This document shows, piece by piece, positions 1 to 64,000 of a stretch of 64,000 nt of DNA (position 1 is the first letter of the stretch; the number at the start of each line of letters is the position of its first letter). Under the pieces are notes generated by a model. It did no database searches and was not told the origin of the DNA. It worked only from the letters and a program-made list of their open reading frames with translations. Made by a program: the position numbers and the translations under genes. The stretch comes from an uncultured Bdellovibrionales bacterium (GTDB lineage: Bacteria; Bdellovibrionota_C; UBA2361; SZUA-149; CAZDIO01): positions 3,088 to 67,087 of the forward strand of contig CAZDIO010000125.1 in the NCBI GenBank assembly GCA_964505555.1, in the 5' to 3' direction.

Positions 1-947
1 GTGTTTACATCCCCGGCTGCCTCAACAGCTCGACCACTCATCGCAAGCACATTGTGCTGCATCACCCGATCCATACCCGCAATACCTATTGCGCTTAAAA
101 GCCCACCGATCGTGGTTGGGATAAGACATACAAGAAGTGCAACCATAACGGTCACAGAGGGGATCGATCCGTTTTCGCCACCGCCGTTTTCCCCACCACT
201 GTAGACGGCAAAAGGAAGAAGAGTAACCGTTGCAAAGAGAAAGACGATCGTCAGTCCAGAAAGAAGGATACTCAAAGCGATCTCATTTGGCGTTTTTTGA
301 CGCTCCGCCCCCTCAACAAGCGCAATCATTCGATCAATAAACGCCTCTCCCGGATTGCTACTCACTCGCACCAGTATTCGATCAGAGAGAACTTTTGTTC
401 CACCCGTTACCGCAGATCTGTCTCCCCCACTTTCTCGAATCACCGGAGCAGACTCTCCAGTAATTGCCGACTCATCAACCGTGGCCACTCCTTCAATAAC
501 GTCTCCATCTGCGGGAATGATGTCTCCTGCAGTGCATTCAAAGAGATCTCCCTTACGAAGAGTGGTGGCTGGAACGTGCTCCACTTTATTTCCGGTTACC
601 TTTTTTGCCACCGTATCAGTCTTTGTTTTTCTAAGAGAATCTGCTTGGGCCTTCCCTCGTCCCTCTGCCATCGCCTCAGCAAAGTTTGCAAACAAAACTG
701 TAAACCAGAGCCATAATGTGACCTGACCAACAAAAAGCAGATCTCCGCTTCCTGAAATCACTCCCTTAAGAAAGTAATAAGTGGTAACAACACTTCCTAC
801 CTCCACAACAAACATCACCGGATTTTTTAAAACAAGCTTTGGATGAAGCTTGAGAAATGCCTCCTTCAAAGCACGAACCACGATATCTTTTTCAAAAAGC
901 TTGCGTGGTGCGTTTTTTCGAGTTGAGATCACAGTTCCTATTTCCAT
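1..947 (-). CDS. kdpB: Potassium-transporting P-type ATPase subunit KdpB (5' part; the 3' end runs off the window start)
   Basis: Minus-strand ATG at 945-947 with no stop before the window edge. My translation matches the KdpB N-terminus ([66 protein letters not shown]). It is not in the ORF track because there is no in-window stop. Confidence 0.85.
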
Positions 948-971
948 ACTCTACCCTCTCAGTAAGCCCTT

Positions 972-2759
972 TTACTGCAAAAACAAACTATGCATTTGAA
1001 AATGCTCCACGATCGGTCCAAGCGCTAAAGCAGGAAAAAATGTCAGCGCTCCGACGATAAGTACCGTAGCAATCAGTAAAGTTACAAAGGTACCATTATC
1101 TGTTGAAAACGTTCCCAGGGATGCCGGTACTCGTTTCTTCCGAACAAGACTGCCCGATAACGCAAGAAGGGGAACGATCATCAAAAACCGCCCACAGAGC
1201 ATCGCAAGTCCAAGGGTAAGATTGTAGTATGGTGTATTTGCCGTGATCCCCGCAAAAGCAGATCCATTGTTTCCCGTTCCTGATGCAAACGCATAAAAAA
1301 TCTCAGACAATCCATGGGATCCTGAATTATTCACGTTATTTGCAGGGGCACCATAAAAGGTTGTTGTATTTCCAACCCGATTCCAAGCGCTCTCCTGTGG
1401 TAAATCAATCGTTGCCGAGAGTGCTGAAAATCCTAAGATACACGCCGCACAAACAAGCACCGCAAGCATCGCCATTTGAACTTCAAACCGTCCAATTTTT
1501 TTCCCCAGGTACTCAGGCGTCCTTCCCACCATCAATCCAGCGATAAAGACCGCAAGCACCACATACATCAACATTCCATAGAGCCCAGCACCAACCCCAC
1601 CAAAGATCACCTCTCCAGTAAGCATATTAAACAGTGGAACGAGCCCCCCAAGTGGAGTGTACGAATCGTGCATTGAGTTTACCGCGCCACAAGAAGCTCC
1701 TGTAGTAATTGTTGCAAATAAAGTCGAAGAGGCTATGCCAAAACGGGTTTCTTTCCCCTCCATGTTGCCACCAGCTTGAAGCGCGTTTGGAGATTGCTCA
1801 ATTCCAAGTTTTGAAAAATGAACATTTCCATTTTGCTCTGAGATGTTACAGACGAAGGCACCGACAAGAAACATAATGCCCATCGCCCAAAATATCGCCC
1901 ACCCCTGACGAACATTCCCAGTCATCACACCAAACATATAGGTTAAGCCTGCTGGAATAAGAAAAATGAGCACCTTCGTCAGGAGATCTGCGGCTGGATT
2001 CGGGTTCTCATACGGATGTGCAGAATTAGCGTTAAAGTACCCCCCACCATTTGTTCCAAGCTGCTTGATAACTTCCTGAGAAGCGATCGGACCTTGAGGG
2101 ATCACCTGCTTTGCTCCCTCAAGCGTAACAACCTCAACCGGTGCTGAAAAATTTTGCGGCACTCCGGTGAAGATAAATATCAGCGCCCCCACAAAACATA
2201 TAGGCAAAAGCACATACAATGCAGAGCGCACAACATCGACCCAGAAATTTCCTATGGTTTGTGTCGATTCTCGTGAAAACCCCCGAGCAACCGCCACCGC
2301 GATAGCAATTCCCACTGCTGCTGAGATCCAATTATGAATCGCAAGTGCCACCATATTAGAAAAGATTGAAACGGTAGCTTCCGGAAGATACGATTGCCAA
2401 TTGGTGTTCGAAGTAAAAGAAACAGCGGTATTAAACGCAAGGTCGGGGGTCATCTCTTTTGTGCCAAATCCTTGCGGATTGAGCGGCAAGAACCCTTGGA
2501 GTCGAAGCATCAGATAGGTAAGGAGGAGTCCTACCGCACTAAAAATCAGCATCGCAATCGAATACTCTCTCCACCCCATCTCCCGCCGCTCATCAACTCT
2601 GATGAGTTTATAGACGAGCCGTTCACATCGCCTTAGAACGAATGATAAAAACGTTCTCTCTCCAGAAAACACCTGGTGAAGATATATTCCCAACGGCTTC
2701 GTAAGGATGAGAATAATTCCAAAATAGATAAGAATCTCTCCACTCCCATGAATATTCAT
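972..2759 (-). CDS. kdpA: Potassium-transporting ATPase subunit KdpA
   Basis: 595-aa polytopic membrane protein. The N-terminus (MNIHGSGEILIYFGIILILTKPLGIYL) and overall similarity are typical of KdpA. It lies immediately upstream of kdpB on the same strand. Confidence 0.9.
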   Translation of the reverse strand: MNIHGSGEILIYFGIILILTKPLGIYLHQVFSGERTFLSFVLRRCERLVYKLIRVDERREMGWREYSIAMLIFSAVGLLLTYLMLRLQGFLPLNPQGFGTKEMTPDLAFNTAVSFTSNTNWQSYLPEATVSIFSNMVALAIHNWISAAVGIAIAVAVARGFSRESTQTIGNFWVDVVRSALYVLLPICFVGALIFIFTGVPQNFSAPVEVVTLEGAKQVIPQGPIASQEVIKQLGTNGGGYFNANSAHPYENPNPAADLLTKVLIFLIPAGLTYMFGVMTGNVRQGWAIFWAMGIMFLVGAFVCNISEQNGNVHFSKLGIEQSPNALQAGGNMEGKETRFGIASSTLFATITTGASCGAVNSMHDSYTPLGGLVPLFNMLTGEVIFGGVGAGLYGMLMYVVLAVFIAGLMVGRTPEYLGKKIGRFEVQMAMLAVLVCAACILGFSALSATIDLPQESAWNRVGNTTTFYGAPANNVNNSGSHGLSEIFYAFASGTGNNGSAFAGITANTPYYNLTLGLAMLCGRFLMIVPLLALSGSLVRKKRVPASLGTFSTDNGTFVTLLIATVLIVGALTFFPALALGPIVEHFQMHSLFLQ

Positions 2760-2760
2760 A

Positions 2761-2847
2761 TTAGAACCTCTCCGGCTTTAGAAGAGAAAAAAGCAGATAC
2801 ATTATTAACCCGATAACGATTATACTGAGCCAGATATACTCACTCAT
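2761..2847 (-). CDS. kdpF: KdpF small hydrophobic subunit (28 aa)
   Basis: A 29-codon ORF, MSEYIWLSIIVIGLIMYLLFSLLKPERF, ends 1 nt before the kdpA start. It is a single-TM peptide in the canonical kdpFABC position. It is not in the ORF track because it is too short. Confidence 0.6.
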   Translation of the reverse strand: MSEYIWLSIIVIGLIMYLLFSLLKPERF

Positions 2848-2938
2848 CTTTTTCTCCAAGCAGGACATACAGGCCATTTACATACCCAACTGCAACTACA
2901 AAGAAGATAAGAACGATGATTAGAAAAAAGAGATCCAC
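2840..2938 (-). CDS. Candidate second small hydrophobic peptide (32 aa, GTG start) upstream of and overlapping kdpF
   Basis: GTG at 2936-2938 is preceded by AAGGAG with a 5-nt spacer. It encodes VDLFFLIIVLIFFVVAVGYVNGLYVLLGEKDE, a single predicted TM. The stop overlaps the kdpF ATG region. Confidence 0.3.
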   Translation of the reverse strand: MDLFFLIIVLIFFVVAVGYVNGLYVLLGEKDE

Positions 2939-2956
2939 ACCCACTCCTTTTGATTT

Positions 2957-3736
2957 TTAATAACTGCCAAAGTCGATATCAACCTGCATCGTGTACGTTT
3001 CTGCAAGTTGATCATTGTTTGGTATAACATAACCAAAAATTATACTGACATTCTCGGCAAACTTCCAAGCAAAGCCAGGTGCGAGCGCCCCAGCACCGCT
3101 TTCTGATCCTTGGTAGTCAACACAAAACCACAGTTTGTCAGAAATTTCTGACATCGTCCGTTCCCACGCAAGAAGCACCCCGGTAGCATCGGAATTTAAA
3201 CTTTCATCAACAAGCAGATCTTGATTGCCCCAAAACCAGCCTACTGAAAATCTGCCAAGCGTAAAATCGTCAAAGGAAACAGTCTTTGCGGTCTTCAGGT
3301 AATAGATATCTTGGTCCGTCTTGTTGTTTTTAGTGCCAAAGTAAAATCCACCGAGAGCCAGAGCAGGTGCGCCTTCAAAAAGGACGTTTTCTGGTGTGCC
3401 TATCTTGGCGTTAAAATATAGTGGGTAACTATCAAGCTGCCCGTATCCAGCGATGTGATCAAAACCAAATTCAATGCCGAGTTTATCTTTTATGGGCCAT
3501 AATCCGGTTTCAAGACCAATATTTGTTACCGTATCAGGTTTTGAACCGCTGACATCACTTTGGCTTGGAATATAGAGATCACTGGTGAGATGGAATGTGC
3601 GATCCGCCTGAATATCGGTAGAAGGCGCCCAAACATGAGTTGAGGGAGTTGCCGATACCAGATCTGGAAACAGACTGATCGCTAAAAGTCCGAACCCAAA
3701 CCAAAATAGCAAGGTATTTTTCAATTCCATTTTCAT
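2957..3736 (-). CDS. Outer-membrane beta-barrel (porin-like) protein with signal peptide, first gene of the kdp transcription unit
   Basis: An N-terminal signal peptide (LLFWFGFGLLAISLF...ATP), alternating amphipathic strands, and a C-terminal aromatic residue (…DFGSY) typical of OMP barrels. Same strand as kdpFAB, 19 nt upstream of the small ORFs. Confidence 0.55.
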   Translation of the reverse strand: MKMELKNTLLFWFGFGLLAISLFPDLVSATPSTHVWAPSTDIQADRTFHLTSDLYIPSQSDVSGSKPDTVTNIGLETGLWPIKDKLGIEFGFDHIAGYGQLDSYPLYFNAKIGTPENVLFEGAPALALGGFYFGTKNNKTDQDIYYLKTAKTVSFDDFTLGRFSVGWFWGNQDLLVDESLNSDATGVLLAWERTMSEISDKLWFCVDYQGSESGAGALAPGFAWKFAENVSIIFGYVIPNNDQLAETYTMQVDIDFGSY

Positions 3737-3978
3737 ACAATTTCCTGCATTAAAAAATGTCGCCTATTGTTTCTTCGGTTCTGATTGTCGCACACCATCA
3801 CATAAAGAGGGGGTAAGGATTCCCCGTGCGATATAAAGAAAGTATAAAGATTATCAAAAAAACGAATGAAGAGCGGATGAGACAGTAATAGTTTAGAAGC
3901 TTGACAGCTTGCCGTGCGTTAAGAGATCGCCACTTCTTCTTATTTCGGATATGATGAACTTACAAAACATCTTAATAG

Positions 3979-6675
3979 TTGGTGCTACTTTCTATGGGGG
4001 AGAAAAGACCAAACCCTGATACTTTGCTTAAGTTCGCAAATGCCGAAGAGATTCGACGCAAACGCGGCCGACTAAAAATCTATCTGGGCATGGCTGCCGG
4101 TGTAGGAAAAACCTACTCGATGCTTGCTGATGCTCTTGGATTAAAAGGGAGAGGGGTTGATGTTGTCGCCGGATATATCGAGCCTCATGGTCGACCTGAG
4201 ACGACTCAGCTTGCTAATTCTCTAGACTCCATTCCACCAAAAATTATTCAACATGCTGGAATTGAGCTTCGTGAATTTGATGTTGATGCTTCTTTATTAC
4301 GAAAACCTGAGATTCTCCTTGTTGATGAACTTGCTCATACCAATGCCCCAGGTTCTCGCCACATAAAACGCTGGCAAGATGTTGAAGAGATTCTTTCTTC
4401 TGGGATAGATGTTTATACAACTTTAAATATTCAGCACCTTGAGAGTTTACGTGATGTGGTTTCCCAGATCACGGGCATCACCGTCCATGAAACAGTGCCT
4501 GATCGCTTCCTTAATAATGCCGATGAGGTTGAGTTAGTCGACATTCCTCCTAATGAACTTATTGATCGCCTTAAGCAAGGGAAAATTTATCCCCTTTCAC
4601 GGGTCGACACGGCACTTCAGAACTTTTTTAAAGAAGGAACGCTGATCGCGCTTCGCGAGCTTGTCTTAAGGCAAACAGCAGAAAGGGTAAATGCCCAAAT
4701 GCGCCGGTACCGTTTACAAAATGCGGTACGTGAGGTCTGGCCCACTGGTCAACGAGTTTTGGTGTGCGTAGGAGCAAGCCCGATGGCACCACAGCTCATT
4801 CGTGCGGCAAAACGCCTAGCAACAAGTCTCCACGCTGAACTCATCGCAGTTAATTTTCATACCCCAAAGTATGCACTTCGCTCCCTTGAAGGTCGAGCAG
4901 ATGCTCTTGCAGCGTTGGATCTTGCCGAGCTCCTTGGCGCAAAAGTTATGGTTCGCCAATCAAACGATATGGTCACTGATATTCTTACTTTATGTAGTGA
5001 TTATAATGTAACGGCGATTGTGATTGGAAAACCCGTTCGTCCCCGATGGAAGGAGATCTTCTCTCGAACACTTGTTGATGAATTGATTCGTCGAAGTGGC
5101 ACCATTAGCGTTCACGTTCTTGCAACGGTAGAACGCTCCTCACTTCCCGGCATCAAATTTTCCTTCAAGGGGGAGAGAAAACCAATAAAAACACTGCGAA
5201 CTTTTTTTGTAGTTGCCCTCTGCACCGGCCTTGCAGCGCTTATCTATCCCTTCTTGGATCTCTCAAATATCATTATGATTTACTTTCTCGGTGTTACCTG
5301 GGTATCTACTCGGCAATCATATCGAGAAGCTCTGCTGAGCTGTCTTCTCAGTGTAGCCGCTTTTGATTTTTTCTTTGTTCCTCCTCGATTTACATTTGCT
5401 GTTGCAGATGCTCAATATTTAATTACTTTTTTTGTGATGCTCGTGATCTCAATTCTCATTAGTACACTAACGATTCGTCTAAAAGTTCAATCGCAGATGA
5501 TGTCAGAACGAGAACGTCGCACCGCAACGTTGTATGATTTTGGACGAGAGCTTCTTTCTTGCAAAGCGATAGAAGAAGTTTCACAAGCAGTTTTTAGAAA
5601 AACAACAGAGCTCTTTCAACAACAGGGCGCTCTTTTTCTCTCCTCTGATGGAGGAGTACTGGTGTTGCCCACAGAGGCCCAATCGATTTTTAGCTCTAAC
5701 AATGAACTTGCCGTAGCCACTTGGGTTTTAAATAGTGGAACTTCAGCAGGAGTTGGAACCAATACCCTCTCTGGAGCTAAGGGATTTTATTTCCCGCTTA
5801 AATTTCAAGAGCAGTGTTTAGGAGTGTTAGGAATGACCCTTCCAAAACCTCTTCCCGCAGAGGAGAGATCCCTTTTTGAAGCCTTTGGAAATCAGGTGAC
5901 TCTTGCACTGCAACGAATTGCTGTTGAAAACGAGTCGCGACAGGCGGATTTAATCGCAAAAACTGAGCGATTAAGAAGCTCACTGCTAAGCTCCATCTCC
6001 CATGATCTAAGAACCCCGCTTGCTGCAATCTCAGGTTCAGCAAGTGCTCTTGTGGAGCAACAAAACCTACCCCAGGCAAACCGCGTAGAGCTTGCACAAA
6101 CCATTTGGGATGAATCAGAACGTCTCACCCGCATTATTCGTAACGTCTTAGACCTAACAAAATTAGAGGGCGAAGGAAGAGATGGTGAAGGAATAAAACT
6201 ACATCGCGAATGGCATTCACTAGAAGAGCTTATTGGCTCTGCACTCCATCGAACCGAGAAAGTATTGAAACCACGAAAAGTAATCGTAAAAGTTGACCGA
6301 GAACTTCCGCTTATCTACGCAGATGGGCTTCTCCTGGAGCAGGTGTTTGTAAATATTCTTGAAAATGCTGCAAAACATACTCCCGAGACAACTCTCATCG
6401 AAATCGAAGCAACTCGGCACAATTCATCAGCGGTGGTAATTCTTCGTGATAATGGTCCCGGATTAAAGGCGGGGGATGAGGAAAAAGTATTTGAAAAACT
6501 CTATCGTGGTGAGAAAACTCCCTCACAAGGATTTGGGCTTGGGCTTACCATCTGTCGCTCCATAGCGGAAGCGCACGGAGGGAGTATTCAAGCAAGAAAC
6601 AGAGGAGAAAACAACGGCGCAGAATTTGAACTCATTCTCCCCCTTGGAGATGAAGCCCCAGAGGTCCCGCTGTGA
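3979..6675 (+). CDS. kdpD: Sensor histidine kinase KdpD (KdpD N-domain, USP, 4 TM, GAF, HisKA, HATPase)
   Basis: 898 aa. The N-terminal KdpD domain has a P-loop (GMAAGVGKTYSML). A membrane block follows, then HisKA (SISHDLRTPLAAI) and HATPase (GFGLGLTICRSIAEAHGG). Confidence 0.9.
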   Translation: MVLLSMGEKRPNPDTLLKFANAEEIRRKRGRLKIYLGMAAGVGKTYSMLADALGLKGRGVDVVAGYIEPHGRPETTQLANSLDSIPPKIIQHAGIELREFDVDASLLRKPEILLVDELAHTNAPGSRHIKRWQDVEEILSSGIDVYTTLNIQHLESLRDVVSQITGITVHETVPDRFLNNADEVELVDIPPNELIDRLKQGKIYPLSRVDTALQNFFKEGTLIALRELVLRQTAERVNAQMRRYRLQNAVREVWPTGQRVLVCVGASPMAPQLIRAAKRLATSLHAELIAVNFHTPKYALRSLEGRADALAALDLAELLGAKVMVRQSNDMVTDILTLCSDYNVTAIVIGKPVRPRWKEIFSRTLVDELIRRSGTISVHVLATVERSSLPGIKFSFKGERKPIKTLRTFFVVALCTGLAALIYPFLDLSNIIMIYFLGVTWVSTRQSYREALLSCLLSVAAFDFFFVPPRFTFAVADAQYLITFFVMLVISILISTLTIRLKVQSQMMSERERRTATLYDFGRELLSCKAIEEVSQAVFRKTTELFQQQGALFLSSDGGVLVLPTEAQSIFSSNNELAVATWVLNSGTSAGVGTNTLSGAKGFYFPLKFQEQCLGVLGMTLPKPLPAEERSLFEAFGNQVTLALQRIAVENESRQADLIAKTERLRSSLLSSISHDLRTPLAAISGSASALVEQQNLPQANRVELAQTIWDESERLTRIIRNVLDLTKLEGEGRDGEGIKLHREWHSLEELIGSALHRTEKVLKPRKVIVKVDRELPLIYADGLLLEQVFVNILENAAKHTPETTLIEIEATRHNSSAVVILRDNGPGLKAGDEEKVFEKLYRGEKTPSQGFGLGLTICRSIAEAHGGSIQARNRGENNGAEFELILPLGDEAPEVPL

Positions 6676-7370
6676 ATATCAAACAGAAAATTCTGATTAT
6701 CGATGATGAAGTTCAGATTCGTCGTTTTCTTCGCGCAAGTCTCTCCTCCGGAGATATTGAAATCCTTGAAGCCTCCACGGGAAGAGAGGGGATTTCAATG
6801 ACCGCAACCCATAATCCCGATGTGGTGCTTCTTGATCTCGGGCTTCCTGACATATCGGGAATAGAGGTATTAAAAAATATCCGGGAATGGTCAGAGGTCC
6901 CGCTCATTATTCTTTCTGCAAGAGGAGAAGAAAGCGATAAGATACTGGCGCTAGATTCTGGAGCCGATGACTACCTTACAAAACCATTTTCAGTAGGAGA
7001 ACTTCAAGCTCGAATTCGAGTGGTGTTAAGAAATAAACAAAATCCTCTCGAAGAAGCACCGACAATATTTGAAAAGGATTTTTTAAAAATTGACTTCGGT
7101 GCGCGTCGAGTATTTGTAAATAATCAAGATGTGCACCTCACTCCGACTGAATATAAACTTCTTTCGGTACTTGTCCATCACTGTGGGCGGGTGCTCACCC
7201 ATAAACAACTGCTTAATGAGGTCTGGGGTGCAGCTTACGCCAATCAGACCCATTACCTCCGAGTTTTTATGGGGCAGCTTCGACAAAAAATTGAGCGAGA
7301 TCCTGCCCAACCCCAGTTTTTCATAACGGAACCAGGAGTTGGGTATCGATTTCAGTGCGAATTCGATTAG
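6672..7370 (+). CDS. kdpE: OmpR-family response regulator KdpE
   Basis: Receiver domain (ILIIDDE…VVLLDLGLPD) plus a winged-helix C-terminus (GVGYRF). Overlaps the kdpD stop by 4 nt. Confidence 0.85.
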   Translation: MNIKQKILIIDDEVQIRRFLRASLSSGDIEILEASTGREGISMTATHNPDVVLLDLGLPDISGIEVLKNIREWSEVPLIILSARGEESDKILALDSGADDYLTKPFSVGELQARIRVVLRNKQNPLEEAPTIFEKDFLKIDFGARRVFVNNQDVHLTPTEYKLLSVLVHHCGRVLTHKQLLNEVWGAAYANQTHYLRVFMGQLRQKIERDPAQPQFFITEPGVGYRFQCEFD

Positions 7371-7399
7371 CTCTTCGTATTCCTCTCTATTCCTCCTCT

Positions 7400-10303
7400 T
7401 TATTCCCCAATAGGAACACAAGAGCAAAATAGATTTCTATCCCCGTAGGCGTTATCAATCCGCGAGACACTTGGCCAGAATTTAAATTCATGGAGTGACT
7501 TTACTGGAAACGCTGCCTTCTCTCTTGAGTAAGAGCGATCCCACGCTTCAGAGATTACTACCGAAGCGGTATGCGGGGCATTTTTTAACACGTTATCCTC
7601 GCGACTAGCCTCACCTTCCTCGATCTCTTGAATCTCGCCATAAATGGAGATCATCGCCTCACAGAAGCGATCAAGCTCTTCTTTTGATTCACTCTCAGTT
7701 GGCTCCACCATCAACGTGCCAACCACTGGGAAAGACACCGTCGGTGCATGAAAGCCGTAATCCATCAGACGCTTTGCGATATCAATCTCATCAACACCGG
7801 CTCGCTTCTTAATCGCTCGGATATCTAAGATACACTCATGAGCAACAAAGCCGTTCTGTCCCCGATAGAGGATCGGATAGTATTGCTCAAGGCGCTTTGC
7901 GAGGTAATTAGCGTTTAAAATCGCAACCTCGGTGGCACGCTTTAATCCATCAGCACCCATCATTTTAATATAGGCCCAAGGGATCGGTAAGATCCCTGCT
8001 GAGCCCCACGCCGCAGAACACACCGGACCGATCGCCGAAGCGCCTCCAACACGATTGGTAAAATGTCCTGGCAAAAACTCCACCAGATGCGCAGCCACTC
8101 CGATCGGACCTACTCCTGGTCCTCCTCCGCCGTGAGGAATACAAAATGTTTTGTGTAAATTAAGATGACAAACATCTGCTCCAAAATCTCCCGGACGACA
8201 CAACCCAACCTGGGCGTTAAAGTTCGCACCATCCATGTACACCTGCCCACCATGCTGGTGAATCACAGAACAGATCTCCGCAATCGCTTCTTCAAATACG
8301 CCGTGTGTTGAAGGATAGGTGATCATCAAACAGGAGAGGTTTGCTTTGTGCTCCTCTGCTTTTCTTTTGAGATCAGAAACATCAACGTTCCCATTTGCAT
8401 CACAACTTACAACTACAACTTCCATCCCCACCATCGACGCCGTTGCTGGGTTTGTGCCGTGTGCAGAAGCTGGGATTAAGCAGATATTTCGGTGTGCTTG
8501 CTTATTTTTTCGATGATAGGCACGAATTACTAGTAACCCTGCATACTCACCCTGCGACCCCGCATTTGGTTGTAAAGAAACTCCCTTAAAACCGGTAAGC
8601 TCACAGAGCATCGCTTCAAGCTCATCGGTGAGTTCCTGATATCCCCGAGTTTGATCAGCTGGCGAGAAAGGATGAATATTTGAAAATTCTGGCCAGGTAA
8701 TTGGATACATCTCTGCGGAAGCGTTTAGCTTCATCGTGCATGAGCCAAGAGGGATCATCGAGCTTGTAAGCGAGAGATCTTTTGACTCAAGTCGACGCAT
8801 GTAACGAAGAAGCTCTGTTTCAGAGTGATAGCGACTAAATACCGGATGGGTAAGATACTGAGACTTTCTTTGAAAAGCACCCGGAACTGCGGACGTGCTG
8901 GTCAGGAGCTCAGAAAGCGAAAAAGGAAGCTTATCTTTTCCAGAAAAAGATAATAAGAGCTCTTCAAGAAGGAACTCGTCTGTTACCTCATCAAGAGAGA
9001 TTCCCAAGCTTTCATCTTCAAATTCACGAAGATTAATCTTTCTCCCGAGCGCTCTTTTTTTAATCGCTTCTTTATCTCCTTTTACCTCGACCCTGATCGT
9101 ATCAAAAAACGCTGCGTAGCGAATAGTAAAGCCTAGCTTCTTTAACCCTTCACTAAGGATTACGGTTTTTCGATGTACCGCCTGACCAATTCTTTTTAAC
9201 CCTTTTGGACCGTGATAGACCGCATACATGCTGGCAATCACCGCAAGAAGCACCTGCGCTGTGCAGATGTTGCTGGTTGCTCGCTCCCGCTTGATATGCT
9301 GCTCACGCGTTTGAAGTGAGAGTCTATAGGCAAGTCTTCCCGTAGCATCTTTTGACACTCCAACAAGCCTTCCTGGCATAAAGCGCTGAAACTCCTTCTT
9401 TGTTGCAAAAAACGCTGCGTGCGGGCCTCCAAAACCAAAGGGCACACCAAAGCGTTGAGTGTTTCCCACCACCACATCGGCACCCCATTCTCCAGGAGGG
9501 GTGAGCATCGTAAGTGACAAGATATCAGCAGCAACAATAACGAGGATCTCTTTAGCGTTTAGGATCTTTGCAAACTCTCGGTAATCAACAAGTGCTCCAT
9601 CCGTAGTTGGATACTGAACGAGAACCCCGACATATTTTTTATCTGGAACAAAAGCTTCTTTTGTTCCAACCTCGACCTCAATACTTAGTGCTTCGGCTCT
9701 TGTCTTTACGACATCTATCGTTTGCGGGTGAACACTATCAAGAACGTAGAACTTCGTTCGCTCTTCTGACCCGTGAACACGAGCACAGAGCATCATCGCT
9801 TCTGCCGCTGCGGTCGCCTCGTCAAGAAGAGAGGCGTTTGCAAGCTCCATCGCCGTAAGATCGCAAACCATTGTTTGAAAATTAATTAGCGCTTCAAGAC
9901 GACCTTGAGAGATCTCAGCTTGGTATGGGGTGTATTGGGTGTACCAACCAGGATTTTCTAAAATATTTCGTTGAATCACCCCCGGAGTAATCGTTCCTGA
10001 GTAGCCCATCCCGATCAAACTATGAAATACAGAGTTCTTTGCAGCAATCCCACGGAGGGTTTGGAGCATCTGCCTCTCGGTTTGAGGGCGAGAAAGTTCG
10101 AGCGAGCCTTTTAATCGAATTGAGCGGGGAACTGTTTTTTCGGTAAGCTCATCAAGCGAAACAAGACTGAGCATCCGAAGCATCTCGTCGATATCATCAT
10201 TTCGGGGACCGACATGACGAGAGAGAAACTCTCCTTCTTCAAAGCCAATTTCATTTTTTAAATCATCTTTTCCACTCTCAAGAGACTTCATTACAACACT
10301 CAT
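7400..10303 (-). CDS. gcvP: Glycine dehydrogenase (decarboxylating), single-chain P protein
   Basis: 967 aa with full-length similarity to GcvP, including the PLP-lysine region and the [19 protein letters not shown] motif. Confidence 0.9.
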
Positions 10304-10310
10304 AGTTCCC

Positions 10311-10700
10311 TTACTTCAGTAATTCCCCAATATAGCTCTCATACTGCGAAGCATTCATCAGCTCAGAAAGCTGGTTCTTATTTGTTGGCTCAATGATAAT
10401 CATCCATGCATCCTTATGTGGCGAGCTGTTTACCAGTTCAGGCGCTGAGCCAAGACCATCATTAACCTGGGCAACCACTCCATCAATTGGAGAATAGATA
10501 TCACTTACCGCCTTAACTGACTCTACGGTACCAAAAGACTCTCCTTTCTTAATAGTAGCACCTACAGCGGGAAGCTCAACAAACACCACATCTCCTAGCT
10601 CCTTTTGAGCATAGTCGGTGATGCCTACATACACCTTGCCACCTTCCTCTTTCGCCCATTCATGATCTTTTGTGTATCGAAGCTCTGCTGGAACAACCAT
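10311..10700 (-). CDS. gcvH: Glycine cleavage system H protein
   Basis: 129 aa with the lipoyl-lysine motif ESVKAVSD, flanked by gcvT and gcvP. Confidence 0.9.
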
Positions 10701-10702
10701 CT

Positions 10703-11836
10703 CTATTTCTCCTTTCGCTTATAAAATGGAACTTTTATTACCTGAATTGCTAACTTTCGTCCGCGCACCTCCGCAAGAAGCTCCGTGCCGAGCGTTGCAT
10801 ATTCTGTTTCTACAAAAGCAAGACCGATCGCTCGATTGACCGTGGGGGGTTTTGTCCCACTGGTAGCCCAACCGATCTCCTGACCTTTTGGAGAGAAGAT
10901 CTTCATCTCCCCCCGCACGATCCCCGGTTCACAGACCTCAAAGCCGATAAGCTTTATCTTTGAACCTTGCTCTTTCTCTTTAAGGAGGGATTCTCGTCCG
11001 ATAAAATCTTCTTTATTGAATTTTACCACCCATCCCAACCCAGAAGAGAGGACACTAATAATGTCACTAAGTTCATGTCCGTGGAGCGGAAAGCCTGCCT
11101 CAAGTCGGAGCGTATCTCGCGCCCCAAGCCCTGCTGGCTTGACCCCAAACTGGGCTCCTTCCGTGATCAGCATCTTCCAAAAACTTGGGGTATCTGCCGC
11201 TGCACAAAAGAGCTCAAATCCATCTTCTCCCGTATATCCCGTTCGAGCAACGATGCCCTTTTTCGGGGTGGTGGTGTTTGTAGAAACCGACTCAACCTGA
11301 AATGAAGGGAAGGATTTTAGATCAAATGCTTGCGAGGGGAAGATTCGTTCCAAAAGATTTTGAGCCTTTGGTCCCTGAATTGCAATCTGACCATAGGAGG
11401 GTGAGGCATCTTCGATAATTGTTTTTCGTCGGCTGTGGGTGAGAAGCCAGTGGTAATCTTTTTCGATATTTGAGGCGTTTACACAGAGTAGATACTCTTC
11501 ATCTTTTAGTTGATAGACAATGATATCATCAACAGCTCCACCTTGAGGATTAAGAAGGAGTGAATACTGCGCTCGCCCCGGAGTTAATTTCGATACATCG
11601 TTACTGGTGAGGTATTGTAAAAACGGAAGGGCGTTTGGACCACGAATAAAGATCTCTCCCATGTGGGAAACATCAAACAGCCCAACCTGGTTTCGTACCG
11701 TGAGGTGTTCATCGACAAGCCCACTATACTGAACGGGCATACTCCACCCACCAAACTCGGTAAAGCGCGCACCAAGCTCCTGATGGCAAGAATAAAGAGG
11801 GGTTCGTTTTAGTGCGGTTCCAGTTGGGGTATTCAT
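10703..11836 (-). CDS. gcvT: Aminomethyltransferase (glycine cleavage T protein)
   Basis: 377 aa with GcvT family similarity (LFDVSHMGEIFIRG). Forms a gcvT-gcvH-gcvP operon order. Confidence 0.9.
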   Translation of the reverse strand: MNTPTGTALKRTPLYSCHQELGARFTEFGGWSMPVQYSGLVDEHLTVRNQVGLFDVSHMGEIFIRGPNALPFLQYLTSNDVSKLTPGRAQYSLLLNPQGGAVDDIIVYQLKDEEYLLCVNASNIEKDYHWLLTHSRRKTIIEDASPSYGQIAIQGPKAQNLLERIFPSQAFDLKSFPSFQVESVSTNTTTPKKGIVARTGYTGEDGFELFCAAADTPSFWKMLITEGAQFGVKPAGLGARDTLRLEAGFPLHGHELSDIISVLSSGLGWVVKFNKEDFIGRESLLKEKEQGSKIKLIGFEVCEPGIVRGEMKIFSPKGQEIGWATSGTKPPTVNRAIGLAFVETEYATLGTELLAEVRGRKLAIQVIKVPFYKRKEK

Positions 11837-11943
11837 TATTAGCCCTTAACAGCTAGAGCTATAGGGTACTTAGAACAAAAAGGAAAGGAATGTTATCTTT
11901 AATATACTTAAGGAGTTGCGTATTTGAGAGATCTTTTTGTGCC

Positions 11944-12831
11944 CTAGGATCGGTCTACGTATGTATCGAACGTGTTTTGAAGAAGCATCGCAACCGTCAT
12001 CGGACCTACTCCGCCCGGCACGGGGGTAATTGCTGAGCAAATTTTTGATACTTCATCAAAATCGACATCCCCAACTAACTTTCCTTCAGAATCGCGGTTG
12101 ATCCCAACATCAATAACGATCGCTCCTTTCTTAATCCAAGAGCCTTTTACAAGTTTTGGATTCCCTACCGCAGCAATAACGATCTCTGCGTTCATGCATT
12201 CTGCACGGAGATCTCGAGTCTTTGAGTGACAGTAGGTAACTGTGCAGTTCTTCTCTAAGAGCATGATCCCTAACGGTTTTCCAACAAGGATGGAGCGTCC
12301 AAGTATCGTCGCCTTAAGACCTGCAAGGTCTTTTGAAAGACCGAGCGCCTCTTGTGCTTTCTCAATAAGTTTTATAACGCCTGCAGGCGTACAAGGGCGG
12401 GGAGCTTTTTCATGTCTTAGTAACAATCCCTGGTTAAAGGGATGAAGACCATCGACATCTTTTTTGGGAGCAATAGCGACAATGGCTCTAAATTCATCTA
12501 ATCCCTTTGGAAGTGGGAGTTGAAGAAGGATCCCATCGACCGCTGGATCGGTATTGAGTTGAGAGATCTTTTCAATTAACTCTTCGTTGGTGCAGTTCTC
12601 TCCGAGCTTAATATCACGAACCGTAAATCCACATTTCTCTGCGCTTTTTGTTTTTGCTCGCACATACACCTTTGATGCAGGGTTTTCACCTACTAAAATC
12701 ACGGCAAGACCTGGGGGGCGGGCGAGGGTTTCTGAGCTTTTTGTGACCTTTCTTGTTAGCTCAAGTTGAAGCTCTTCTGCTATCGCCTTTCCATCGATTA
12801 TTTTGGCGGGGATTTTTTCGTTATTGTGCAT
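11944..12831 (-). CDS. folD: Bifunctional methylene-THF dehydrogenase / methenyl-THF cyclohydrolase
   Basis: 295 aa with FolD motifs (VGENPASKVYVRAKTK, GILLQLPLP, TPVPGGVGPMT). Confidence 0.9.
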   Translation of the reverse strand: MHNNEKIPAKIIDGKAIAEELQLELTRKVTKSSETLARPPGLAVILVGENPASKVYVRAKTKSAEKCGFTVRDIKLGENCTNEELIEKISQLNTDPAVDGILLQLPLPKGLDEFRAIVAIAPKKDVDGLHPFNQGLLLRHEKAPRPCTPAGVIKLIEKAQEALGLSKDLAGLKATILGRSILVGKPLGIMLLEKNCTVTYCHSKTRDLRAECMNAEIVIAAVGNPKLVKGSWIKKGAIVIDVGINRDSEGKLVGDVDFDEVSKICSAITPVPGGVGPMTVAMLLQNTFDTYVDRS

Positions 12832-13136
12832 GTCTAGATGGCGATGAAATTAACAAAAGAGCGCTTCTTAAAAGGGTTGAGTGTAGAATGGAACCTTGCA
12901 GTAAAACAATCTATGTTATTTTACTTAAAAAATCAGTATTAATATCAAGAGGTTTGAGTTCTTTTTTCTAAAAATGCGCCGCGAATGTTGAAATTTTTGG
13001 GTAATTATAATACCCTATGTGGCGCCTATTAAATACACACTTCAATATCATCATGTCTTGAGGTTTAGTTCATTGGTTATAGGCGTGTTACTAGCAGTGC
13101 AATCAGAACATTCTTTGTAAGGAGATAACAAATTTT

Positions 13137-14276
13137 ATGATAATCGGTGTTCCCCGTGAGCGAAAAGAAGGCGAGAGACGAGTAGCAATCACTCCAGATG
13201 GTGTTCAAGAGCTAACTGCAAAAGGCCACACGATCGTTATTGAAACCGAGGCTGGGCAGTTAAGTGGATTTAGTGATGATGACTTTCACCGTGTAGGTGC
13301 GCAGATTGTAAACTCCTTAGAGAAGGTCTGGTCCAAAGCTGAACTCCTCTTAAAAGTTAAAGAACCAGCACCAGAAGAGATAAAATTTTTCCGGCCTGGA
13401 CTTCCCGTATTTTCCTTTCTTCACCTGGCTCCTCAACCAGAGCTTACCAAAGCGATGGTTGATAGTGGCGTTACTGGGCTCGATTATGACCTGGTAATGC
13501 TTGATGATGGCAGACTGCCTATTCTTGAGCCGATGAGCATTATCGCAGGAAAGCTCGCCATCCAGTGCGGTGGATATGCCCTTCAAGCTAACAGTGGTGG
13601 ACGAGGTGTTCTCCTTGGTGGCTCCGTTGGTGTGCGTCCAGCTCGGGTGGTGGTCATTGGGGCTGGAGCCTCTGGAAGTAACGCTGCTCGAGTCGCGATC
13701 GGATGTGGAGCAGAGGTTACTATTTTAGATATTAATCTTACAAAGCTTGCTCCGTTTACGGATGGCGCATTTCGTGCCCGCACCCTTCATTCAACACCAA
13801 ATGCACTGAAGCGTGAGCTTCAGGAAGCAGATCTTGTTGTCGGAGCGGTGCTTATTCCAGGAGCGCTTGCGCCACGGGTGGTCACTCGAGATCATCTCTC
13901 CTCGATGAAACCAGGATCGGTGCTTGTTGATATCTCCATTGACCAAGGAGGAATTGCAGAAACAAGTCGGCCCACAAGCCATGCTCATCCAACTTATGTT
14001 GAGTGTGGGGTGATCCATTACTGCGTTCCAAATATGCCGGCGCTTGTTCCAAGAACATCAACGGAAGCATTAACCAGTGCCACGCTTCCATGGGTGAAGA
14101 TGATCGCCGAGAGAGGAGTTGAAGGAGCACTCTTACATTCGATTCCACTTCGAAGAGCGCTTACGAGCTACCAAAAGAATCTAACAAATTCGGTCATCGG
14201 AAGTGCAATGAACATGCGCGCACTTGATGAGCTCTCAACCGATAAGCTTCTCTCTGAAGGTCGAAACGAGAGATAG
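13137..14276 (+). CDS. ald: Alanine dehydrogenase
   Basis: 379 aa. The N-terminus IIGVPRERKEGERRVAITP and the NAD Rossmann loop VVVIGAGASGSNAARVA are characteristic of Ald. Confidence 0.85.
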   Translation: MIIGVPRERKEGERRVAITPDGVQELTAKGHTIVIETEAGQLSGFSDDDFHRVGAQIVNSLEKVWSKAELLLKVKEPAPEEIKFFRPGLPVFSFLHLAPQPELTKAMVDSGVTGLDYDLVMLDDGRLPILEPMSIIAGKLAIQCGGYALQANSGGRGVLLGGSVGVRPARVVVIGAGASGSNAARVAIGCGAEVTILDINLTKLAPFTDGAFRARTLHSTPNALKRELQEADLVVGAVLIPGALAPRVVTRDHLSSMKPGSVLVDISIDQGGIAETSRPTSHAHPTYVECGVIHYCVPNMPALVPRTSTEALTSATLPWVKMIAERGVEGALLHSIPLRRALTSYQKNLTNSVIGSAMNMRALDELSTDKLLSEGRNER

Positions 14277-14295
14277 GTCGAACTAAGTTCGAGAA

Positions 14296-15495
14296 TCAGT
14301 GGCTCCTTCTCTCTTTTAATCGAGAAAGTTTTAGTCGAGAAAGAAGGAGAAGGAGCCCAAAGACTCCAACCGTTGTTAAAAGATACCCACCGGTGTGATA
14401 CCAGGGGAGTAAGCTCTGCCTTGGAGCATCAGAGATCGCGTCATCAATGTGGCCAGTGAGGCCACTGACCAAGAAAAGAACTACCAAGAAAGCTCTATCG
14501 TAACTTCTTGTAGGCGAGAGAAGAAGCCGAGAAAACACCACCCCAATCGGCAGCACGAGAACCGTGAGGTAGTGCCCCCAGGAGATCGGTGAAAGGAGTA
14601 TCATTGAAACTGATGCAATGAGAAAGGCTGTTTCATTCTCATCCTTATGAGAGAAATGCTGCATCAATCGAAGGGAATAGAAAAAGATGCCCCCAACCAC
14701 TCCCCACCCGATCACCAATGAAACAACGGGAGAAAGATCTACTACGGGACTTACCCATCCTCCTTGATCTCCAAAAAACCTCTCTACACTACCAAGAAGA
14801 GAGAGATTTCCACGAAAATCTTTATACTCCATAAAATTCTCAGGCGTTATCTGAAAAAGAAACCTCCCTAGCTCACCTTGAGGAAGGAGAAAAACAAACA
14901 ATAAAAAGATAAGCACCCCGGTTACTACAAATCCCCCAACCGCTCGCCACCGCTTTGAAAGAAGAAAAGATAAAACTATCAACCCCGGATAAAGTTTTAA
15001 TGCGGTAGCCAGAGAGAGAAACACCCCCGAAAGAACATCACTTTTCTTTCGATAGAAACACCAACTGAGGATCACCAGAGCAGAGACGATTGAAGAAAGT
15101 GCTCCTAACGAAAGAGATGCGATATGTTGGGGAGAGGAGAGAGCAAACGATAAAAACACAGGCACAAGATACAACGGAAGTTGAAGCGCCCGGACAAGAA
15201 AAAGGAGCGAGAGAAAGTATAAGATATCAGAGAAGATACTAAAGAGAAGAAAAGCCTCTGCGTAGGGAAGCCTTACAAGAGGGGTAGCAAGAAGTGCACT
15301 CAGTGGAGGGTGATCGTTTGGTACATCATAGATTGACTGCTGTTTTAGTAACGCTTGTGCAGCGTTATAATCCTGGACAAAGTCCGCAGCAGGATCGGTA
15401 GCATACTTAAGAATAACAAAGGTATGAATGGCGAGGGCGGCAAAGCAGCCAAGAAGAAAAACTACAAAAAGAAACCGCTTCGAGTTAGGTTGCAA
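14296..15495 (-). CDS. Polytopic membrane protein, DUF2029/GT87-like glycosyltransferase family
   Basis: About 10 predicted TMs. ALKLYPGL and SPISWGHY motifs are reminiscent of GT87-type membrane glycosyltransferases. Confidence 0.4.
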   Translation of the reverse strand: MQPNSKRFLFVVFLLGCFAALAIHTFVILKYATDPAADFVQDYNAAQALLKQQSIYDVPNDHPPLSALLATPLVRLPYAEAFLLFSIFSDILYFLSLLFLVRALQLPLYLVPVFLSFALSSPQHIASLSLGALSSIVSALVILSWCFYRKKSDVLSGVFLSLATALKLYPGLIVLSFLLSKRWRAVGGFVVTGVLIFLLFVFLLPQGELGRFLFQITPENFMEYKDFRGNLSLLGSVERFFGDQGGWVSPVVDLSPVVSLVIGWGVVGGIFFYSLRLMQHFSHKDENETAFLIASVSMILLSPISWGHYLTVLVLPIGVVFSRLLLSPTRSYDRAFLVVLFLVSGLTGHIDDAISDAPRQSLLPWYHTGGYLLTTVGVFGLLLLLSRLKLSRLKERRSH

Positions 15496-15793
15496 GGGCT
15501 GCAGCTTGCACTTTTTTCTTCTCTTGAGAACGTGGTCTTCCCATCACCGGGGTATTGATAATCAACGCGGTGCAAGCATCTGTTCGTTGCCACTCAATAT
15601 CCACCTGCTTTCGTTCAAGGACAAAATACTTACAGATCACATCTAAAAGATCCCTTCGAAAAAGGTCCATCTCTTCTGAGGTAAGCCCACTGCGATCCTG
15701 AATAAGAACCATCTGCAGCCGGTTCTTTGCAGTTTCGTTACTAAAGACCTTTCCAAATATGCGTGAAGTTATATTTTTTAGCACGGCATTCAC
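15485..15793 (-). CDS. minE: Cell division topological specificity factor MinE
   Basis: 102 aa with the MinE signature (KNRLQMVLIQDRSGL). Downstream of minD. Confidence 0.85.
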   Translation of the reverse strand: MNAVLKNITSRIFGKVFSNETAKNRLQMVLIQDRSGLTSEEMDLFRRDLLDVICKYFVLERKQVDIEWQRTDACTALIINTPVMGRPRSQEKKKVQAAALAT

Positions 15794-15862
15794 CTACTTG
15801 TTTTTTCTTATACTATCCTTAAGGCAACTTCTATAATCGACCCTCATCTTTTCCTGTCGTTA

Positions 15863-16657
15863 CTAGGCTGCTCTTAGTCTACGGCCAAGTCTCGCTAAGA
15901 GTCCCATGCCTAAGTTTGCCTCTTCAAGAGGAACATTTGTCCCGGTAAGCCGCTCTGCAATACGGAGAAACGATCTCCCCGCCGGCGATCGGGTGTTATA
16001 CACAACCGGGTCCCCTGTATTTGCCGACACAACGACCTCGTTGTCACGAAAAACAATTCCTATCTGTTCAACGCCTAAAATATCCATCACATCCTGAGGA
16101 GAGAGCATATCCCCCTTTCTCACCATGTCACGATCCACCCGATTGAGAATCATCACAGGTTCAATCCCTCGTGCGGCAAGAAGGCCTATAACACGATCGG
16201 CATCACGAATCGCTGCAACTTCTGGGGTAGTAACTAGTATCGCCTCGTCAGCAGCGGCGCAAGCATTTCGAAACCCCTGCTCAATCCCTGCTGGAGAATC
16301 AATTAATACAAAGTGAAACTCCTGCTTTAGTCCATTTACGACATCAGCCATCTCTTTTTCAGAGATCGCCTCTTTATCGTCGGTCTGCGACGCGGGAAGC
16401 AAGAATAAGTTATTTGATTTTTTTGACTTGATAATCGCTTGCTGCGGCCTACAAACATTTTTTGCAACATCGATTAAGTTATAGACGATGCGATTTTCAA
16501 GGCCCATTATGACATCAAGGTTTCTCAACCCGATGTCAGCATCAACAACAAGCACTTTTTTACCTTTTAGCGCCAGTGCTGCTCCCAAGTTCGCAGTGGT
16601 AGTGGTTTTCCCAACACCGCCCTTTCCTGAAGTTATTACAATTGACCGACCTATCAT
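15863..16657 (-). CDS. minD: Septum site-determining ATPase MinD
   Basis: 264 aa with the deviant Walker A (SGKGGVGKTTT) of the MinD/ParA family. Confidence 0.9.
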   Translation of the reverse strand: MIGRSIVITSGKGGVGKTTTTANLGAALALKGKKVLVVDADIGLRNLDVIMGLENRIVYNLIDVAKNVCRPQQAIIKSKKSNNLFLLPASQTDDKEAISEKEMADVVNGLKQEFHFVLIDSPAGIEQGFRNACAAADEAILVTTPEVAAIRDADRVIGLLAARGIEPVMILNRVDRDMVRKGDMLSPQDVMDILGVEQIGIVFRDNEVVVSANTGDPVVYNTRSPAGRSFLRIAERLTGTNVPLEEANLGMGLLARLGRRLRAA

Positions 16658-16720
16658 ATCCTTCCTCTATTCGTAGCTTAGCAATGTTACAATCACTTTC
16701 TCCGTCCCCTTAAATCTCTC

Positions 16721-17692
16721 TTACCGCAACGGCCGTCGAAGAAATACCCGTGGATGAAACGCTTCAACAATAATTCGTCGCTCCTCAATTCGAGCAATCT
16801 CTGCCCCATCCACCATCTCTTCACTTCCACGAGAAATTACTGATCCGATACGAAGCTGCATCGGTCTCATCTGAAGCGCGATAATCACACGATCGCTCCC
16901 TTCATCATTATAGGCAGAGGCATGAGCTGTTCCCCGTAAATTCCCAAACACAACGATATCTCCCCCAGCAATTACATCCGCACCAGGATTTACATCTCCA
17001 ACAACCAGCAAGCTAAACGGTGTTTCAATTCGTTGCCCAGAACGAAGCGTACCAAAGACAACTTTGGCGTTTGCTTCTTCGTCGTAGAAGACACTTTCAC
17101 CTAATAAATCCGCCATTTTCCCTAGTTGCCTACTTTCTAGATCCCTGCCTTCTAACCCTTTTCCCCCTAACGAAATAACCCTTTCCAGGGAACTTCCGTC
17201 GTAATCTAATCCTCCAGAACCCCAAATTTCATCTCGCGCTTTTTTTCTCGGAGTCGCTTTTCCCTTCAGAGTAGCTTCTTCAATGTTTTCAAAAAGCGGA
17301 ATTGTAACGGATCGTGCTTTTTCCGAGACTGCTTCGTCTTTGTCTCCAATGCTGAGCGCGTGCTCCGGTTTTTTTCTGCGACTAACAATTTCTATTGCGT
17401 AGTTTTCGCGAAGATTTTTTGCAAGCTCCTGACTCTGATCTTTTGTGGGCATGCGGTCAAGCCACTCCAGAGAGAGCTCACCCCCTGAAAGAAAATGCCG
17501 TCGTTCTTCAAGAAACTGGCTTAACTCTCCAAGAATCATCCCCCATTCAGCTCGTCCATCGATGCGTAGCACAAGTCCCTCCTCAGTGCCTCGTGCGGAG
17601 ATGACCTTAAGTCCCTGATCGCGGATGAAGCTCTTTTCCGAACTGTCCCTAGCTTCACCCATGCTAACAAGATCATCAATTACATCACTCAC
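16721..17692 (-). CDS. minC: Septum formation inhibitor MinC (long N-terminal domain)
   Basis: The C-terminal beta-helix dimerisation domain (LVVGDVNPGADVIAGGDIVVFGNLRG) is typical of MinC. Sits upstream of minD and minE. Confidence 0.8.
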   Translation of the reverse strand: MSDVIDDLVSMGEARDSSEKSFIRDQGLKVISARGTEEGLVLRIDGRAEWGMILGELSQFLEERRHFLSGGELSLEWLDRMPTKDQSQELAKNLRENYAIEIVSRRKKPEHALSIGDKDEAVSEKARSVTIPLFENIEEATLKGKATPRKKARDEIWGSGGLDYDGSSLERVISLGGKGLEGRDLESRQLGKMADLLGESVFYDEEANAKVVFGTLRSGQRIETPFSLLVVGDVNPGADVIAGGDIVVFGNLRGTAHASAYNDEGSDRVIIALQMRPMQLRIGSVISRGSEEMVDGAEIARIEERRIIVEAFHPRVFLRRPLR

Positions 17693-17931
17693 TGCTTACC
17701 CACTGCTTAGAGGTTTAAGTTAGTTGTAGCTTGTGGATGGCTTATAGCAAGTAAAAAAGTTTTGCGTCAACTATCCTGCCATTTTGGTAAACAGTCACTA
17801 ACCTTGTCGGCTTCTTCCTCTTATCATTGAGAGCAGTATCGGAGGTGCCTACTCTGATGTCATGAGACTTGGCTTTGCAAAAGGTAAGTTGTAGTTATCG
17901 CTTATTAACTTTGTAAAGTAATTGATCAGCC

Positions 17932-19392
17932 ATGTCTCAAAAATCGCTTTTAAGATCTGTTCGATGTCGTTTTGCCCCAAGTCCGACGGGGAATCTTCAT
18001 GTAGGGGGGGCTCGAACGGCTCTCTTTAACTATCTATTTGCAAGGAAACATGGTGGGGTTCATATCTTGCGGATTGAAGATACCGATCGGGAGCGATCGA
18101 CCGATGAGGCGATTGACGCGATCATGGATGGCCTTAACTGGTTAGAGATCCCTTTTGATGAGGGACCATTTTTCCAATCAAAAAGACTGAGCCTCTATCA
18201 TCAATACGCAAAGAAACTCCTCCTGCTTGGGGCTGCCTACCCTTGCACCTGCACCACAGAGCGCTTAGATCAGCTTCGAGAGGAGCAACGGATAAAAAAC
18301 GAGAAACCACAATACGACAGACTTCATCGCCCTAAGGTGCTTTCTCCACAGTCTGATGCCATTCCAAAGGGAGATGAAAAAGATCCTTTTGTAATTCGCC
18401 TTGCTGTTCCAGAAGAAGGCGATATCGTCTTTCATGATGCTATTCTTGGAGAGATTCGAACTTCACGCACAGAGATTGACGATTTTATTATTCTTCGCAG
18501 TGATGGCACGCCAACGTATAACTTTACTGTTGTTGTTGACGATATTGAGATGCAGATTAGCCATGTAATTCGGGGGATGGATCACATTTCCAACACTCCA
18601 AAGCAACTTGTAATTTATCACGCACTTCAAGCATTAACACCAGTTTTTGGGCATGTTCCGATGATCTTGGGGAGCGATAAGAAAAAACTATCAAAACGCC
18701 ATGGAGCGACCTCAGTATTTGAATACAAAAAGGAGGGCTACCTTCCTGATGCTTTTATTAATTATTTAGCCCGACTTGGCTGGAGTCATGGGGATCAGGA
18801 GATCTTCTCCCGAGGGGAGCTTGAATCGTTTTTCTCTTTGGAGACCATTGGAAAAAGCCCTGCGGTGTTTGACCTTGAGAAACTCTCCTGGGTTAATGCC
18901 GAACACATGAAGACTCTTCCTTCAAAAAAACTTGCTGAGCATCTTGCTGGCTATTTACAGGAGCAGGGTTTTTCAACTGATACGCTCCTGGGAACCCCGG
19001 TGTTTTTAAAACTTGTTGAGAGCCTGAAAGAACGAACAAAAACGCTTAAGGAGATGGCAGATAATTGTCGGTGGTTTTTTCTTAATGACATCCAGATTGA
19101 ATTTGATGAAAAGGCGAAAGCGAAACATCTTACTGCTGAGGTTGCAAAACCGCTTTCTTCGTTAATTGAGAAACTGAATGGCACTGAGGATTTTGTAGAA
19201 ACGGAGATCGAGGCTCGCTTTCAAGAGGTTCTTCAAGAGCATGGGGTAACGCTTGTAAAGATTGCGCAGCCGGTGAGAGTTGCGGTAACGGGCACGGCGG
19301 TGAGTCCCCCAATTTATACCGTGCTTGAAATTCTTGGAAAAGAGCGCACACTGAACCGCCTCAAACGGGCACTGGCGTCAATAAACGTTTAA
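17932..19392 (+). CDS. gltX: Glutamyl-tRNA synthetase
   Basis: 486 aa with the class I HIGH region (PSPTGNLHVGGARTALFNY) and KMSKS-like (KLSKRHG). Confidence 0.9.
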   Translation: MSQKSLLRSVRCRFAPSPTGNLHVGGARTALFNYLFARKHGGVHILRIEDTDRERSTDEAIDAIMDGLNWLEIPFDEGPFFQSKRLSLYHQYAKKLLLLGAAYPCTCTTERLDQLREEQRIKNEKPQYDRLHRPKVLSPQSDAIPKGDEKDPFVIRLAVPEEGDIVFHDAILGEIRTSRTEIDDFIILRSDGTPTYNFTVVVDDIEMQISHVIRGMDHISNTPKQLVIYHALQALTPVFGHVPMILGSDKKKLSKRHGATSVFEYKKEGYLPDAFINYLARLGWSHGDQEIFSRGELESFFSLETIGKSPAVFDLEKLSWVNAEHMKTLPSKKLAEHLAGYLQEQGFSTDTLLGTPVFLKLVESLKERTKTLKEMADNCRWFFLNDIQIEFDEKAKAKHLTAEVAKPLSSLIEKLNGTEDFVETEIEARFQEVLQEHGVTLVKIAQPVRVAVTGTAVSPPIYTVLEILGKERTLNRLKRALASINV

Positions 19393-19397
19393 ATAAC

Positions 19398-19471
19398 TGG
19401 CTCGCCCACAAGGACTCGAACCTCAATCTTCAGAGTCAGAATCTGACATGCTACCATTGCACCATGGGCGA
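19398..19471 (-). tRNA. tRNA-Gln (anticodon CUG), CCA encoded
   Basis: Manual fold of the reverse complement TCGCCCATGGTGCAATGGTAGCATGTCAGATTCTGACTCTGAAGATTGAGGTTCGAGTCCTTGTGGGCGAGCCA. The anticodon stem is TCAGA/TCTGA and the loop TTCTGAC gives CUG. U1-A72 and G73 match Gln identity. Confidence 0.8.
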
Positions 19472-19646
19472 ACAAAATTGGTCATTAAAGCTTTTTCTTT
19501 AAGATAGTTCTAGCACACAATTCTTGAAAGCGTTATCGACGCTACACACAAGCACTAACTTCCCACCACCCTAAAAATAAATAAAATAGATAGGAAATGC
19601 TTTCTTTCTTAGCTACTTTCACATATTATCGCTTCCTTCCTTTTCC

Positions 19647-19718
19647 GGCCCCTTCGTCTAGCGGTTAGGACGGCGGCCTCTCACGCCGCAAGCACGGGTT
19701 CGATTCCCGTAGGGGTCA
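19647..19718 (+). tRNA. tRNA-Glu (anticodon CUC), CCA not encoded
   Basis: Manual cloverleaf of GGCCCCTTCGTCTAGCGGTTAGGACGGCGGCCTCTCACGCCGCAAGCACGGGTTCGATTCCCGTAGGGGTCA. The anticodon stem is GCGGC/GCCGC and the loop CTCTCAC gives CUC. The T-loop is TTCGATT. Confidence 0.8.
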
Positions 19719-19969
19719 CAAGCTCTCTCCAACAAGTGTCAGAGAGTTTTTAAAAAACTTATAAATCCTCACCTCGTTGATTGCGATCGCATCGAAAATC
19801 ACTCCTCAAAGTGCCAAAAAAGTAGGCATGGAGCCACAAAATCTTGAAAATTACGATCTAGCATCCTCTGAGTTGACAATGTTTGTTACATGACCAGATC
19901 TGCGTACACACGCAGAAACCATCGGAGATACCGACACTAACGTTCCTCCGAAAATCGCGAAACTCTTTT

Positions 19970-20890
19970 TTATGTTCTACAGGTCCAGGCGGGAGGATGA
20001 AAGGTCCAAACCGGAAAGTCAACGTTAAGAACACCACTAAGAAATTGCTTGGATATTTTTTTGTATTCAACACAGATTGCTTGATACCATTTCTTAAATT
20101 GATATCGACGTTTTGGACATGCCGTATGACAAAGAGGTCGAGGTGCTTTCTTTGTCATAAAAGGACGAAAGCCTGGTTTTATCCGGGAAAGCGCCAAGAT
20201 ACCAAAAACATTTTTCCGTTCTAATTGTCTTTTTTTCGCATACTCGCGCTCAAAATTCTCCAGTGCCTTCTTTTGTATTGAAAGCCTTTTTTCTTTCGAT
20301 AAGTGCTTCCAGATTGGAAGAGGTGCTAGTTGAAGAGCATAATTTCTCTGATAGTTTTTAATATCAACGTGCTTATATCTTCCTTTATTAGCTTTGTCTT
20401 TTCTAAAATTTGCCCAATCTGTCCAAGTATAAGTGGGAACGGTTCCCGTAATAGCTTGATGATACCCTGAAAGACCTTTATATTCGTCGCCCTTAGACAC
20501 AAGATATGAAGAAACTGCATTCGCATTTACATAACAATACATGTGCACCAATTTATCTTCAAACACCACTTCACAGTCGTATCTTCGATGCCAGAGCTTG
20601 CCATCTTCCCAACCATAGATTCTCTTTGTCGCCGCAGCTAATGCGGACTTTAAGTCTTTCATGAACTTAGGTATCCGTTTTTTTCTTCCTTGAAGGAGGA
20701 GATGAAAATGATTCCCAAGCACACTCACTCCATAAAGCTTAATTTCATATCGAGCAGCAGCTCTTGCAATGATACTGCCAAAGATATTTTCAAACTCCTT
20801 TGAAGGAAGAAACCAGATGCGACTTTCCTTTGTTCTGGAACAAATATGATAGATCTTTTTTGAACTTAATACGCGTAATGGCCAGCCCAT
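19970..20890 (-). mobile_element. Y1 HUH tyrosine transposase-like protein (IS200/IS605 TnpA or RAYT family) with a ~170-aa C-terminal extension
   Basis: The N-terminal ~135 aa align with IS200 TnpA: YHI…, the HUH motif GNHFHLLL, and a catalytic-Tyr helix (KLWHRRYDCEVV…YCYVNANAV, equivalent to the YIE.NPV motif). Visibly AT-rich relative to flanks. Adjacent to two tRNA genes. No tnpB partner. Confidence 0.7.
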
Positions 20891-21080
20891 ATATTTGATT
20901 CCTTTCTAAGTATTAGTGTTTTGAGAGAAGAGAGCTTCGAATGAGCGCTCTTTAAGGCTTCTATCTTTGTTCTCGTTTCTTTTTTAAGTTCGTCTCAATC
21001 TTTAAGGATCTGTGGGATGGTTAAGTATTTATTTCAATGCTATTAAGCACTTAACCTTATAATACGAATGTCTTTGACAC

Positions 21081-21500
21081 TTGAGGGAAGGGAAGTTGGC
21101 AAGGATTTTCTTTTTGCCTTTGGGATTTTTTAGCTTGGCGTTGGGCGTCGTGGGGATCTTTCTTCCGCTTCTGCCGACAACGCCCTTTCTCCTCCTTTCT
21201 GCCTTTTGCTTTGCACGGAGCTCCTCAAAAATCCACTCCTGGATGCTCTCTCACAAAACCCTCGGTGCCATCATTCATGATTGGCAACTTCATGGCGCTA
21301 TCGCACTAAAAGTAAAAATTCTTAGCTCCGCACTCCTCCTCTCAACAATGAGCTACTCAATACTCTGGAAGGAAAACTCAAAACCACTAACAGCTCTCCT
21401 TCTCTCGATCATGTCCGGGGCCCTCCTCTTCATTTGGTCAAGACCCTCTCGGCAACAAACAGAAATTGAACCGTCTTCAAACAAGCCAAACAAGCTATAA
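21081..21500 (+). CDS. DUF454 (YbaN-like) inner-membrane protein
   Basis: 139 aa. The motif GIFLPLLPTTPFLLLSAFCFARSS is the DUF454 signature. Confidence 0.65.
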   Translation: MREGKLARIFFLPLGFFSLALGVVGIFLPLLPTTPFLLLSAFCFARSSSKIHSWMLSHKTLGAIIHDWQLHGAIALKVKILSSALLLSTMSYSILWKENSKPLTALLLSIMSGALLFIWSRPSRQQTEIEPSSNKPNKL

Positions 21501-21563
21501 GGACATGAGAAGAGCAGTGGCGCAGCTCCCAACCTCCTCACCACGCCACCACTTATTTTTCAT

Positions 21564-22163
21564 CTAGTTCTTTATCGCTACACTTTCCTTCTTTGGAAAT
21601 TCACGATCAAGCACCTGATTCCACTCTTTTAGCTTCCCATCAGCCTTTGAGAGCACCCCTTTCGTGTCCCCTTCCACAGTAACTTTGAGCATTTTATCTC
21701 CCTGCTCAATCGCATTGACCACCTCTTGACCACTGGTCACCTGCCCAAACACTGAATGCTTACCATCAAGCCAAGGAGTTTCCTTATGGGTAATAAAAAA
21801 CTGACTCCCATTGGTATTCGGTCCACGATTCGCCATCGAGAATATTCCCGGCTTTGAATGCTTGAGACTAGAATCAAACTCATCCGTAAACGTATACCCT
21901 GGTCCCCCAGTCCCATTGCCCTGCGGATCCCCGGTCTGTACCATAAAATCCTTGATCACTCGGTGAAAAGCGAGCCCATTGTAATATCCACGTTCAACAA
22001 GATTAATGAAATTTGCTGTCGTCAGTGGAACTTTGTCAGCAAACAATTCCCCCTGAATCGTTCCTTTCGAAGTAACAATCGTCACCGTCGGGTTTGCTGC
22101 ATCTGCTGAATTAGAAAACAAAGCCATAATAAGCGCCCCAAATAAAAAGTTATACCGATTCAT
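21564..22163 (-). CDS. ppiA: Cyclophilin-type peptidyl-prolyl cis-trans isomerase, periplasmic (signal peptide)
   Basis: Cyclophilin motifs ([32 protein letters not shown]). The likely true start is MNRYNF… with a signal peptide ending at ADA. The ORF-track start at 22238 is probably an upstream in-frame extension. Confidence 0.8.
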
Positions 22164-22305
22164 AAAATCTTCTCCTTCATTTAAAAAAAGAGCCTCATCA
22201 AACAACAACACCCCCATCCATACTGCGGAAGAAGACAAAAAACAAATGAGGCTTGGATTTAAAAATTAATAAGATCTCCCTCGCAGCGGTTGCTCACAAA
22301 GGGAA

Positions 22306-22346
22306 GCTCACTAGTCTTTGGTCTTTACAGCCAAAGTCTAGTGAGC
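22306..22346. terminator. Strong near-perfect hairpin (16-bp stem) immediately 3' of the ECF sigma gene
   Basis: gctcactagtctttgg / tctttacag / ccaaagtctagtgagc has a single mismatch. On the minus strand a T-rich run follows it. Confidence 0.4.
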
Positions 22347-22368
22347 AACAAAACCGAGAAAGAACCTC

Positions 22369-23016
22369 TTAAACCGTATGAAGTTGTTGGACTACGTTTA
22401 TGGTAGTTAATGTAGTTTTTTCAGCACAACGAACATCGTCGTAGTATTTTCGTAAACGCCTGCGAAGCATCACTCGTGATCGGTGAAGTCGAGATTTCAC
22501 TGCAGGTATGGAAAGGCTTAAAATCTCTCCCACTTCTTTATTGGATAATCCATCAATATCTCGAAGTATAAAAACTGCTTTATATTCTTCAGGAAGTCTA
22601 CATATCGCTCTCTCCAACGCCACACGAAGCTGGCTTCGCAATACACGCCCATCAGTCCGCGCACCAAAATCGGTATCAGAACGATAATCAGATGGAATAT
22701 GTGGACAGAGCTCTTCAATGGAAACAGCATTTTGGTGTTTTCTTTTTCGCAATTTCATAAACGAAGCGTTTACCGTTATGCGATAGAGCCAGCTTGAAAA
22801 AGCAGATTTGCCTTGAAAATCTCGAAGCTTCTTATAGAGTGTGACAAACACATCTTGAAGCACTTCCTGTGCATCTTCGGGACTTTTCGTAAGGCGAAGG
22901 GCTAAATTGTAAACTTTCGTTTCGTAACGACAAATAAGTTCTTCAAAACTTTCAACGGAACCACCTAAGAAACACTCGATCAGTTCTTGATCCGGTCGGT
23001 CTACAACGCTCATCAT
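22369..23016 (-). CDS. ECF-subfamily RNA polymerase sigma-70 factor
   Basis: Region 2 (LYRITVNASFMKLRKRK) and region 4 (LSNKEVGEILSLSIPAVKSRLHRSR). No anti-sigma gene directly downstream. Confidence 0.8.
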   Translation of the reverse strand: MMSVVDRPDQELIECFLGGSVESFEELICRYETKVYNLALRLTKSPEDAQEVLQDVFVTLYKKLRDFQGKSAFSSWLYRITVNASFMKLRKRKHQNAVSIEELCPHIPSDYRSDTDFGARTDGRVLRSQLRVALERAICRLPEEYKAVFILRDIDGLSNKEVGEILSLSIPAVKSRLHRSRVMLRRRLRKYYDDVRCAEKTTLTTINVVQQLHTV

Positions 23017-23191
23017 AACCTAGCCCTCCAGGTATAAACAAATGTAAAAAACGCACAGCCAACGTCTCTAGCTTTACACAAATTAGCCAGGTTAGTTGTC
23101 ACAGGTTTGTAAAAAGGATTGGAATAATTGTAAAAAAACCTGGAAGCAGTAACCGTTACGACCTAATTAAAACAAGTTTCTACTTATAAAC

Positions 23192-23854
23192 CTAACTCAT
23201 TCGCGTACCGAACATTGTAGTCAGAAACTCCTTTCGATATCTACTGAGTCGATGCCTTTCTGAAAGAATTATTTTGTGTGAAAGTGCGGAGCTCTCATCA
23301 AGTTTAGAATTTAGAACAAAATAGTCTGAGAAATCAGGGGCTAACAACTGTTCAATCTCTTTTCTTGCAGTTTCAAGTCGTAAATCCATCTCCTCCTTGC
23401 TCTCGGCATTTCGCTGACGAAGACGCACCTTAAGGTCCTCCATCGATGGAGGAAACACAAAGATAGTTACCACCAGCCCTGGAAATAGCTTTTTGAGGCT
23501 CATCACTCCGTTGACCTCAATATCAAAAAGGATGTCTTTGCCCCCCTGAAACGCTGTCTCAACTTTTTGTTTTTCTGTGCCGTAGCGATGACCGCTAAAT
23601 ACGGCATGTTCTAGAAACAAACCGTTGTTAACTCTTTTATCAAACTCTTCCTCATCAACAAAAAAATAATCAATTCCCTCCCTCTCTCCTACACGAGGTT
23701 TTCTCGTTGTTGTTGAACAAGAAAGAACAAGGGCATTATCTCGTGTCACTAAATCACGACAAATACTTGATTTCCCACTCGCAGTGGGGCCACAAAAGCA
23801 AAAAAGTATGTTTTTGCGATCTGGTATCTGATCCACTTTTTGTATCTTACTCAA
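23192..23854 (-). CDS. gmk: Guanylate kinase
   Basis: P-loop GPTASGKSS and the guanylate kinase body (STTTRKPRVGE…GIDYFFV). Confidence 0.85.
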   Translation of the reverse strand: MSKIQKVDQIPDRKNILFCFCGPTASGKSSICRDLVTRDNALVLSCSTTTRKPRVGEREGIDYFFVDEEEFDKRVNNGLFLEHAVFSGHRYGTEKQKVETAFQGGKDILFDIEVNGVMSLKKLFPGLVVTIFVFPPSMEDLKVRLRQRNAESKEEMDLRLETARKEIEQLLAPDFSDYFVLNSKLDESSALSHKIILSERHRLSRYRKEFLTTMFGTRMS

Positions 23855-24743
23855 TGTTTAATACTTGTTCACGCATCTTTTCCACAAGCGCTTTCCCCTC
23901 AATGACTAAATTCACTATCTCGGTACTCTGCGCTTTTGATCCCGTAGTGTTAATCTCCCGCCCCATCTCCTGAAGGATAAACTCCAGCTTTCGTCCCGCT
24001 GCTTCCTCAGCAGCAATGGTTGAACGAAACTGTTCGCAGTGACTTTTTAATCGTAATAATTCCTCGCTCACATCAGAACGATCAGCAAGAATCGCAACTT
24101 CTTGTGATAATCTTTGGGGATCAACCAGTTCTTTATCTCCCAACAATTTATCTAACCGCGCCTGCAAACGTTGCTTGGAAAGTTCAGGAAGTTGCGAAGC
24201 AGCCTTTTCAAGCGCCTCCCGTACCTCTTCAAGTCTACCCAGCTGACCAAGAACCTCTCGTTGCAAAACTCCCCCTTCCCGCAAACGCATCGCCTGGAGC
24301 TTTCCCAATGCTTCTCGAAACGCCTGGAGTAAAAGGTCTTTTTCTTTAGGAAGATCAACTTCCGCAGGCATCACCTCAAGCACATCTCTTCGTAAAAGGA
24401 GTTGTGAAAGAGCCAAGGTAAACGCTTGTTTGTCTTTCACACCCGCTACCTTCATTGCTTGCTTCATAGAATCTACATAGGTTTTAAAAAACCCTTCCTG
24501 AAATACTATTTCATAAGTCGACTCGCCTAAGACAAGTCGATGCACTCCCACCTCCAGCCGCCCTCTCTTCAGTCCCTCTCGTGCAACAAGTTGCAACTCA
24601 TTTTCAAAAGAAGAATAAAGAGTAGGGAGTTTGCATGAAACATCCAAGAAGCGATGGTTAACAGACTTTACCTCCACCCGTAAGGAAATCCCATCACGTT
24701 CTATTCGCGCCTCTCCAAAACCGGTCATGCTATTTGCAGTCAT
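23847..24743 (-). CDS. yicC: YicC-family stress-induced protein (DUF1732/YicC_N)
   Basis: N-terminus MTGFGEA…VEVKSVNHRFLDV is the YicC signature. Overlaps gmk by 8 nt, the classic yicC-gmk pair. Confidence 0.8.
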   Translation of the reverse strand: MTANSMTGFGEARIERDGISLRVEVKSVNHRFLDVSCKLPTLYSSFENELQLVAREGLKRGRLEVGVHRLVLGESTYEIVFQEGFFKTYVDSMKQAMKVAGVKDKQAFTLALSQLLLRRDVLEVMPAEVDLPKEKDLLLQAFREALGKLQAMRLREGGVLQREVLGQLGRLEEVREALEKAASQLPELSKQRLQARLDKLLGDKELVDPQRLSQEVAILADRSDVSEELLRLKSHCEQFRSTIAAEEAAGRKLEFILQEMGREINTTGSKAQSTEIVNLVIEGKALVEKMREQVLNIE

Positions 24744-24798
24744 ATTTCCTATATCCGAAGCATCACAGGAGATCTCGGGATTCTTTCCAATCTTTTAA

Positions 24799-25812
24799 CT
24801 ATTCTTCTTTTACAGCTTCTTTTAATTGTGCCGCAGTGACAGCAACAGTGCCCACCTCACCGATCACTATCCCAGCAGCTCTATTGGCAAGCTCTGCAGC
24901 TTCCGCAGGCGTAGCGCCCGCGGTGAGGGCCAACATGAAAACAGCTGACACCGTATCTCCCGCACCCGATACGTCATAGACCTCTCGTGAACGAGTTTCG
25001 ATCTCTACGGCATTGTTTGGACCTTCCTCTCTTGAAACAAGCACCATTCCCTCTTCACCCAAAGTAATGAGCACCATTTCAGCACTCCAGCGGGCAAGCA
25101 GCACTTTGCCCGCCTCTTTTGCACTTGCACGATCACCAATCACAACACCGCTCGCTTCCTGCGCTTCAATCCGGTTTGGCTTCATAATCGTTGCTCCACC
25201 ATACATTGAAAAATGCGGCGCCTTTGGATCAACAAGAACTGGGACTTTGGCTCTCCCGATCACTCCGTCTTTGACTCCTTGCCGAATCTTATCAAAAACA
25301 GCAGGAACAATGGCGCCCTTGGCATAATCAGAAATAATTACTCCTTTACTAACAAGCAACTTCGCCTGCATCGCACCACAGAGTCCTTGTGCATAAGCTT
25401 CTGCTAGTGGCTTCACCTCTTCGCGATCTACTCGAACCACTTGTTGGCCATGAGCGATAACACGGGTTTTAACAGTGGTTGGTCGCTGACGATCTACTAA
25501 AACACCATCCGTTTTCATGCCGCTTGCATCAAGAAGCGCTAGCAGTTCTCGACCCTCTTTGTCATCACCAACAACACCACAGAGCGAAACTTGCGCACCA
25601 AGAGAGATTAAGTTTTGCGCCACATTGCCCGCTCCGCCGGGGCGCTTATCTTCTTCGCTCACTTGCACCACTACCACTGGTGCCTCGGGAGAGATCCGAT
25701 TGACCTTCCCCCAAATATAGTGATCAAGAATAAGATCGCCTACAACAAGTATTGGTGTGTCCTGAAAAGAATTGATCAGTGAAAGTAATCTCTCTTCATT
25801 TTTTTTCATCAA
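24799..25812 (-). CDS. hldA: D-glycero-beta-D-manno-heptose-7-phosphate kinase (RfaE domain I, stand-alone)
   Basis: 337 aa in the PfkB/ribokinase fold. The N-terminus [29 protein letters not shown] is typical of the HldE kinase domain. Confidence 0.75.
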   Translation of the reverse strand: [337 protein letters not shown]

Positions 25813-26659
25813 AACTACCTCCCTGCTTCAATTCGTTTGCCTTTAAGAAATAAATCTCCCAGAGTTTTGCATACTTCATAAAGGTGTAATAAGACTCCGC
25901 CACCGCAACAATAAACCCTGCAATCCCTTCGCGATATCCCTTTTTCAACACAAAGAATTTAAAGAATCTAAACACCGGATTAAAAATAAGTTGGCGAAGC
26001 TTAAATTTTCGACCACGCTCATATTCTTCTCGTGCAGCAATCATCGAGTAATTCTGCAGTCGCTGGAAATGGTCATCCATGCTTTTATAAGTGTAGTGGT
26101 ATAATTCTCCCCGTAAGGTTGAAGTGGGACCTTCTACTATTGCTTTTTCATGAGGATCGATTCCGCCCCAAGTCGTTGCCGACTTCTTAAAAAAACGCAG
26201 CCGATGTTCAGGATACCACCCACCGTTTCGCCACCAACGATTCAAATAATACACCACACGGTTAATATAGTAACCAACCGCTCCGTCTTCTTTATTTGGA
26301 TCTTCTTTTTCAGCTCTTAATACTTCAAGGATACTCTCCCGAAGTTCGTCAGACACCCTCTCATCCGCATCGAGATTCAGCACCCAGTCGTAAGTTGCAC
26401 AACTCAAACCAAAGGTTTTTTGGTTTTTAAATCCGGGCCACTTGCGCTGAACTACCTTTGCACCAAGAGCCTCAGCAATCGAAACCGTGTTATCGTTGGA
26501 AAAAGAATCAATAACGACAATTTCATCACAAAACGCAATGCTCCGTAAGCAGTCTCCGATATTGTCTTGCTCGTTATAACAGATAATAAAAGCCGAAACT
26601 GGCTCCCGCTCAAGCGATAATTTTTTTTCAATACGTGTGCTCTCTTCGGCGCCCATCAT
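25796..26659 (-). CDS. Family-2 glycosyltransferase (LPS core GT, WaaE/KdtX-like)
   Basis: GT2 fold (SAFIICYNEQDNI…VIDSFSNDNT…LDADE). Confidence 0.7.
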   Translation of the reverse strand: MMGAEESTRIEKKLSLEREPVSAFIICYNEQDNIGDCLRSIAFCDEIVVIDSFSNDNTVSIAEALGAKVVQRKWPGFKNQKTFGLSCATYDWVLNLDADERVSDELRESILEVLRAEKEDPNKEDGAVGYYINRVVYYLNRWWRNGGWYPEHRLRFFKKSATTWGGIDPHEKAIVEGPTSTLRGELYHYTYKSMDDHFQRLQNYSMIAAREEYERGRKFKLRQLIFNPVFRFFKFFVLKKGYREGIAGFIVAVAESYYTFMKYAKLWEIYFLKANELKQGGSFDEKK

Positions 26660-26668
26660 CTCTTTCGT

Positions 26669-27448
26669 TTAGTCAACAAATCGATATTTAATAATTGTCC
26701 AGAGCGCTTCAAATCCATCTTTCATGCCGATTTTCTTCCCTTCTTCATAGGTACGCCCTGAATAGCTTATGGGAACCTCATAGATTCGCAACTTTTTCTT
26801 GGCAACTTTTGCAGTAATCTCCGGTTCAAAATTGAACCGGTCAGAACGGATCGTAATCTCGTCAAAGATCTTGCGACGAAATACTTTATATCCAACCTCC
26901 ATATCGCTGAGGTTGAGATTCGTAAACACGTTTGAGAGAAACGTAAGCATTCGATTCACCACATAGTGCCAAAAAAACAACACTCGGTGCGGACCACCAA
27001 GAAACCGCGAACCAAACACGACATCTGCTCGACCATCACAGATCGGCTCGAGGAGTCGTGGATAATCTTTGGGATCATATTCGAGATCCGCATCTTGGAT
27101 AAGCACGATCTCGCCTCGCGCACTCCCAATGCCCGAGCGGATCGCTGCTCCCTTCCCTTGATTGTGGTGATGATAATGGATCTCCACTCCGGGGCGCTTT
27201 TCTTGGGCTATCTCCGCAAGCACGTCCCTCGTCCCGTCACTTGATCCATCGTCAATAATAATAATCTGCGTTGCAAGTCCAGTTCGTTCAATCCGGGAAA
27301 GGATCTCTCGAATGGTAGATTTTTCATTATAAACGGGGACAATAACAGAAAGAGTATGCTCTTTTGTTTGTTGACTACCCCCACGAGTATCCCAAAGTCC
27401 TTCCCCCATGTTCTCTCCCTCTCCCCTTCTCCTATAACGGTCAAACAA
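26669..27448 (-). CDS. Family-2 glycosyltransferase (DPM1-like)
   Basis: LSVIVPVYNEKSTI…IIIDDGSSDGT…IQDADLEYDP. The true start may be an internal Met (MGEGLW…). Confidence 0.7.
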   Translation of the reverse strand: MFDRYRRRGEGENMGEGLWDTRGGSQQTKEHTLSVIVPVYNEKSTIREILSRIERTGLATQIIIIDDGSSDGTRDVLAEIAQEKRPGVEIHYHHHNQGKGAAIRSGIGSARGEIVLIQDADLEYDPKDYPRLLEPICDGRADVVFGSRFLGGPHRVLFFWHYVVNRMLTFLSNVFTNLNLSDMEVGYKVFRRKIFDEITIRSDRFNFEPEITAKVAKKKLRIYEVPISYSGRTYEEGKKIGMKDGFEALWTIIKYRFVD

Positions 27449-27533
27449 TAATTAATCTGACTTTGACCAGATCGATAGTGCAAACTGCGGTGGTATTTCA
27501 TGGCCGCAGCTCACCTATGTATTTCGGGGAAGC

Positions 27534-28664
27534 TTACTTGATTTTGAGCTCTTTCTCAATTTCCTCTTTTTGGACTCTCCCTACCGGAGTTTTCCCTTGC
27601 TTGAGCAGTGCTTCTACTTGCCGGAGCACATCTTCCACAGAGATCTTTCGCATACAGAGATTATTAAGACCTGGACATTCTCGAAGATAACAAGGCGCAC
27701 AAGGAACATCCGATTGGAGAACATACTGCTCACTGCCATAGGGGGCAGATCGCAACGGACTTGTTGCCCCCCAGAGAGAGATTACTGGCGTTCCCACTGC
27801 TGCCGCAATATGCATCGGTCCCGAATCTGATCCGATAGCAAATAAAACATCTAAAAACACCGCTTTGAGTTCTCGAAGTTTTGTCTTCTCAACGAGATTC
27901 AAAACACGACCTGGCAACACACCTCTCATTATTTGATCCGCAACAACCCTCTCACTCTTCCCCCCAATCAGTATAGAAATCACCCCAAACCGACGAAACA
28001 TCTCTTCAATGAGCGCTTGATAATATTCGGAGGGCCAAAACCGACTTTTCCAGGAAGAACCCAAAATGAGGGCTACTCGTTTAGAACTTTCCGGAAGAGA
28101 GGAGAAACCTTGAACTTGACTCTGTTCTCTCCACAGCAAATCCAATTGCGTCTGAGTCTCATGATCAACCGTAAGACCAAACTCCAAAGGTGTGCTCTCT
28201 GTAAGACCAAGAAAATCTCCAAATTTTTGATAATGGAGGATTTTAGGAAGGGGGGCGTCAATTTCCTCGATATGGTAGTTATTAAAAAACCAGTTACCCT
28301 CTTTGGCGTTTTTTCTTGCAAATCCGAGTCGAAATGATGATCCCGTAGAATAACTTGTAAATCCACTCTTTAAGTGCCGTTGCAGATCAAAAACGAGGTC
28401 GAATTTCTCATCCCGGAGCTCTTGCAAGAATGCTCGATACGCAGAAAACCCCCCAGGGCGATTAAAGACAATGATCCGATCAATCGCAGTATGCCCTTCA
28501 AGAACCCCAAAGGACTTTGGCTCAACTGCCCAGGCAAGATAGACCGCGGGCCATTCTTTTTTTATTCGAAGGGCAAGCGGAAGCGCTCGGGTAACATCAC
28601 CAATCGCTCCGAGGAGCACAATGAGCACCTTTTTTGGTGCTGGGATATTGAGCGCTTCATTCAT
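27534..28664 (-). CDS. ADP-heptose:LPS heptosyltransferase (GT9)
   Basis: GT9 N-terminus KKVLIVLLGAIGDVTRALP. I place the start at MNEALNIP (28664) because the upstream ORF-track extension overlaps the kinase gene in another frame. Confidence 0.7.
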   Translation of the reverse strand: MNEALNIPAPKKVLIVLLGAIGDVTRALPLALRIKKEWPAVYLAWAVEPKSFGVLEGHTAIDRIIVFNRPGGFSAYRAFLQELRDEKFDLVFDLQRHLKSGFTSYSTGSSFRLGFARKNAKEGNWFFNNYHIEEIDAPLPKILHYQKFGDFLGLTESTPLEFGLTVDHETQTQLDLLWREQSQVQGFSSLPESSKRVALILGSSWKSRFWPSEYYQALIEEMFRRFGVISILIGGKSERVVADQIMRGVLPGRVLNLVEKTKLRELKAVFLDVLFAIGSDSGPMHIAAAVGTPVISLWGATSPLRSAPYGSEQYVLQSDVPCAPCYLRECPGLNNLCMRKISVEDVLRQVEALLKQGKTPVGRVQKEEIEKELKIK

Positions 28665-29478
28665 GTTTCCCAAAAAGTCCTCTCTCAAACGGCTCAGTAG
28701 CAACATTCTCAAGATGATGCTTTTTTGCCGATCTTCGCCATCGTTTTGCAAGCTGCCTCGTTTGCATGAGCTTTTTTTCTGGATATTGAAACTCTCGGGC
28801 CTTATCAAAGTCAATGAGGGAGAGCTCTCCATCGCTCCCATACAATACATTTCCAATATGAAGATCGGGGTGAGAAACTCCCTGCTCAAGCATCCGCCTA
28901 GCAAGCTGTCCGGTTCGATAACAGAGATGTGAAAATGCTTTTTGTTGAAGCACATCCCCTCGGGCCATCGAGATGAGATCGAGCAAATTTCTCGAAGATT
29001 CAATATGCAGCATGATTAACATCGCTTGGTAGAAATGACCAAAAGCACATGTCTTAATATATGCCCCTACGGGAAAAGGAACAGGAAGTTTCGCCTGATG
29101 AAGTTTTGAAAGAATCGCAAGCTCAGCTATTGGTCGAAAGCGTGGCTGAGAAAGTCGAAAAAACGGGTTTGAAAAGAATGTTTTTTTTAAGAAAAACCTT
29201 ATATATCCTCCTCGATACAGAGGGCGAAAGACCAAACTCCCTACACCAGAAAGAGAAAAGAATTTCACTCCCCTTCTGCCCATCTGGCCAAACTCCTGCT
29301 TCTCCTTGGATCTCCCCAAAAGTTCGATAAATGCCTGCCGTGCTTCATCAACGATTGGGAGATAATGAGGTTGATAGTTTGTGTGAAGACAAAATATTTC
29401 GCCACGATCAAGCCGCTTACAAATAAAGCTCATTTCTGAAAATACCAACCTTTCTTCGGAAACCAGCTCTGCTGCCAT
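28657..29478 (-). CDS. Kdo/LPS-core kinase family protein (KdkA/WaaP-like)
   Basis: Eukaryotic-like kinase catalytic motifs HPDLHIGNVLY and LIDFDKA, in the context of LPS core genes. Confidence 0.65.
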   Translation of the reverse strand: MAAELVSEERLVFSEMSFICKRLDRGEIFCLHTNYQPHYLPIVDEARQAFIELLGRSKEKQEFGQMGRRGVKFFSLSGVGSLVFRPLYRGGYIRFFLKKTFFSNPFFRLSQPRFRPIAELAILSKLHQAKLPVPFPVGAYIKTCAFGHFYQAMLIMLHIESSRNLLDLISMARGDVLQQKAFSHLCYRTGQLARRMLEQGVSHPDLHIGNVLYGSDGELSLIDFDKAREFQYPEKKLMQTRQLAKRWRRSAKKHHLENVATEPFERGLFGKHE

Positions 29479-29484
29479 GGGGGT

Positions 29485-30546
29485 TTACTCGCTTGTCGTT
29501 CCAGCAGTCAAACCGCTCTGAGATCTGCGCGTGAACTCCAGAAGGTTTGAAATTCCTGAAATGACCTCTAGAGGTAAAAGATTTTTCTGACAAGCGTGCG
29601 TCCCTGTTGGACAGATCTCTCCACCATGCCGTCCGCAGGGTCTGCAAGAAAGCCCCTCCACACCAAGAATCCGTGAGGGCACCTTCCATGGTGTATATCC
29701 AAACTCTGGCACGGTTGCACAAAATAACGCAACAACCGGAGTTTGCACCGCCGATGCCATATGCAGAGGCGCCGTATCATTAGCAAGAAGGAGCTCTAAA
29801 CACTTAATAACCGCAACCGAGACCAGCAGTGAGGTGCTCCCGCAAAGATTGAGGCACTGAACTCCTGCCTCCCTTTCGATCTCCTCAGAAAGGATTCGAT
29901 CTCTCTCTCCACCAAGGAGCACTACCCCAAATCCTCGTTGAGAAAAGTTTCGTACCACCTCAGAAAATCCTTCTTTGGTCCACCGCTTTGTCGCCCAGAC
30001 GCTTCCCGGAGCAACTCCAAGGATCGGCATTCCTTCAAACACTTTCAGGAGCTCCGTGGCCTGATTCTTCGCAACTTCGCTGAGTTCTATGTGCAAGTTC
30101 GATTCAAGGTGCTCAGGATCTTCGCCCACATTTCTAAAAATCGCTAAATTCCTTAACACCTCATGAGCGAGATCCCGTCTCGGCGCCGTCTGTGTATAAA
30201 ACATCTGTCCCGACGCCTCAGAAAACCCATATCGCTTTGGAATTCGAGCAAGCCATAAAAGCAATGCGGTCCTCCATGATTTATGGAGGCTAAAAACTAT
30301 TTGAAATTGTTTTTCTCGAAGGAGCGCGCTCATCTTCAAAAGCCCGCTCATTCCACGCATAGATCTCCGCTTGTCAAATATGAGGATCTCCTTCAATTCT
30401 GGATGATGCTGCACCAGCTCTGCCGCATCGGGAGTAGTCATAAAGAAAAGTTCTGCTTGCGGATAGAGTTTGCGAAGACTTGCTATTGTCGGAGTAGATA
30501 AAACTACATCACCAAGAAACCCAGTTTGCACAAGGAGAATCTTCAT
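29485..30546 (-). CDS. ADP-heptose:LPS heptosyltransferase II-like (GT9)
   Basis: MKILLVQTGFLGDVVLSTP and GT9 family similarity throughout. Confidence 0.75.
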   Translation of the reverse strand: MKILLVQTGFLGDVVLSTPTIASLRKLYPQAELFFMTTPDAAELVQHHPELKEILIFDKRRSMRGMSGLLKMSALLREKQFQIVFSLHKSWRTALLLWLARIPKRYGFSEASGQMFYTQTAPRRDLAHEVLRNLAIFRNVGEDPEHLESNLHIELSEVAKNQATELLKVFEGMPILGVAPGSVWATKRWTKEGFSEVVRNFSQRGFGVVLLGGERDRILSEEIEREAGVQCLNLCGSTSLLVSVAVIKCLELLLANDTAPLHMASAVQTPVVALFCATVPEFGYTPWKVPSRILGVEGLSCRPCGRHGGEICPTGTHACQKNLLPLEVISGISNLLEFTRRSQSGLTAGTTSE

Positions 30547-30566
30547 TCAACACTTCAACTCCACAT

Positions 30567-31199
30567 CTATTGAATCGTAACACGTTTTGTTACAGAAGCG
30601 TTTTTAGAAGAGACGAGATCTCGGAAAGTAAATATAATATCGTATGTTCCCTGAGGAGCTCCGGTAAGCGCAATCTCCAAGTTAAAATATAACGCGTACA
30701 TCGGTTCTGAGTAGACCTGAGTTTTTCGAATCAGATCTTTTCGAGCATCAAGCACGCGCCCCTCAGCTGAGCGAATCTCCACATCGACAGCAAGAAGATA
30801 TGAGTAGCGCTCAGCCTCCATTCGGAAATCATAATACTTCGGCTCAGCATAAAAAATGAGCGGTTCATCACTGCGGTAGGTTGAGCTTTTTCGAAGCTCT
30901 CTATCTCCGTAGGATCCAGCATATCGCGTTACAGCTGCAAAATTTGAAACCTGAAACTCATTTTTTGCCCACAAGGCCGCCGTCAAGCGCCCACATGCGC
31001 GCACAGCTTCTCCATATTGCTTATTTTTTACCGCTGATTGACATGGCGAGAGCAGTCCCCCAAGCTCATCTTGACTACTAAAATCTGCCGCGTAAAGTCG
31101 CTGAGGTATCGCAAAGCTAAAAAATAAAAGGACCCACATTCCCACGAAATTTACAAACCACATCTCTCGTTTTTGCATCATGTTCATCCTTTCTTTCAC
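30567..31199 (-). CDS. Hypothetical secreted/periplasmic protein
   Basis: N-terminal hydrophobic signal/anchor. No recognisable domain. Confidence 0.4.
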   Translation of the reverse strand: MKERMNMMQKREMWFVNFVGMWVLLFFSFAIPQRLYAADFSSQDELGGLLSPCQSAVKNKQYGEAVRACGRLTAALWAKNEFQVSNFAAVTRYAGSYGDRELRKSSTYRSDEPLIFYAEPKYYDFRMEAERYSYLLAVDVEIRSAEGRVLDARKDLIRKTQVYSEPMYALYFNLEIALTGAPQGTYDIIFTFRDLVSSKNASVTKRVTIQ

Positions 31200-32167
31200 T
31201 TAATAAGATCTGAAGCGAGCATCTGCTCTACCCAAGAGATCTCTTTTTTTAGTCCTTCTGCTAAAGAGGTCTGCGGCGAAAATCCCAGTATTTTTTTAGC
31301 GAAAGTAATATCCGCACCCGTATTTCTGGCATCTCCTGCTTGTCGTCCCTGATGCTCAACGGTAATGGTTTTTCCTCCAAGCAGTTTTCCAAGCAAAGTG
31401 ATTACTTCTTGCAAACCGACGCGAGAACCACCACCGATGTTATAAACGAGCTCTCCTCCAGAGCTTTTTGCCGCAAGGATATTAGCCTCGACAATATCAT
31501 CAATGAACGTAAAATCTCTTGTCTGTGTGCCATCGCCATAGACATGAATCTTCTCTCCTTTCAAGCTTGCTCGGATAAATTTATGAAATGCCATATCAGG
31601 CCGTTGCCGTGGTCCATAGACGGTAAAATATCGAAGGCTGACAGTCGGCAGGTTAAACTCTTTGTTATAGAGCACCATCAGATGCTCTGCAGCGAGCTTT
31701 GTCACTCCATACGGACTTACTGGTTGAGGACGGATACTTTCCGCCGTTGGTAAGGTTTCAGCATTGCCGTAGACACTGGAGCTAGAAGCAAAGATGATTT
31801 TTTTTAAATGCTTACTAATGTGTGGAAGCTTTGCGCTTTCTAAAATGCGCTGCGTTGCTCGAATATTGTTCTCTGTATAGATTTGAAAATCCTCTCCCCA
31901 ACTTGCGCGCACTCCTGCCTGGGCAGCTTGATGAAATACCCAATCCACTCCTTCAAGAAGCTCCTGCATCGGTATCTCAAGCAAGTTCTCCTCCCTAAAG
32001 GAATATCTGTTATATTCCTGCGCACGTTCAATATTTTTAAGCTTTAGAGGCTTTGGATAATAGTCAAGGAAACAATCCACTCCGATAACCTCGTGACCAT
32101 CGCGCAACAATCGTTCCGAGAGAGTTGAGCCAATAAATCCCGCCGCTCCTGTTACCACACAACGCAT
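31196..32167 (-). CDS. NAD-dependent nucleotide-sugar epimerase/dehydratase (SDR extended family)
   Basis: VTGAAGFIGS Rossmann motif, a YxxxK region, and a 323-aa length. Located in the heptose cluster, so possibly an ADP-heptose or UDP-sugar epimerase. Confidence 0.7.
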   Translation of the reverse strand: MRCVVTGAAGFIGSTLSERLLRDGHEVIGVDCFLDYYPKPLKLKNIERAQEYNRYSFREENLLEIPMQELLEGVDWVFHQAAQAGVRASWGEDFQIYTENNIRATQRILESAKLPHISKHLKKIIFASSSSVYGNAETLPTAESIRPQPVSPYGVTKLAAEHLMVLYNKEFNLPTVSLRYFTVYGPRQRPDMAFHKFIRASLKGEKIHVYGDGTQTRDFTFIDDIVEANILAAKSSGGELVYNIGGGSRVGLQEVITLLGKLLGGKTITVEHQGRQAGDARNTGADITFAKKILGFSPQTSLAEGLKKEISWVEQMLASDLIK

Positions 32168-32185
32168 TCCTTTCCCCTTTTCGTC

Positions 32186-32779
32186 TTAGCGATTCCCTGT
32201 TTGCTTTTTCTCTTTACGAAGCATCTCATTTATATACTCTACTGCTTCTTTTAGATCTTCTTTTACAACCATTGTATCTTTATTCTCAACAAGCTGTAAT
32301 TGTTCATCTCCAGAGCCGGTACGCACCAACACTCTCTGCGAAGAAGGAATTCCAATATTTGCTCCAAACTCTAGATCCCGTAACTTATCTCCAATGACCC
32401 AACTTCGTTGTGGATTAAACTTCCACATCTTTTTAATTTGAACAGCAAGCCCTGGGAGGGGTTTGCGACAATCGCAATTCTCCTCGGGGGCGTGCGGACA
32501 ATAAAAAACCCCATCTATTGTCGCATTCGGATCTTCTTCTAAGAGTTGTCTCAGAATTTCATCATTTGTCGCATCTACATCCGCCCGTGTGCCATATCCC
32601 CTCCCCACTGCAGACTGATTGGACACAATCACGGTAAGAAACCCTAACTGCTTCATCTGAGAGACCGCTTTCGAAACCCCTTCAATGAGCTCCACATGTT
32701 GTGGTGAACATACATACCCCCGATCGACATTGAGCGTGCCATCGCGATCGAGAAATATCACCGACACCTCTCCTCTCAT
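32186..32779 (-). CDS. gmhB: D,D-heptose 1,7-bisphosphate phosphatase (HAD family)
   Basis: HAD motif I FLDRDGTLN, and the Cys cluster CPHAPEENCDCRKP typical of GmhB. Confidence 0.8.
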   Translation of the reverse strand: MRGEVSVIFLDRDGTLNVDRGYVCSPQHVELIEGVSKAVSQMKQLGFLTVIVSNQSAVGRGYGTRADVDATNDEILRQLLEEDPNATIDGVFYCPHAPEENCDCRKPLPGLAVQIKKMWKFNPQRSWVIGDKLRDLEFGANIGIPSSQRVLVRTGSGDEQLQLVENKDTMVVKEDLKEAVEYINEMLRKEKKQTGNR

Positions 32780-32913
32780 CAGGAAGACTCTCCGATTTCC
32801 TTATTAACTGACAATGCGTAAAAATACAGGAATATACGAAATTTTGCTAGCACTCGAATAGGGCTTGCTAAAAACAAGCCCCAATCAAAAACAGCAAGAA
32901 AAGAGGAGACGAA

Positions 32914-34014
32914 TTACGCGGCAAACAAATTAAGCTGGAGTGGAGTTCCTGTCGTTACCTGCTTTGGGAGAAGTAACTTCTGTGGAGCAAGAATTTTTAG
33001 CGCGTAATAGAGATTTCGATAACTATGTGGTCGTAGCATTCGCAGTTGCTTATCAACAACAAGCTTCTGAGCCACCGGAAGATGCTTCAACTTCAGCTCA
33101 TCTTCCACTCTTCCCGCCGAAAGAGCGCCAAATGTAATATAATCACTATGTGCATCAAGAAGCTCAGCAAACTCCCAAGCATCGCGGGTAATCTCTCCAT
33201 AGGGGAGAATTGGTGATACGACGAAATTTACTTTAATCCCCTGTTGGCGGAGTCCATCCGCTGCAATCATCCGCTCAGTAATGCTTGGTTGCCCTGGGGT
33301 ATAACGATTCACAACACTATCGAGTCGAGTTTCTACATGCAACGCTACTACTGCTTTTGTTCCCAAAGCACGTAAAGTTGGAAGCCCCGCTATCACGAGT
33401 GGTGAACGGGTTTGAATCACCAACAAACCAGGTCGGTACCGCTCAAGGAGAGCAAGGCAATTCATTGTTACATTAAACTTTTTTGGAAATGAAAAGAACG
33501 GATCCGTAGTTATTCCAAAATAGATCACACTCGATTCCAGTTTTCCTTGTTCATGGAGTTGAGAAAGTCTTTTCTCAAGCGCCTCTTCATAATGCTCCTT
33601 ATAAAGGAAGTACCTTCCGGTCGGGAGGAGATAATCTCTCGTATCTCGAAACCGTAAGTGAAACTGGCTTGGTTGAAATCCGTGAAGCGCGTTTTCCTCA
33701 CCTTCAGATTGAGTTGTTACTTGGGAAGATCCACTTCCCAAATGAGAGGAAAACGTCACACCATTTGGATACGCGTTTAAGGTGTAAATGTGTGTCGCGT
33801 TATCATGCCACGTCCGCACGAGTTCTTCCGCCCCAGGGTTAAAATAAAAATCATCTCCCAAGCTATGGGTATCTCTCACTTGAGGAATTTTCGTTCCTGA
33901 ACTACCCCCCCCGTCAATGGGGGTATGTAATTCTATCAGGGCAGATTTTGCGTTATCTTCTCGAATCTTTAGTTGTTTCATATAGCCTCGTAAAACGCTA
34001 ACGTTTACAACCAC
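32914..34014 (-). CDS. Unknown-function protein, paralog of 34930..35796. Possibly an SPL/COG1533-like fold without radical-SAM cysteines.
   Basis: 366 aa. Shares conserved blocks with the 288-aa paralog (FG…DPF, IQ(T/S)RSPL, NRYTP…ER…A). It has a single Cys and no CxxxCxxC. Confidence 0.45.
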   Translation of the reverse strand: MVVNVSVLRGYMKQLKIREDNAKSALIELHTPIDGGGSSGTKIPQVRDTHSLGDDFYFNPGAEELVRTWHDNATHIYTLNAYPNGVTFSSHLGSGSSQVTTQSEGEENALHGFQPSQFHLRFRDTRDYLLPTGRYFLYKEHYEEALEKRLSQLHEQGKLESSVIYFGITTDPFFSFPKKFNVTMNCLALLERYRPGLLVIQTRSPLVIAGLPTLRALGTKAVVALHVETRLDSVVNRYTPGQPSITERMIAADGLRQQGIKVNFVVSPILPYGEITRDAWEFAELLDAHSDYITFGALSAGRVEDELKLKHLPVAQKLVVDKQLRMLRPHSYRNLYYALKILAPQKLLLPKQVTTGTPLQLNLFAA

Positions 34015-34269
34015 ATCCCCTATTTGTCCCCATTATACAGCTTCACCAATACTAGTTCAACCCACTTAAAGCAATTTGTGTATGATCTAGATTAGTTTCA
34101 ACTTTGGATTTCATTAAAGATTATTAATAACCTGCCGATATACATGTGATTGACAAGCTATTGCCTCATCAAAACGCTGAAAGATTTTATTTTAGCGACA
34201 GGCACATAGGTTTTTTGGAGGTTTGATGCTCCGATTGGCCAATATATAAAAGATGAAAAGGTAGGCACC

Positions 34270-34452
34270 ATGAAAGAAGCACTTCGTAAACTAAAAGAAA
34301 AAAAGACAGAGCAAAATGAACAGGGGTCCATTGAGCTTATTGTTATCGGCCTTCTTGCAGCGTTGATTATTGTTCTTGCAATTCCACTCTTAAAAGATAC
34401 TGGTTCAAAAACAGCATCTGCACTCTCGTCTCTAAACGGACAGATGACATAA
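34270..34452 (+). CDS. Small pilin-like membrane peptide (Flp/type IV pilin-like), paralog 1
   Basis: 60 aa. A charged leader MKEALRKLKEKKTEQNEQG is followed by SIELIVIGLLAALIIVLAIPLL, a single TM, and a short polar tail. It resembles a prepilin leader plus hydrophobic N-terminal helix. Confidence 0.45.
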   Translation: MKEALRKLKEKKTEQNEQGSIELIVIGLLAALIIVLAIPLLKDTGSKTASALSSLNGQMT

Positions 34453-34591
34453 GATTGTGTTGCTTAGGAACTAGGTTGAGAGAACCTCCTCTTCAGAGCG
34501 CTGTATTATATACTTAATATTGACTCTTATAGTGTAGACACTCAACCTTTTTCCAAACTTGCATAGTGCTCTTTGGCTGGAACAACTTACA

Positions 34592-34768
34592 ATGCGCGTT
34601 AAAGCGCTGGGGCAGAAAATGAAAAAAGAAACAAATGAACGTGGTTCGATAGAAATTATCGTTATCGGACTGCTTGCAGCGTTGGTGATCGTCCTTGCTA
34701 TTCCGTTATTAAAAGATACCGGATCAAAAACGGCGAGCTCACTTTCCTCGATGAACGCCATATACTAA
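34592..34768 (+). CDS. Small pilin-like membrane peptide, paralog 2
   Basis: MRVKALGQKMKKETNERGSIEIIVIGLLAALVIVLAIPLLKDTGSKTASSLSSMNAIY is near-identical to paralog 1 in the core. The ORF track extends it to a TTG at 34559, but the ATG at 34592 aligns with paralog 1. Confidence 0.45.
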   Translation: MRVKALGQKMKKETNERGSIEIIVIGLLAALVIVLAIPLLKDTGSKTASSLSSMNAIY

Positions 34769-34929
34769 TTCTAGCATGTAAAACATGCTTCTTCTTGAGG
34801 GCTTGGTCACAAAATATCGCTCTTATGCGATAGAAAAACCGTAGTTTAAGTTTCCTGAACCAACTTCTTTCCTCTTGAATCTAATCGAGAGGATGAATGA
34901 AATAGGGTTAACAACAACTACGGTTTTTT

Positions 34930-35796
34930 ATGGCCACACTCCACACTGCTCGTACTGGAAAATTTTCCCTTTTAATTGCCGACATCATCGGTGGAGATCT
35001 GCATTTACAAAAAAAACTGCTCGCTCTTGATACTCAGCAACTACCCCTTCTCCTCCCCCAACTTCCCCTATTTTTACCTGATACTCGTTGTTCCGGTTCA
35101 ATTCAAAAATCGAGAGGTACAACGTTTCGCCGTTCGCTAGGAAAACTGACCGATGAACTTTCAAGACACCATTCAGCAAATACGATCATTCTCTTTGGAG
35201 CAATGAGCGATCCTTTCTCACCTTTTGAGAATGCTTTCGATCTCGCTCTGAAAGTCACCGAGTCATTTGCACGCTTTCTTCCAAAAAAACTTTTTATCCA
35301 ATCACGATCTCCTTTGCTCTCACTTCTTTTTCCAATCTTGAAATCTCTTGGAAAAAGGGTCTGCATAACTATGGCCCTTGAGACAAACAATCAAGATATC
35401 GCGGACCGCTACACACCGCACTTACCACTGGTTGCTGAAAGAATTGAAACAGCAAAATTGCTCCGTTCTTTAGAGGTTGATATGCTTCTTCAAGTTGCAC
35501 CACTCTTGCCCTTAAGCGACGCAGCAAACGCTGCATCACAATTTGCAACTATCTTACGAGAAACAAGCACCTCAATGTATGTAAAGCCTCTTGCCTGGTT
35601 TTTAAGCCGAGTACTAAGCACAAATTGCTACAAAACTCTCTCGCTTCAAACTGCCCGCATGAATGCAAACGATCCTTACACCAAACACGCCTCCACTCTT
35701 CTTATCGAAGAACTCAAAGCCACTGCTTCAAACCAGTTACTGTATCGCTCCCTTCCTCCTCAACTGCCTCTACGAACAGAGCCGGTAAGAATCTAA
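34930..35796 (+). CDS. Unknown-function protein, paralog of 32914..34014
   Basis: 288 aa. Blocks ILFGAMSDPF, LFIQSRSPLL and DRYTPHLPLVAERIETA align with the 366-aa paralog. Confidence 0.45.
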   Translation: MATLHTARTGKFSLLIADIIGGDLHLQKKLLALDTQQLPLLLPQLPLFLPDTRCSGSIQKSRGTTFRRSLGKLTDELSRHHSANTIILFGAMSDPFSPFENAFDLALKVTESFARFLPKKLFIQSRSPLLSLLFPILKSLGKRVCITMALETNNQDIADRYTPHLPLVAERIETAKLLRSLEVDMLLQVAPLLPLSDAANAASQFATILRETSTSMYVKPLAWFLSRVLSTNCYKTLSLQTARMNANDPYTKHASTLLIEELKATASNQLLYRSLPPQLPLRTEPVRI

Positions 35797-35871
35797 AGAT
35801 TACCCGCTCCTTGTAAGCATGTTATTGATAGTTGCCCACCGAAGTTCTTTTGGTTACTATTTCCTGTAATA

Positions 35872-36951
35872 ATGAAAACCTTAATTTTGTTTGTAGTTTT
35901 TTTATTGCTGCTTGGATGCGCTCCCCAGCGTCCCCCTCTTCCACCTGGCGTTGTCCCTGAAGCACGACCCGTTACGGCCTCGGAAGAACAATATGGCCAC
36001 CAAGTCTTAAGTGCGTTAAGCGAGCAATATCCTCTCGATTATAATCATCCTCGTTTTGATGCGGTGATTGAAGTTGTTGATAAACTCACCAGCGCTGCCC
36101 AAGCGGATAAAGATCCCTGGCACGTGTACCTTTTTGACGCTCCTCGTATAAAAAATGCTGCGGCAACCAGAGGAAACCACGTTTTTGTTTGGTCAGGCCT
36201 TCTTAACTTTACCAAAGATGACACCGAACTCGCCACGATCCTCGCTCATGAAATTGCCCACGTACTTGCTGGTCATACCGATCCTGATCCCAACGAAGAG
36301 ATTAAAAAACTTCTTATCAACATCGGTGCTGTTGCCGTGGGAGTCGCCGCTTCACGAACAACGGGGAATCCCTATACGGCTCAAAATCTAGGAAATATCG
36401 CTTCCTCTCTCACTTCGGAGGTAGGAAAAGGAATTCTCATCAACCCCTATTCCCGTGAACGTGAACTTGAAGCAGATCAGATCGGTTTATTTATGATGGC
36501 TGATGCAAAATTTGATCCTGAAGTGGCGATTAAGTTTTGGCACCGTGTTCAAAATGATCCTGATTTTGGAGGAACGCTCTCTTTTTTCTCATCTCATCCT
36601 CCTCCTGCAGATAGGCTTTCTAAACTACAATCGCTTCTCCCTCAGGCAAGAGCGCGCTTTCAAGGGCTTACTCCAAAACTCTCCTCTCTCGATCCTCGCA
36701 CTCCTCTTCGAAGTAACACCCGCGATACTTTTAACTGGTCTGGCACCTCAAATAATCTCCGTGAGAATAAATCCTTTCGGGTGGCATCAAATCGGGCCAT
36801 CCTTTATGAAAAACCATCTACGGGAAGTAAAAAGATCGGAGAATTTGCCCCTGGGGCAGAGATCATAGGAAGAGAGGTCAATTCAGATTTTGTGGAGATC
36901 TCCTCACCCGATCACGGCTATCTCCAACGACAACTTCTTGTGCCAAAATAA
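35872..36951 (+). CDS. M48-family zinc metalloprotease (lipoprotein-like) with a C-terminal SH3b-like domain
   Basis: HEIAHVLAGH (HExxH) plus a downstream E. The signal peptide has Cys (LLLGCAP). The C-terminal ~60 aa (EFAPGAEIIGRE…FVEI) look like SH3b. Confidence 0.7.
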   Translation: MKTLILFVVFLLLLGCAPQRPPLPPGVVPEARPVTASEEQYGHQVLSALSEQYPLDYNHPRFDAVIEVVDKLTSAAQADKDPWHVYLFDAPRIKNAAATRGNHVFVWSGLLNFTKDDTELATILAHEIAHVLAGHTDPDPNEEIKKLLINIGAVAVGVAASRTTGNPYTAQNLGNIASSLTSEVGKGILINPYSRERELEADQIGLFMMADAKFDPEVAIKFWHRVQNDPDFGGTLSFFSSHPPPADRLSKLQSLLPQARARFQGLTPKLSSLDPRTPLRSNTRDTFNWSGTSNNLRENKSFRVASNRAILYEKPSTGSKKIGEFAPGAEIIGREVNSDFVEISSPDHGYLQRQLLVPK

Positions 36952-36990
36952 TATCTCCTCTTACACTTGAAAGAATTCTTAATTCAGTAT

Positions 36991-38679
36991 TTATTCTTCT
37001 CGAGGCAGCGTAAAGAAAAAGGTTGATCCCTTCCCCGGCTCTGAGTCCACCCAGATCTGACCACCATATCGCTCCACAATGCGCTGACAGATTGCTAAAC
37101 CAATGCCCGTACTCTCCTGTCGTTGACGATCCACTCGTTTAAATATTGAAAATATCTCTCTCTGAAACTCCTTGTGAATACCGATACCATTATCTTTAAT
37201 AGCAAACATCCAATGCCCCTTCTTACGCTCTGCTGAAATCTGCACCCGGGGAGGAGGTGCCTCACGATATCGAATCGCATTCACTAATAAATTTTGAAGA
37301 AGCTGCACAAGATGCGCTTTATGCATCCTTACTGCAGGAAGAGCTCCAAAACCGATCTCCGCTCCATTTTCCTTAATCAACGCCTGAAGATTCAACATCA
37401 CTTCTTCAAGCGCAGTGGTCGTTTCCACAACAGAAGAATTCTCAATATCTGCCGCTGCACGAGCATAGGTAAGCAGGTCTTTTAACAATTTTGACATTCG
37501 CTTTGTCCCCGCAACAATCTGCTGCAGAAATTCTTTGGCTTCACTGCTTAGCTCCGAATGATACTTTTTGTGAAGAAGTTCAGCATAGATCGTTACCATC
37601 CGTAACGGCTCCTGAAGGTCGTGACTGGCCGCATAGGCAAATTGCTGAAGAGCTGCATTTGATCGTATAAGTTCTGCGCTCTGAATTTCTAGTTTTTCTT
37701 CTGCTTTCTTACGAGCAATGATATCCGCCTCCAAAAACCGAAGCGTACTCTCTTGCTCCTCCTCCGCAAGACGCCTTTGGAAAATACTTGCTGCTAACAC
37801 CATTCCCACAACAGAAAGTGTCGCCACAAACGACTGCAAAAGGAGCAGTGACTCATTCGGATGCACGTTAGAAAACGGCCCCATCACATTGAGAGTTCCA
37901 ATAATAGCTATGCTGGAGATCGACAATGTTACTATCGCAACTTCGCGATGACTAAATCGCACCGCAGCCCAAACAATGATCGGGATACAGAGAAACTCTA
38001 GGGGATATCGCTTGTTTGATGGAAACATCAGTTCACCAAAACAAGCAAAACTAACAAAAAGTAAAACACAAAAAAGCATTATCCCCTCAAGCGCCTGCCA
38101 GCGATTCCAGGGAATTATCTTCGTCCTTATGAATGAGATAATAACGGGACTTACAATTAAAATTCCACTTGCATCTCCAAGCCACCACGTAAGCCAGATT
38201 CCTTGCCAATCACTCCATGCCGCATACCCACCAAGCTCAAGACTCGTTAATCCCACACTTGCACTAATCATCGGAGCGAGTGCCGCCCCAAAAACTACAA
38301 AACGAAAAATGTCACCAGGTCGTTCAAGAAAAGTTTCGCCCCGTGCATAGCGACGAATCAGAAAGACTCCGAGCACTGCTTCAAGGGTATTACCAAGAGC
38401 AATTCCCGTTGAGCTTAAAATTGCAGCGCCACTGATTTCATCAAGTGCAGTAATTTTGGCAATCGTGGTAATATTGACAAGAAATGCTCCGAAAAACACT
38501 GCCCACGAGGAGCGATAGCCATAGAGCAATACCACAGCAAGCGCAATCCCACTCGGAGGCCACACTGGGGAGACGCTGCCATGGCGAAACGCCATAGCTA
38601 AACCAAGTCTTCCCGCTAAAAAATACGTGGCAGTAAGAAGAAAAAAGCGCACAACTTGCTCACGTCCTCGGACGCTCAT
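36991..38679 (-). CDS. Sensor histidine kinase with an N-terminal MASE1 membrane sensor domain
   Basis: About 8 TMs with the MASE1 signature (PVWPPSGIALAVVLL…VFFGAFLVN). Then a coiled coil, HisKA (ASHDLQEPLRM) and HATPase (GTGIGLAICQRIVERYGG). Confidence 0.75.
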   Translation of the reverse strand: MSVRGREQVVRFFLLTATYFLAGRLGLAMAFRHGSVSPVWPPSGIALAVVLLYGYRSSWAVFFGAFLVNITTIAKITALDEISGAAILSSTGIALGNTLEAVLGVFLIRRYARGETFLERPGDIFRFVVFGAALAPMISASVGLTSLELGGYAAWSDWQGIWLTWWLGDASGILIVSPVIISFIRTKIIPWNRWQALEGIMLFCVLLFVSFACFGELMFPSNKRYPLEFLCIPIIVWAAVRFSHREVAIVTLSISSIAIIGTLNVMGPFSNVHPNESLLLLQSFVATLSVVGMVLAASIFQRRLAEEEQESTLRFLEADIIARKKAEEKLEIQSAELIRSNAALQQFAYAASHDLQEPLRMVTIYAELLHKKYHSELSSEAKEFLQQIVAGTKRMSKLLKDLLTYARAAADIENSSVVETTTALEEVMLNLQALIKENGAEIGFGALPAVRMHKAHLVQLLQNLLVNAIRYREAPPPRVQISAERKKGHWMFAIKDNGIGIHKEFQREIFSIFKRVDRQRQESTGIGLAICQRIVERYGGQIWVDSEPGKGSTFFFTLPREE

Positions 38680-39812
38680 GAAGTCAGCGTTTCACCATCT
38701 GTCCGCATTGTTTGGAAAGAATCCTCCTCTAATGCTAACAGTTGAATTAAATCCTTGGCTACCCAAGGCTTTTCTAAGTAGTGATCGACCCTTTCACTAT
38801 CAAAACTTGCTTCCCGACCATTCCTACTTGTTCCAACTACTATAATTCCTGGGCGCGCACTTCGTATCTCGTTGATAAAGTTCCTTGTCTCCTCACCAGC
38901 AACCTCATAATCAATGACGACAATAAGAATGTCAGAATCTCTCGTAAGAAGTTGAATCGCCTCCTCACAGGTCGTTGCCGCATGACAAGCACAACCAATT
39001 CGTCGAAAAGACTCAACGATAATTCGACGTGATAATTGTTGATTGTCAACCACGAGAAGATGAACCAAAGATGGCCATGTATAATCACTGCGAACAGACT
39101 CTCCGACCAATAACCTCACAATCGGTGAGCGTTGATAGAGGGCGTGACGTTTTTCAAGAATAAAAAGAAATCGCGACCTCGATTCCGGCCATTCCCGAAG
39201 TCGCACACTCCAGGTAACAAATGAATCAGAAAGAGGAAGCAGATCACACCAATTCTGTGCAGCATTTTCAATAAGCTCAAGTGCTTTCGGGCCGAAAATT
39301 CTCTGCACAGTTTGAGGAAGGATCTTCATTCCCAAATCAGCACACAACTGCTCCATATGAGGATTCATGTACAATACCCTCCCCTGCTCATCAATTTCAA
39401 TCACACCTACAGGATCTAATAGGTCTAGTGGTCCATCAGCGACAGTCTGTGGAAGAGCCTCCGCCTCTCGAGCAATTCGTTTAATTTGTTCTGCAGAAAA
39501 CGGTTTATCAAGAAATGAATACGCATTTTTTGCATCAGCTTCAAAGCGCAGATCCCGAGACCCGAACCCCGAAATCAATACAACTTGAATGGCTGGATTG
39601 ACAATTCTCATCACATCAACAAGAGTAAGCCCATTGATTGAATCTTTTAACATCCAATCAACGATCAACATCTCCGGCTTTTCACGTAATCCAAGATCAA
39701 TGGCGCTATAGCTGTCAACGGCCGTAAAAACGGTATGGCCTTCTCTGCTCAAAATCAGCTCCAGCTCCTCACGATAATCTTTTTCATCATCAATGATTAG
39801 TATGGTGGCCAT
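38676..39812 (-). CDS. REC-PAS-REC dual-receiver signalling protein
   Basis: N-terminal receiver (ILIIDDE…LIVDWML), a central PAS-like segment, and a C-terminal second receiver (LLVVDNQQ…VVIDYEV). Overlaps the HK start by 4 nt. Confidence 0.65.
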   Translation of the reverse strand: MATILIIDDEKDYREELELILSREGHTVFTAVDSYSAIDLGLREKPEMLIVDWMLKDSINGLTLVDVMRIVNPAIQVVLISGFGSRDLRFEADAKNAYSFLDKPFSAEQIKRIAREAEALPQTVADGPLDLLDPVGVIEIDEQGRVLYMNPHMEQLCADLGMKILPQTVQRIFGPKALELIENAAQNWCDLLPLSDSFVTWSVRLREWPESRSRFLFILEKRHALYQRSPIVRLLVGESVRSDYTWPSLVHLLVVDNQQLSRRIIVESFRRIGCACHAATTCEEAIQLLTRDSDILIVVIDYEVAGEETRNFINEIRSARPGIIVVGTSRNGREASFDSERVDHYLEKPWVAKDLIQLLALEEDSFQTMRTDGETLTS

Positions 39813-41104
39813 GTTCTTGTATCTCCATCGCTTTTTTGCATCCCGAGCTTATCTCGATTTGCCATCTCATCTTTAGGTTGCATAAGCGGAAGATGAATCA
39901 CCACTTTTGTACCTACTCCCAGGGTACTTTCCACCTCTATCGTACCACCGTGATCAATGATAATTCCATGTGCAATACTCAACCCTAAGCCAGTTCCACC
40001 GTTTCGTTGCCTCGTTGTGTAAAAAGGATCAAAGATATGCTTTAATGCCTCTTCAGCTATTCCAGCTCCATTATCTTCAACCGTAATCATCGCTTGTTTA
40101 TTATTTTCTTGAATATCGACAACGACTCGACAACCCCCCACTCCAGACTCTAAAGCATTTCGAAAGAGATTGACAAATACCTGCTCCATTTCCAGGGGAT
40201 TAAGAACAACTTGAAGCGGTTTGATGGAGGAGTTGATCATGAAAGAGCCTTTTGATCGCTCATCAGAGTCATAGAGGAGTTGCAGAGCACTTTCAATGAC
40301 CGAAGTTACATTGTGTGGCCATTTTTCTGTGCTCTGCTGCCGTGAAAATTGGAGAATTCCTTTAACGATCAAAGCACACCGTTTGGCATTATTTGTCACT
40401 TTCTGACAGGTTCTAGAAAGTAACTCCGAAAGCTCCTCTTTGGATTTGCAATCGTTCTTCATTTCCTGTGCATTTTGTGCAATGAGCAAAATAGCGCCAA
40501 CAGGATTGTTAATCTCATGAGCAATACCTGCAGAGAGCGCACCAATTGATGCCATTCTTTCAGACTGTCGAAGCTTTTCTTGTGATGCGGCTAGCTCCTG
40601 GGTTCGCTCCACAACAAGCTTCTCAAGGTGATCTCGGTATCGAGTGATCTCATTTTTTGCATGTTTACGCTGAATGGCATAACGAATTGACCGCAAAAGC
40701 AGTGAACTACTCATCTCTCCCTTTACTAGATAATCCTGAGCGCCTTCATTGATAGTAGTAACCCCAAGCGCCTCATCTTCAAGACCTGTGAGCACAATAA
40801 TTGGCACCTCAGGAAGATGACGAAAGAGTATTCTAAATGTTTCTAAGTGCTTGCTATCAGGAAGAGTAAGATCAAGAAGCGCCACATCAACTTTGTGCTG
40901 TAAAGCATGGTCGAGTGCCGTTGACAATCTTTCACAATGCGTTAGGTCGAAGGCAGATCCGATCCGAAGAGTCGCTTCCGGGTCAGAAAGCATCTCGCGG
41001 ATATATAAACTATCTGCTGGATTATCCTCTATGAGTAAAACGTTAATTACATCCATCACGGGCGTTCCGTATAAAACGAATGGTACCTTGGAGATCAACG
41101 TCAA
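39797..41104 (-). CDS. Hybrid response-regulator/histidine kinase (REC-HisKA-HATPase)
   Basis: Receiver (VLLIEDNPAD…ALLDLTLPD), HisKA (IAHEINNPV) and HATPase (GTGLGLSIAHGIIIDHGG). Confidence 0.75.
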   Translation of the reverse strand: MTLISKVPFVLYGTPVMDVINVLLIEDNPADSLYIREMLSDPEATLRIGSAFDLTHCERLSTALDHALQHKVDVALLDLTLPDSKHLETFRILFRHLPEVPIIVLTGLEDEALGVTTINEGAQDYLVKGEMSSSLLLRSIRYAIQRKHAKNEITRYRDHLEKLVVERTQELAASQEKLRQSERMASIGALSAGIAHEINNPVGAILLIAQNAQEMKNDCKSKEELSELLSRTCQKVTNNAKRCALIVKGILQFSRQQSTEKWPHNVTSVIESALQLLYDSDERSKGSFMINSSIKPLQVVLNPLEMEQVFVNLFRNALESGVGGCRVVVDIQENNKQAMITVEDNGAGIAEEALKHIFDPFYTTRQRNGGTGLGLSIAHGIIIDHGGTIEVESTLGVGTKVVIHLPLMQPKDEMANRDKLGMQKSDGDTRTWPPY

Positions 41105-41152
41105 AAGACAGTCATAGTTCCTTATCTTCAGAAGGAAGGCAAGATTCCCTTA

Positions 41153-42247
41153 TCAAGGAACCTCTTCGGTTGCCATTATCTCCAATAAATCATCCATTTG
41201 CCAAGGTTTCGGTAAAAACTTGTTTACCCCAATTGCCTTAAACTGCTCTTTATGATCTCCAGCGCTCGTGCCAATAATTTTTACTTGAGGACGAAGTCCC
41301 AGAACTTTGGCAACGAATTCCTGAGGATCGGAATTGCCCATTTCAAAATCAAGCACCACCTGTTCGATTTCAGAATCATGAGCAAAAAGCCTAATCGCTT
41401 CTTCATGAGTTTCTGCTGTATGACACACACACTTGAGTTCACGAAGAACGTCAACAATTAAGCGCCGAGCAAGCTCAGAGTCATCGACTATTAAAAAATG
41501 TCCTTTCAGAGGGAGCACTCGAGGCTCAGGAATTCCCAGTAATCTACATACCGTTGGGTTGTGCCGTAATGAAATATCTTTTTCATAGAGAATAATATAG
41601 GTTTTTTTTCCTAATTTTCCCACCTCTCGCGAACGCACTAACCACCGAACTCCATCTTGTTCAATTGGAGTCAACGAGACCCACCGTTCTGACGTGGCTT
41701 TTAAACTTTTCTGCTCTTCAGCAGAGAATAACTCATCGATACCCTTTACAAACATTCCGGGAATAGTTCTTCCCATCATCTCTTCAGCAGTGGCATTAGC
41801 AAAAAGAATCTTCCCCCGTCGATCCGTTTCTAAAAATCCCACCAATGATGCATGACTCCACCAAGTTCTCTTTTTTGAGGCTCGCTCCACAGCAAGACGA
41901 ATTTCTTTGAGAGGAAATGGTTTTTCGAGAAAATCAAAAACGGCTGCCTGCGTAGCCTCATTACGGAGATCCGACGAAACATATCCGGAAATAAGAATCG
42001 TCTGAACAGAGGGACAAACAAGTTTTAGTGCTTCAGCTACATCAAGACCATGGATATGATCGCGAAGCATCCAATCTGTCACCAGCACATCGGGCCGAAC
42101 AAGGCTTCCGATCTCAACTGCCTCTCTTCCGCTCGTTGCGAGCTTTACCTCGTGACCATCGCGCGCGAGACCAAATCCTATCTCTTCACAGTAGTCCTGA
42201 ATGTCTTCAACAACTAAAACAACTGACATAACGCTCCATAATAGCAC
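41153..42247 (-). CDS. REC-PAS-REC dual-receiver signalling protein (paralog of 38676..39812)
   Basis: Same architecture (VVLVVEDIQD…LVTDWML; FLIVDDSELARR…VVLDFEM) and collinear similarity to the 378-aa protein. Confidence 0.65.
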   Translation of the reverse strand: MLLWSVMSVVLVVEDIQDYCEEIGFGLARDGHEVKLATSGREAVEIGSLVRPDVLVTDWMLRDHIHGLDVAEALKLVCPSVQTILISGYVSSDLRNEATQAAVFDFLEKPFPLKEIRLAVERASKKRTWWSHASLVGFLETDRRGKILFANATAEEMMGRTIPGMFVKGIDELFSAEEQKSLKATSERWVSLTPIEQDGVRWLVRSREVGKLGKKTYIILYEKDISLRHNPTVCRLLGIPEPRVLPLKGHFLIVDDSELARRLIVDVLRELKCVCHTAETHEEAIRLFAHDSEIEQVVLDFEMGNSDPQEFVAKVLGLRPQVKIIGTSAGDHKEQFKAIGVNKFLPKPWQMDDLLEIMATEEVP

Positions 42248-42503
42248 GGTTCAACCACCCAATGTGCGAATATTTTTTTATAGCGTTTGCCAAAATTTAA
42301 ATTATTAAGGTTCCCTCTCGTAATAACGCCCCACCTTACACATCATGACTTTTGCCAATCAGTATAAGCGAGAAGATTTCTCCCTAATTACAATTACTAT
42401 GCTGTTCTTAACGTATGAGACTTGTTTAAAAAAATTTTATTCTGGGGTGAGCCAAATAAAACCGGAGGGGATCCTTGCCGAAATAATCAAAAGAGAGGGG
42501 TTT

Positions 42504-43166
42504 TTAATACCTTCCCTTGCCATGGCGAACGATCTCTCCCTCATTCATATAGATAACATCTTCCGCGATGTTCGAGGCATGATCTGCAATACGTTCTAGG
42601 TTTTTAGAGATCGCAAGAACAAGAAGCATCTGGTCAATTTTTGAAGTATCCCGCTTCATCTCTTCCTTTACTAAGGTATACACCTTGCGATTAATCTCAT
42701 CTATCTCCGTATCTGAAGCAAGAACGGCAGTTGCCTGGGTACTATCCATCTCCACAAGGCATTGCAGGCTATTTTCCAGGGTTCTCTTCGTTTTCTCCAC
42801 CATCTCATTAATTAAAGGGATATTAAGCGGGGTACCAAGAAAGGTGAGATTCTTAGCCCGCTGTGCAATGTTTACTGCCAAATCACCAATTCGCTCAAGA
42901 TCACTATTCATTTTTAACACCGCAACAATAAATCGAAGATCAATTGCTACTGGCTGATGAAGCGCCAAAAGCTTTAGACATTCCTCTTCTAAATCTACTT
43001 CATACGTATCAATCTCGCGATCTCCCTCGATCACCTCCCCCGCAAGTTTATCGTTAAGAACAATAATTGCAGCGGTTGCTTTTTCAACTCGTTGTTGAAC
43101 AAGGATTCCCAATTCGATAATTCTTTTCTTCAGATTGAGGACTTCATGTTGTAAATGTCTTGTCAT
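42504..43166 (-). CDS. phoU: Phosphate signalling complex protein PhoU
   Basis: 220 aa with the two PhoU repeats (E.DLERIGDLAVNIA / E.NLERIADHASNIAE). Confidence 0.9.
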   Translation of the reverse strand: MTRHLQHEVLNLKKRIIELGILVQQRVEKATAAIIVLNDKLAGEVIEGDREIDTYEVDLEEECLKLLALHQPVAIDLRFIVAVLKMNSDLERIGDLAVNIAQRAKNLTFLGTPLNIPLINEMVEKTKRTLENSLQCLVEMDSTQATAVLASDTEIDEINRKVYTLVKEEMKRDTSKIDQMLLVLAISKNLERIADHASNIAEDVIYMNEGEIVRHGKGRY

Positions 43167-43176
43167 ACACCTCTTT

Positions 43177-43986
43177 TTAACCGAATCGGCCCGTCACATA
43201 ATCTTCTGTTTCTTGTTTCTGTGGATTTGTAAAGATTGTCTTTGTTTTATCAAACTCTACGAGCCTCCCTTCGTAAAAAAAGGCGGTAAAGTCAGAAACT
43301 CGTGCGGCTTGTTGCATATTGTGGGTAACGATCACAATGGAGTACTCTGTGCGAAGCTCATTGATCAGATCTTCAATCTTTGCTGTTGAGCGGGGATCGA
43401 GCGCAGAGGCGGGCTCATCCATGAGTAAGATCTCCGGATTTACCGCAAGGGCACGAGCGATGCACAAGCGTTGTTGTTGTCCACCAGAGAGACTAAAGGC
43501 ACTTGACCTAAGTCTGTCTTTTACCTCATTCCAAAGATCTGCTCGCTTGAGACTCCCTTCGACAATCTCCTCAAGCTGCTTGCGATCATTTACCTGGTGT
43601 AACCTCGGTCCATAAGCAACGTTATCAAAAATTGATTTTGGAAAAGGGTTACTCCTTTGAAACACCATCCCCACTTTTTTTCGCAAAAATACAAGGTCAA
43701 CTTTCTCCCGATAGATATCAATCTCTCCAATCTGCACACTCCCCTCAAGGCGCGTATTGGGAATGAGATCGTTCATCCGATTCAGTGTTCGAAGAAATGT
43801 AGACTTCCCGCATCCGGAAGGCCCAATGAGCGCCGTTACCGCATTTGAGGCGATCTCTACATTCACATCGAAGAGGGCTTGCTTTTGTCCATAGAAAAAA
43901 TTCAACTCCTTGACTCTGACGCTCACTCGTCTCTGCTCTGTAATTGGTTTCTCCATCGGAACCTCTAGAACGTTTAGTAATCTCAT
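43177..43986 (-). CDS. pstB: Phosphate ABC transporter ATP-binding protein PstB
   Basis: Walker [10 protein letters not shown], the signature [15 protein letters not shown], and Walker [12 protein letters not shown]. Confidence 0.9.
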
Positions 43987-43992
43987 AGATCG

Positions 43993-44847
43993 TTAAAAAT
44001 CATATCTTTTTTCAAACTTTGCACGAAGGAGTACCGCAATACAATTCATTGTCAACAAAAGTGAAAGAAGTACAACAATAGCCGCAGCAGCATTTGCATG
44101 AAACGCTTCCTGTGGACGAGAGGTCCAGTTAAACGCTTGAATCGGAAGAGCCGTAAAGGAAGAAAAAAGCCCATCTGGAATAAAGGCCACATAGGTCAGG
44201 GCTCCAATAGTAATGAGTGGCGCCGTTTCACCGATCGCACGAGAAAACGCTAGAATGCACCCGGTAAAAATCCCTGGAAGTGCCGCAGGAACCACCTGAT
44301 CACGCACAACCTCCCACTTACTTGCACCAAGAGCGTAGGCAGCCTCTCGAAAGGTATAGGGGACTCGACGAATGGCTTCACGCGCAGCGATAATGATCAC
44401 CGGCATTATTAATAAAGAGAGCGTAAATGCTCCCGTAAGCAGACTCCGTTCCAAGCGAAACGTCCTTACAAATAGCTGTAAACCAAGGATTCCATAAATG
44501 ATTGAGGGAACAGCAGCAAGATTTGCAATATTAAGTTCAATAAAACGGGTCAATCGGTTCTGAGGTGCATATTCCTCTAAATACACGGCCGCTCCTATTC
44601 CAAGAGGAGCACTAATCACCGCGGTAAGGAGCATCAAATAGACTGAACCAGTAAGTGCCGAAGCAATACCAGCTTTCTCCGGGTGCCGAGAGGGAAAAGC
44701 AGTGAAAAACGATCCTTGCAGACGCGGAAGTGCGTCATAGAGAATATCCACTACCAAAGTAGCAAGCATTAACACTGAAAGTGAAAGTGCAAACACTCCT
44801 GCGAATCGAAATAAGTGTTCAGCCTGTTTTCTTGCTAAGAATCTCAT
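43993..44847 (-). CDS. pstA: Phosphate ABC transporter permease PstA
   Basis: 284 aa, 6 TMs, with the [12 protein letters not shown] permease motif. Confidence 0.9.
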   Translation of the reverse strand: MRFLARKQAEHLFRFAGVFALSLSVLMLATLVVDILYDALPRLQGSFFTAFPSRHPEKAGIASALTGSVYLMLLTAVISAPLGIGAAVYLEEYAPQNRLTRFIELNIANLAAVPSIIYGILGLQLFVRTFRLERSLLTGAFTLSLLIMPVIIIAAREAIRRVPYTFREAAYALGASKWEVVRDQVVPAALPGIFTGCILAFSRAIGETAPLITIGALTYVAFIPDGLFSSFTALPIQAFNWTSRPQEAFHANAAAAIVVLLSLLLTMNCIAVLLRAKFEKRYDF

Positions 44848-44855
44848 CCGTTTCT

Positions 44856-45812
44856 TTATGAAAATCTGCGCTTAAAGCGACTTCTCATGTACAAACTAAA
44901 AAGATTTAATAGTAAGGTAATAACAAACAATGCTCCTCCTACGGCAAATATTGTTTTGTATTCAAGCGTACCGTGCGGTGTGTCACCAAGAGAAATTTGG
45001 ACAATATATGCTGTCATCGTCTCGACCCCTTGAAGGGGATTGAAAGAAAGTCGTGGTTGTTGGCCTGCAGCGATGGCGACGATCATGGTTTCTCCAACCG
45101 CTCGTGACATCGCAAGAACAAAAGCTGCCATAATCCCCCCAAACGAGGACGGCACAAGAACACCAAAGATCATCTGCAACTTAGAAGCTCCGAGTGCATA
45201 TGCCCCTTCTTTTAGATTTCTTGGCACTGAATAAAAAGCATCTTCACTGAGAGAGGCCACCATCGGAAGAATCATAATCCCCATTACAATTCCTGGACTT
45301 AATGCATTAAACCCTGAAAGATTTGGAATGAATCTCTGCAAGAGAGGGGTAACAAAAAGTAGAGCAAAATATCCAAAAACTACGGTAGGGATGCCCGCGA
45401 GCACCTCTAGAATCGGCTTTAATATTCCACGCACCCGCGCACTTGCAAACTCACTCAGGTAGATGGCACTCATCAGACCCATTGGCAACGCCACAGTAAG
45501 TGCAATAATTGATGTCAAAAATGTCCCCGATACTAATGGCAGGATTCCAAAATGTTTATCTGCAAAAAGAGGGGTCCACTGGGTATCAAACAGGAAATCG
45601 GTAATCGGCACATCAACAAAAAACGAGCCCGCCTCAATCACAAGAACAAGAACAATACCGAGCGTGGTAAACACGGAAATACACGCACAGAAAAAAAGCA
45701 TTAGCCGAATCGATTCTTCCTTAATCCTTTTTAACGAAGCAACACGCAGTCGGCGCACTTCGGTAAAGACAGGAGTGTCAATGCTTGTTTCTGTCATGGA
45801 AGGATCCATCAC
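44856..45812 (-). CDS. pstC: Phosphate ABC transporter permease PstC
   Basis: 318 aa with the [12 protein letters not shown] motif, upstream of pstA. Confidence 0.9.
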
Positions 45813-45845
45813 TTACTGAGGGAGATAGATAGGAGCGAGTTTTTT

Positions 45846-45934
45846 AATGAACACAGGGTTTCACAGAGATCCACAGAGTCAGAATATTCGATTTTATTCT
45901 TTACTCTGTGAAACTCCGTGAACTCTGTGTTCAA
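45846..45934. repeat. Palindromic dispersed repeat, copy C (REP/MITE-like, CACAGAG family)
   Basis: gaacacagggtttcacagag…ctctgtgaaactccgtgaactctgtgttc: imperfect long inverted arms around a loop gaatattcgattttattc. Intergenic between pstC and pstS. Confidence 0.7.
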
Positions 45935-45959
45935 AAAATCTTATCTTACTGCCGTTTGA

Positions 45960-46979
45960 CTACTGCTCTTTTTTTAACAACTCAGCAAGGGTCATTCCCA
46001 CATGGTTTCCACCCTGAGTAAAAACGGTGCCAATAATGGACTTATTAAACCTTCCCTCAGCGAGATTATAAACTTCGGAGGGAAGCTGCACGTAGCCTAC
46101 TTCATTTGATAATGTTGATACATTCTTCAAATAGAAGGAAACAAACTCCTTCACAGCAGGACGATCAAGTGCTTTCTTACTCACATAGATAAACAGTGGG
46201 CGAGATAATGGCTGATACAATCCCTTAACCACGTTTTCTTTTGTGGGTGATTGTGGACCTTTGCCATTAGCTTCTTTTTCATCATCAATTGCCAATGCCT
46301 TTAATTTGCCTTTATTCTCTTCATAGTATGCCATTCCAAAAAATCCGAGAGCATTTGGATCACTCGCAATTCCCTGAACAAGCACATTGTCATCCTCACT
46401 ACTGGTGAAGTCACCTCTACTAGAATGCTCTTTTCCCACCACAGCTTCTGTAAAGTAGTCGTACGTCCCGGAATCAACCCCTGCTCCAAAAAGAACAAGT
46501 GGTTTATTTGGCCAATCCGCTCGAATTTGATTCCACGTAGTAATCTTTCCCTGAGCTTCAGGTTCCCAGATCTTTTTTAGCTCGGCTACCGTGATTGAAT
46601 TCGCCCAGGTGTTGTCCTTACTGACGATTACCGAGAGCGCATCATAGGCAACAGGAAGCTCCACAAACTCTACCCCGTTATCCTTACAGAGTTGAAGTTC
46701 CGTTTCTTTTATTGGTCGTGAGGCATCAGAAATATCGGTCTCTCCTGCACAGAACTTTTTAAATCCACCCCCAGTTCCTGAGATACCCACGGTAATTTTG
46801 ATCTCTTTGTTTTTTGAACCAAACTCCTCTGCAACTGCTTCAGTAATTGGATACACAGTACTCGAGCCATCAACTCGGATCATATCTGTCCCCATGGTGG
46901 TGGGCGCAGCAGATACCGATTGTGAAAGGAGAATGCCCGTAAGGAATGCTACATACTTCAGATTGCCATCTTTTTTCAT
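45960..46979 (-). CDS. pstS: Phosphate-binding periplasmic protein PstS
   Basis: PBP fold ([16 protein letters not shown]…[11 protein letters not shown]). The likely start is [10 protein letters not shown]…, giving a signal peptide. The ORF-track start at 47045 is an upstream extension. Confidence 0.85.
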
Positions 46980-47126
46980 ATTCCCATGCCTTTTTCTTTC
47001 AACTGTCCTAAATAAATAATAACAATACGCTATTACTGCGCGCACAGTGCAGTAGTTTTGTTAGGGTATTATTAGGAGAATGCTAGAAGTTTTTCAAGTT
47101 CCGGAGAGAATGGCAAAAAACTGAGC

Positions 47127-48188
47127 TTATTTGATCTCCGGCAGGGGCAAATGAATTGAAAACGTACTGCCTTGTCCCATTTCACTCTTCACATCAACGT
47201 TTCCGTTATGAATACTTGCTACGTGCTTAACGATGGCTAAACCAAGACCAGTACCTCCCATCTTTCGACTCCGGGCCTTATCAACTCGATAGAATCTCTC
47301 AAAAATTCGTGCGAGGTGCTCATCAGAAATCCCCGGACCCCGATCTTGAACTTCAATGATAATCTCTTCTTTAGTGCGAATTCCTTTAATGGTAACGGTA
47401 GTGTTGTTCCCACTATATTTCACTGCATTATCAATAAGATTAATAACCGCTTGCTCAAGGAGTGATCGATCAACCACCACGTTCAATAGTGGGTCACATT
47501 CTACCCGCAACGTAATTGACTTTGCTGCAGCTCCACCCCGACAAACTTCAGAAGCGGCATTTAAAATATCACGCACCTTCTCTGTTTCAAGAACAAGAAA
47601 CTCCTGTTCAGATTCACTCTCTAACCGCGCCAGTGTCAATAAGTCTTCGACGATCGCATGTAAGCGATCTGCTTGCACCGACATGATCCGCAAAAACCGC
47701 CGAGCATCTTCTTTATTATCCATCGCTCCATCAAGGAGGGTTTCCACAAATCCCTTAATCGAAGTAATTGGGGTCTTAAGCTCGTGAGATACGTTTGCTA
47801 CAAAATCCCTTCTTACCTTCTCAAGAAGTTTGAGGCGCGTTACATCATTAACAATAATCAACATACCAAATAATTCTCCTTCCTGACCGCGAAGCGCGGT
47901 GCTCCGAAGGGTAAAATACTCCTCATCTCCACTGCGAAGTGTTATCTCTGCTCCAGACTCCACAGCAAGCGCCGAATCATTGGAAAAAAACCGCTTTAAT
48001 CCTTCATCTCTCACCACCTGATCTATTCGCTTTCCTAAAATGGCCTCATCATCAACATCAAGAAACTTTGAGGCAGCTTTATTCGTATGAACCACAAGAT
48101 ATTCTGCATCCAGAATTAATACCCCCTCGGTCATACTCGAAAGCATGGTCTCAAGTGAGAGTTCTTTTGCGCGGGGATCAAGTGTCAT
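47127..48188 (-). CDS. phoR: Phosphate regulon sensor kinase PhoR (soluble PAS-HK, no TM segment)
   Basis: PAS (EGVLILDAEYLVVHTNKAA), HisKA (VSHELKTPITSIKGF) and HATPase (GTGLGLAIVKHVASIHNG). No hydrophobic segments. Confidence 0.85.
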   Translation of the reverse strand: MTLDPRAKELSLETMLSSMTEGVLILDAEYLVVHTNKAASKFLDVDDEAILGKRIDQVVRDEGLKRFFSNDSALAVESGAEITLRSGDEEYFTLRSTALRGQEGELFGMLIIVNDVTRLKLLEKVRRDFVANVSHELKTPITSIKGFVETLLDGAMDNKEDARRFLRIMSVQADRLHAIVEDLLTLARLESESEQEFLVLETEKVRDILNAASEVCRGGAAAKSITLRVECDPLLNVVVDRSLLEQAVINLIDNAVKYSGNNTTVTIKGIRTKEEIIIEVQDRGPGISDEHLARIFERFYRVDKARSRKMGGTGLGLAIVKHVASIHNGNVDVKSEMGQGSTFSIHLPLPEIK

Positions 48189-48871
48189 TCTTTAAAGCGA
48201 TATCCTACACCACGAACGGTTTCAATATATTTTCCAACCGGTCCAAGCTTCTTTCTCAATCCCACAATCTGCACATCCACCGCACGATCGGTAACCGGAT
48301 AATCTTTTCCCTTAATAGCATCAACAATCTGATACCTTGTAAAAACCCATCCCGGATGCCTTGCAAGAAAATGAAGAATTTGAAACTCCGTTAAGGTTAA
48401 AGGGATCGGCTCCTCCTGAATTAATACCTCATGCCTTCCGGGATGAATCGTAATCTCATGCACCCGAAGCACCGCCTCACTATCAAGAGGCTCTGCTTGC
48501 CGACGCCGAATCACCGCTTTTACCCGAGCAATAAGGATTCTGGGACTAAAGGGTTTTGTAATATAGTCATCCGCTCCAAGTTCAAGTCCCGTAACAATAT
48601 CACTCTCTTCACCTTTGGCAGAAACCATCATGATCGGAATGTCCCGAGTCTCTTCGTCGTTTTTTAAAATACGACACACATCGAGACCATCGATCCCGGG
48701 TAGCATTAAATCAAGAACTATCAGATCCGGAATCTGCACCCGCGCTAAACGCAACCCCTCCTCTCCAGAGGTAACCCCAGAGACCCCAAACTGTTCCTTT
48801 GTAAGATTATAACGAACAAGTTCGAGGATATCCTCCTCATCTTCAATTACAAGAATGTTCTGTTGAGCCAT
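48185..48871 (-). CDS. phoB: Phosphate regulon response regulator PhoB (OmpR family)
   Basis: Receiver (ILVIEDEED…LIVLDLMLPG) and winged helix (GVGYRF). Overlaps phoR by 4 nt. Confidence 0.85.
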   Translation of the reverse strand: MAQQNILVIEDEEDILELVRYNLTKEQFGVSGVTSGEEGLRLARVQIPDLIVLDLMLPGIDGLDVCRILKNDEETRDIPIMMVSAKGEESDIVTGLELGADDYITKPFSPRILIARVKAVIRRRQAEPLDSEAVLRVHEITIHPGRHEVLIQEEPIPLTLTEFQILHFLARHPGWVFTRYQIVDAIKGKDYPVTDRAVDVQIVGLRKKLGPVGKYIETVRGVGYRFKE

Positions 48872-48975
48872 GAGGGTATCTGCGCAAATGAATGTTAGCG
48901 GCGTGTTTGGTCTCTGTTAAAAGTTCATAACACACCCCAGGCCACGGCCATAAGTTAAGGATCTGAAGAAAGATT

Positions 48976-49050
48976 TATAGGACCACAGAGTCACAGAGAA
49001 GATCAATAAAATCTTTTTTCTCTGTGCCTCTGCGTCTCTGTGGTTCTATA
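48976..49050. repeat. Palindromic dispersed repeat, copy A (short variant of copy B)
   Basis: tataggaccacagagtcacagagaagatcaataaaatcttttttctctgtgcctctgcgtctctgtggttctata. Terminal IR TATAGnACCACAGAG/CTCTGTGGTTCTATA. It shares the central agagaagatcaataaaatc with copy B. Confidence 0.75.
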
Positions 49051-49084
49051 AAAAATCCTTCCCTTAATGCCCGTAACCCCAGGG

Positions 49085-50527
49085 CTACTGTATAATATTA
49101 GCTCGTTTTAGTTGCAAACGCTTACGCAACCATACTTCAAGAGCCCGTGTGGCAAGCACATCATCTCGGTTATATTGAAGAATCTCCTCTTGGATTGCTT
49201 TTTGTTCCGTGAGAATCTCAGACTCAAGATATTTTAAATATCGAACAACAGACCACTGGGAACCAGATCCTTCATTTTCCCAAGAAAAGTTCACCAGACG
49301 CTTATCTTTGCAGATCTGCTTAAGACCATATCCTGTGGTTGGAAGAACAAGAGAGCGTTTTACAATTGAAAGAAGATCCACCAAGGCATCTTCTTCCTTC
49401 AAAAGAAACTTCACGATGGGATGACTCTCCATCGTGTAGCGCTGTGCATAAGCCCGAAGTTGCGCCTTTTCAAATGGCGAAAAGTGAATAAGACGCGGCT
49501 TTTCATAGTGCTTCTGGTAGTGCTCCACTGCCTGAAGAAAAGAAAGCCAACCTTGATAATCACCCTCTGGACCATCTTCACTCCATACATACTGATATTC
49601 TTTTCGGCTATACGGAGGAGGAAGCAATCCCCAGAGATAGACCTGCCCACCGTCTACTGAGGCAAAGGGGTTAAGTTCAACATCAAAGTGAATCCAGGTT
49701 CCCTCCGGCAAATCGGGAGACTCCAATTCGATCACCTCTCCTTGGAGAAAGCTTCGTGCTTGATGAATCACTCGTTGTCTCTTCTCTTGTGTCGTAAAGT
49801 ACGGCAGATCTGCCAGGTCCTCAGGAGTAGCTTCAGCAAGTTGTGAAATATTTTTAATTCCCCTTCCTTCTAGAGCACCTACATTTCGAACATCGATGCC
49901 ATAGATCAGAGTCAGCTCCCCTTGAGTATGAAATTCAGGAATACAGATCTCACTATAACCACACCCTTTACATTTGGAATGACTAAAATGTGTTTCTGGA
50001 GGGGTTTTTTGTGCAAGAATTTTTTGAAAATTTTCAAGAAAATTATCTCTTATCCCATTTGCTTCATCCCCAACCTCTTCAATGACTCCGGAACGAAGAT
50101 AACATCTTGCCGGGAGTTTACTTGAAAAGAGTAGCCGATAGAGCGCAAGTTGTAATCGAATCTCTGGATGACCAGAGAGTGAATCCGCGAGCTTTGCGTC
50201 GGCAACTATATACTCCCCAGTTTCATTACGAATCAGAAAATCAGGTTTCCCTATTAATTTTCGTTGCTCATCAATAATCACCGGCTGATAAATAACGGGA
50301 ACACCTTGCTTCATTAACTCTTGAGTGTGCGCTGGAGAGAGTGCGAGCGTAATCTCCGAGAATGAGTTCTTAATCCGTTCTTCATGTTCCATTCCCAACT
50401 TTGAAAGTAATTGCTCAAAGGGATCTTTTTCAACAAACAAATTGTCTGGGGGAAATTGATCGTACCAAAACTTGCGAACACACTCTCGCCAAGTCTTTGC
50501 AGTACCTACAGGAAGAAGAAAGCCCAT
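49085..50527 (-). CDS. TM0106-family RecB-like nuclease (N-terminal PD-(D/E)xK Cas4-like domain with a Cys cluster, plus a C-terminal RNase-H-like domain)
   Basis: GKPDFLI…ADAKLA (PD-D/ExK), CKGCGYSEIC (Fe-S/Zn Cys cluster). The C-terminal half has YGID…DV motifs of the predicted RNase H-like exonuclease fold. Confidence 0.6.
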   Translation of the reverse strand: MGFLLPVGTAKTWRECVRKFWYDQFPPDNLFVEKDPFEQLLSKLGMEHEERIKNSFSEITLALSPAHTQELMKQGVPVIYQPVIIDEQRKLIGKPDFLIRNETGEYIVADAKLADSLSGHPEIRLQLALYRLLFSSKLPARCYLRSGVIEEVGDEANGIRDNFLENFQKILAQKTPPETHFSHSKCKGCGYSEICIPEFHTQGELTLIYGIDVRNVGALEGRGIKNISQLAEATPEDLADLPYFTTQEKRQRVIHQARSFLQGEVIELESPDLPEGTWIHFDVELNPFASVDGGQVYLWGLLPPPYSRKEYQYVWSEDGPEGDYQGWLSFLQAVEHYQKHYEKPRLIHFSPFEKAQLRAYAQRYTMESHPIVKFLLKEEDALVDLLSIVKRSLVLPTTGYGLKQICKDKRLVNFSWENEGSGSQWSVVRYLKYLESEILTEQKAIQEEILQYNRDDVLATRALEVWLRKRLQLKRANIIQ

Positions 50528-50599
50528 GGTTGGATCTCTAACGAAATCTCAACACAATGAAAAGATTAAAGAGTAACGCGCATTGATAGAACGAGGAGC

Positions 50600-50854
50600 T
50601 TAGTTCGAGTTGACGTAATAATTACGAACGCTTCCTACCTCATAGCGCTCTGGTGCCGTGCGATGTTTTCCATAAACGCTTACATTTTTATACGCACTCG
50701 GACGAGAAAAAAGCTTTTCAATGATGTCTGGCTCTACCTGCGGAGACCCAAACAGTTGCGCTCCAAATATTCGTGCAAGCGAGAACAGTCCGCTTGTTTT
50801 TACTTTATACTGAAGGGAGAGATTTAACACATCTCCCTTATCCTGAGTTACCAT
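50600..50854 (-). CDS. Hypothetical small protein (84 aa)
   Basis: ORF only, no recognisable motif. Possibly a gene fragment. Confidence 0.25.
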   Translation of the reverse strand: MVTQDKGDVLNLSLQYKVKTSGLFSLARIFGAQLFGSPQVEPDIIEKLFSRPSAYKNVSVYGKHRTAPERYEVGSVRNYYVNSN

Positions 50855-51054
50855 GCCACTACCTCCACTTACCTTATTGACCGAACCGACCTTACACCCC
50901 CTTATCGGGAAAACCGGGATATTCGCTTCAGTTTTTCGTGATTTACTAGTTGTTTTAAGAGGTTATCAATGTCCGGAATATTGAAAATCTATCTTTTGAG
51001 GGGGATTGGGTCGTGAGGTAGAGCGCCTTGGTATTGGGCTACGTTAGGTTTATT

Positions 51055-51150
51055 TAACGCAGAGCACACGGAGCACACAGAGAGGAGAATTTATCCCTTT
51101 TCCCCTCTGTGTGCTCCGTGTGCTCTGCGTCTTCCTCTGTGTTAAAAACC
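51055..51150. repeat. Palindromic dispersed repeat, copy D
   Basis: Perfect 25-bp IR gcagagcacacggagcacacagagg / cctctgtgtgctccgtgtgctctgc around loop agaatttatcccttttcc. An outer IR ttaacGCAGAG/CTCTGTGttaa matches the termini of copy C. Confidence 0.75.
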
Positions 51151-51182
51151 TTATACTTATAAGCATTCAAGTCGAGACCACA

Positions 51183-52268
51183 ATGACATCAGCAGAAACA
51201 AGAACGCAGATCGTAAAAGATCTTCTTTCCTGGTACAAAAAAAACAAACGACCTCTTCCTTGGCGAGAGAACGCCAATCCGTACAAGATCTGGATCGCTG
51301 AAGTCATGCTTCAACAAACCCAGGTGAGTCGAGTTCTTCTTTACTACAACCGCTTTCTCAAGCGCTTTCCAAATCTCACCTCACTTTCAGAAGCTTCCTG
51401 GAGCTCCCTCCTTCCTTATTGGCGCGGACTTGGCTACTACAATCGAGCTCGAAATCTGCAGAAATCTGCAAAACTCATCAAGAAGCATTTTCAAGGGCGA
51501 ATTCCAAAAGAGCAAAAAACATTGCGCTCTCTTCCCGGAATCGGCGACTACACCTCAGCAGCCATCTGTTGTTTTGCTTTTGGAGAGCCTCTTCCTGCAC
51601 TTGATACAAACCTTAGGCGGGTGTTCTCACGACTCCTCGGCACTTCAGGTAAAACAATCTCTCAGAAATCTCACGTTCTCTTTCAGGAGCACCACAAACA
51701 TGCCCCCACGTTGAATCATGCTCTGATGGATTTAGGTGCTCTGCTCTGTAAGGGGAGCACTCCCCATTGTCATCAATGCCCCCTGAAAAACAACTGCTAT
51801 TTTTTTCAAAGTAAGACCTCTTCATTGCCATCCTCCGCATCAACGAAACCTCGAAAAAAACCCCCGCAGATTCGCGTTGGCATTGCTTGCATTCACCACG
51901 AAGGACGATACCTTATTGGAAAAACCAAACGGAACGCCAAAATATTATGGGAGTTTCCAGGAGGCAAATGTGAAAACGGGGAAAGCGTCCGTTCCTGCAT
52001 TAAACGAGAGGGGAGAGAAGAGTTAGGGGTTGAACTCGCCGTAAGGCCGCCTTTTCTTATCGTTACAAGACTCCTCGAGGGACAAAGAGTAGAGCTGAAT
52101 TTCTGCCGCGCGCAGATTCTTCGGGGAAGACCGCGAAATCTAGTTTATCAAACACTCCGCTGGATCCCTCCAAACCAGTTTCAAAACTACTCGTTCCCTA
52201 CTCCAAACAAAAAAGCTCTTCGTATTCTCCAATCGCTTCAACATAAAAACAAACACGTTTCACATTAA
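51183..52268 (+). CDS. mutY: A/G-specific adenine DNA glycosylase MutY with C-terminal NUDIX-like domain
   Basis: HhH-GPD region (PYKIWIAEVMLQQTQV…LPGIGDYTSAAI) and the 4Fe-4S loop CxxxxxxCxxCxxxxxC (CKGSTPHCHQCPLKNNC). Start chosen at MTSAETR. Confidence 0.8.
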   Translation: MTSAETRTQIVKDLLSWYKKNKRPLPWRENANPYKIWIAEVMLQQTQVSRVLLYYNRFLKRFPNLTSLSEASWSSLLPYWRGLGYYNRARNLQKSAKLIKKHFQGRIPKEQKTLRSLPGIGDYTSAAICCFAFGEPLPALDTNLRRVFSRLLGTSGKTISQKSHVLFQEHHKHAPTLNHALMDLGALLCKGSTPHCHQCPLKNNCYFFQSKTSSLPSSASTKPRKKPPQIRVGIACIHHEGRYLIGKTKRNAKILWEFPGGKCENGESVRSCIKREGREELGVELAVRPPFLIVTRLLEGQRVELNFCRAQILRGRPRNLVYQTLRWIPPNQFQNYSFPTPNKKALRILQSLQHKNKHVSH

Positions 52269-52960
52269 GAAATGCTTTTTCTCTCTTGCGCTTCTCGAGG
52301 ATAATATTCATCAAGCCAATGACGAAGCGAGATCCCCGTAGCACGATGATCTTCTACAAATCTTAAGATGAGCGTATCAAGGGTAGGATGACCTTGATAC
52401 AGAGCTTTTAACTTTCTTTCAAACTGAAAAAACCCGTAACGAGAAGAAAGCTGCTCAAGTGCCACACCGGGATCCACCCCTTCTTTTTCAATCAACCAGA
52501 GCGCAGCAGCAACTCCGGCGCGATGGGTACCGCTTGAACAATGAATCAAAACTGGAACCTCTGCCTGATCATAGACAGAGAGAAGAAGATCTATCTTCTC
52601 TCGTCTTGGAACACGGGAACTTCTCATCGGAAAATGTATATAGCGTGCTCCAGCCTCCTCTACCGCTAACTCCTCGCTCTCGCCTTTTTTTGTTTCATCG
52701 TCATCGTCAAGACGGAGATCAATAACTGTGCGAATGCGATTTGTAGCAACAATCGATTGGAGCTCTTGGGGAGACATCTGTCCCGCTCGAAAAAATCTCC
52801 CTTTCACTACTTCATGGAGATTATGATTAAAAACTGCTCTGGCTATGAAGCTTGTAATCGCTGTAGTTTCTGAAACAAGCTGTGGAAATAAAAGTGCCCC
52901 AAAGAGCACACAGCAAGTAACATTTACTGACATAATTCGAGTAAAACTTTTCCTCATCAA
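52265..52960 (-). CDS. Secreted protein-tyrosine/dual-specificity phosphatase family protein
   Basis: Signal peptide, and the CX5R P-loop VLIHCSSGTHRAGV. Confidence 0.65.
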   Translation of the reverse strand: MMRKSFTRIMSVNVTCCVLFGALLFPQLVSETTAITSFIARAVFNHNLHEVVKGRFFRAGQMSPQELQSIVATNRIRTVIDLRLDDDDETKKGESEELAVEEAGARYIHFPMRSSRVPRREKIDLLLSVYDQAEVPVLIHCSSGTHRAGVAAALWLIEKEGVDPGVALEQLSSRYGFFQFERKLKALYQGHPTLDTLILRFVEDHRATGISLRHWLDEYYPREAQERKSIS

Positions 52961-53049
52961 CGAAACGAAAACCCCTTAGCAATAATAGGTAAAGTGAACT
53001 GTCGATGGTGTGATCTCGCCCTCTTCTCTCAGATTTCGACGAACAGCTA

Positions 53050-54498
53050 TTAGCGCTTCTTCACTCCATCATGAGAAACTTTCTTTAAGAGGCGGTACAT
53101 CCAGAGTCCGAGTCCTACAACAACAAAAAGAACGATACCATTCAAGAGGTTTCTTTCAACTTCACCCTGAAACGATCGGTGTTTTTTTGACCGCTTAAAA
53201 CCTGGGTTTTTCTCAACCACCCCAAGCGTACACAAAGGATAGCGATCCCGCTCAAGCTGCGAGTGCGGAATAAGATTCATCAACTCGTACTTTGGCAGTA
53301 ACAGCGAATCATTTCCTACATAGAGATGATATTTGCGGCTCGGCTCCGGAACAAAATAGAGCACCTGCCTTGCCCATGAAAACTCTAGCTCGGTAACCTG
53401 TAGTGGCGGATTGTCGCCATTGATGATTTGCAGTACAAGCTCTTCCTCAAATGGCACAACGGTCGTTTGCCCCCCAAGAAGAATGGTATCTTCTGATTTA
53501 CTCATTCCTGGAAACTTATAAATCACTCCTCTTCCAACAACGCGTTTTTGAGCTTCTTTCTTTGAAGGATTTTTTTCGAACTTCCACAATTCAACTGCAC
53601 GATAGTAGTAAGAGTTATTGATTTTTAGTTTTAATCGTTCTAACGGAAACGAAGTTGTCCCAAGTTTGTAAAAACTGTTCCGATCTTCATCTAACTCTTG
53701 TTGAAGATTGAGAATACTCAAACGATCAGATATTGTTTCCCTTTTCTCCCCCTGCTGAAATTGGCCGCGAATAGAATCGATTTTAAAATGTACGTCTGAA
53801 CTCTCATTCACTGAAAACTCAAGACCGTTATAACGAAGATTCATCTCGGTACCGTCTTTGGCGATCAATTGATCTTTGAAGATCACACGAACATAGCGTG
53901 CCTTTCGTGAGGGAAGCTCAATGGTCGTCTTTCGGAGATTAATCCGTGAAGAAAAATCAAAGATAGTGTCTTCAAGGGGATCGGTCCAGGAGACCATATC
54001 GCTACTTGTTTGCAGTTCGATATTCTTCTTGAAATCCTTTGAGGTCGTTGTAAAGTCAATTCGTTCAAAAGCTCGCTCACTCTCTGGATTTTCAAAAATA
54101 AGCGTTGTCTGGACCTCCTCAGGAGTGTAGCTGATTAACCTAAATAAAAACCACCTCCCGACTTCCTGCATGGGAGGACTATCACGATAGATGGCATACG
54201 GAGTTTCTCCTCCCCGTTCATCGAAGATTCGAATGTCGGAGCGATCCTCCTGAGCAAAGGAAAACATCTCTGCGGTAAGTGCTACCTGAACTGGCTCACC
54301 GCTAGAAACAGAGGAACTCGTTGTGATTTCAGCGCGATGAGTGAAATCACTCGGGGAGAGGGAAAAACAGGGCACGGGAAAAAGCACGAAATAAAAGATT
54401 ATTGCTTTCTGGCAATAACTTAAAAATTTAAACCGCCGAGAGGCAGGCAGGTTTAGAATTCCCTTATTGAAAAACAGGTTGTTAATTATTTTACACAT
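53050..54498 (-). CDS. DUF3999-like secreted protein (partner of the DUF2339 membrane protein)
   Basis: 482 aa with an N-terminal hydrophobic segment and no catalytic motifs. The family assignment is from memory of the conserved DUF2339/DUF3999 gene pair. Confidence 0.4.
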   Translation of the reverse strand: MCKIINNLFFNKGILNLPASRRFKFLSYCQKAIIFYFVLFPVPCFSLSPSDFTHRAEITTSSSVSSGEPVQVALTAEMFSFAQEDRSDIRIFDERGGETPYAIYRDSPPMQEVGRWFLFRLISYTPEEVQTTLIFENPESERAFERIDFTTTSKDFKKNIELQTSSDMVSWTDPLEDTIFDFSSRINLRKTTIELPSRKARYVRVIFKDQLIAKDGTEMNLRYNGLEFSVNESSDVHFKIDSIRGQFQQGEKRETISDRLSILNLQQELDEDRNSFYKLGTTSFPLERLKLKINNSYYYRAVELWKFEKNPSKKEAQKRVVGRGVIYKFPGMSKSEDTILLGGQTTVVPFEEELVLQIINGDNPPLQVTELEFSWARQVLYFVPEPSRKYHLYVGNDSLLLPKYELMNLIPHSQLERDRYPLCTLGVVEKNPGFKRSKKHRSFQGEVERNLLNGIVLFVVVGLGLWMYRLLKKVSHDGVKKR

Positions 54499-54511
54499 CC
54501 TTCGTTACTTC

Positions 54512-56497
54512 TTATTTTTGTAAGTTCTTTGGCAATATAAGATCTTTGTAGCGGTGATAGAGATACGAGGCGAGGATCAATACCAGCCCAAGAACCATAA
54601 AAGAGATGATCCGAAAAGGGGTGCTGACATTTTCCATATCTACAAAAAACACCTTTGTAATCGTTAAGCCAAACAAGCCGATGGCACATTTTCGTATTGC
54701 CGATTCATTGGTTACAAACCCAATAACAATAGTCACAATTGAAAAAAGTGCCCAGAGAACAGAGAGGGCCGCAAACCGAGCTTGCGGTAAGTATTCCCGA
54801 AAAAACGCACTGACTTCAATGTTGAGTGCATAAAACAACAGTATCGCAAAAAGGGTAAAAAACGCCTTAGAAGAAAGAGTGACAAGCCCAGTACCTTTCT
54901 TGGCGTTTTTCCTTAAAAGAATTGCCGAAATATATACTGCTGCCAAGACTGTCCCCGTAGTAATCCATCTTTCAACAAGGAGGTAAGTAAACGGTGGGGC
55001 GGCTCCACCATGATAGAGATCACGATCAACAGAGAGATAAAACACCTCAGGATAATCATAGAAGATAAATCTCCCAATCGCTACGCCAAGGAGGGCCATC
55101 CCGCCCATGTAGAGACGTTTATTATACAAACGCAATGCAATCCAAACTAAAATCGTCGCTTGCATTGCCCAAAAAACAGTAATCCACTGTTTTGAAAAAA
55201 GTAGTGGTACCGTAATTATTAAAAAAAGAAGCGCCTGACCAAGAAGGATAACCAGTATCCCAGTATTTGTTTTATCTTTTCGATAGATCCACTGCGCCAT
55301 CCAGAGAAAAAATGCCGCATACGCTACACTGACGACACTAATTGCGGGGACACCAAAGAGTGGTTTAATCATCAGATAGGAATAGAGAAAGGTAAGAAAA
55401 GCATTTGGCACAGAGATGGAGAATCCTCCTATTGCCTCACGGGGACGCTTTGGAAAAAAGTAATAAAGAAAAGGAACAAAGGCATAGATTAGAAAAAAAA
55501 TGTTCAAAAATAGCATCGTCTGCCAGAACTTGGAGCCGTGATAATGGTTTGCATACCACGCAGCAAAGAGCAGACTGGTAAAGATAAATCCTAGATAGTT
55601 GAGTGAGCGCCAATTTTTATAAAATGCAATTCCCAACAATCCAAAATTGAGAATAACCATATAGGTCATGAGCGCAAGCTGATTATCCCGCCCCGTGCTC
55701 AGCAGCACAGGGGTGAGAAACCCTCCTATAAGTCCAAGTACTGCTGTTTGTTTACTGTCATAAATCACTGCAAGCGTGCCCGCTAGCGCAGTAATCATGA
55801 CCATGATCCCAAATGACACCCCTTGGTCAAAGAGATCATACATCTGATATGCCGCATAGGTTGAAAAATATAAGGTGGCGATACCTCCTCCCACCAAATT
55901 TAAACCAAAGGCCACAAAATCTTTTTTACGAAAACGCTCTCCAAGGACAAGAAGCACAATTCCTGTAAGATACGCCATGGAAACGCGCGCTGCAGGGCCG
56001 ATCCAGTTTTGATCAAAGGAATATTTCAGAAAATATCCAACCCCAAGAACCATGATAATGATTCCAGAAACAAGCAACCATTTCTGACCAAACTGGATCT
56101 CCGCTTCCTTATTGCTCTGAACCTGCTGTGGACCTTGCCTCACCGAAGGATGGGAGGGGTTCTTTTCTTGCTCAGCTACGAAGGGTGCTACGGGTTCCTT
56201 TGCTTGAGCTTCTTGTCGAATCTCTCGAGTGAATTTTTCGTTTTCCGGTTTTTCAGTCGTGGGGATCTGTTTTTCAAAAGAAGCTTGTTTGGGCTTAACG
56301 CTTTTTGCAACCATATCCTCAAGCGCTTGAAGGGAATTTTCCAAGGTCGAAAGCCGCGAGCCGATAGTTTGCTTTACCTGAAGAAGGTCGCTTCGGATCT
56401 TACTGACATAACTTAAGGCGCCAAGATCTGCCTGACACTGAGGACAGGTAAGGACCACCTCTTGAAGAACCGTTGTCTCGCAGTGAGGGCATTTCAT
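54512..56497 (-). CDS. DUF2339-like polytopic membrane protein with an N-terminal zinc-ribbon
   Basis: MKCPHCE…CPQCQ zinc ribbon, a coiled-coil/Pro-rich linker, then about 18 TMs. Start placed at MKCPHCE. Confidence 0.5.
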   Translation of the reverse strand: MKCPHCETTVLQEVVLTCPQCQADLGALSYVSKIRSDLLQVKQTIGSRLSTLENSLQALEDMVAKSVKPKQASFEKQIPTTEKPENEKFTREIRQEAQAKEPVAPFVAEQEKNPSHPSVRQGPQQVQSNKEAEIQFGQKWLLVSGIIIMVLGVGYFLKYSFDQNWIGPAARVSMAYLTGIVLLVLGERFRKKDFVAFGLNLVGGGIATLYFSTYAAYQMYDLFDQGVSFGIMVMITALAGTLAVIYDSKQTAVLGLIGGFLTPVLLSTGRDNQLALMTYMVILNFGLLGIAFYKNWRSLNYLGFIFTSLLFAAWYANHYHGSKFWQTMLFLNIFFLIYAFVPFLYYFFPKRPREAIGGFSISVPNAFLTFLYSYLMIKPLFGVPAISVVSVAYAAFFLWMAQWIYRKDKTNTGILVILLGQALLFLIITVPLLFSKQWITVFWAMQATILVWIALRLYNKRLYMGGMALLGVAIGRFIFYDYPEVFYLSVDRDLYHGGAAPPFTYLLVERWITTGTVLAAVYISAILLRKNAKKGTGLVTLSSKAFFTLFAILLFYALNIEVSAFFREYLPQARFAALSVLWALFSIVTIVIGFVTNESAIRKCAIGLFGLTITKVFFVDMENVSTPFRIISFMVLGLVLILASYLYHRYKDLILPKNLQK

Positions 56498-56606
56498 AAT
56501 CGAGCTCCCAATATGGTAATCATTATGGAATAGGATGCTTCGATGCAAAGAAAAAACGTTGGAAGGAGAAAAATCGGGGGCTATGCTATTATCTGCGCTT
56601 TTTTCA

Positions 56607-57884
56607 TCATAAAATCATGGCCGCCTGACTGAGTGTTTCAAAAAGCTGGGGAACATGAATTTGATGATCTTTACTAGAGAGATAATCGTTAAAAATATGC
56701 TCCGCCGGTGGGAGATAAAATTCACCGTTAGGCTTTTTTACTGTGGTATCTTTTAGACGATACACGTAGTGCCCACAGGTATAGCAGGAATACTTCATGA
56801 AGTGGTAACAGATACACATCTTTTCCGTTACTGGAAGTTTTCGTCCCTTTTCATCAACTCCGGTCGCTGCATACGCATCTACGTAAGCACATTTTCCATC
56901 GCGATCGAGCATATACCCAAGCGCCTCACAGTTTGGTCGAATATTTGAAGTGAGACACGGACTAAAAGACAACATTCTCATCGCATATCCAGCTGGGGAG
57001 ATCATATTGACGATAACATTCTTTGGCTCCGCACGAAGATACACCTGTTTTACATTATCAGGTAACCCACACTCTTGAGAGATCGTAAATCGCGTTGCAA
57101 CTTGCACAGCGGATGCTCCCATCTCAAGAAATTGCGCTGCATCAGTTCCTGTAAAAATTCCTCCTGCGGGGATTACCGGAATTTTTAAATTCTCTTCCTG
57201 GATAAAATCAAGTATCTCCTTAACGATCGAGTGCAAGCTGTATTGCTCCCAATCAAGTCCAAATCCAAGATGCCCTCCCGCGAGAGGTCCCTCAACAATG
57301 ATATAATCTGGACGGCGATCGCATTTTGCGCCTGCACGAAGGAAAAGCTTTAACGCTCGAAGCGATGAGACAATGATGCCAATGTTTACATCTCGAAATC
57401 GAGGATGGTCAGCAATTAAGGAAAGTGATCCTAGATGGAGCCCGGCAGATAATGTCACACCATCAATTCCACCATCAAGTGCCGCACGCAGCCGCGCACG
57501 AAGGGTTTCTTTTGGCGCCCCCATTAAAAGCTTCTCCATCACGTTAACAAAAACCGCACCATCCCCTCGCTTTGCGGTCATGGTGGATTCAACGTGTTTG
57601 AGAGTTGCTTGGTAGAGATCCTGAGGATCCCACTTCACCTGAGTCTTATCAGTTGAGTCTACATTATCTTCGTATTTTTTTTGTTTGAGATTTTGATACC
57701 GTGTGCCAAACTTTTTATCAGACACCCAAGGAGACATCGCGTCAGAAATGTGTCCAATTCCACCGAGTTTCGCGATGGCTAACGCAAGATCGGAGGTGGA
57801 GATATCAACGCCCATTCCGCCCACAACGAGCGGTACATAGGTCTGGCCCCGTAGGCTAAGTGCGTAATCATCAAGTTTTGACAT
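56607..57884 (-). CDS. NMO/FabK-family FMN-dependent oxidoreductase (nitronate monooxygenase-like TIM barrel) with a Cys-rich C-terminal extension
   Basis: VVGGMGVDIS…LALAIAKLGGIGHIS is typical of the NPD/NMO family. The C-terminus has CICYHF…CYTCGH. Confidence 0.55.
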   Translation of the reverse strand: MSKLDDYALSLRGQTYVPLVVGGMGVDISTSDLALAIAKLGGIGHISDAMSPWVSDKKFGTRYQNLKQKKYEDNVDSTDKTQVKWDPQDLYQATLKHVESTMTAKRGDGAVFVNVMEKLLMGAPKETLRARLRAALDGGIDGVTLSAGLHLGSLSLIADHPRFRDVNIGIIVSSLRALKLFLRAGAKCDRRPDYIIVEGPLAGGHLGFGLDWEQYSLHSIVKEILDFIQEENLKIPVIPAGGIFTGTDAAQFLEMGASAVQVATRFTISQECGLPDNVKQVYLRAEPKNVIVNMISPAGYAMRMLSFSPCLTSNIRPNCEALGYMLDRDGKCAYVDAYAATGVDEKGRKLPVTEKMCICYHFMKYSCYTCGHYVYRLKDTTVKKPNGEFYLPPAEHIFNDYLSSKDHQIHVPQLFETLSQAAMIL

Positions 57885-58215
57885 AGGTTACTTAAACCAT
57901 ATAGCATATAATGAGACCTCCTTCATTTCCTACATGATTGGAGTCATATACAAAAATGAACTTGTCCAGACTACAGTGTCATATCTTTAAGGCGCTGCGC
58001 TGACAAGTCCCAGATAAGGAGATCTATCGGTAATTGCGTGATTTAGAGCGATAAACAGCTGGTATGAAACACTTAAACGCGAATTTCAGATCGATACTCA
58101 CTGGCTACTTTCTTATCGTAATCGCAGAATCAGAGGGATCAAACCTCCTTACGACACTAGGAGAAGCTTACACAAAAGTATACAGTGTTTATAAATTACT
58201 GACTGGAGATGAGAC

Positions 58216-59076
58216 ATGATTAGGAGCATTCTTACCCCATTTGATGGGTCTTCGTCGGCAGAAGCCGCCTTAAACATTGGCTGTAGTGTCGCAGGGATCA
58301 CCGGCGGTTACCTTAAAGCGATTTATATCGAAGATCAGCGGCGTCTCATGCACTACGACCTTTCAGCCTCAGTAGCGAGCGCTGTGGGTATCCAACCAGT
58401 TTTCCCGGTCCCTCTTCCTCCTGATAAAATGCTAGAAATTGAAAGTAAGTTTGACCTCGAATATCAAAAGTTACTTGCGTTTTTTGAAGAGCAACTTCGT
58501 GAGGCTCACATTCGAGGAGACTTTATCCGCCGACGAGGAATGCCGGTGGAGGTCATCCTCGAGGCTTCTCGCGAAGTAGATTTCGTCGTGATGGGAAATC
58601 ACGGCAAACATACCGGTGTTGAATATATAGAAAATGGCTTTACTACCAATGCCCTCTTGCAAGAAACCACTCGGCCGGTGTTGGTCGTCCCAGCAGATCC
58701 TCAAGGTGAATCCTCTCTCGTCATTGCTTACGATGGAAGCCCGGCCGCTGAACGAACATTACGAGTTGCGGCAGAATTTGCGGAGCTTACTGAAATGGAG
58801 CGCATCCATTTATTTACCGTGGAGACCCATAAAGAACGAGCAGAGGAGATTTTAGCCCCTGCCCGAGAGTATCTCTCCATCTACGATGTTGAAGTCCTTG
58901 CTGAGTCACGCGGCGGAAAGACCGCAGAGGAAATTTTGCGTTATACAAGTGAAGTCGGCGCAAGCGTCCTTGCGCTTGGGGCTTTTGGAAAAACAAGTTT
59001 TGCAAGCAAACTCTTTGGAAGCACGACAAGTGCGATTCTTAAAGATACCGATCGGGCGGTTCTTCTCTCCTCTTAA
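58216..59076 (+). CDS. Tandem universal stress protein (2x UspA domain)
   Basis: Two USP-like halves, each ending in a G-x2-G-x9-GS-like ATP-binding region (VMGNHGKH…; LGAFGKTSFASKLFGSTT). Confidence 0.75.
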   Translation: MIRSILTPFDGSSSAEAALNIGCSVAGITGGYLKAIYIEDQRRLMHYDLSASVASAVGIQPVFPVPLPPDKMLEIESKFDLEYQKLLAFFEEQLREAHIRGDFIRRRGMPVEVILEASREVDFVVMGNHGKHTGVEYIENGFTTNALLQETTRPVLVVPADPQGESSLVIAYDGSPAAERTLRVAAEFAELTEMERIHLFTVETHKERAEEILAPAREYLSIYDVEVLAESRGGKTAEEILRYTSEVGASVLALGAFGKTSFASKLFGSTTSAILKDTDRAVLLSS

Positions 59077-59406
59077 AAACAGAGTAACGCTTCGTAGGAG
59101 AACACCCTAAGGACGGTTCGAAGAAGCGAAAGCTCTACTGTCCGTAGTTTTCCCTATAGCGAAGAGCTCTTTATTTGATGACCACTGCGCTTCAGAGAGG
59201 CCATAGAGGTCTAATTACTGGCTTTTTTCTTCACTCCATAAACCGAATCTTTCTCTGAAAGCTCCTCCCACCCAGGGAGAATTGACGTGAATCGATCTTC
59301 CTAGTTTTCGCTCTAAATAAGAGCATGAAATTTGCCTTTCGGGGCTGAGATGTTTATAGTTTTTACTTAATTTCGATTAGTCTGCGCTGCATTTTAGGAA
59401 GGTACT

Positions 59407-62400
59407 GTGGATGATCAAACTCCTCCAGCCCTTATCAAGAGAGCGGAAGAGATTCGTCTAAAATTTGAAATTAGAGACACCTCGCTGATCTCTGCTCTCC
59501 GCCAGATCTCTTTTATTGGAGAGAGTACAAAAAAAGTAACTTCTGTTTCACAGAAAACACAAACAACTGAAGTTATATTTGGTAATTTTGTCCCAAATAA
59601 TTCTTTTTTAACTTTTAGCGGTGTTATTCACAATCGTTTTCGAGTTAATTTTCGTGTTCATGCTGAAACAAGAACATACCGAGAGATTATTTCATTTCTC
59701 TATGCGCAGTGCGCTTCTTCCTTTGTTCGTTCCTCATTAAAAAACGCCTCTGCTGCAGATAAAGAATTAATCCTTTCTTCATTACGAAACGAGCAGCATC
59801 AACTTGATGGAGAATCACCCGCACGTGACCGCAAATCCCCGATTGCTGTTTATCCCGAAGATTTTCAAGTAATCGATGATGATCCTTTCGATCTCGTACT
59901 CCGGGAACAAGAGTTTGCCGCAATACGGAAAAGAAAAAGCTCTCGAACAACTCAGCAAGGCAACGTTTCCCCACGATCAATCTTAAGAAATAGACGATTT
60001 CGAGTTTTTGACCGCAGCTCAACTGAATCAGCAATTGTTCCAGCCACGATTATTCTCTCCCTTGAGAAAGCTCCAACTTCAGTCAAACTCAAATCTGCCG
60101 GAAGAAGTCTCCGCAGTTCAACTTCACTTGAGCAAGACTTTGCTCGAGCAGAAAATTTCCGTTTCCTCTGCACCCCTGACATAAAGATAAAAACAGATTG
60201 CGTTGAAGCTTCTGTTGAGGTGGAAACAAGCGCAGAAACACTGGAAGCATTAGAATGCTACCTCCGTTGGGGAAGATACGGCGATAGTGATTCGCTTTGG
60301 GTTGATGAGCAGTTGTTTCCCGAAGATTTTACGCGAACAAATCAAAATATCTATCGGGTAACAAAAACTATCTCCCCTCATCACGCCGGTCAATACGGAG
60401 TGACCTTTTATGTTCGCTATGCAAATCACGGGAAAAAATACTGGCTGGGACGTCCCTACATTGACGACGGTCAATTTTACTTAGAAAACGGATTTCCCAA
60501 TTCTTCTCCACAAAATCAGCTCATCGAACAAATCAGTCATTTGAGTTTTCAAACTGAGCTTATTCAAAGCATGCTCAGTTTCGAAAGTTTCGTAAAAACC
60601 ATAGAGGGACTAAGCAAAGAAAAACTCTGTCGTGGTCTTGGGCGAGCACTCTTCGAAATCACCAGAGATGACGAAGGGTTGAGAGCTCTCCTCTCTGAGT
60701 ATTATGAGCTCGCATTACGCCACCTCAGTGAGGAGCACGAAAGTAGTGAAAAGCGTCTGTATCAGCTCGTTACCACCACTCTCCAAAATATCGGAATTGG
60801 CGAGATCGTTTTTATTGCTCCAGAAGGACCGCACGCAAATGCCGGTGGTCTTGGTCAGGTGATTATCGGCTTAATGCAGTCACTCAACCGAACGGGCATT
60901 TCTACAACTTTGATCACTCCGCTCTATGAACAATCCCAAGGAAACAAACATACCTCAGCTGCAAAGCTTCTTCGCGAAGGTTTAACGATCAATAACCGCA
61001 AAGTTCCTCTTGGCCTCATAGGAAATGTCGAAGTAGTTTTTGGCCCAACTCGTTTTTCGGGAACTTCCTTAATCAAAGAACACGCTCAAACTATTGCCGT
61101 TCAGGTGTATCTTGCTGAATATGAAAACGTAAAGATCTTTTTTCTTCGTCATAAGCGGTATGCATCAAAGCTCTACAGCGCGGGATCATCTGAGGAGCTC
61201 TTACGAAGGGCGATCTTTCTTTCTCGGGGAGCGCTCGAGTTACTTTCAAATCCCCGATTTGGCGTTCGTCCACATATCTTGATCACCAACGATTGGTTGA
61301 CTGGCCTTGTTCCTGTATTTTTGAAAACCGATCCGAAATACTCCTTCGGGCAACAGCTCCATGGTGTTGAAACGGCCCATATTCTCCATAATTGCGGGAG
61401 AGCCTATCAAGGTCGATTGTTTGTAAACCAATATGGAGAGGATCTGTGGCCGATTCTTGGGCTTAGTGATGAGCACTTCTTTGGGTTATGCGATCCACAT
61501 GATCGTAACTATTTCAATCTTACCGCAGGAGCAATCTTCCATGTCGAGCGAGCTCTCGTCGCCGTCAGCAAGCCTTACGCAGAGGAGCTTTTTACGAAAG
61601 AAGGTGGAGAAGGGCTCCATGAGATGTTACAAAAAAAATCAAAAGTACTTTTTGGGATCAGTAACGGGGTCGACATGCAATCGCTTCACCATGTTTTATG
61701 GGAGCTTGGTGAAAGTGCACGGTCAGTTTTTGAACAAAACACAAACACTCCGGAACACTATTCACAAGAACGCTTGCTGCTCAGGCTCCCCAGCTACAAA
61801 GAAGCTCTCAAACGAAACGTGCAGAGAAAAAGTGGTTTAGCAGAAAATCAGGAGGCCGTTCTTATCTCGCTCGTAGGAAGACTTGCGGAACAGAAAGGAA
61901 TTGGTTTACTCACACAAAAAATCGAGAAGGAGAACTGTACGGTTCTTGAGCTGATTCTGCGCACACACCGCCAAACACAGCTCATCATTGCTGGCCCCCC
62001 AAGTGAAGGAGATCCGGCTTTTCTGCGCTTGGTAACCACTCTTCGCGATCTGGCAAAACGCTATCCAAATCGCATTCAGGGGATCTTTGATTTTGTCACC
62101 CATGGGGAAGCTTTAGAGATCACGGGAGCAAGTGATCTCTTTCTCATGCCTTCTCGTTATGAACCCGGTGGAATTACACAACTTGAGGCACTGGCTACCG
62201 GCACCCTGGTGGTAGCCAGAAATGTCGGGGGGATTTCTGCAACGCTTGTTGATTATGGCAAAAATACCGACTTAGGAAATGCCTTCTTGTTTGAGGAATA
62301 TACTCCAGAGGCATTTCTCCGTGCCATCGTACGGGGAATCGAGGTGGCGGGAGACAGAAAAATGAGAGATCATTTAATGCTCAAAGCTGCCGTATCTGAA

Positions 62401-62565
62401 AACGACTGGACCCATCGGGCGCCAAAATACCTCAGCCTCTTACAACATGTTGCCGGAGTTTTTTCCAAAGGAGATCTCTATCCTCACCTTTCTTCACGTC
62501 GGACACTCCTTAGCAGCATTCGACCCGATCAGGAGAAGAGAATTATCACCACTCCTCTCCCCTAG
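59407..62565 (+). CDS. Glycogen/starch-synthase-like GT5 glycosyltransferase with a ~460-aa N-terminal extension of unknown function
   Basis: Residues ~470-1000 align with GlgA (IVFIAPEGPHANAGGLGQV…; the C-terminal GT1 half has PSRYEPGGITQLEAL). The canonical K-T-G-G-L motif reads N-A-G-G-L. Confidence 0.65.
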   Translation: MDDQTPPALIKRAEEIRLKFEIRDTSLISALRQISFIGESTKKVTSVSQKTQTTEVIFGNFVPNNSFLTFSGVIHNRFRVNFRVHAETRTYREIISFLYAQCASSFVRSSLKNASAADKELILSSLRNEQHQLDGESPARDRKSPIAVYPEDFQVIDDDPFDLVLREQEFAAIRKRKSSRTTQQGNVSPRSILRNRRFRVFDRSSTESAIVPATIILSLEKAPTSVKLKSAGRSLRSSTSLEQDFARAENFRFLCTPDIKIKTDCVEASVEVETSAETLEALECYLRWGRYGDSDSLWVDEQLFPEDFTRTNQNIYRVTKTISPHHAGQYGVTFYVRYANHGKKYWLGRPYIDDGQFYLENGFPNSSPQNQLIEQISHLSFQTELIQSMLSFESFVKTIEGLSKEKLCRGLGRALFEITRDDEGLRALLSEYYELALRHLSEEHESSEKRLYQLVTTTLQNIGIGEIVFIAPEGPHANAGGLGQVIIGLMQSLNRTGISTTLITPLYEQSQGNKHTSAAKLLREGLTINNRKVPLGLIGNVEVVFGPTRFSGTSLIKEHAQTIAVQVYLAEYENVKIFFLRHKRYASKLYSAGSSEELLRRAIFLSRGALELLSNPRFGVRPHILITNDWLTGLVPVFLKTDPKYSFGQQLHGVETAHILHNCGRAYQGRLFVNQYGEDLWPILGLSDEHFFGLCDPHDRNYFNLTAGAIFHVERALVAVSKPYAEELFTKEGGEGLHEMLQKKSKVLFGISNGVDMQSLHHVLWELGESARSVFEQNTNTPEHYSQERLLLRLPSYKEALKRNVQRKSGLAENQEAVLISLVGRLAEQKGIGLLTQKIEKENCTVLELILRTHRQTQLIIAGPPSEGDPAFLRLVTTLRDLAKRYPNRIQGIFDFVTHGEALEITGASDLFLMPSRYEPGGITQLEALATGTLVVARNVGGISATLVDYGKNTDLGNAFLFEEYTPEAFLRAIVRGIEVAGDRKMRDHLMLKAAVSENDWTHRAPKYLSLLQHVAGVFSKGDLYPHLSSRRTLLSSIRPDQEKRIITTPLP

Positions 62566-62617
62566 TTCTCAACTAAAACTGTGAAAACTTCTCACGGTCA
62601 TTACGTTAAGGATTTTT

Positions 62618-62716
62618 TATAGAACCACAGAGGCGCAGAGACATAGAGACATAGAGACATAGAGAAGATCAATAAAATCCCTTTCCTCTGTGTCTCTGCG
62701 CCTCTGTGGTTCTATA
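62618..62716. repeat. Palindromic dispersed repeat, copy B (long variant with 3x CATAGAGA microsatellite)
   Basis: tatagaaccacagaggcgcagagaca (tagagaca x3) gaagatcaataaaatc cctttcc tctgtgtctctgcgcctctgtggttctata. The 26-bp terminal IR is perfect. Confidence 0.8.
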
Positions 62717-62754
62717 AATCTTCTTTCAGATCCGTCACTTCATGGCCGTGAGAA

Positions 62755-63993
62755 TTACCACACCCCAGGCACAAACATCCATCGTACTTTCTTTTTATAT
62801 AAGAGGTAATCAGCATCCTGCTTAAGATGTCGCTCTTCGGTCCAGGCACGAAGTCCGTAGATGAGAACAAGTATAAACATCCGTGTCAGCGCTCGTGTTT
62901 GGAACATGCCTGCTTCAATTCCCCAAAGAAGCACCTTTGATGCATAGGCCGGATGACGAACAACCCCGTAAGGTCCAGAAGTAACGATACCACGATTAGT
63001 AAGATTTGAGCTTCGCACTCCAAGTGCAATAGTTGCCCAAAGATAAATGCCCCAAAGAATCGTAATGAGCACAACAGCAAAATCTTGAACTATTGGAGAC
63101 AACACCTCAGAAAGAGCTCCCCCCGGACCGGCATCAAGAGAGAGGTCAAAAAGCTGAAAAGAGAAATGACTAAAGGGGGGATAACACATCACACACACTA
63201 TCCAGCCAAGAAGTGTTGGCTCAACAGAGCGGATCTGATTTTTTAGTTGTGGAAGCTCAACTACATAACCAAAAGTAAAGATCGTCACATCAATAAGAAT
63301 AAAAAGTGAAACCAGATAACTGTTGATCTGCCGAAATTCCCATTGAAACGACTGCACGAAACTCCATTGGTGAATAAACCCCCCGATCATCCAACTACTT
63401 AACAAAGGAAGAAAAAACACCTTCACCGCAATCGCCAAAGCTCCGGTCTTACTTAAGGCACTCCAATAACAACGACCCCCCTCCTCGCTTCGCCCAAACG
63501 ATAAAAATGAAAAAACACTTCGGAGAAGATGCCAATACTTATCCGTCTGCGGATCAGGCTTGATGTAGCGAGTAAGGACAAAAAGGTTTGCAAGCATCAT
63601 GTAAACGTAGAGCGGATCGGCAAGATAGAGAATAAATTGCTCAACATCATTCGCCCCAAAATAAAACCAGGTAAGCACGGTTGTCAGTGCGCGGTGAAGC
63701 CATTTTCCAAAGTGGTTATCTGAAAACAATTCAGGGGTAATATGCGGCAAGAGCGCATCTGGGATCACATAGAGTGTCTTTAATAAAAAAAAGAGCAGAG
63801 AGATCACAAACACACTAAAGGTAAAGCGAATCAGTGAAACGCTCAACAGTGACGCTGACAGAGACTCTGACCCCGACCCTTCCTCTTGAGGGTTATTTTT
63901 TCCGGGGAGAGAAACGAAAACCAAAAAAACAAGGGTCGTTAGAAAAAAGATTCGCCCAAGAAATAGCTGAAACGCGGGAGAAGTATCAAACAC
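62755..63993 (-). CDS. Polytopic membrane protein with a C-terminal ICMT/PEMT-type methyltransferase domain
   Basis: The C-terminus IVTSGPYGVVRHPAYASKVLLW…EERHL is the isoprenylcysteine/phospholipid methyltransferase family signature. The N-terminal ~250 aa are multi-TM. The start is near the window edge. Confidence 0.6.
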   Translation of the reverse strand: MFDTSPAFQLFLGRIFFLTTLVFLVFVSLPGKNNPQEEGSGSESLSASLLSVSLIRFTFSVFVISLLFFLLKTLYVIPDALLPHITPELFSDNHFGKWLHRALTTVLTWFYFGANDVEQFILYLADPLYVYMMLANLFVLTRYIKPDPQTDKYWHLLRSVFSFLSFGRSEEGGRCYWSALSKTGALAIAVKVFFLPLLSSWMIGGFIHQWSFVQSFQWEFRQINSYLVSLFILIDVTIFTFGYVVELPQLKNQIRSVEPTLLGWIVCVMCYPPFSHFSFQLFDLSLDAGPGGALSEVLSPIVQDFAVVLITILWGIYLWATIALGVRSSNLTNRGIVTSGPYGVVRHPAYASKVLLWGIEAGMFQTRALTRMFILVLIYGLRAWTEERHLKQDADYLLYKKKVRWMFVPGVW

Positions 63994-64000
63994 CCATCCT

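Follow-up and report, generated by a model that had tools for sequence, protein, structure and literature searches.

Four hairpin-forming palindromic repeats with tandem CAGAG-type arms in a Bdellovibrionales contig, and the recurrence of their arm motif across bacterial phyla and phage contigs

The DNA stretch analyzed here (the window, 64,000 nucleotides of a contig from an uncultured Bdellovibrionales bacterium) carries a group of similar palindromes in its intergenic DNA, which raises the question whether these are mobile repeats of the REPIN or MITE type, transcription terminators or elements of another kind. Sequence inspection and RNA folding confirmed four non-coding hairpins (copies A to D, Table 1) where a preliminary description had placed them, all inside 17 kb. 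Folded as + strand RNA, they reached -43.0 (A), -36.3 (B), -62.8 (C), and -61.1 kcal/mol (D), with z-scores of -8.8, -7.8, -13.6, and -12.1, respectively. None of 200 shuffles folded as stably and the - strand values were similar (overall range -36 to -65 kcal/mol, z -6 to -14), so that the predicted ability of each copy to fold was confirmed. The heptamer CACAGAG is enriched: it occurs 27 times in the window compared with 6.7 +/- 2.4 times in shuffles (maximum 13), and 14 of these 27 occurrences fall inside the hairpins. Tandem pairs of the degenerate unit CRCRRRG are even confined to the four hairpins within the window (14 overlapping matches vs. 0.24 in shuffles).

The arms consist of tandemly arranged units of 8-10 nt, each composed of the core C-R-C-R-G-A-G and 1-3 spacer bases. 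Tandem Repeats Finder (TRF) reported periods of 8-9 on both arms and the conserved core measures 7 nt, i.e., a head-to-tail unit of ~7 nt in intergenic DNA. On whichever strand the elements are read, the purine-rich array (AAC-C...CAGAG) comes first and its complement second, and this inverted motif pair forms the hairpin upon a stem base of AAC/GTT. The terminal inverted repeats have the form AAC(N)CAGAG...CTCTG(N)GTT as described before. In contrast, the element size of 75-100 bp given earlier is too small, as the palindromes of all four copies extend outward past the hairpins.

Table 1. Coordinates of the four hairpins, their arms, outer palindromes and associated motifs in the window.
Feature	Position	Strand	Context and basis
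Copy A hairpin	45848..45933	.	pstS|pstC gap of the - strand pst operon; sequence, fold
Copy A purine arm CACAGGGTTTCACAGAGATCCACAGAG	45852-45878		followed by the loop
Copy A pyrimidine arm CTCTGTGAAACTCCGTGAACTCTGTG	45904-45929		
Copy A outer imperfect palindrome	45827..45948	.	fold
Flank motif AAAAAATCTTATCTTACTGCCGT by copy A	45934-45956		included in the outer palindrome of copy A; common to the other copies; flank comparison
Copy B hairpin	48974..49052	.	between nuclease stop codon and phoB start codon, both - strand
Copy B ends TATAGGACCACAGAG...CTCTGTGGTTCTATA, loop AAGATCAATAAAATC			
Copy B outer imperfect palindrome (ACGGcCAT..TTAAGGAT.. / ..ATCCTT..ATGcCCGT)	48944..49073	.	homologous to copy D flanks, opposite orientation
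Copy C hairpin, 9-nt units (ACGCAGAG CACACGGAG CACACAGAG)	51057..51130	.	divergent gap
Copy C outer pairs (AGGTTT..TTTAAC / GTTAAA..AAACCT)	51046..51151	.	one extra unpaired unit CTTCCTCTGTG
Copy D hairpin	62616..62718	.	between convergent glgA-like and ICMT-like genes
Perfect 3.6-copy 8-nt microsatellite AGAGACAT (ACATAGAG units)	62637..62665	+	TRF; left arm, copy D only
Copy D outer palindrome	62589..62754	.	13-bp outer stem TTCTCACGGTCAT / ATGGCCGTGAGAA

Comparison of the copies revealed B and D to be clear homologues over about 130-165 nt. They share 82% identity over 85 nt in direct orientation, while their flanks are 85-88% identical in inverted orientation. Within the loop, 17 of 21 bases match directly vs. 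8 of 21 inverted; the palindrome center is inverted relative to the flanks. The common ends TATAGRACCACAGAG and loop AGAGAAGATCAATAAAATC had been assigned to the first and second copies, but it is the second and the fourth (B and D, listed there from 48976 and 62618) that share them. The arms of copy B hold two units on the left and three on the right, one unit being missing on the left. Copy D (arms of 33 nt, 97% complementary) carries three extra ACATAGAG units on one arm and hosts the 8-nt microsatellite previously reported for one copy. Copy C has arms of 33 nt with 94% complementarity and a loop of 8 nt. With copies B and D, A and C have the architecture and one flank motif in common, whereas internal sequence is conserved only between B and D. 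Taken together, the assignment as homologous, dispersed, non-coding palindromic repeats was borne out, and elsewhere related genomes differ by insertion/deletion of related modules. Unambiguous extended homology is nevertheless found only for the pair B and D, and the architecture of A and C could reflect convergence on the same motif.

With respect to genomic placement, all four copies had been described as lying between convergent or divergent genes. This applies to C, the sole copy with divergent neighbors (a small ORF and mutY, whose likely ATG at 51184 follows ~54 nt further on), and to D, the sole copy with convergent ones, whose outer stem directly adjoins the ICMT-like gene at its TAA stop codon (62755-62757). 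It does not apply to A and B (listed there from 45846 and 48976), which separate co-directional genes. The pstS|pstC gap of E. coli K-12 contains a REP-type hairpin, three other pst operons show unrelated strong stem-loops in this gap, and canonical terminators are found at the same junction in other pst operons. The occurrence of REP-type or unrelated hairpins in these gaps supports a positional function.

Extension of the analysis beyond the window showed that the arm motif, written as TT-AACC-(RCAGAGnn)n, belongs to a much wider family. It was found in at least 120 IMG/VR contig stretches compared with four for a scrambled control, in records of Cyanobacteria, Nostocales among them, Bacteroides, Gemmatirosa (16 and 22 places per replicon), and Pseudoalteromonas, isolate genomes included, as well as in Nitrospirota, Acidobacteriota, Omnitrophota, and a Bdellovibrionota relative. 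A genome search with the 17-mer terminus gave 26 matches, 8-10 of which continue with further CRGAG units or the complementary arm; these derive from Cyanobacteria, Nitrospirota, Desulfobulbaceae, Alphaproteobacteria, Thermoanaerobaculia, and Omnitrophota. Altogether, at least eight bacterial phyla and many uncultured phage contigs share this arm sequence, with a patchy distribution over unrelated phyla. This contrasts with REP, BIME, and MITEs, which are normally lineage-specific with their spread tied to a known transposase, and such an abundance far outside the lineage is not what a MITE or REPIN reading predicts. The motif was absent from E. coli and the family is absent from Rfam. Within the window, only two tRNAs and none of the four hairpins reached the Rfam gathering score; at E<=10 the hairpins matched only plant/animal miRNA-precursor models, far below threshold. 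Full-text literature searches retrieved no paper quoting or naming the motif.

The arm sequence is conserved across phyla, in contrast to the flanks and to the loops, which are unrelated between most copies. Single arms far outnumber hairpins (92 vs. 27), and in the clusters the purine arm comes first in 23 cases and is reversed in two. Of 90 non-redundant arms, 43 lie no more than 33 nt downstream of a stop codon on the same strand, compared with 8.2 for random positions. Single arms frequently terminate in a purine run resembling AGAGGA, close ahead of the next start codon. The unit period among 97 non-redundant arms outside the window was 8 in 86 cases and 9 in 122. Related phage contigs furthermore contain a ~40-nt module at some sites while lacking it at otherwise identical ones. 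Three such filled/empty sites were found, one of them with a 5-nt AAAAG direct repeat, which surrounds a single arm and not a hairpin. Either insertion of the module or its exact loss between short direct repeats would produce such differences. If the family is real in this breadth, the combination of fixed polarity, a strong bias toward positions immediately behind a stop codon, and presence or absence between close relatives would define a widespread cis element whose function and propagation call for a mechanism. Cultured carriers, e.g., Bacteroides finegoldii, Pseudoalteromonas shioyasakiensis, and Nostoc, make the motif directly testable.

We consider it somewhat more probable than its negation that copies A to D are small non-coding, non-autonomous palindromic repeats, constituting the hairpin form of this wider family and acting as mRNA stem-loops. 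Once transcribed, they would fold into extremely stable stem-loops lacking a U-tract, as the folding energies indicate. Enterobacterial REP/BIME hairpins are known to punctuate transcripts and to uncouple upstream from downstream expression; judging from their position, the elements of the window may likewise punctuate transcripts, by blocking 3'-to-5' decay or as a processing/partial-termination point, and uncouple the expression of the upstream gene from that of the downstream genes. Copy A would separate pstS from pstCAB-phoU, probably explaining the likely partition of the pst operon in the window, copy B would separate the nuclease gene from phoBR, and copy D would act on both genes of the convergent pair. 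Whole units have been gained or lost in the arms, presumably by replication slippage. The palindrome center occurs in either orientation relative to its flanks, for which arm-to-arm recombination or template switching could be responsible; the same process would also keep the arms nearly perfect. Two observations speak against this stem-loop reading: a simple structural role accounts for conserved pairing but not for an arm sequence that is itself conserved across phyla, and copy C is located in a divergent promoter region and not at a gene 3' end.

Two further readings address the cross-phylum conservation, both of which we regard as tentative. There is some chance that the AACC-(RCAGAGnn)n arrays are undescribed pan-bacterial, phage-borne mobile modules of ~40 nt that insert, or are copied, right after stop codons, with the hairpins of the window as their fold-back form. 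The arrays would be constant across phyla because a universal cellular component recognizes or synthesizes them, candidates being the translation/termination/reinitiation machinery or a template-switch/fold-back reaction of a polymerase, the latter of which would in addition account for the order of arms in the hairpins, purine arm first. Rather doubtful, in our view, is that the arrays are sequence-specific targets of an RNA- or DNA-binding component with wide conservation, e.g., the ribosome or a termination/reinitiation factor, an S1/Csp/CsrA-type protein, or a polymerase, with the hairpin as a secondary, masked form of the site. Conservation of the arms but not of loops and flanks, the excess of single arms, their sense-strand location directly after stop codons, and their purine-rich ends before start codons would all fit, and a precedent exists in the role proposed for TAACTGA heptamer repeats (PMC4679880). 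However, all four window copies are fully paired, which would hide the sites, the unit length ranges from 8 to 10 nt between copies, the likeness to the 16S rRNA 3' end is within chance (estimate 3-15%), and the partners listed are candidates. To our knowledge, no protein is known to associate with CAGAG arms.

The remaining explanations fare less well. Factor-independent ("I-shaped", U-tract-less) terminators or attenuators that happen to be built from repeats appear unlikely, even though the stems are very stable, D lies between convergent genes, A and B follow pstS and the nuclease gene, respectively, at their 3' ends, and other pst operons have canonical terminators at the corresponding junction. 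Intrinsic (Rho-independent) terminators share the stable stem-loop at gene 3' ends, but the window hairpins have stems of at least 30 bp and no T-tract follows any copy; on both strands T-runs precede and A-runs follow. Moreover, C precedes the genes on both of its sides, and complete termination in the pstS|pstC gap would shut off pstCAB-phoU. A terminator scan of the window reported none of the four hairpins; the terminator-like character ascribed to them earlier is thus not supported. Mobilization as REPINs by a RAYT (Y1 transposase, IS200/IS605 family) encoded elsewhere in the genome is improbable. Like the REP/BIME and REPIN elements of Enterobacteria and Pseudomonas, the copies are intergenic imperfect palindromes made of two inverted copies of a short motif, occur several times, and give stable mRNA stem-loops between co-transcribed genes such as pstS|pstC. 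In contrast to these, their arms are tandem heptad arrays and not single 20-25 nt REPs, the motif spans phyla and phage contigs whereas REP families are species- or lineage-specific, and no GTAG or CGTC tag marks any end. The ends read (T)AAC/GAAC...GTT(A)/GTTC, the lone CGTC being internal to a copy B arm, and no RAYT/Y1 transposase was seen among the window genes scanned. Equally improbable is a classical MITE origin from a DDE-transposase IS with subterminal CAGAG repeats in its terminal inverted repeats. Such an origin would agree with the terminal inverted repeats, the length of 80-170 nt, the internal sequence shared by B and D, and the TTAA-CC ends of many phage copies, which are reminiscent of piggyBac/IS1380; bacterial MITEs (Correia/NEMIS, RUP, ERIC, Nezha) are also non-coding intergenic palindromes of this size able to alter mRNA stability. 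The bases outside AAC/GTT, however, are inverted and not direct in all four copies, so that no target-site duplication exists, and the palindrome runs into non-conserved flanks. In addition, the arms consist of internal repeats, most copies have unrelated loops, internal sequence is common only to B and D, and single arms are the commonest form. Neither a parental IS nor a full-length/autonomous element with the same ends was found in the window or at the ~150 loci inspected. The REPIN and MITE identities put forward initially are not supported. Coincidental local hairpins or assembly artefacts, suggested by the clustering of all copies within a short section of a metagenome-assembled contig, are already effectively refuted by the enrichment far beyond shuffles, the presence of the motif in isolate genomes, and the 100% identity of the copy A region in two independent Logan assemblies of other sequencing runs. 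As an integron attC site (RYYYAAC...GTTRRRY), only the left end of copy C (ATTTAAC) would fit, right ends such as GTTAAAA and GTTCTAT do not, and the window contains neither an integrase nor a cassette array.

Among known systems, cyanobacterial STRR are reportedly intergenic tandem heptamer repeats. The TAACTGA repeats of Beggiatoaceae, Cyanobacteria, and Bacteroidetes are of the same type (PMC4679880), as are long simple sequence repeats (Mrazek et al. 2007, as summarised in PMC4679880). With these, CAGAG arrays share their short length and location at gene boundaries, with two to six copies of a 7-nt core, a patchy cross-phylum spread including Cyanobacteria and Bacteroidetes, and changes of copy number by slippage; neither group has an established transfer mechanism or binding factor. 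In contrast, CAGAG units carry spacer bases, raising the period to 8-10, the arrays start with AACC and follow stop codons while the others are located just before start codons, and each of the hairpins in the window joins such an array to its inverted counterpart, without exception. The small dispersed repeats (SDR) of Nostoc are modules of <50 nt, often hairpin-associated and present or absent at conserved sites, and are not known to encode a mobility protein. The CAGAG modules resemble them in very small size and in presence/absence at otherwise conserved sites. The sequences appear to differ, and the CAGAG family extends beyond cyanobacteria, to which SDR are reportedly restricted. A comparable difference was observed for the window itself: in a syntenic relative, an element is situated downstream of gcvP, where the corresponding gap in the window measures just 29 nt, which points to element turnover.

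All four palindromic stretches of the preliminary description (copies A, B, C, and D) exist as described and each folds as a long stem-loop, with z-scores ranging from -6.3 to -13.6 and 0 of 200 dinucleotide shuffles folding equally well. Each arm is a tandem array of short CRCAGAG-like units; in every copy, Tandem Repeats Finder returned periods of 8-9 for either arm. The arms of copies D and C, both 33 nt long, are 97% and 94% complementary, respectively; the left arm of copy B is one unit short, and copy D carries three extra ACATAGAG units in one arm only. Every copy follows the order AAC, purine-rich (N)CRCAGAG array, loop, CTCTGYG array, GTT, which is identical on both strands because the structure is palindromic. 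The window contains 27 instances of the heptamer CACAGAG (6.7 +/- 2.4 in shuffles), 14 of these inside copies A-D, and tandem CRCRRRG pairs are found within the 64 kb in these copies only (14 overlapping matches vs 0.24 in shuffles). Of the intergenic gaps in the window, 28 measure 60 nt or more, and four of these hold an element, all between 45.8 and 62.7 kb.

Location of the hairpins, related modules, and other features (window positions unless another record is named)
Feature	Location	Strand	Details
Copy A	45840-45940		fold + strand -43.0 kcal/mol, - strand -48.3 kcal/mol
Copy B	48970-49056		fold + strand -36.3 kcal/mol, - strand -34.5 kcal/mol
Copy C	51050-51150		fold + strand -62.8 kcal/mol, - strand -65.4 kcal/mol
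Copy D	62612-62722		fold + strand -61.1 kcal/mol, - strand -63.1 kcal/mol
Pseudoalteromonas shioyasakiensis megaplasmid CP076682.1	L175:2360-3300		four head-to-tail ~240 bp units, one hairpin each
Filled/empty site 1			42-nt module, bounded by 5-nt AAAAG direct repeat
Filled/empty site 2			~40 nt module, directly after TAA stop codon
Filled/empty site 3			~44 nt module
Two divergent tRNA genes	19401-19471; 19647-19718	-; +	in 577-nt gap after gltX
Two tandem paralogous small ORFs	34270-34452; 34559-34768	+	60 aa and ~50-69 aa
glgA-like gene	59407-62565	+	1052 aa
90-nt inverted similarity, 72%	6900-6989; 48548-48637		kdpE-like vs phoB response-regulator genes

The hairpins and their ends are as first reported, whereas the palindromes reach farther outward than noted. 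In copy D, an outer stem of 13 bp (TTCTCACGGTCAT/ATGGCCGTGAGAA) extends the structure to a 166-nt palindrome (62589-62754) that directly borders the ICMT-like gene at its stop codon; the outer pairs are weaker in copies A, B, and C. The common ends and loop had been assigned to the first two copies, but the true pair is formed by those at 48976 and 62618 (B and D), which are homologous across the full extended palindrome (direct identity of 82% over 85 nt). Their flanks are 85-88% identical in inverted orientation (repeats D2, I2, and I3), whereas the loop AAGATCAATAAAATC, as read from the sequences, matches at 17 of 21 bases in direct and at 8 of 21 in inverted orientation; the center of the palindrome thus appears flipped relative to the flanks in one copy. 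Alternatively, a 13-nt flank segment may have been lost on opposite sides in the two copies. Reading of the sequences also revealed a flank motif, AAAAA(A)TC(C)TT..CTTA.TG.CCGT, common to all four copies on one side and present on both sides in B and D; in copies A, B, and D it follows the upstream gene's stop codon and precedes the hairpin.

The proposed location between convergent or divergent genes holds for copies C (divergent) and D (convergent), but A and B separate co-directional genes, namely pstS followed by pstC and the nuclease gene followed by phoB, all four on the minus strand. The elements are dispersed palindromic repeats, yet the labels REPIN, MITE with target-site duplication, and terminator were not borne out. 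No T-tract follows any copy and a terminator scan reports none of A-D; on both strands, T-runs precede each element and A-runs follow it. The window genes scanned include none for a transposase, RAYT, or integrase, and Rfam, at gathering as well as permissive thresholds, contained no family corresponding to the hairpins. They are best filed as a variant form of small intergenic palindromic/tandem-heptamer repeats.

The main new result is that the motif is not confined to one lineage. A search for the 17-mer terminus TTTATAGRACCACAGAG in a collection representing each GTDB species by a single genome gave 26 matches, one each in unrelated organisms, of which eight run on into a correctly spaced additional CRGAG unit (~0.4% expected by chance) and two further ones into another unit or the complementary arm. 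Carriers of extended matches are Nostoc, Paraprochloron, Caldora, a Desulfobulbaceae member, an alphaproteobacterium, Thermodesulfovibrionales, Thermoanaerobaculia, and Omnitrophota. In IMG/VR, the pattern AACCRCAGAG-N3-4-CAGAG-N3-4-CAGAG was present in at least 120 stretches compared with four for a scrambled-pentamer control. A 51-nt consensus queried against PLSDB by BLAST matched Bacteroides (15 records), Gemmatirosa megaplasmids (16 and 22 places), Nostoc, Anabaena, Calothrix, Sphaerospermopsis, Gloeocapsa, and Pseudoalteromonas; in Bacteroides finegoldii, typical hairpins lie between convergent genes. The motif was absent from 5,426 complete E. coli genomes, copy D had no match in a BLAST search of a cultured-phage collection, and the 22 matches of the B/D loop 19-mer in metagenome contigs were all chance matches in coding sequence. 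The window elements belong to a cross-phylum motif family of which no published description was found; a full-text literature search for the arm strings retrieved no relevant paper. On the Pseudoalteromonas megaplasmid, the motif forms a satellite-like array near a dptF gene, each unit consisting of ~105 nt of conserved spacer and a CAGAG-arm hairpin with a ~70 nt loop.

Properties of the wider family were derived from the IMG/VR loci among the matches listed, after removal of redundancy. Three units make up 87 of 97 arms, with a unit period of 8 nt (86 cases) or 9 nt (122 cases). T predominates at both positions preceding AACC, and purine-rich sequence follows the array. Single arms are commonest (92), compared with 27 hairpins and four reversed arrangements, and in 23 clusters of paired arrays the purine arm leads, while in two it follows. 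Nearly half of the arms (43/90) follow a long same-strand ORF, no more than 33 nt beyond its stop codon, as compared with 8.2 (maximum 17) for random positions; 16 begin at the TAA itself. Units are alike within an arm and unlike between arms (CACAGAG, CGCAGAG, CACGGAG, and others), a homogeneity that points to slippage or concerted evolution. In some IMG/VR hairpins (L119, L135, and L059), all units of one arm share the same transition relative to perfect complementarity, CACAGAG facing CTTTGTG, CTTCGTG, or TTCCGTG, showing that units are homogenized within but not between arms; one of these hairpins pairs only as G-U on one strand. Related phage contigs furnished three filled/empty sites, and these differences may represent insertions or precise deletions.

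Further arrays accompany the motif in IMG/VR. The 13 kb contig L066 (IMGVR_UViG_3300024287_000138) holds six AACCGCAGAG arrays, all on one strand and several adjoining the stop codon of an opposite-strand gene, with CACGGAT and CACGGAG arrays as neighbors. CAGAG arrays often stand beside tandem arrays of CTTAAAA(C), CACGAAG, or CACGAAC/T (e.g., L037, L065, L070, and L032). Such mixed neighborhoods suggest that AACC-headed arrays form a broader class whose units are interchangeable.

Within the source lineage, 100% matches to GltX and the nuclease of the window were found on one NCBI contig only, the next-best GltX matches being at most 69% identical and the named relatives being Bdellovibrionota/Oligoflexia MAGs (58-64%). 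An exact-protein search with PhoB and the nuclease matched no contig, and one with PstS led to two Logan contigs identical to the window without additional sequence. These assemblies, made from other sequencing runs (SRR13076506 and SRR13076517), match window positions 42050-48571 and 45480-47860 at 100% identity, so copy A is no assembly artifact; the window organism is present in both public runs. The relative L028 (GltX 67% identical) shares the gcvPHT-folD-ald-minDC-gltX order and carries, downstream of gcvP, a related element with a CTCTG array ~70 nt before a CAGAG array, whereas the window has a 29-nt gap only at this site. Elements thus turn over within the lineage. A second relative, L031 (GltX 65%), encodes a group II intron-type reverse transcriptase (RVT_1 + GIIM, 12545-13801) just downstream of gltX; its 21-kb locus contains no CAGAG element.

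The best clue to the function of the window copies is their position. Copy A separates pstS from pstC-pstA-pstB-phoU inside one operon. The same junction of E. coli K-12 holds a hairpin (GCCGGATGCGGCG...), which we take to be a REP, and three further pst operons have unrelated, strong stem-loops there, two with a U-tract and one without. Stem-loops of differing sequence at this junction indicate a recurrent solution. According to work on the malE-malF REP, such a stem-loop reportedly either attenuates read-through or shields the message of the upstream binding protein. On this analogy, copy B would set off the nuclease transcript from phoBR and copy D would serve both genes of its convergent pair. 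The poorest fit to this model is copy C, which lies in a divergent region with the likely mutY start codon ~54 nt downstream. A structural role alone does not explain the same arm sequence in distant phyla, the purine arm standing almost always first, or single arms hugging stop codons. This conservation, polarity, and placement suggest that some widely shared machinery recognizes or synthesizes the CAGAG arrays. Among published repeats, the closest parallel to them is provided by the TAACTGA heptamer repeats common to Beggiatoaceae, Cyanobacteria, and Bacteroidetes, which likewise have no known transfer mechanism or binding factor (PMC4679880).

Several other readings were considered. The vicinity of copies to pstS and phoB suggested a Pho box, but the arm period is 8-10 bp as opposed to the 11 bp of the PhoB box, and copies C and D lie away from pho genes; this reading was therefore rejected. 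Resemblances to the DnaA box (TTATCCACA), to parS (TGTTTCACGTGAAACA), and to the downstream box are partial matches only, fail for the CGCAGAG variant, and were judged coincidental. The likeness of CTCTGCGGTT..ATCCTT to the 16S rRNA 3' end (the 3' strand of helix 45 plus the anti-Shine-Dalgarno sequence) has an estimated chance probability of 3-15% and was regarded as within chance. An upstream AAGGA is weakly enriched in the wider family (6 vs ~1.5 of 95) and is thus a local-family trait of the window copies. Finally, an origin of the hairpins from two independent post-stop arms of convergent genes was rejected as a general model, since convergent ORFs flank only 1 of 16 intergenic phage hairpins.

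Among the remaining features of the window, the two tRNAs after gltX are the only Rfam matches. The tandem paralogous small ORFs account for the 141-nt direct repeat D1; they share ...GSIE(L/I)IVIGLLAAL(I/V)IVLAIPLLKDTGSKTAS..., a sequence resembling an Flp-type pilin. The similarity between the kdpE-like and phoB genes is ordinary paralogy, unrelated to the hairpins. The glgA-like protein has starch-synthase domains from ~residue 467, preceded by a long N-terminal region without Pfam match.
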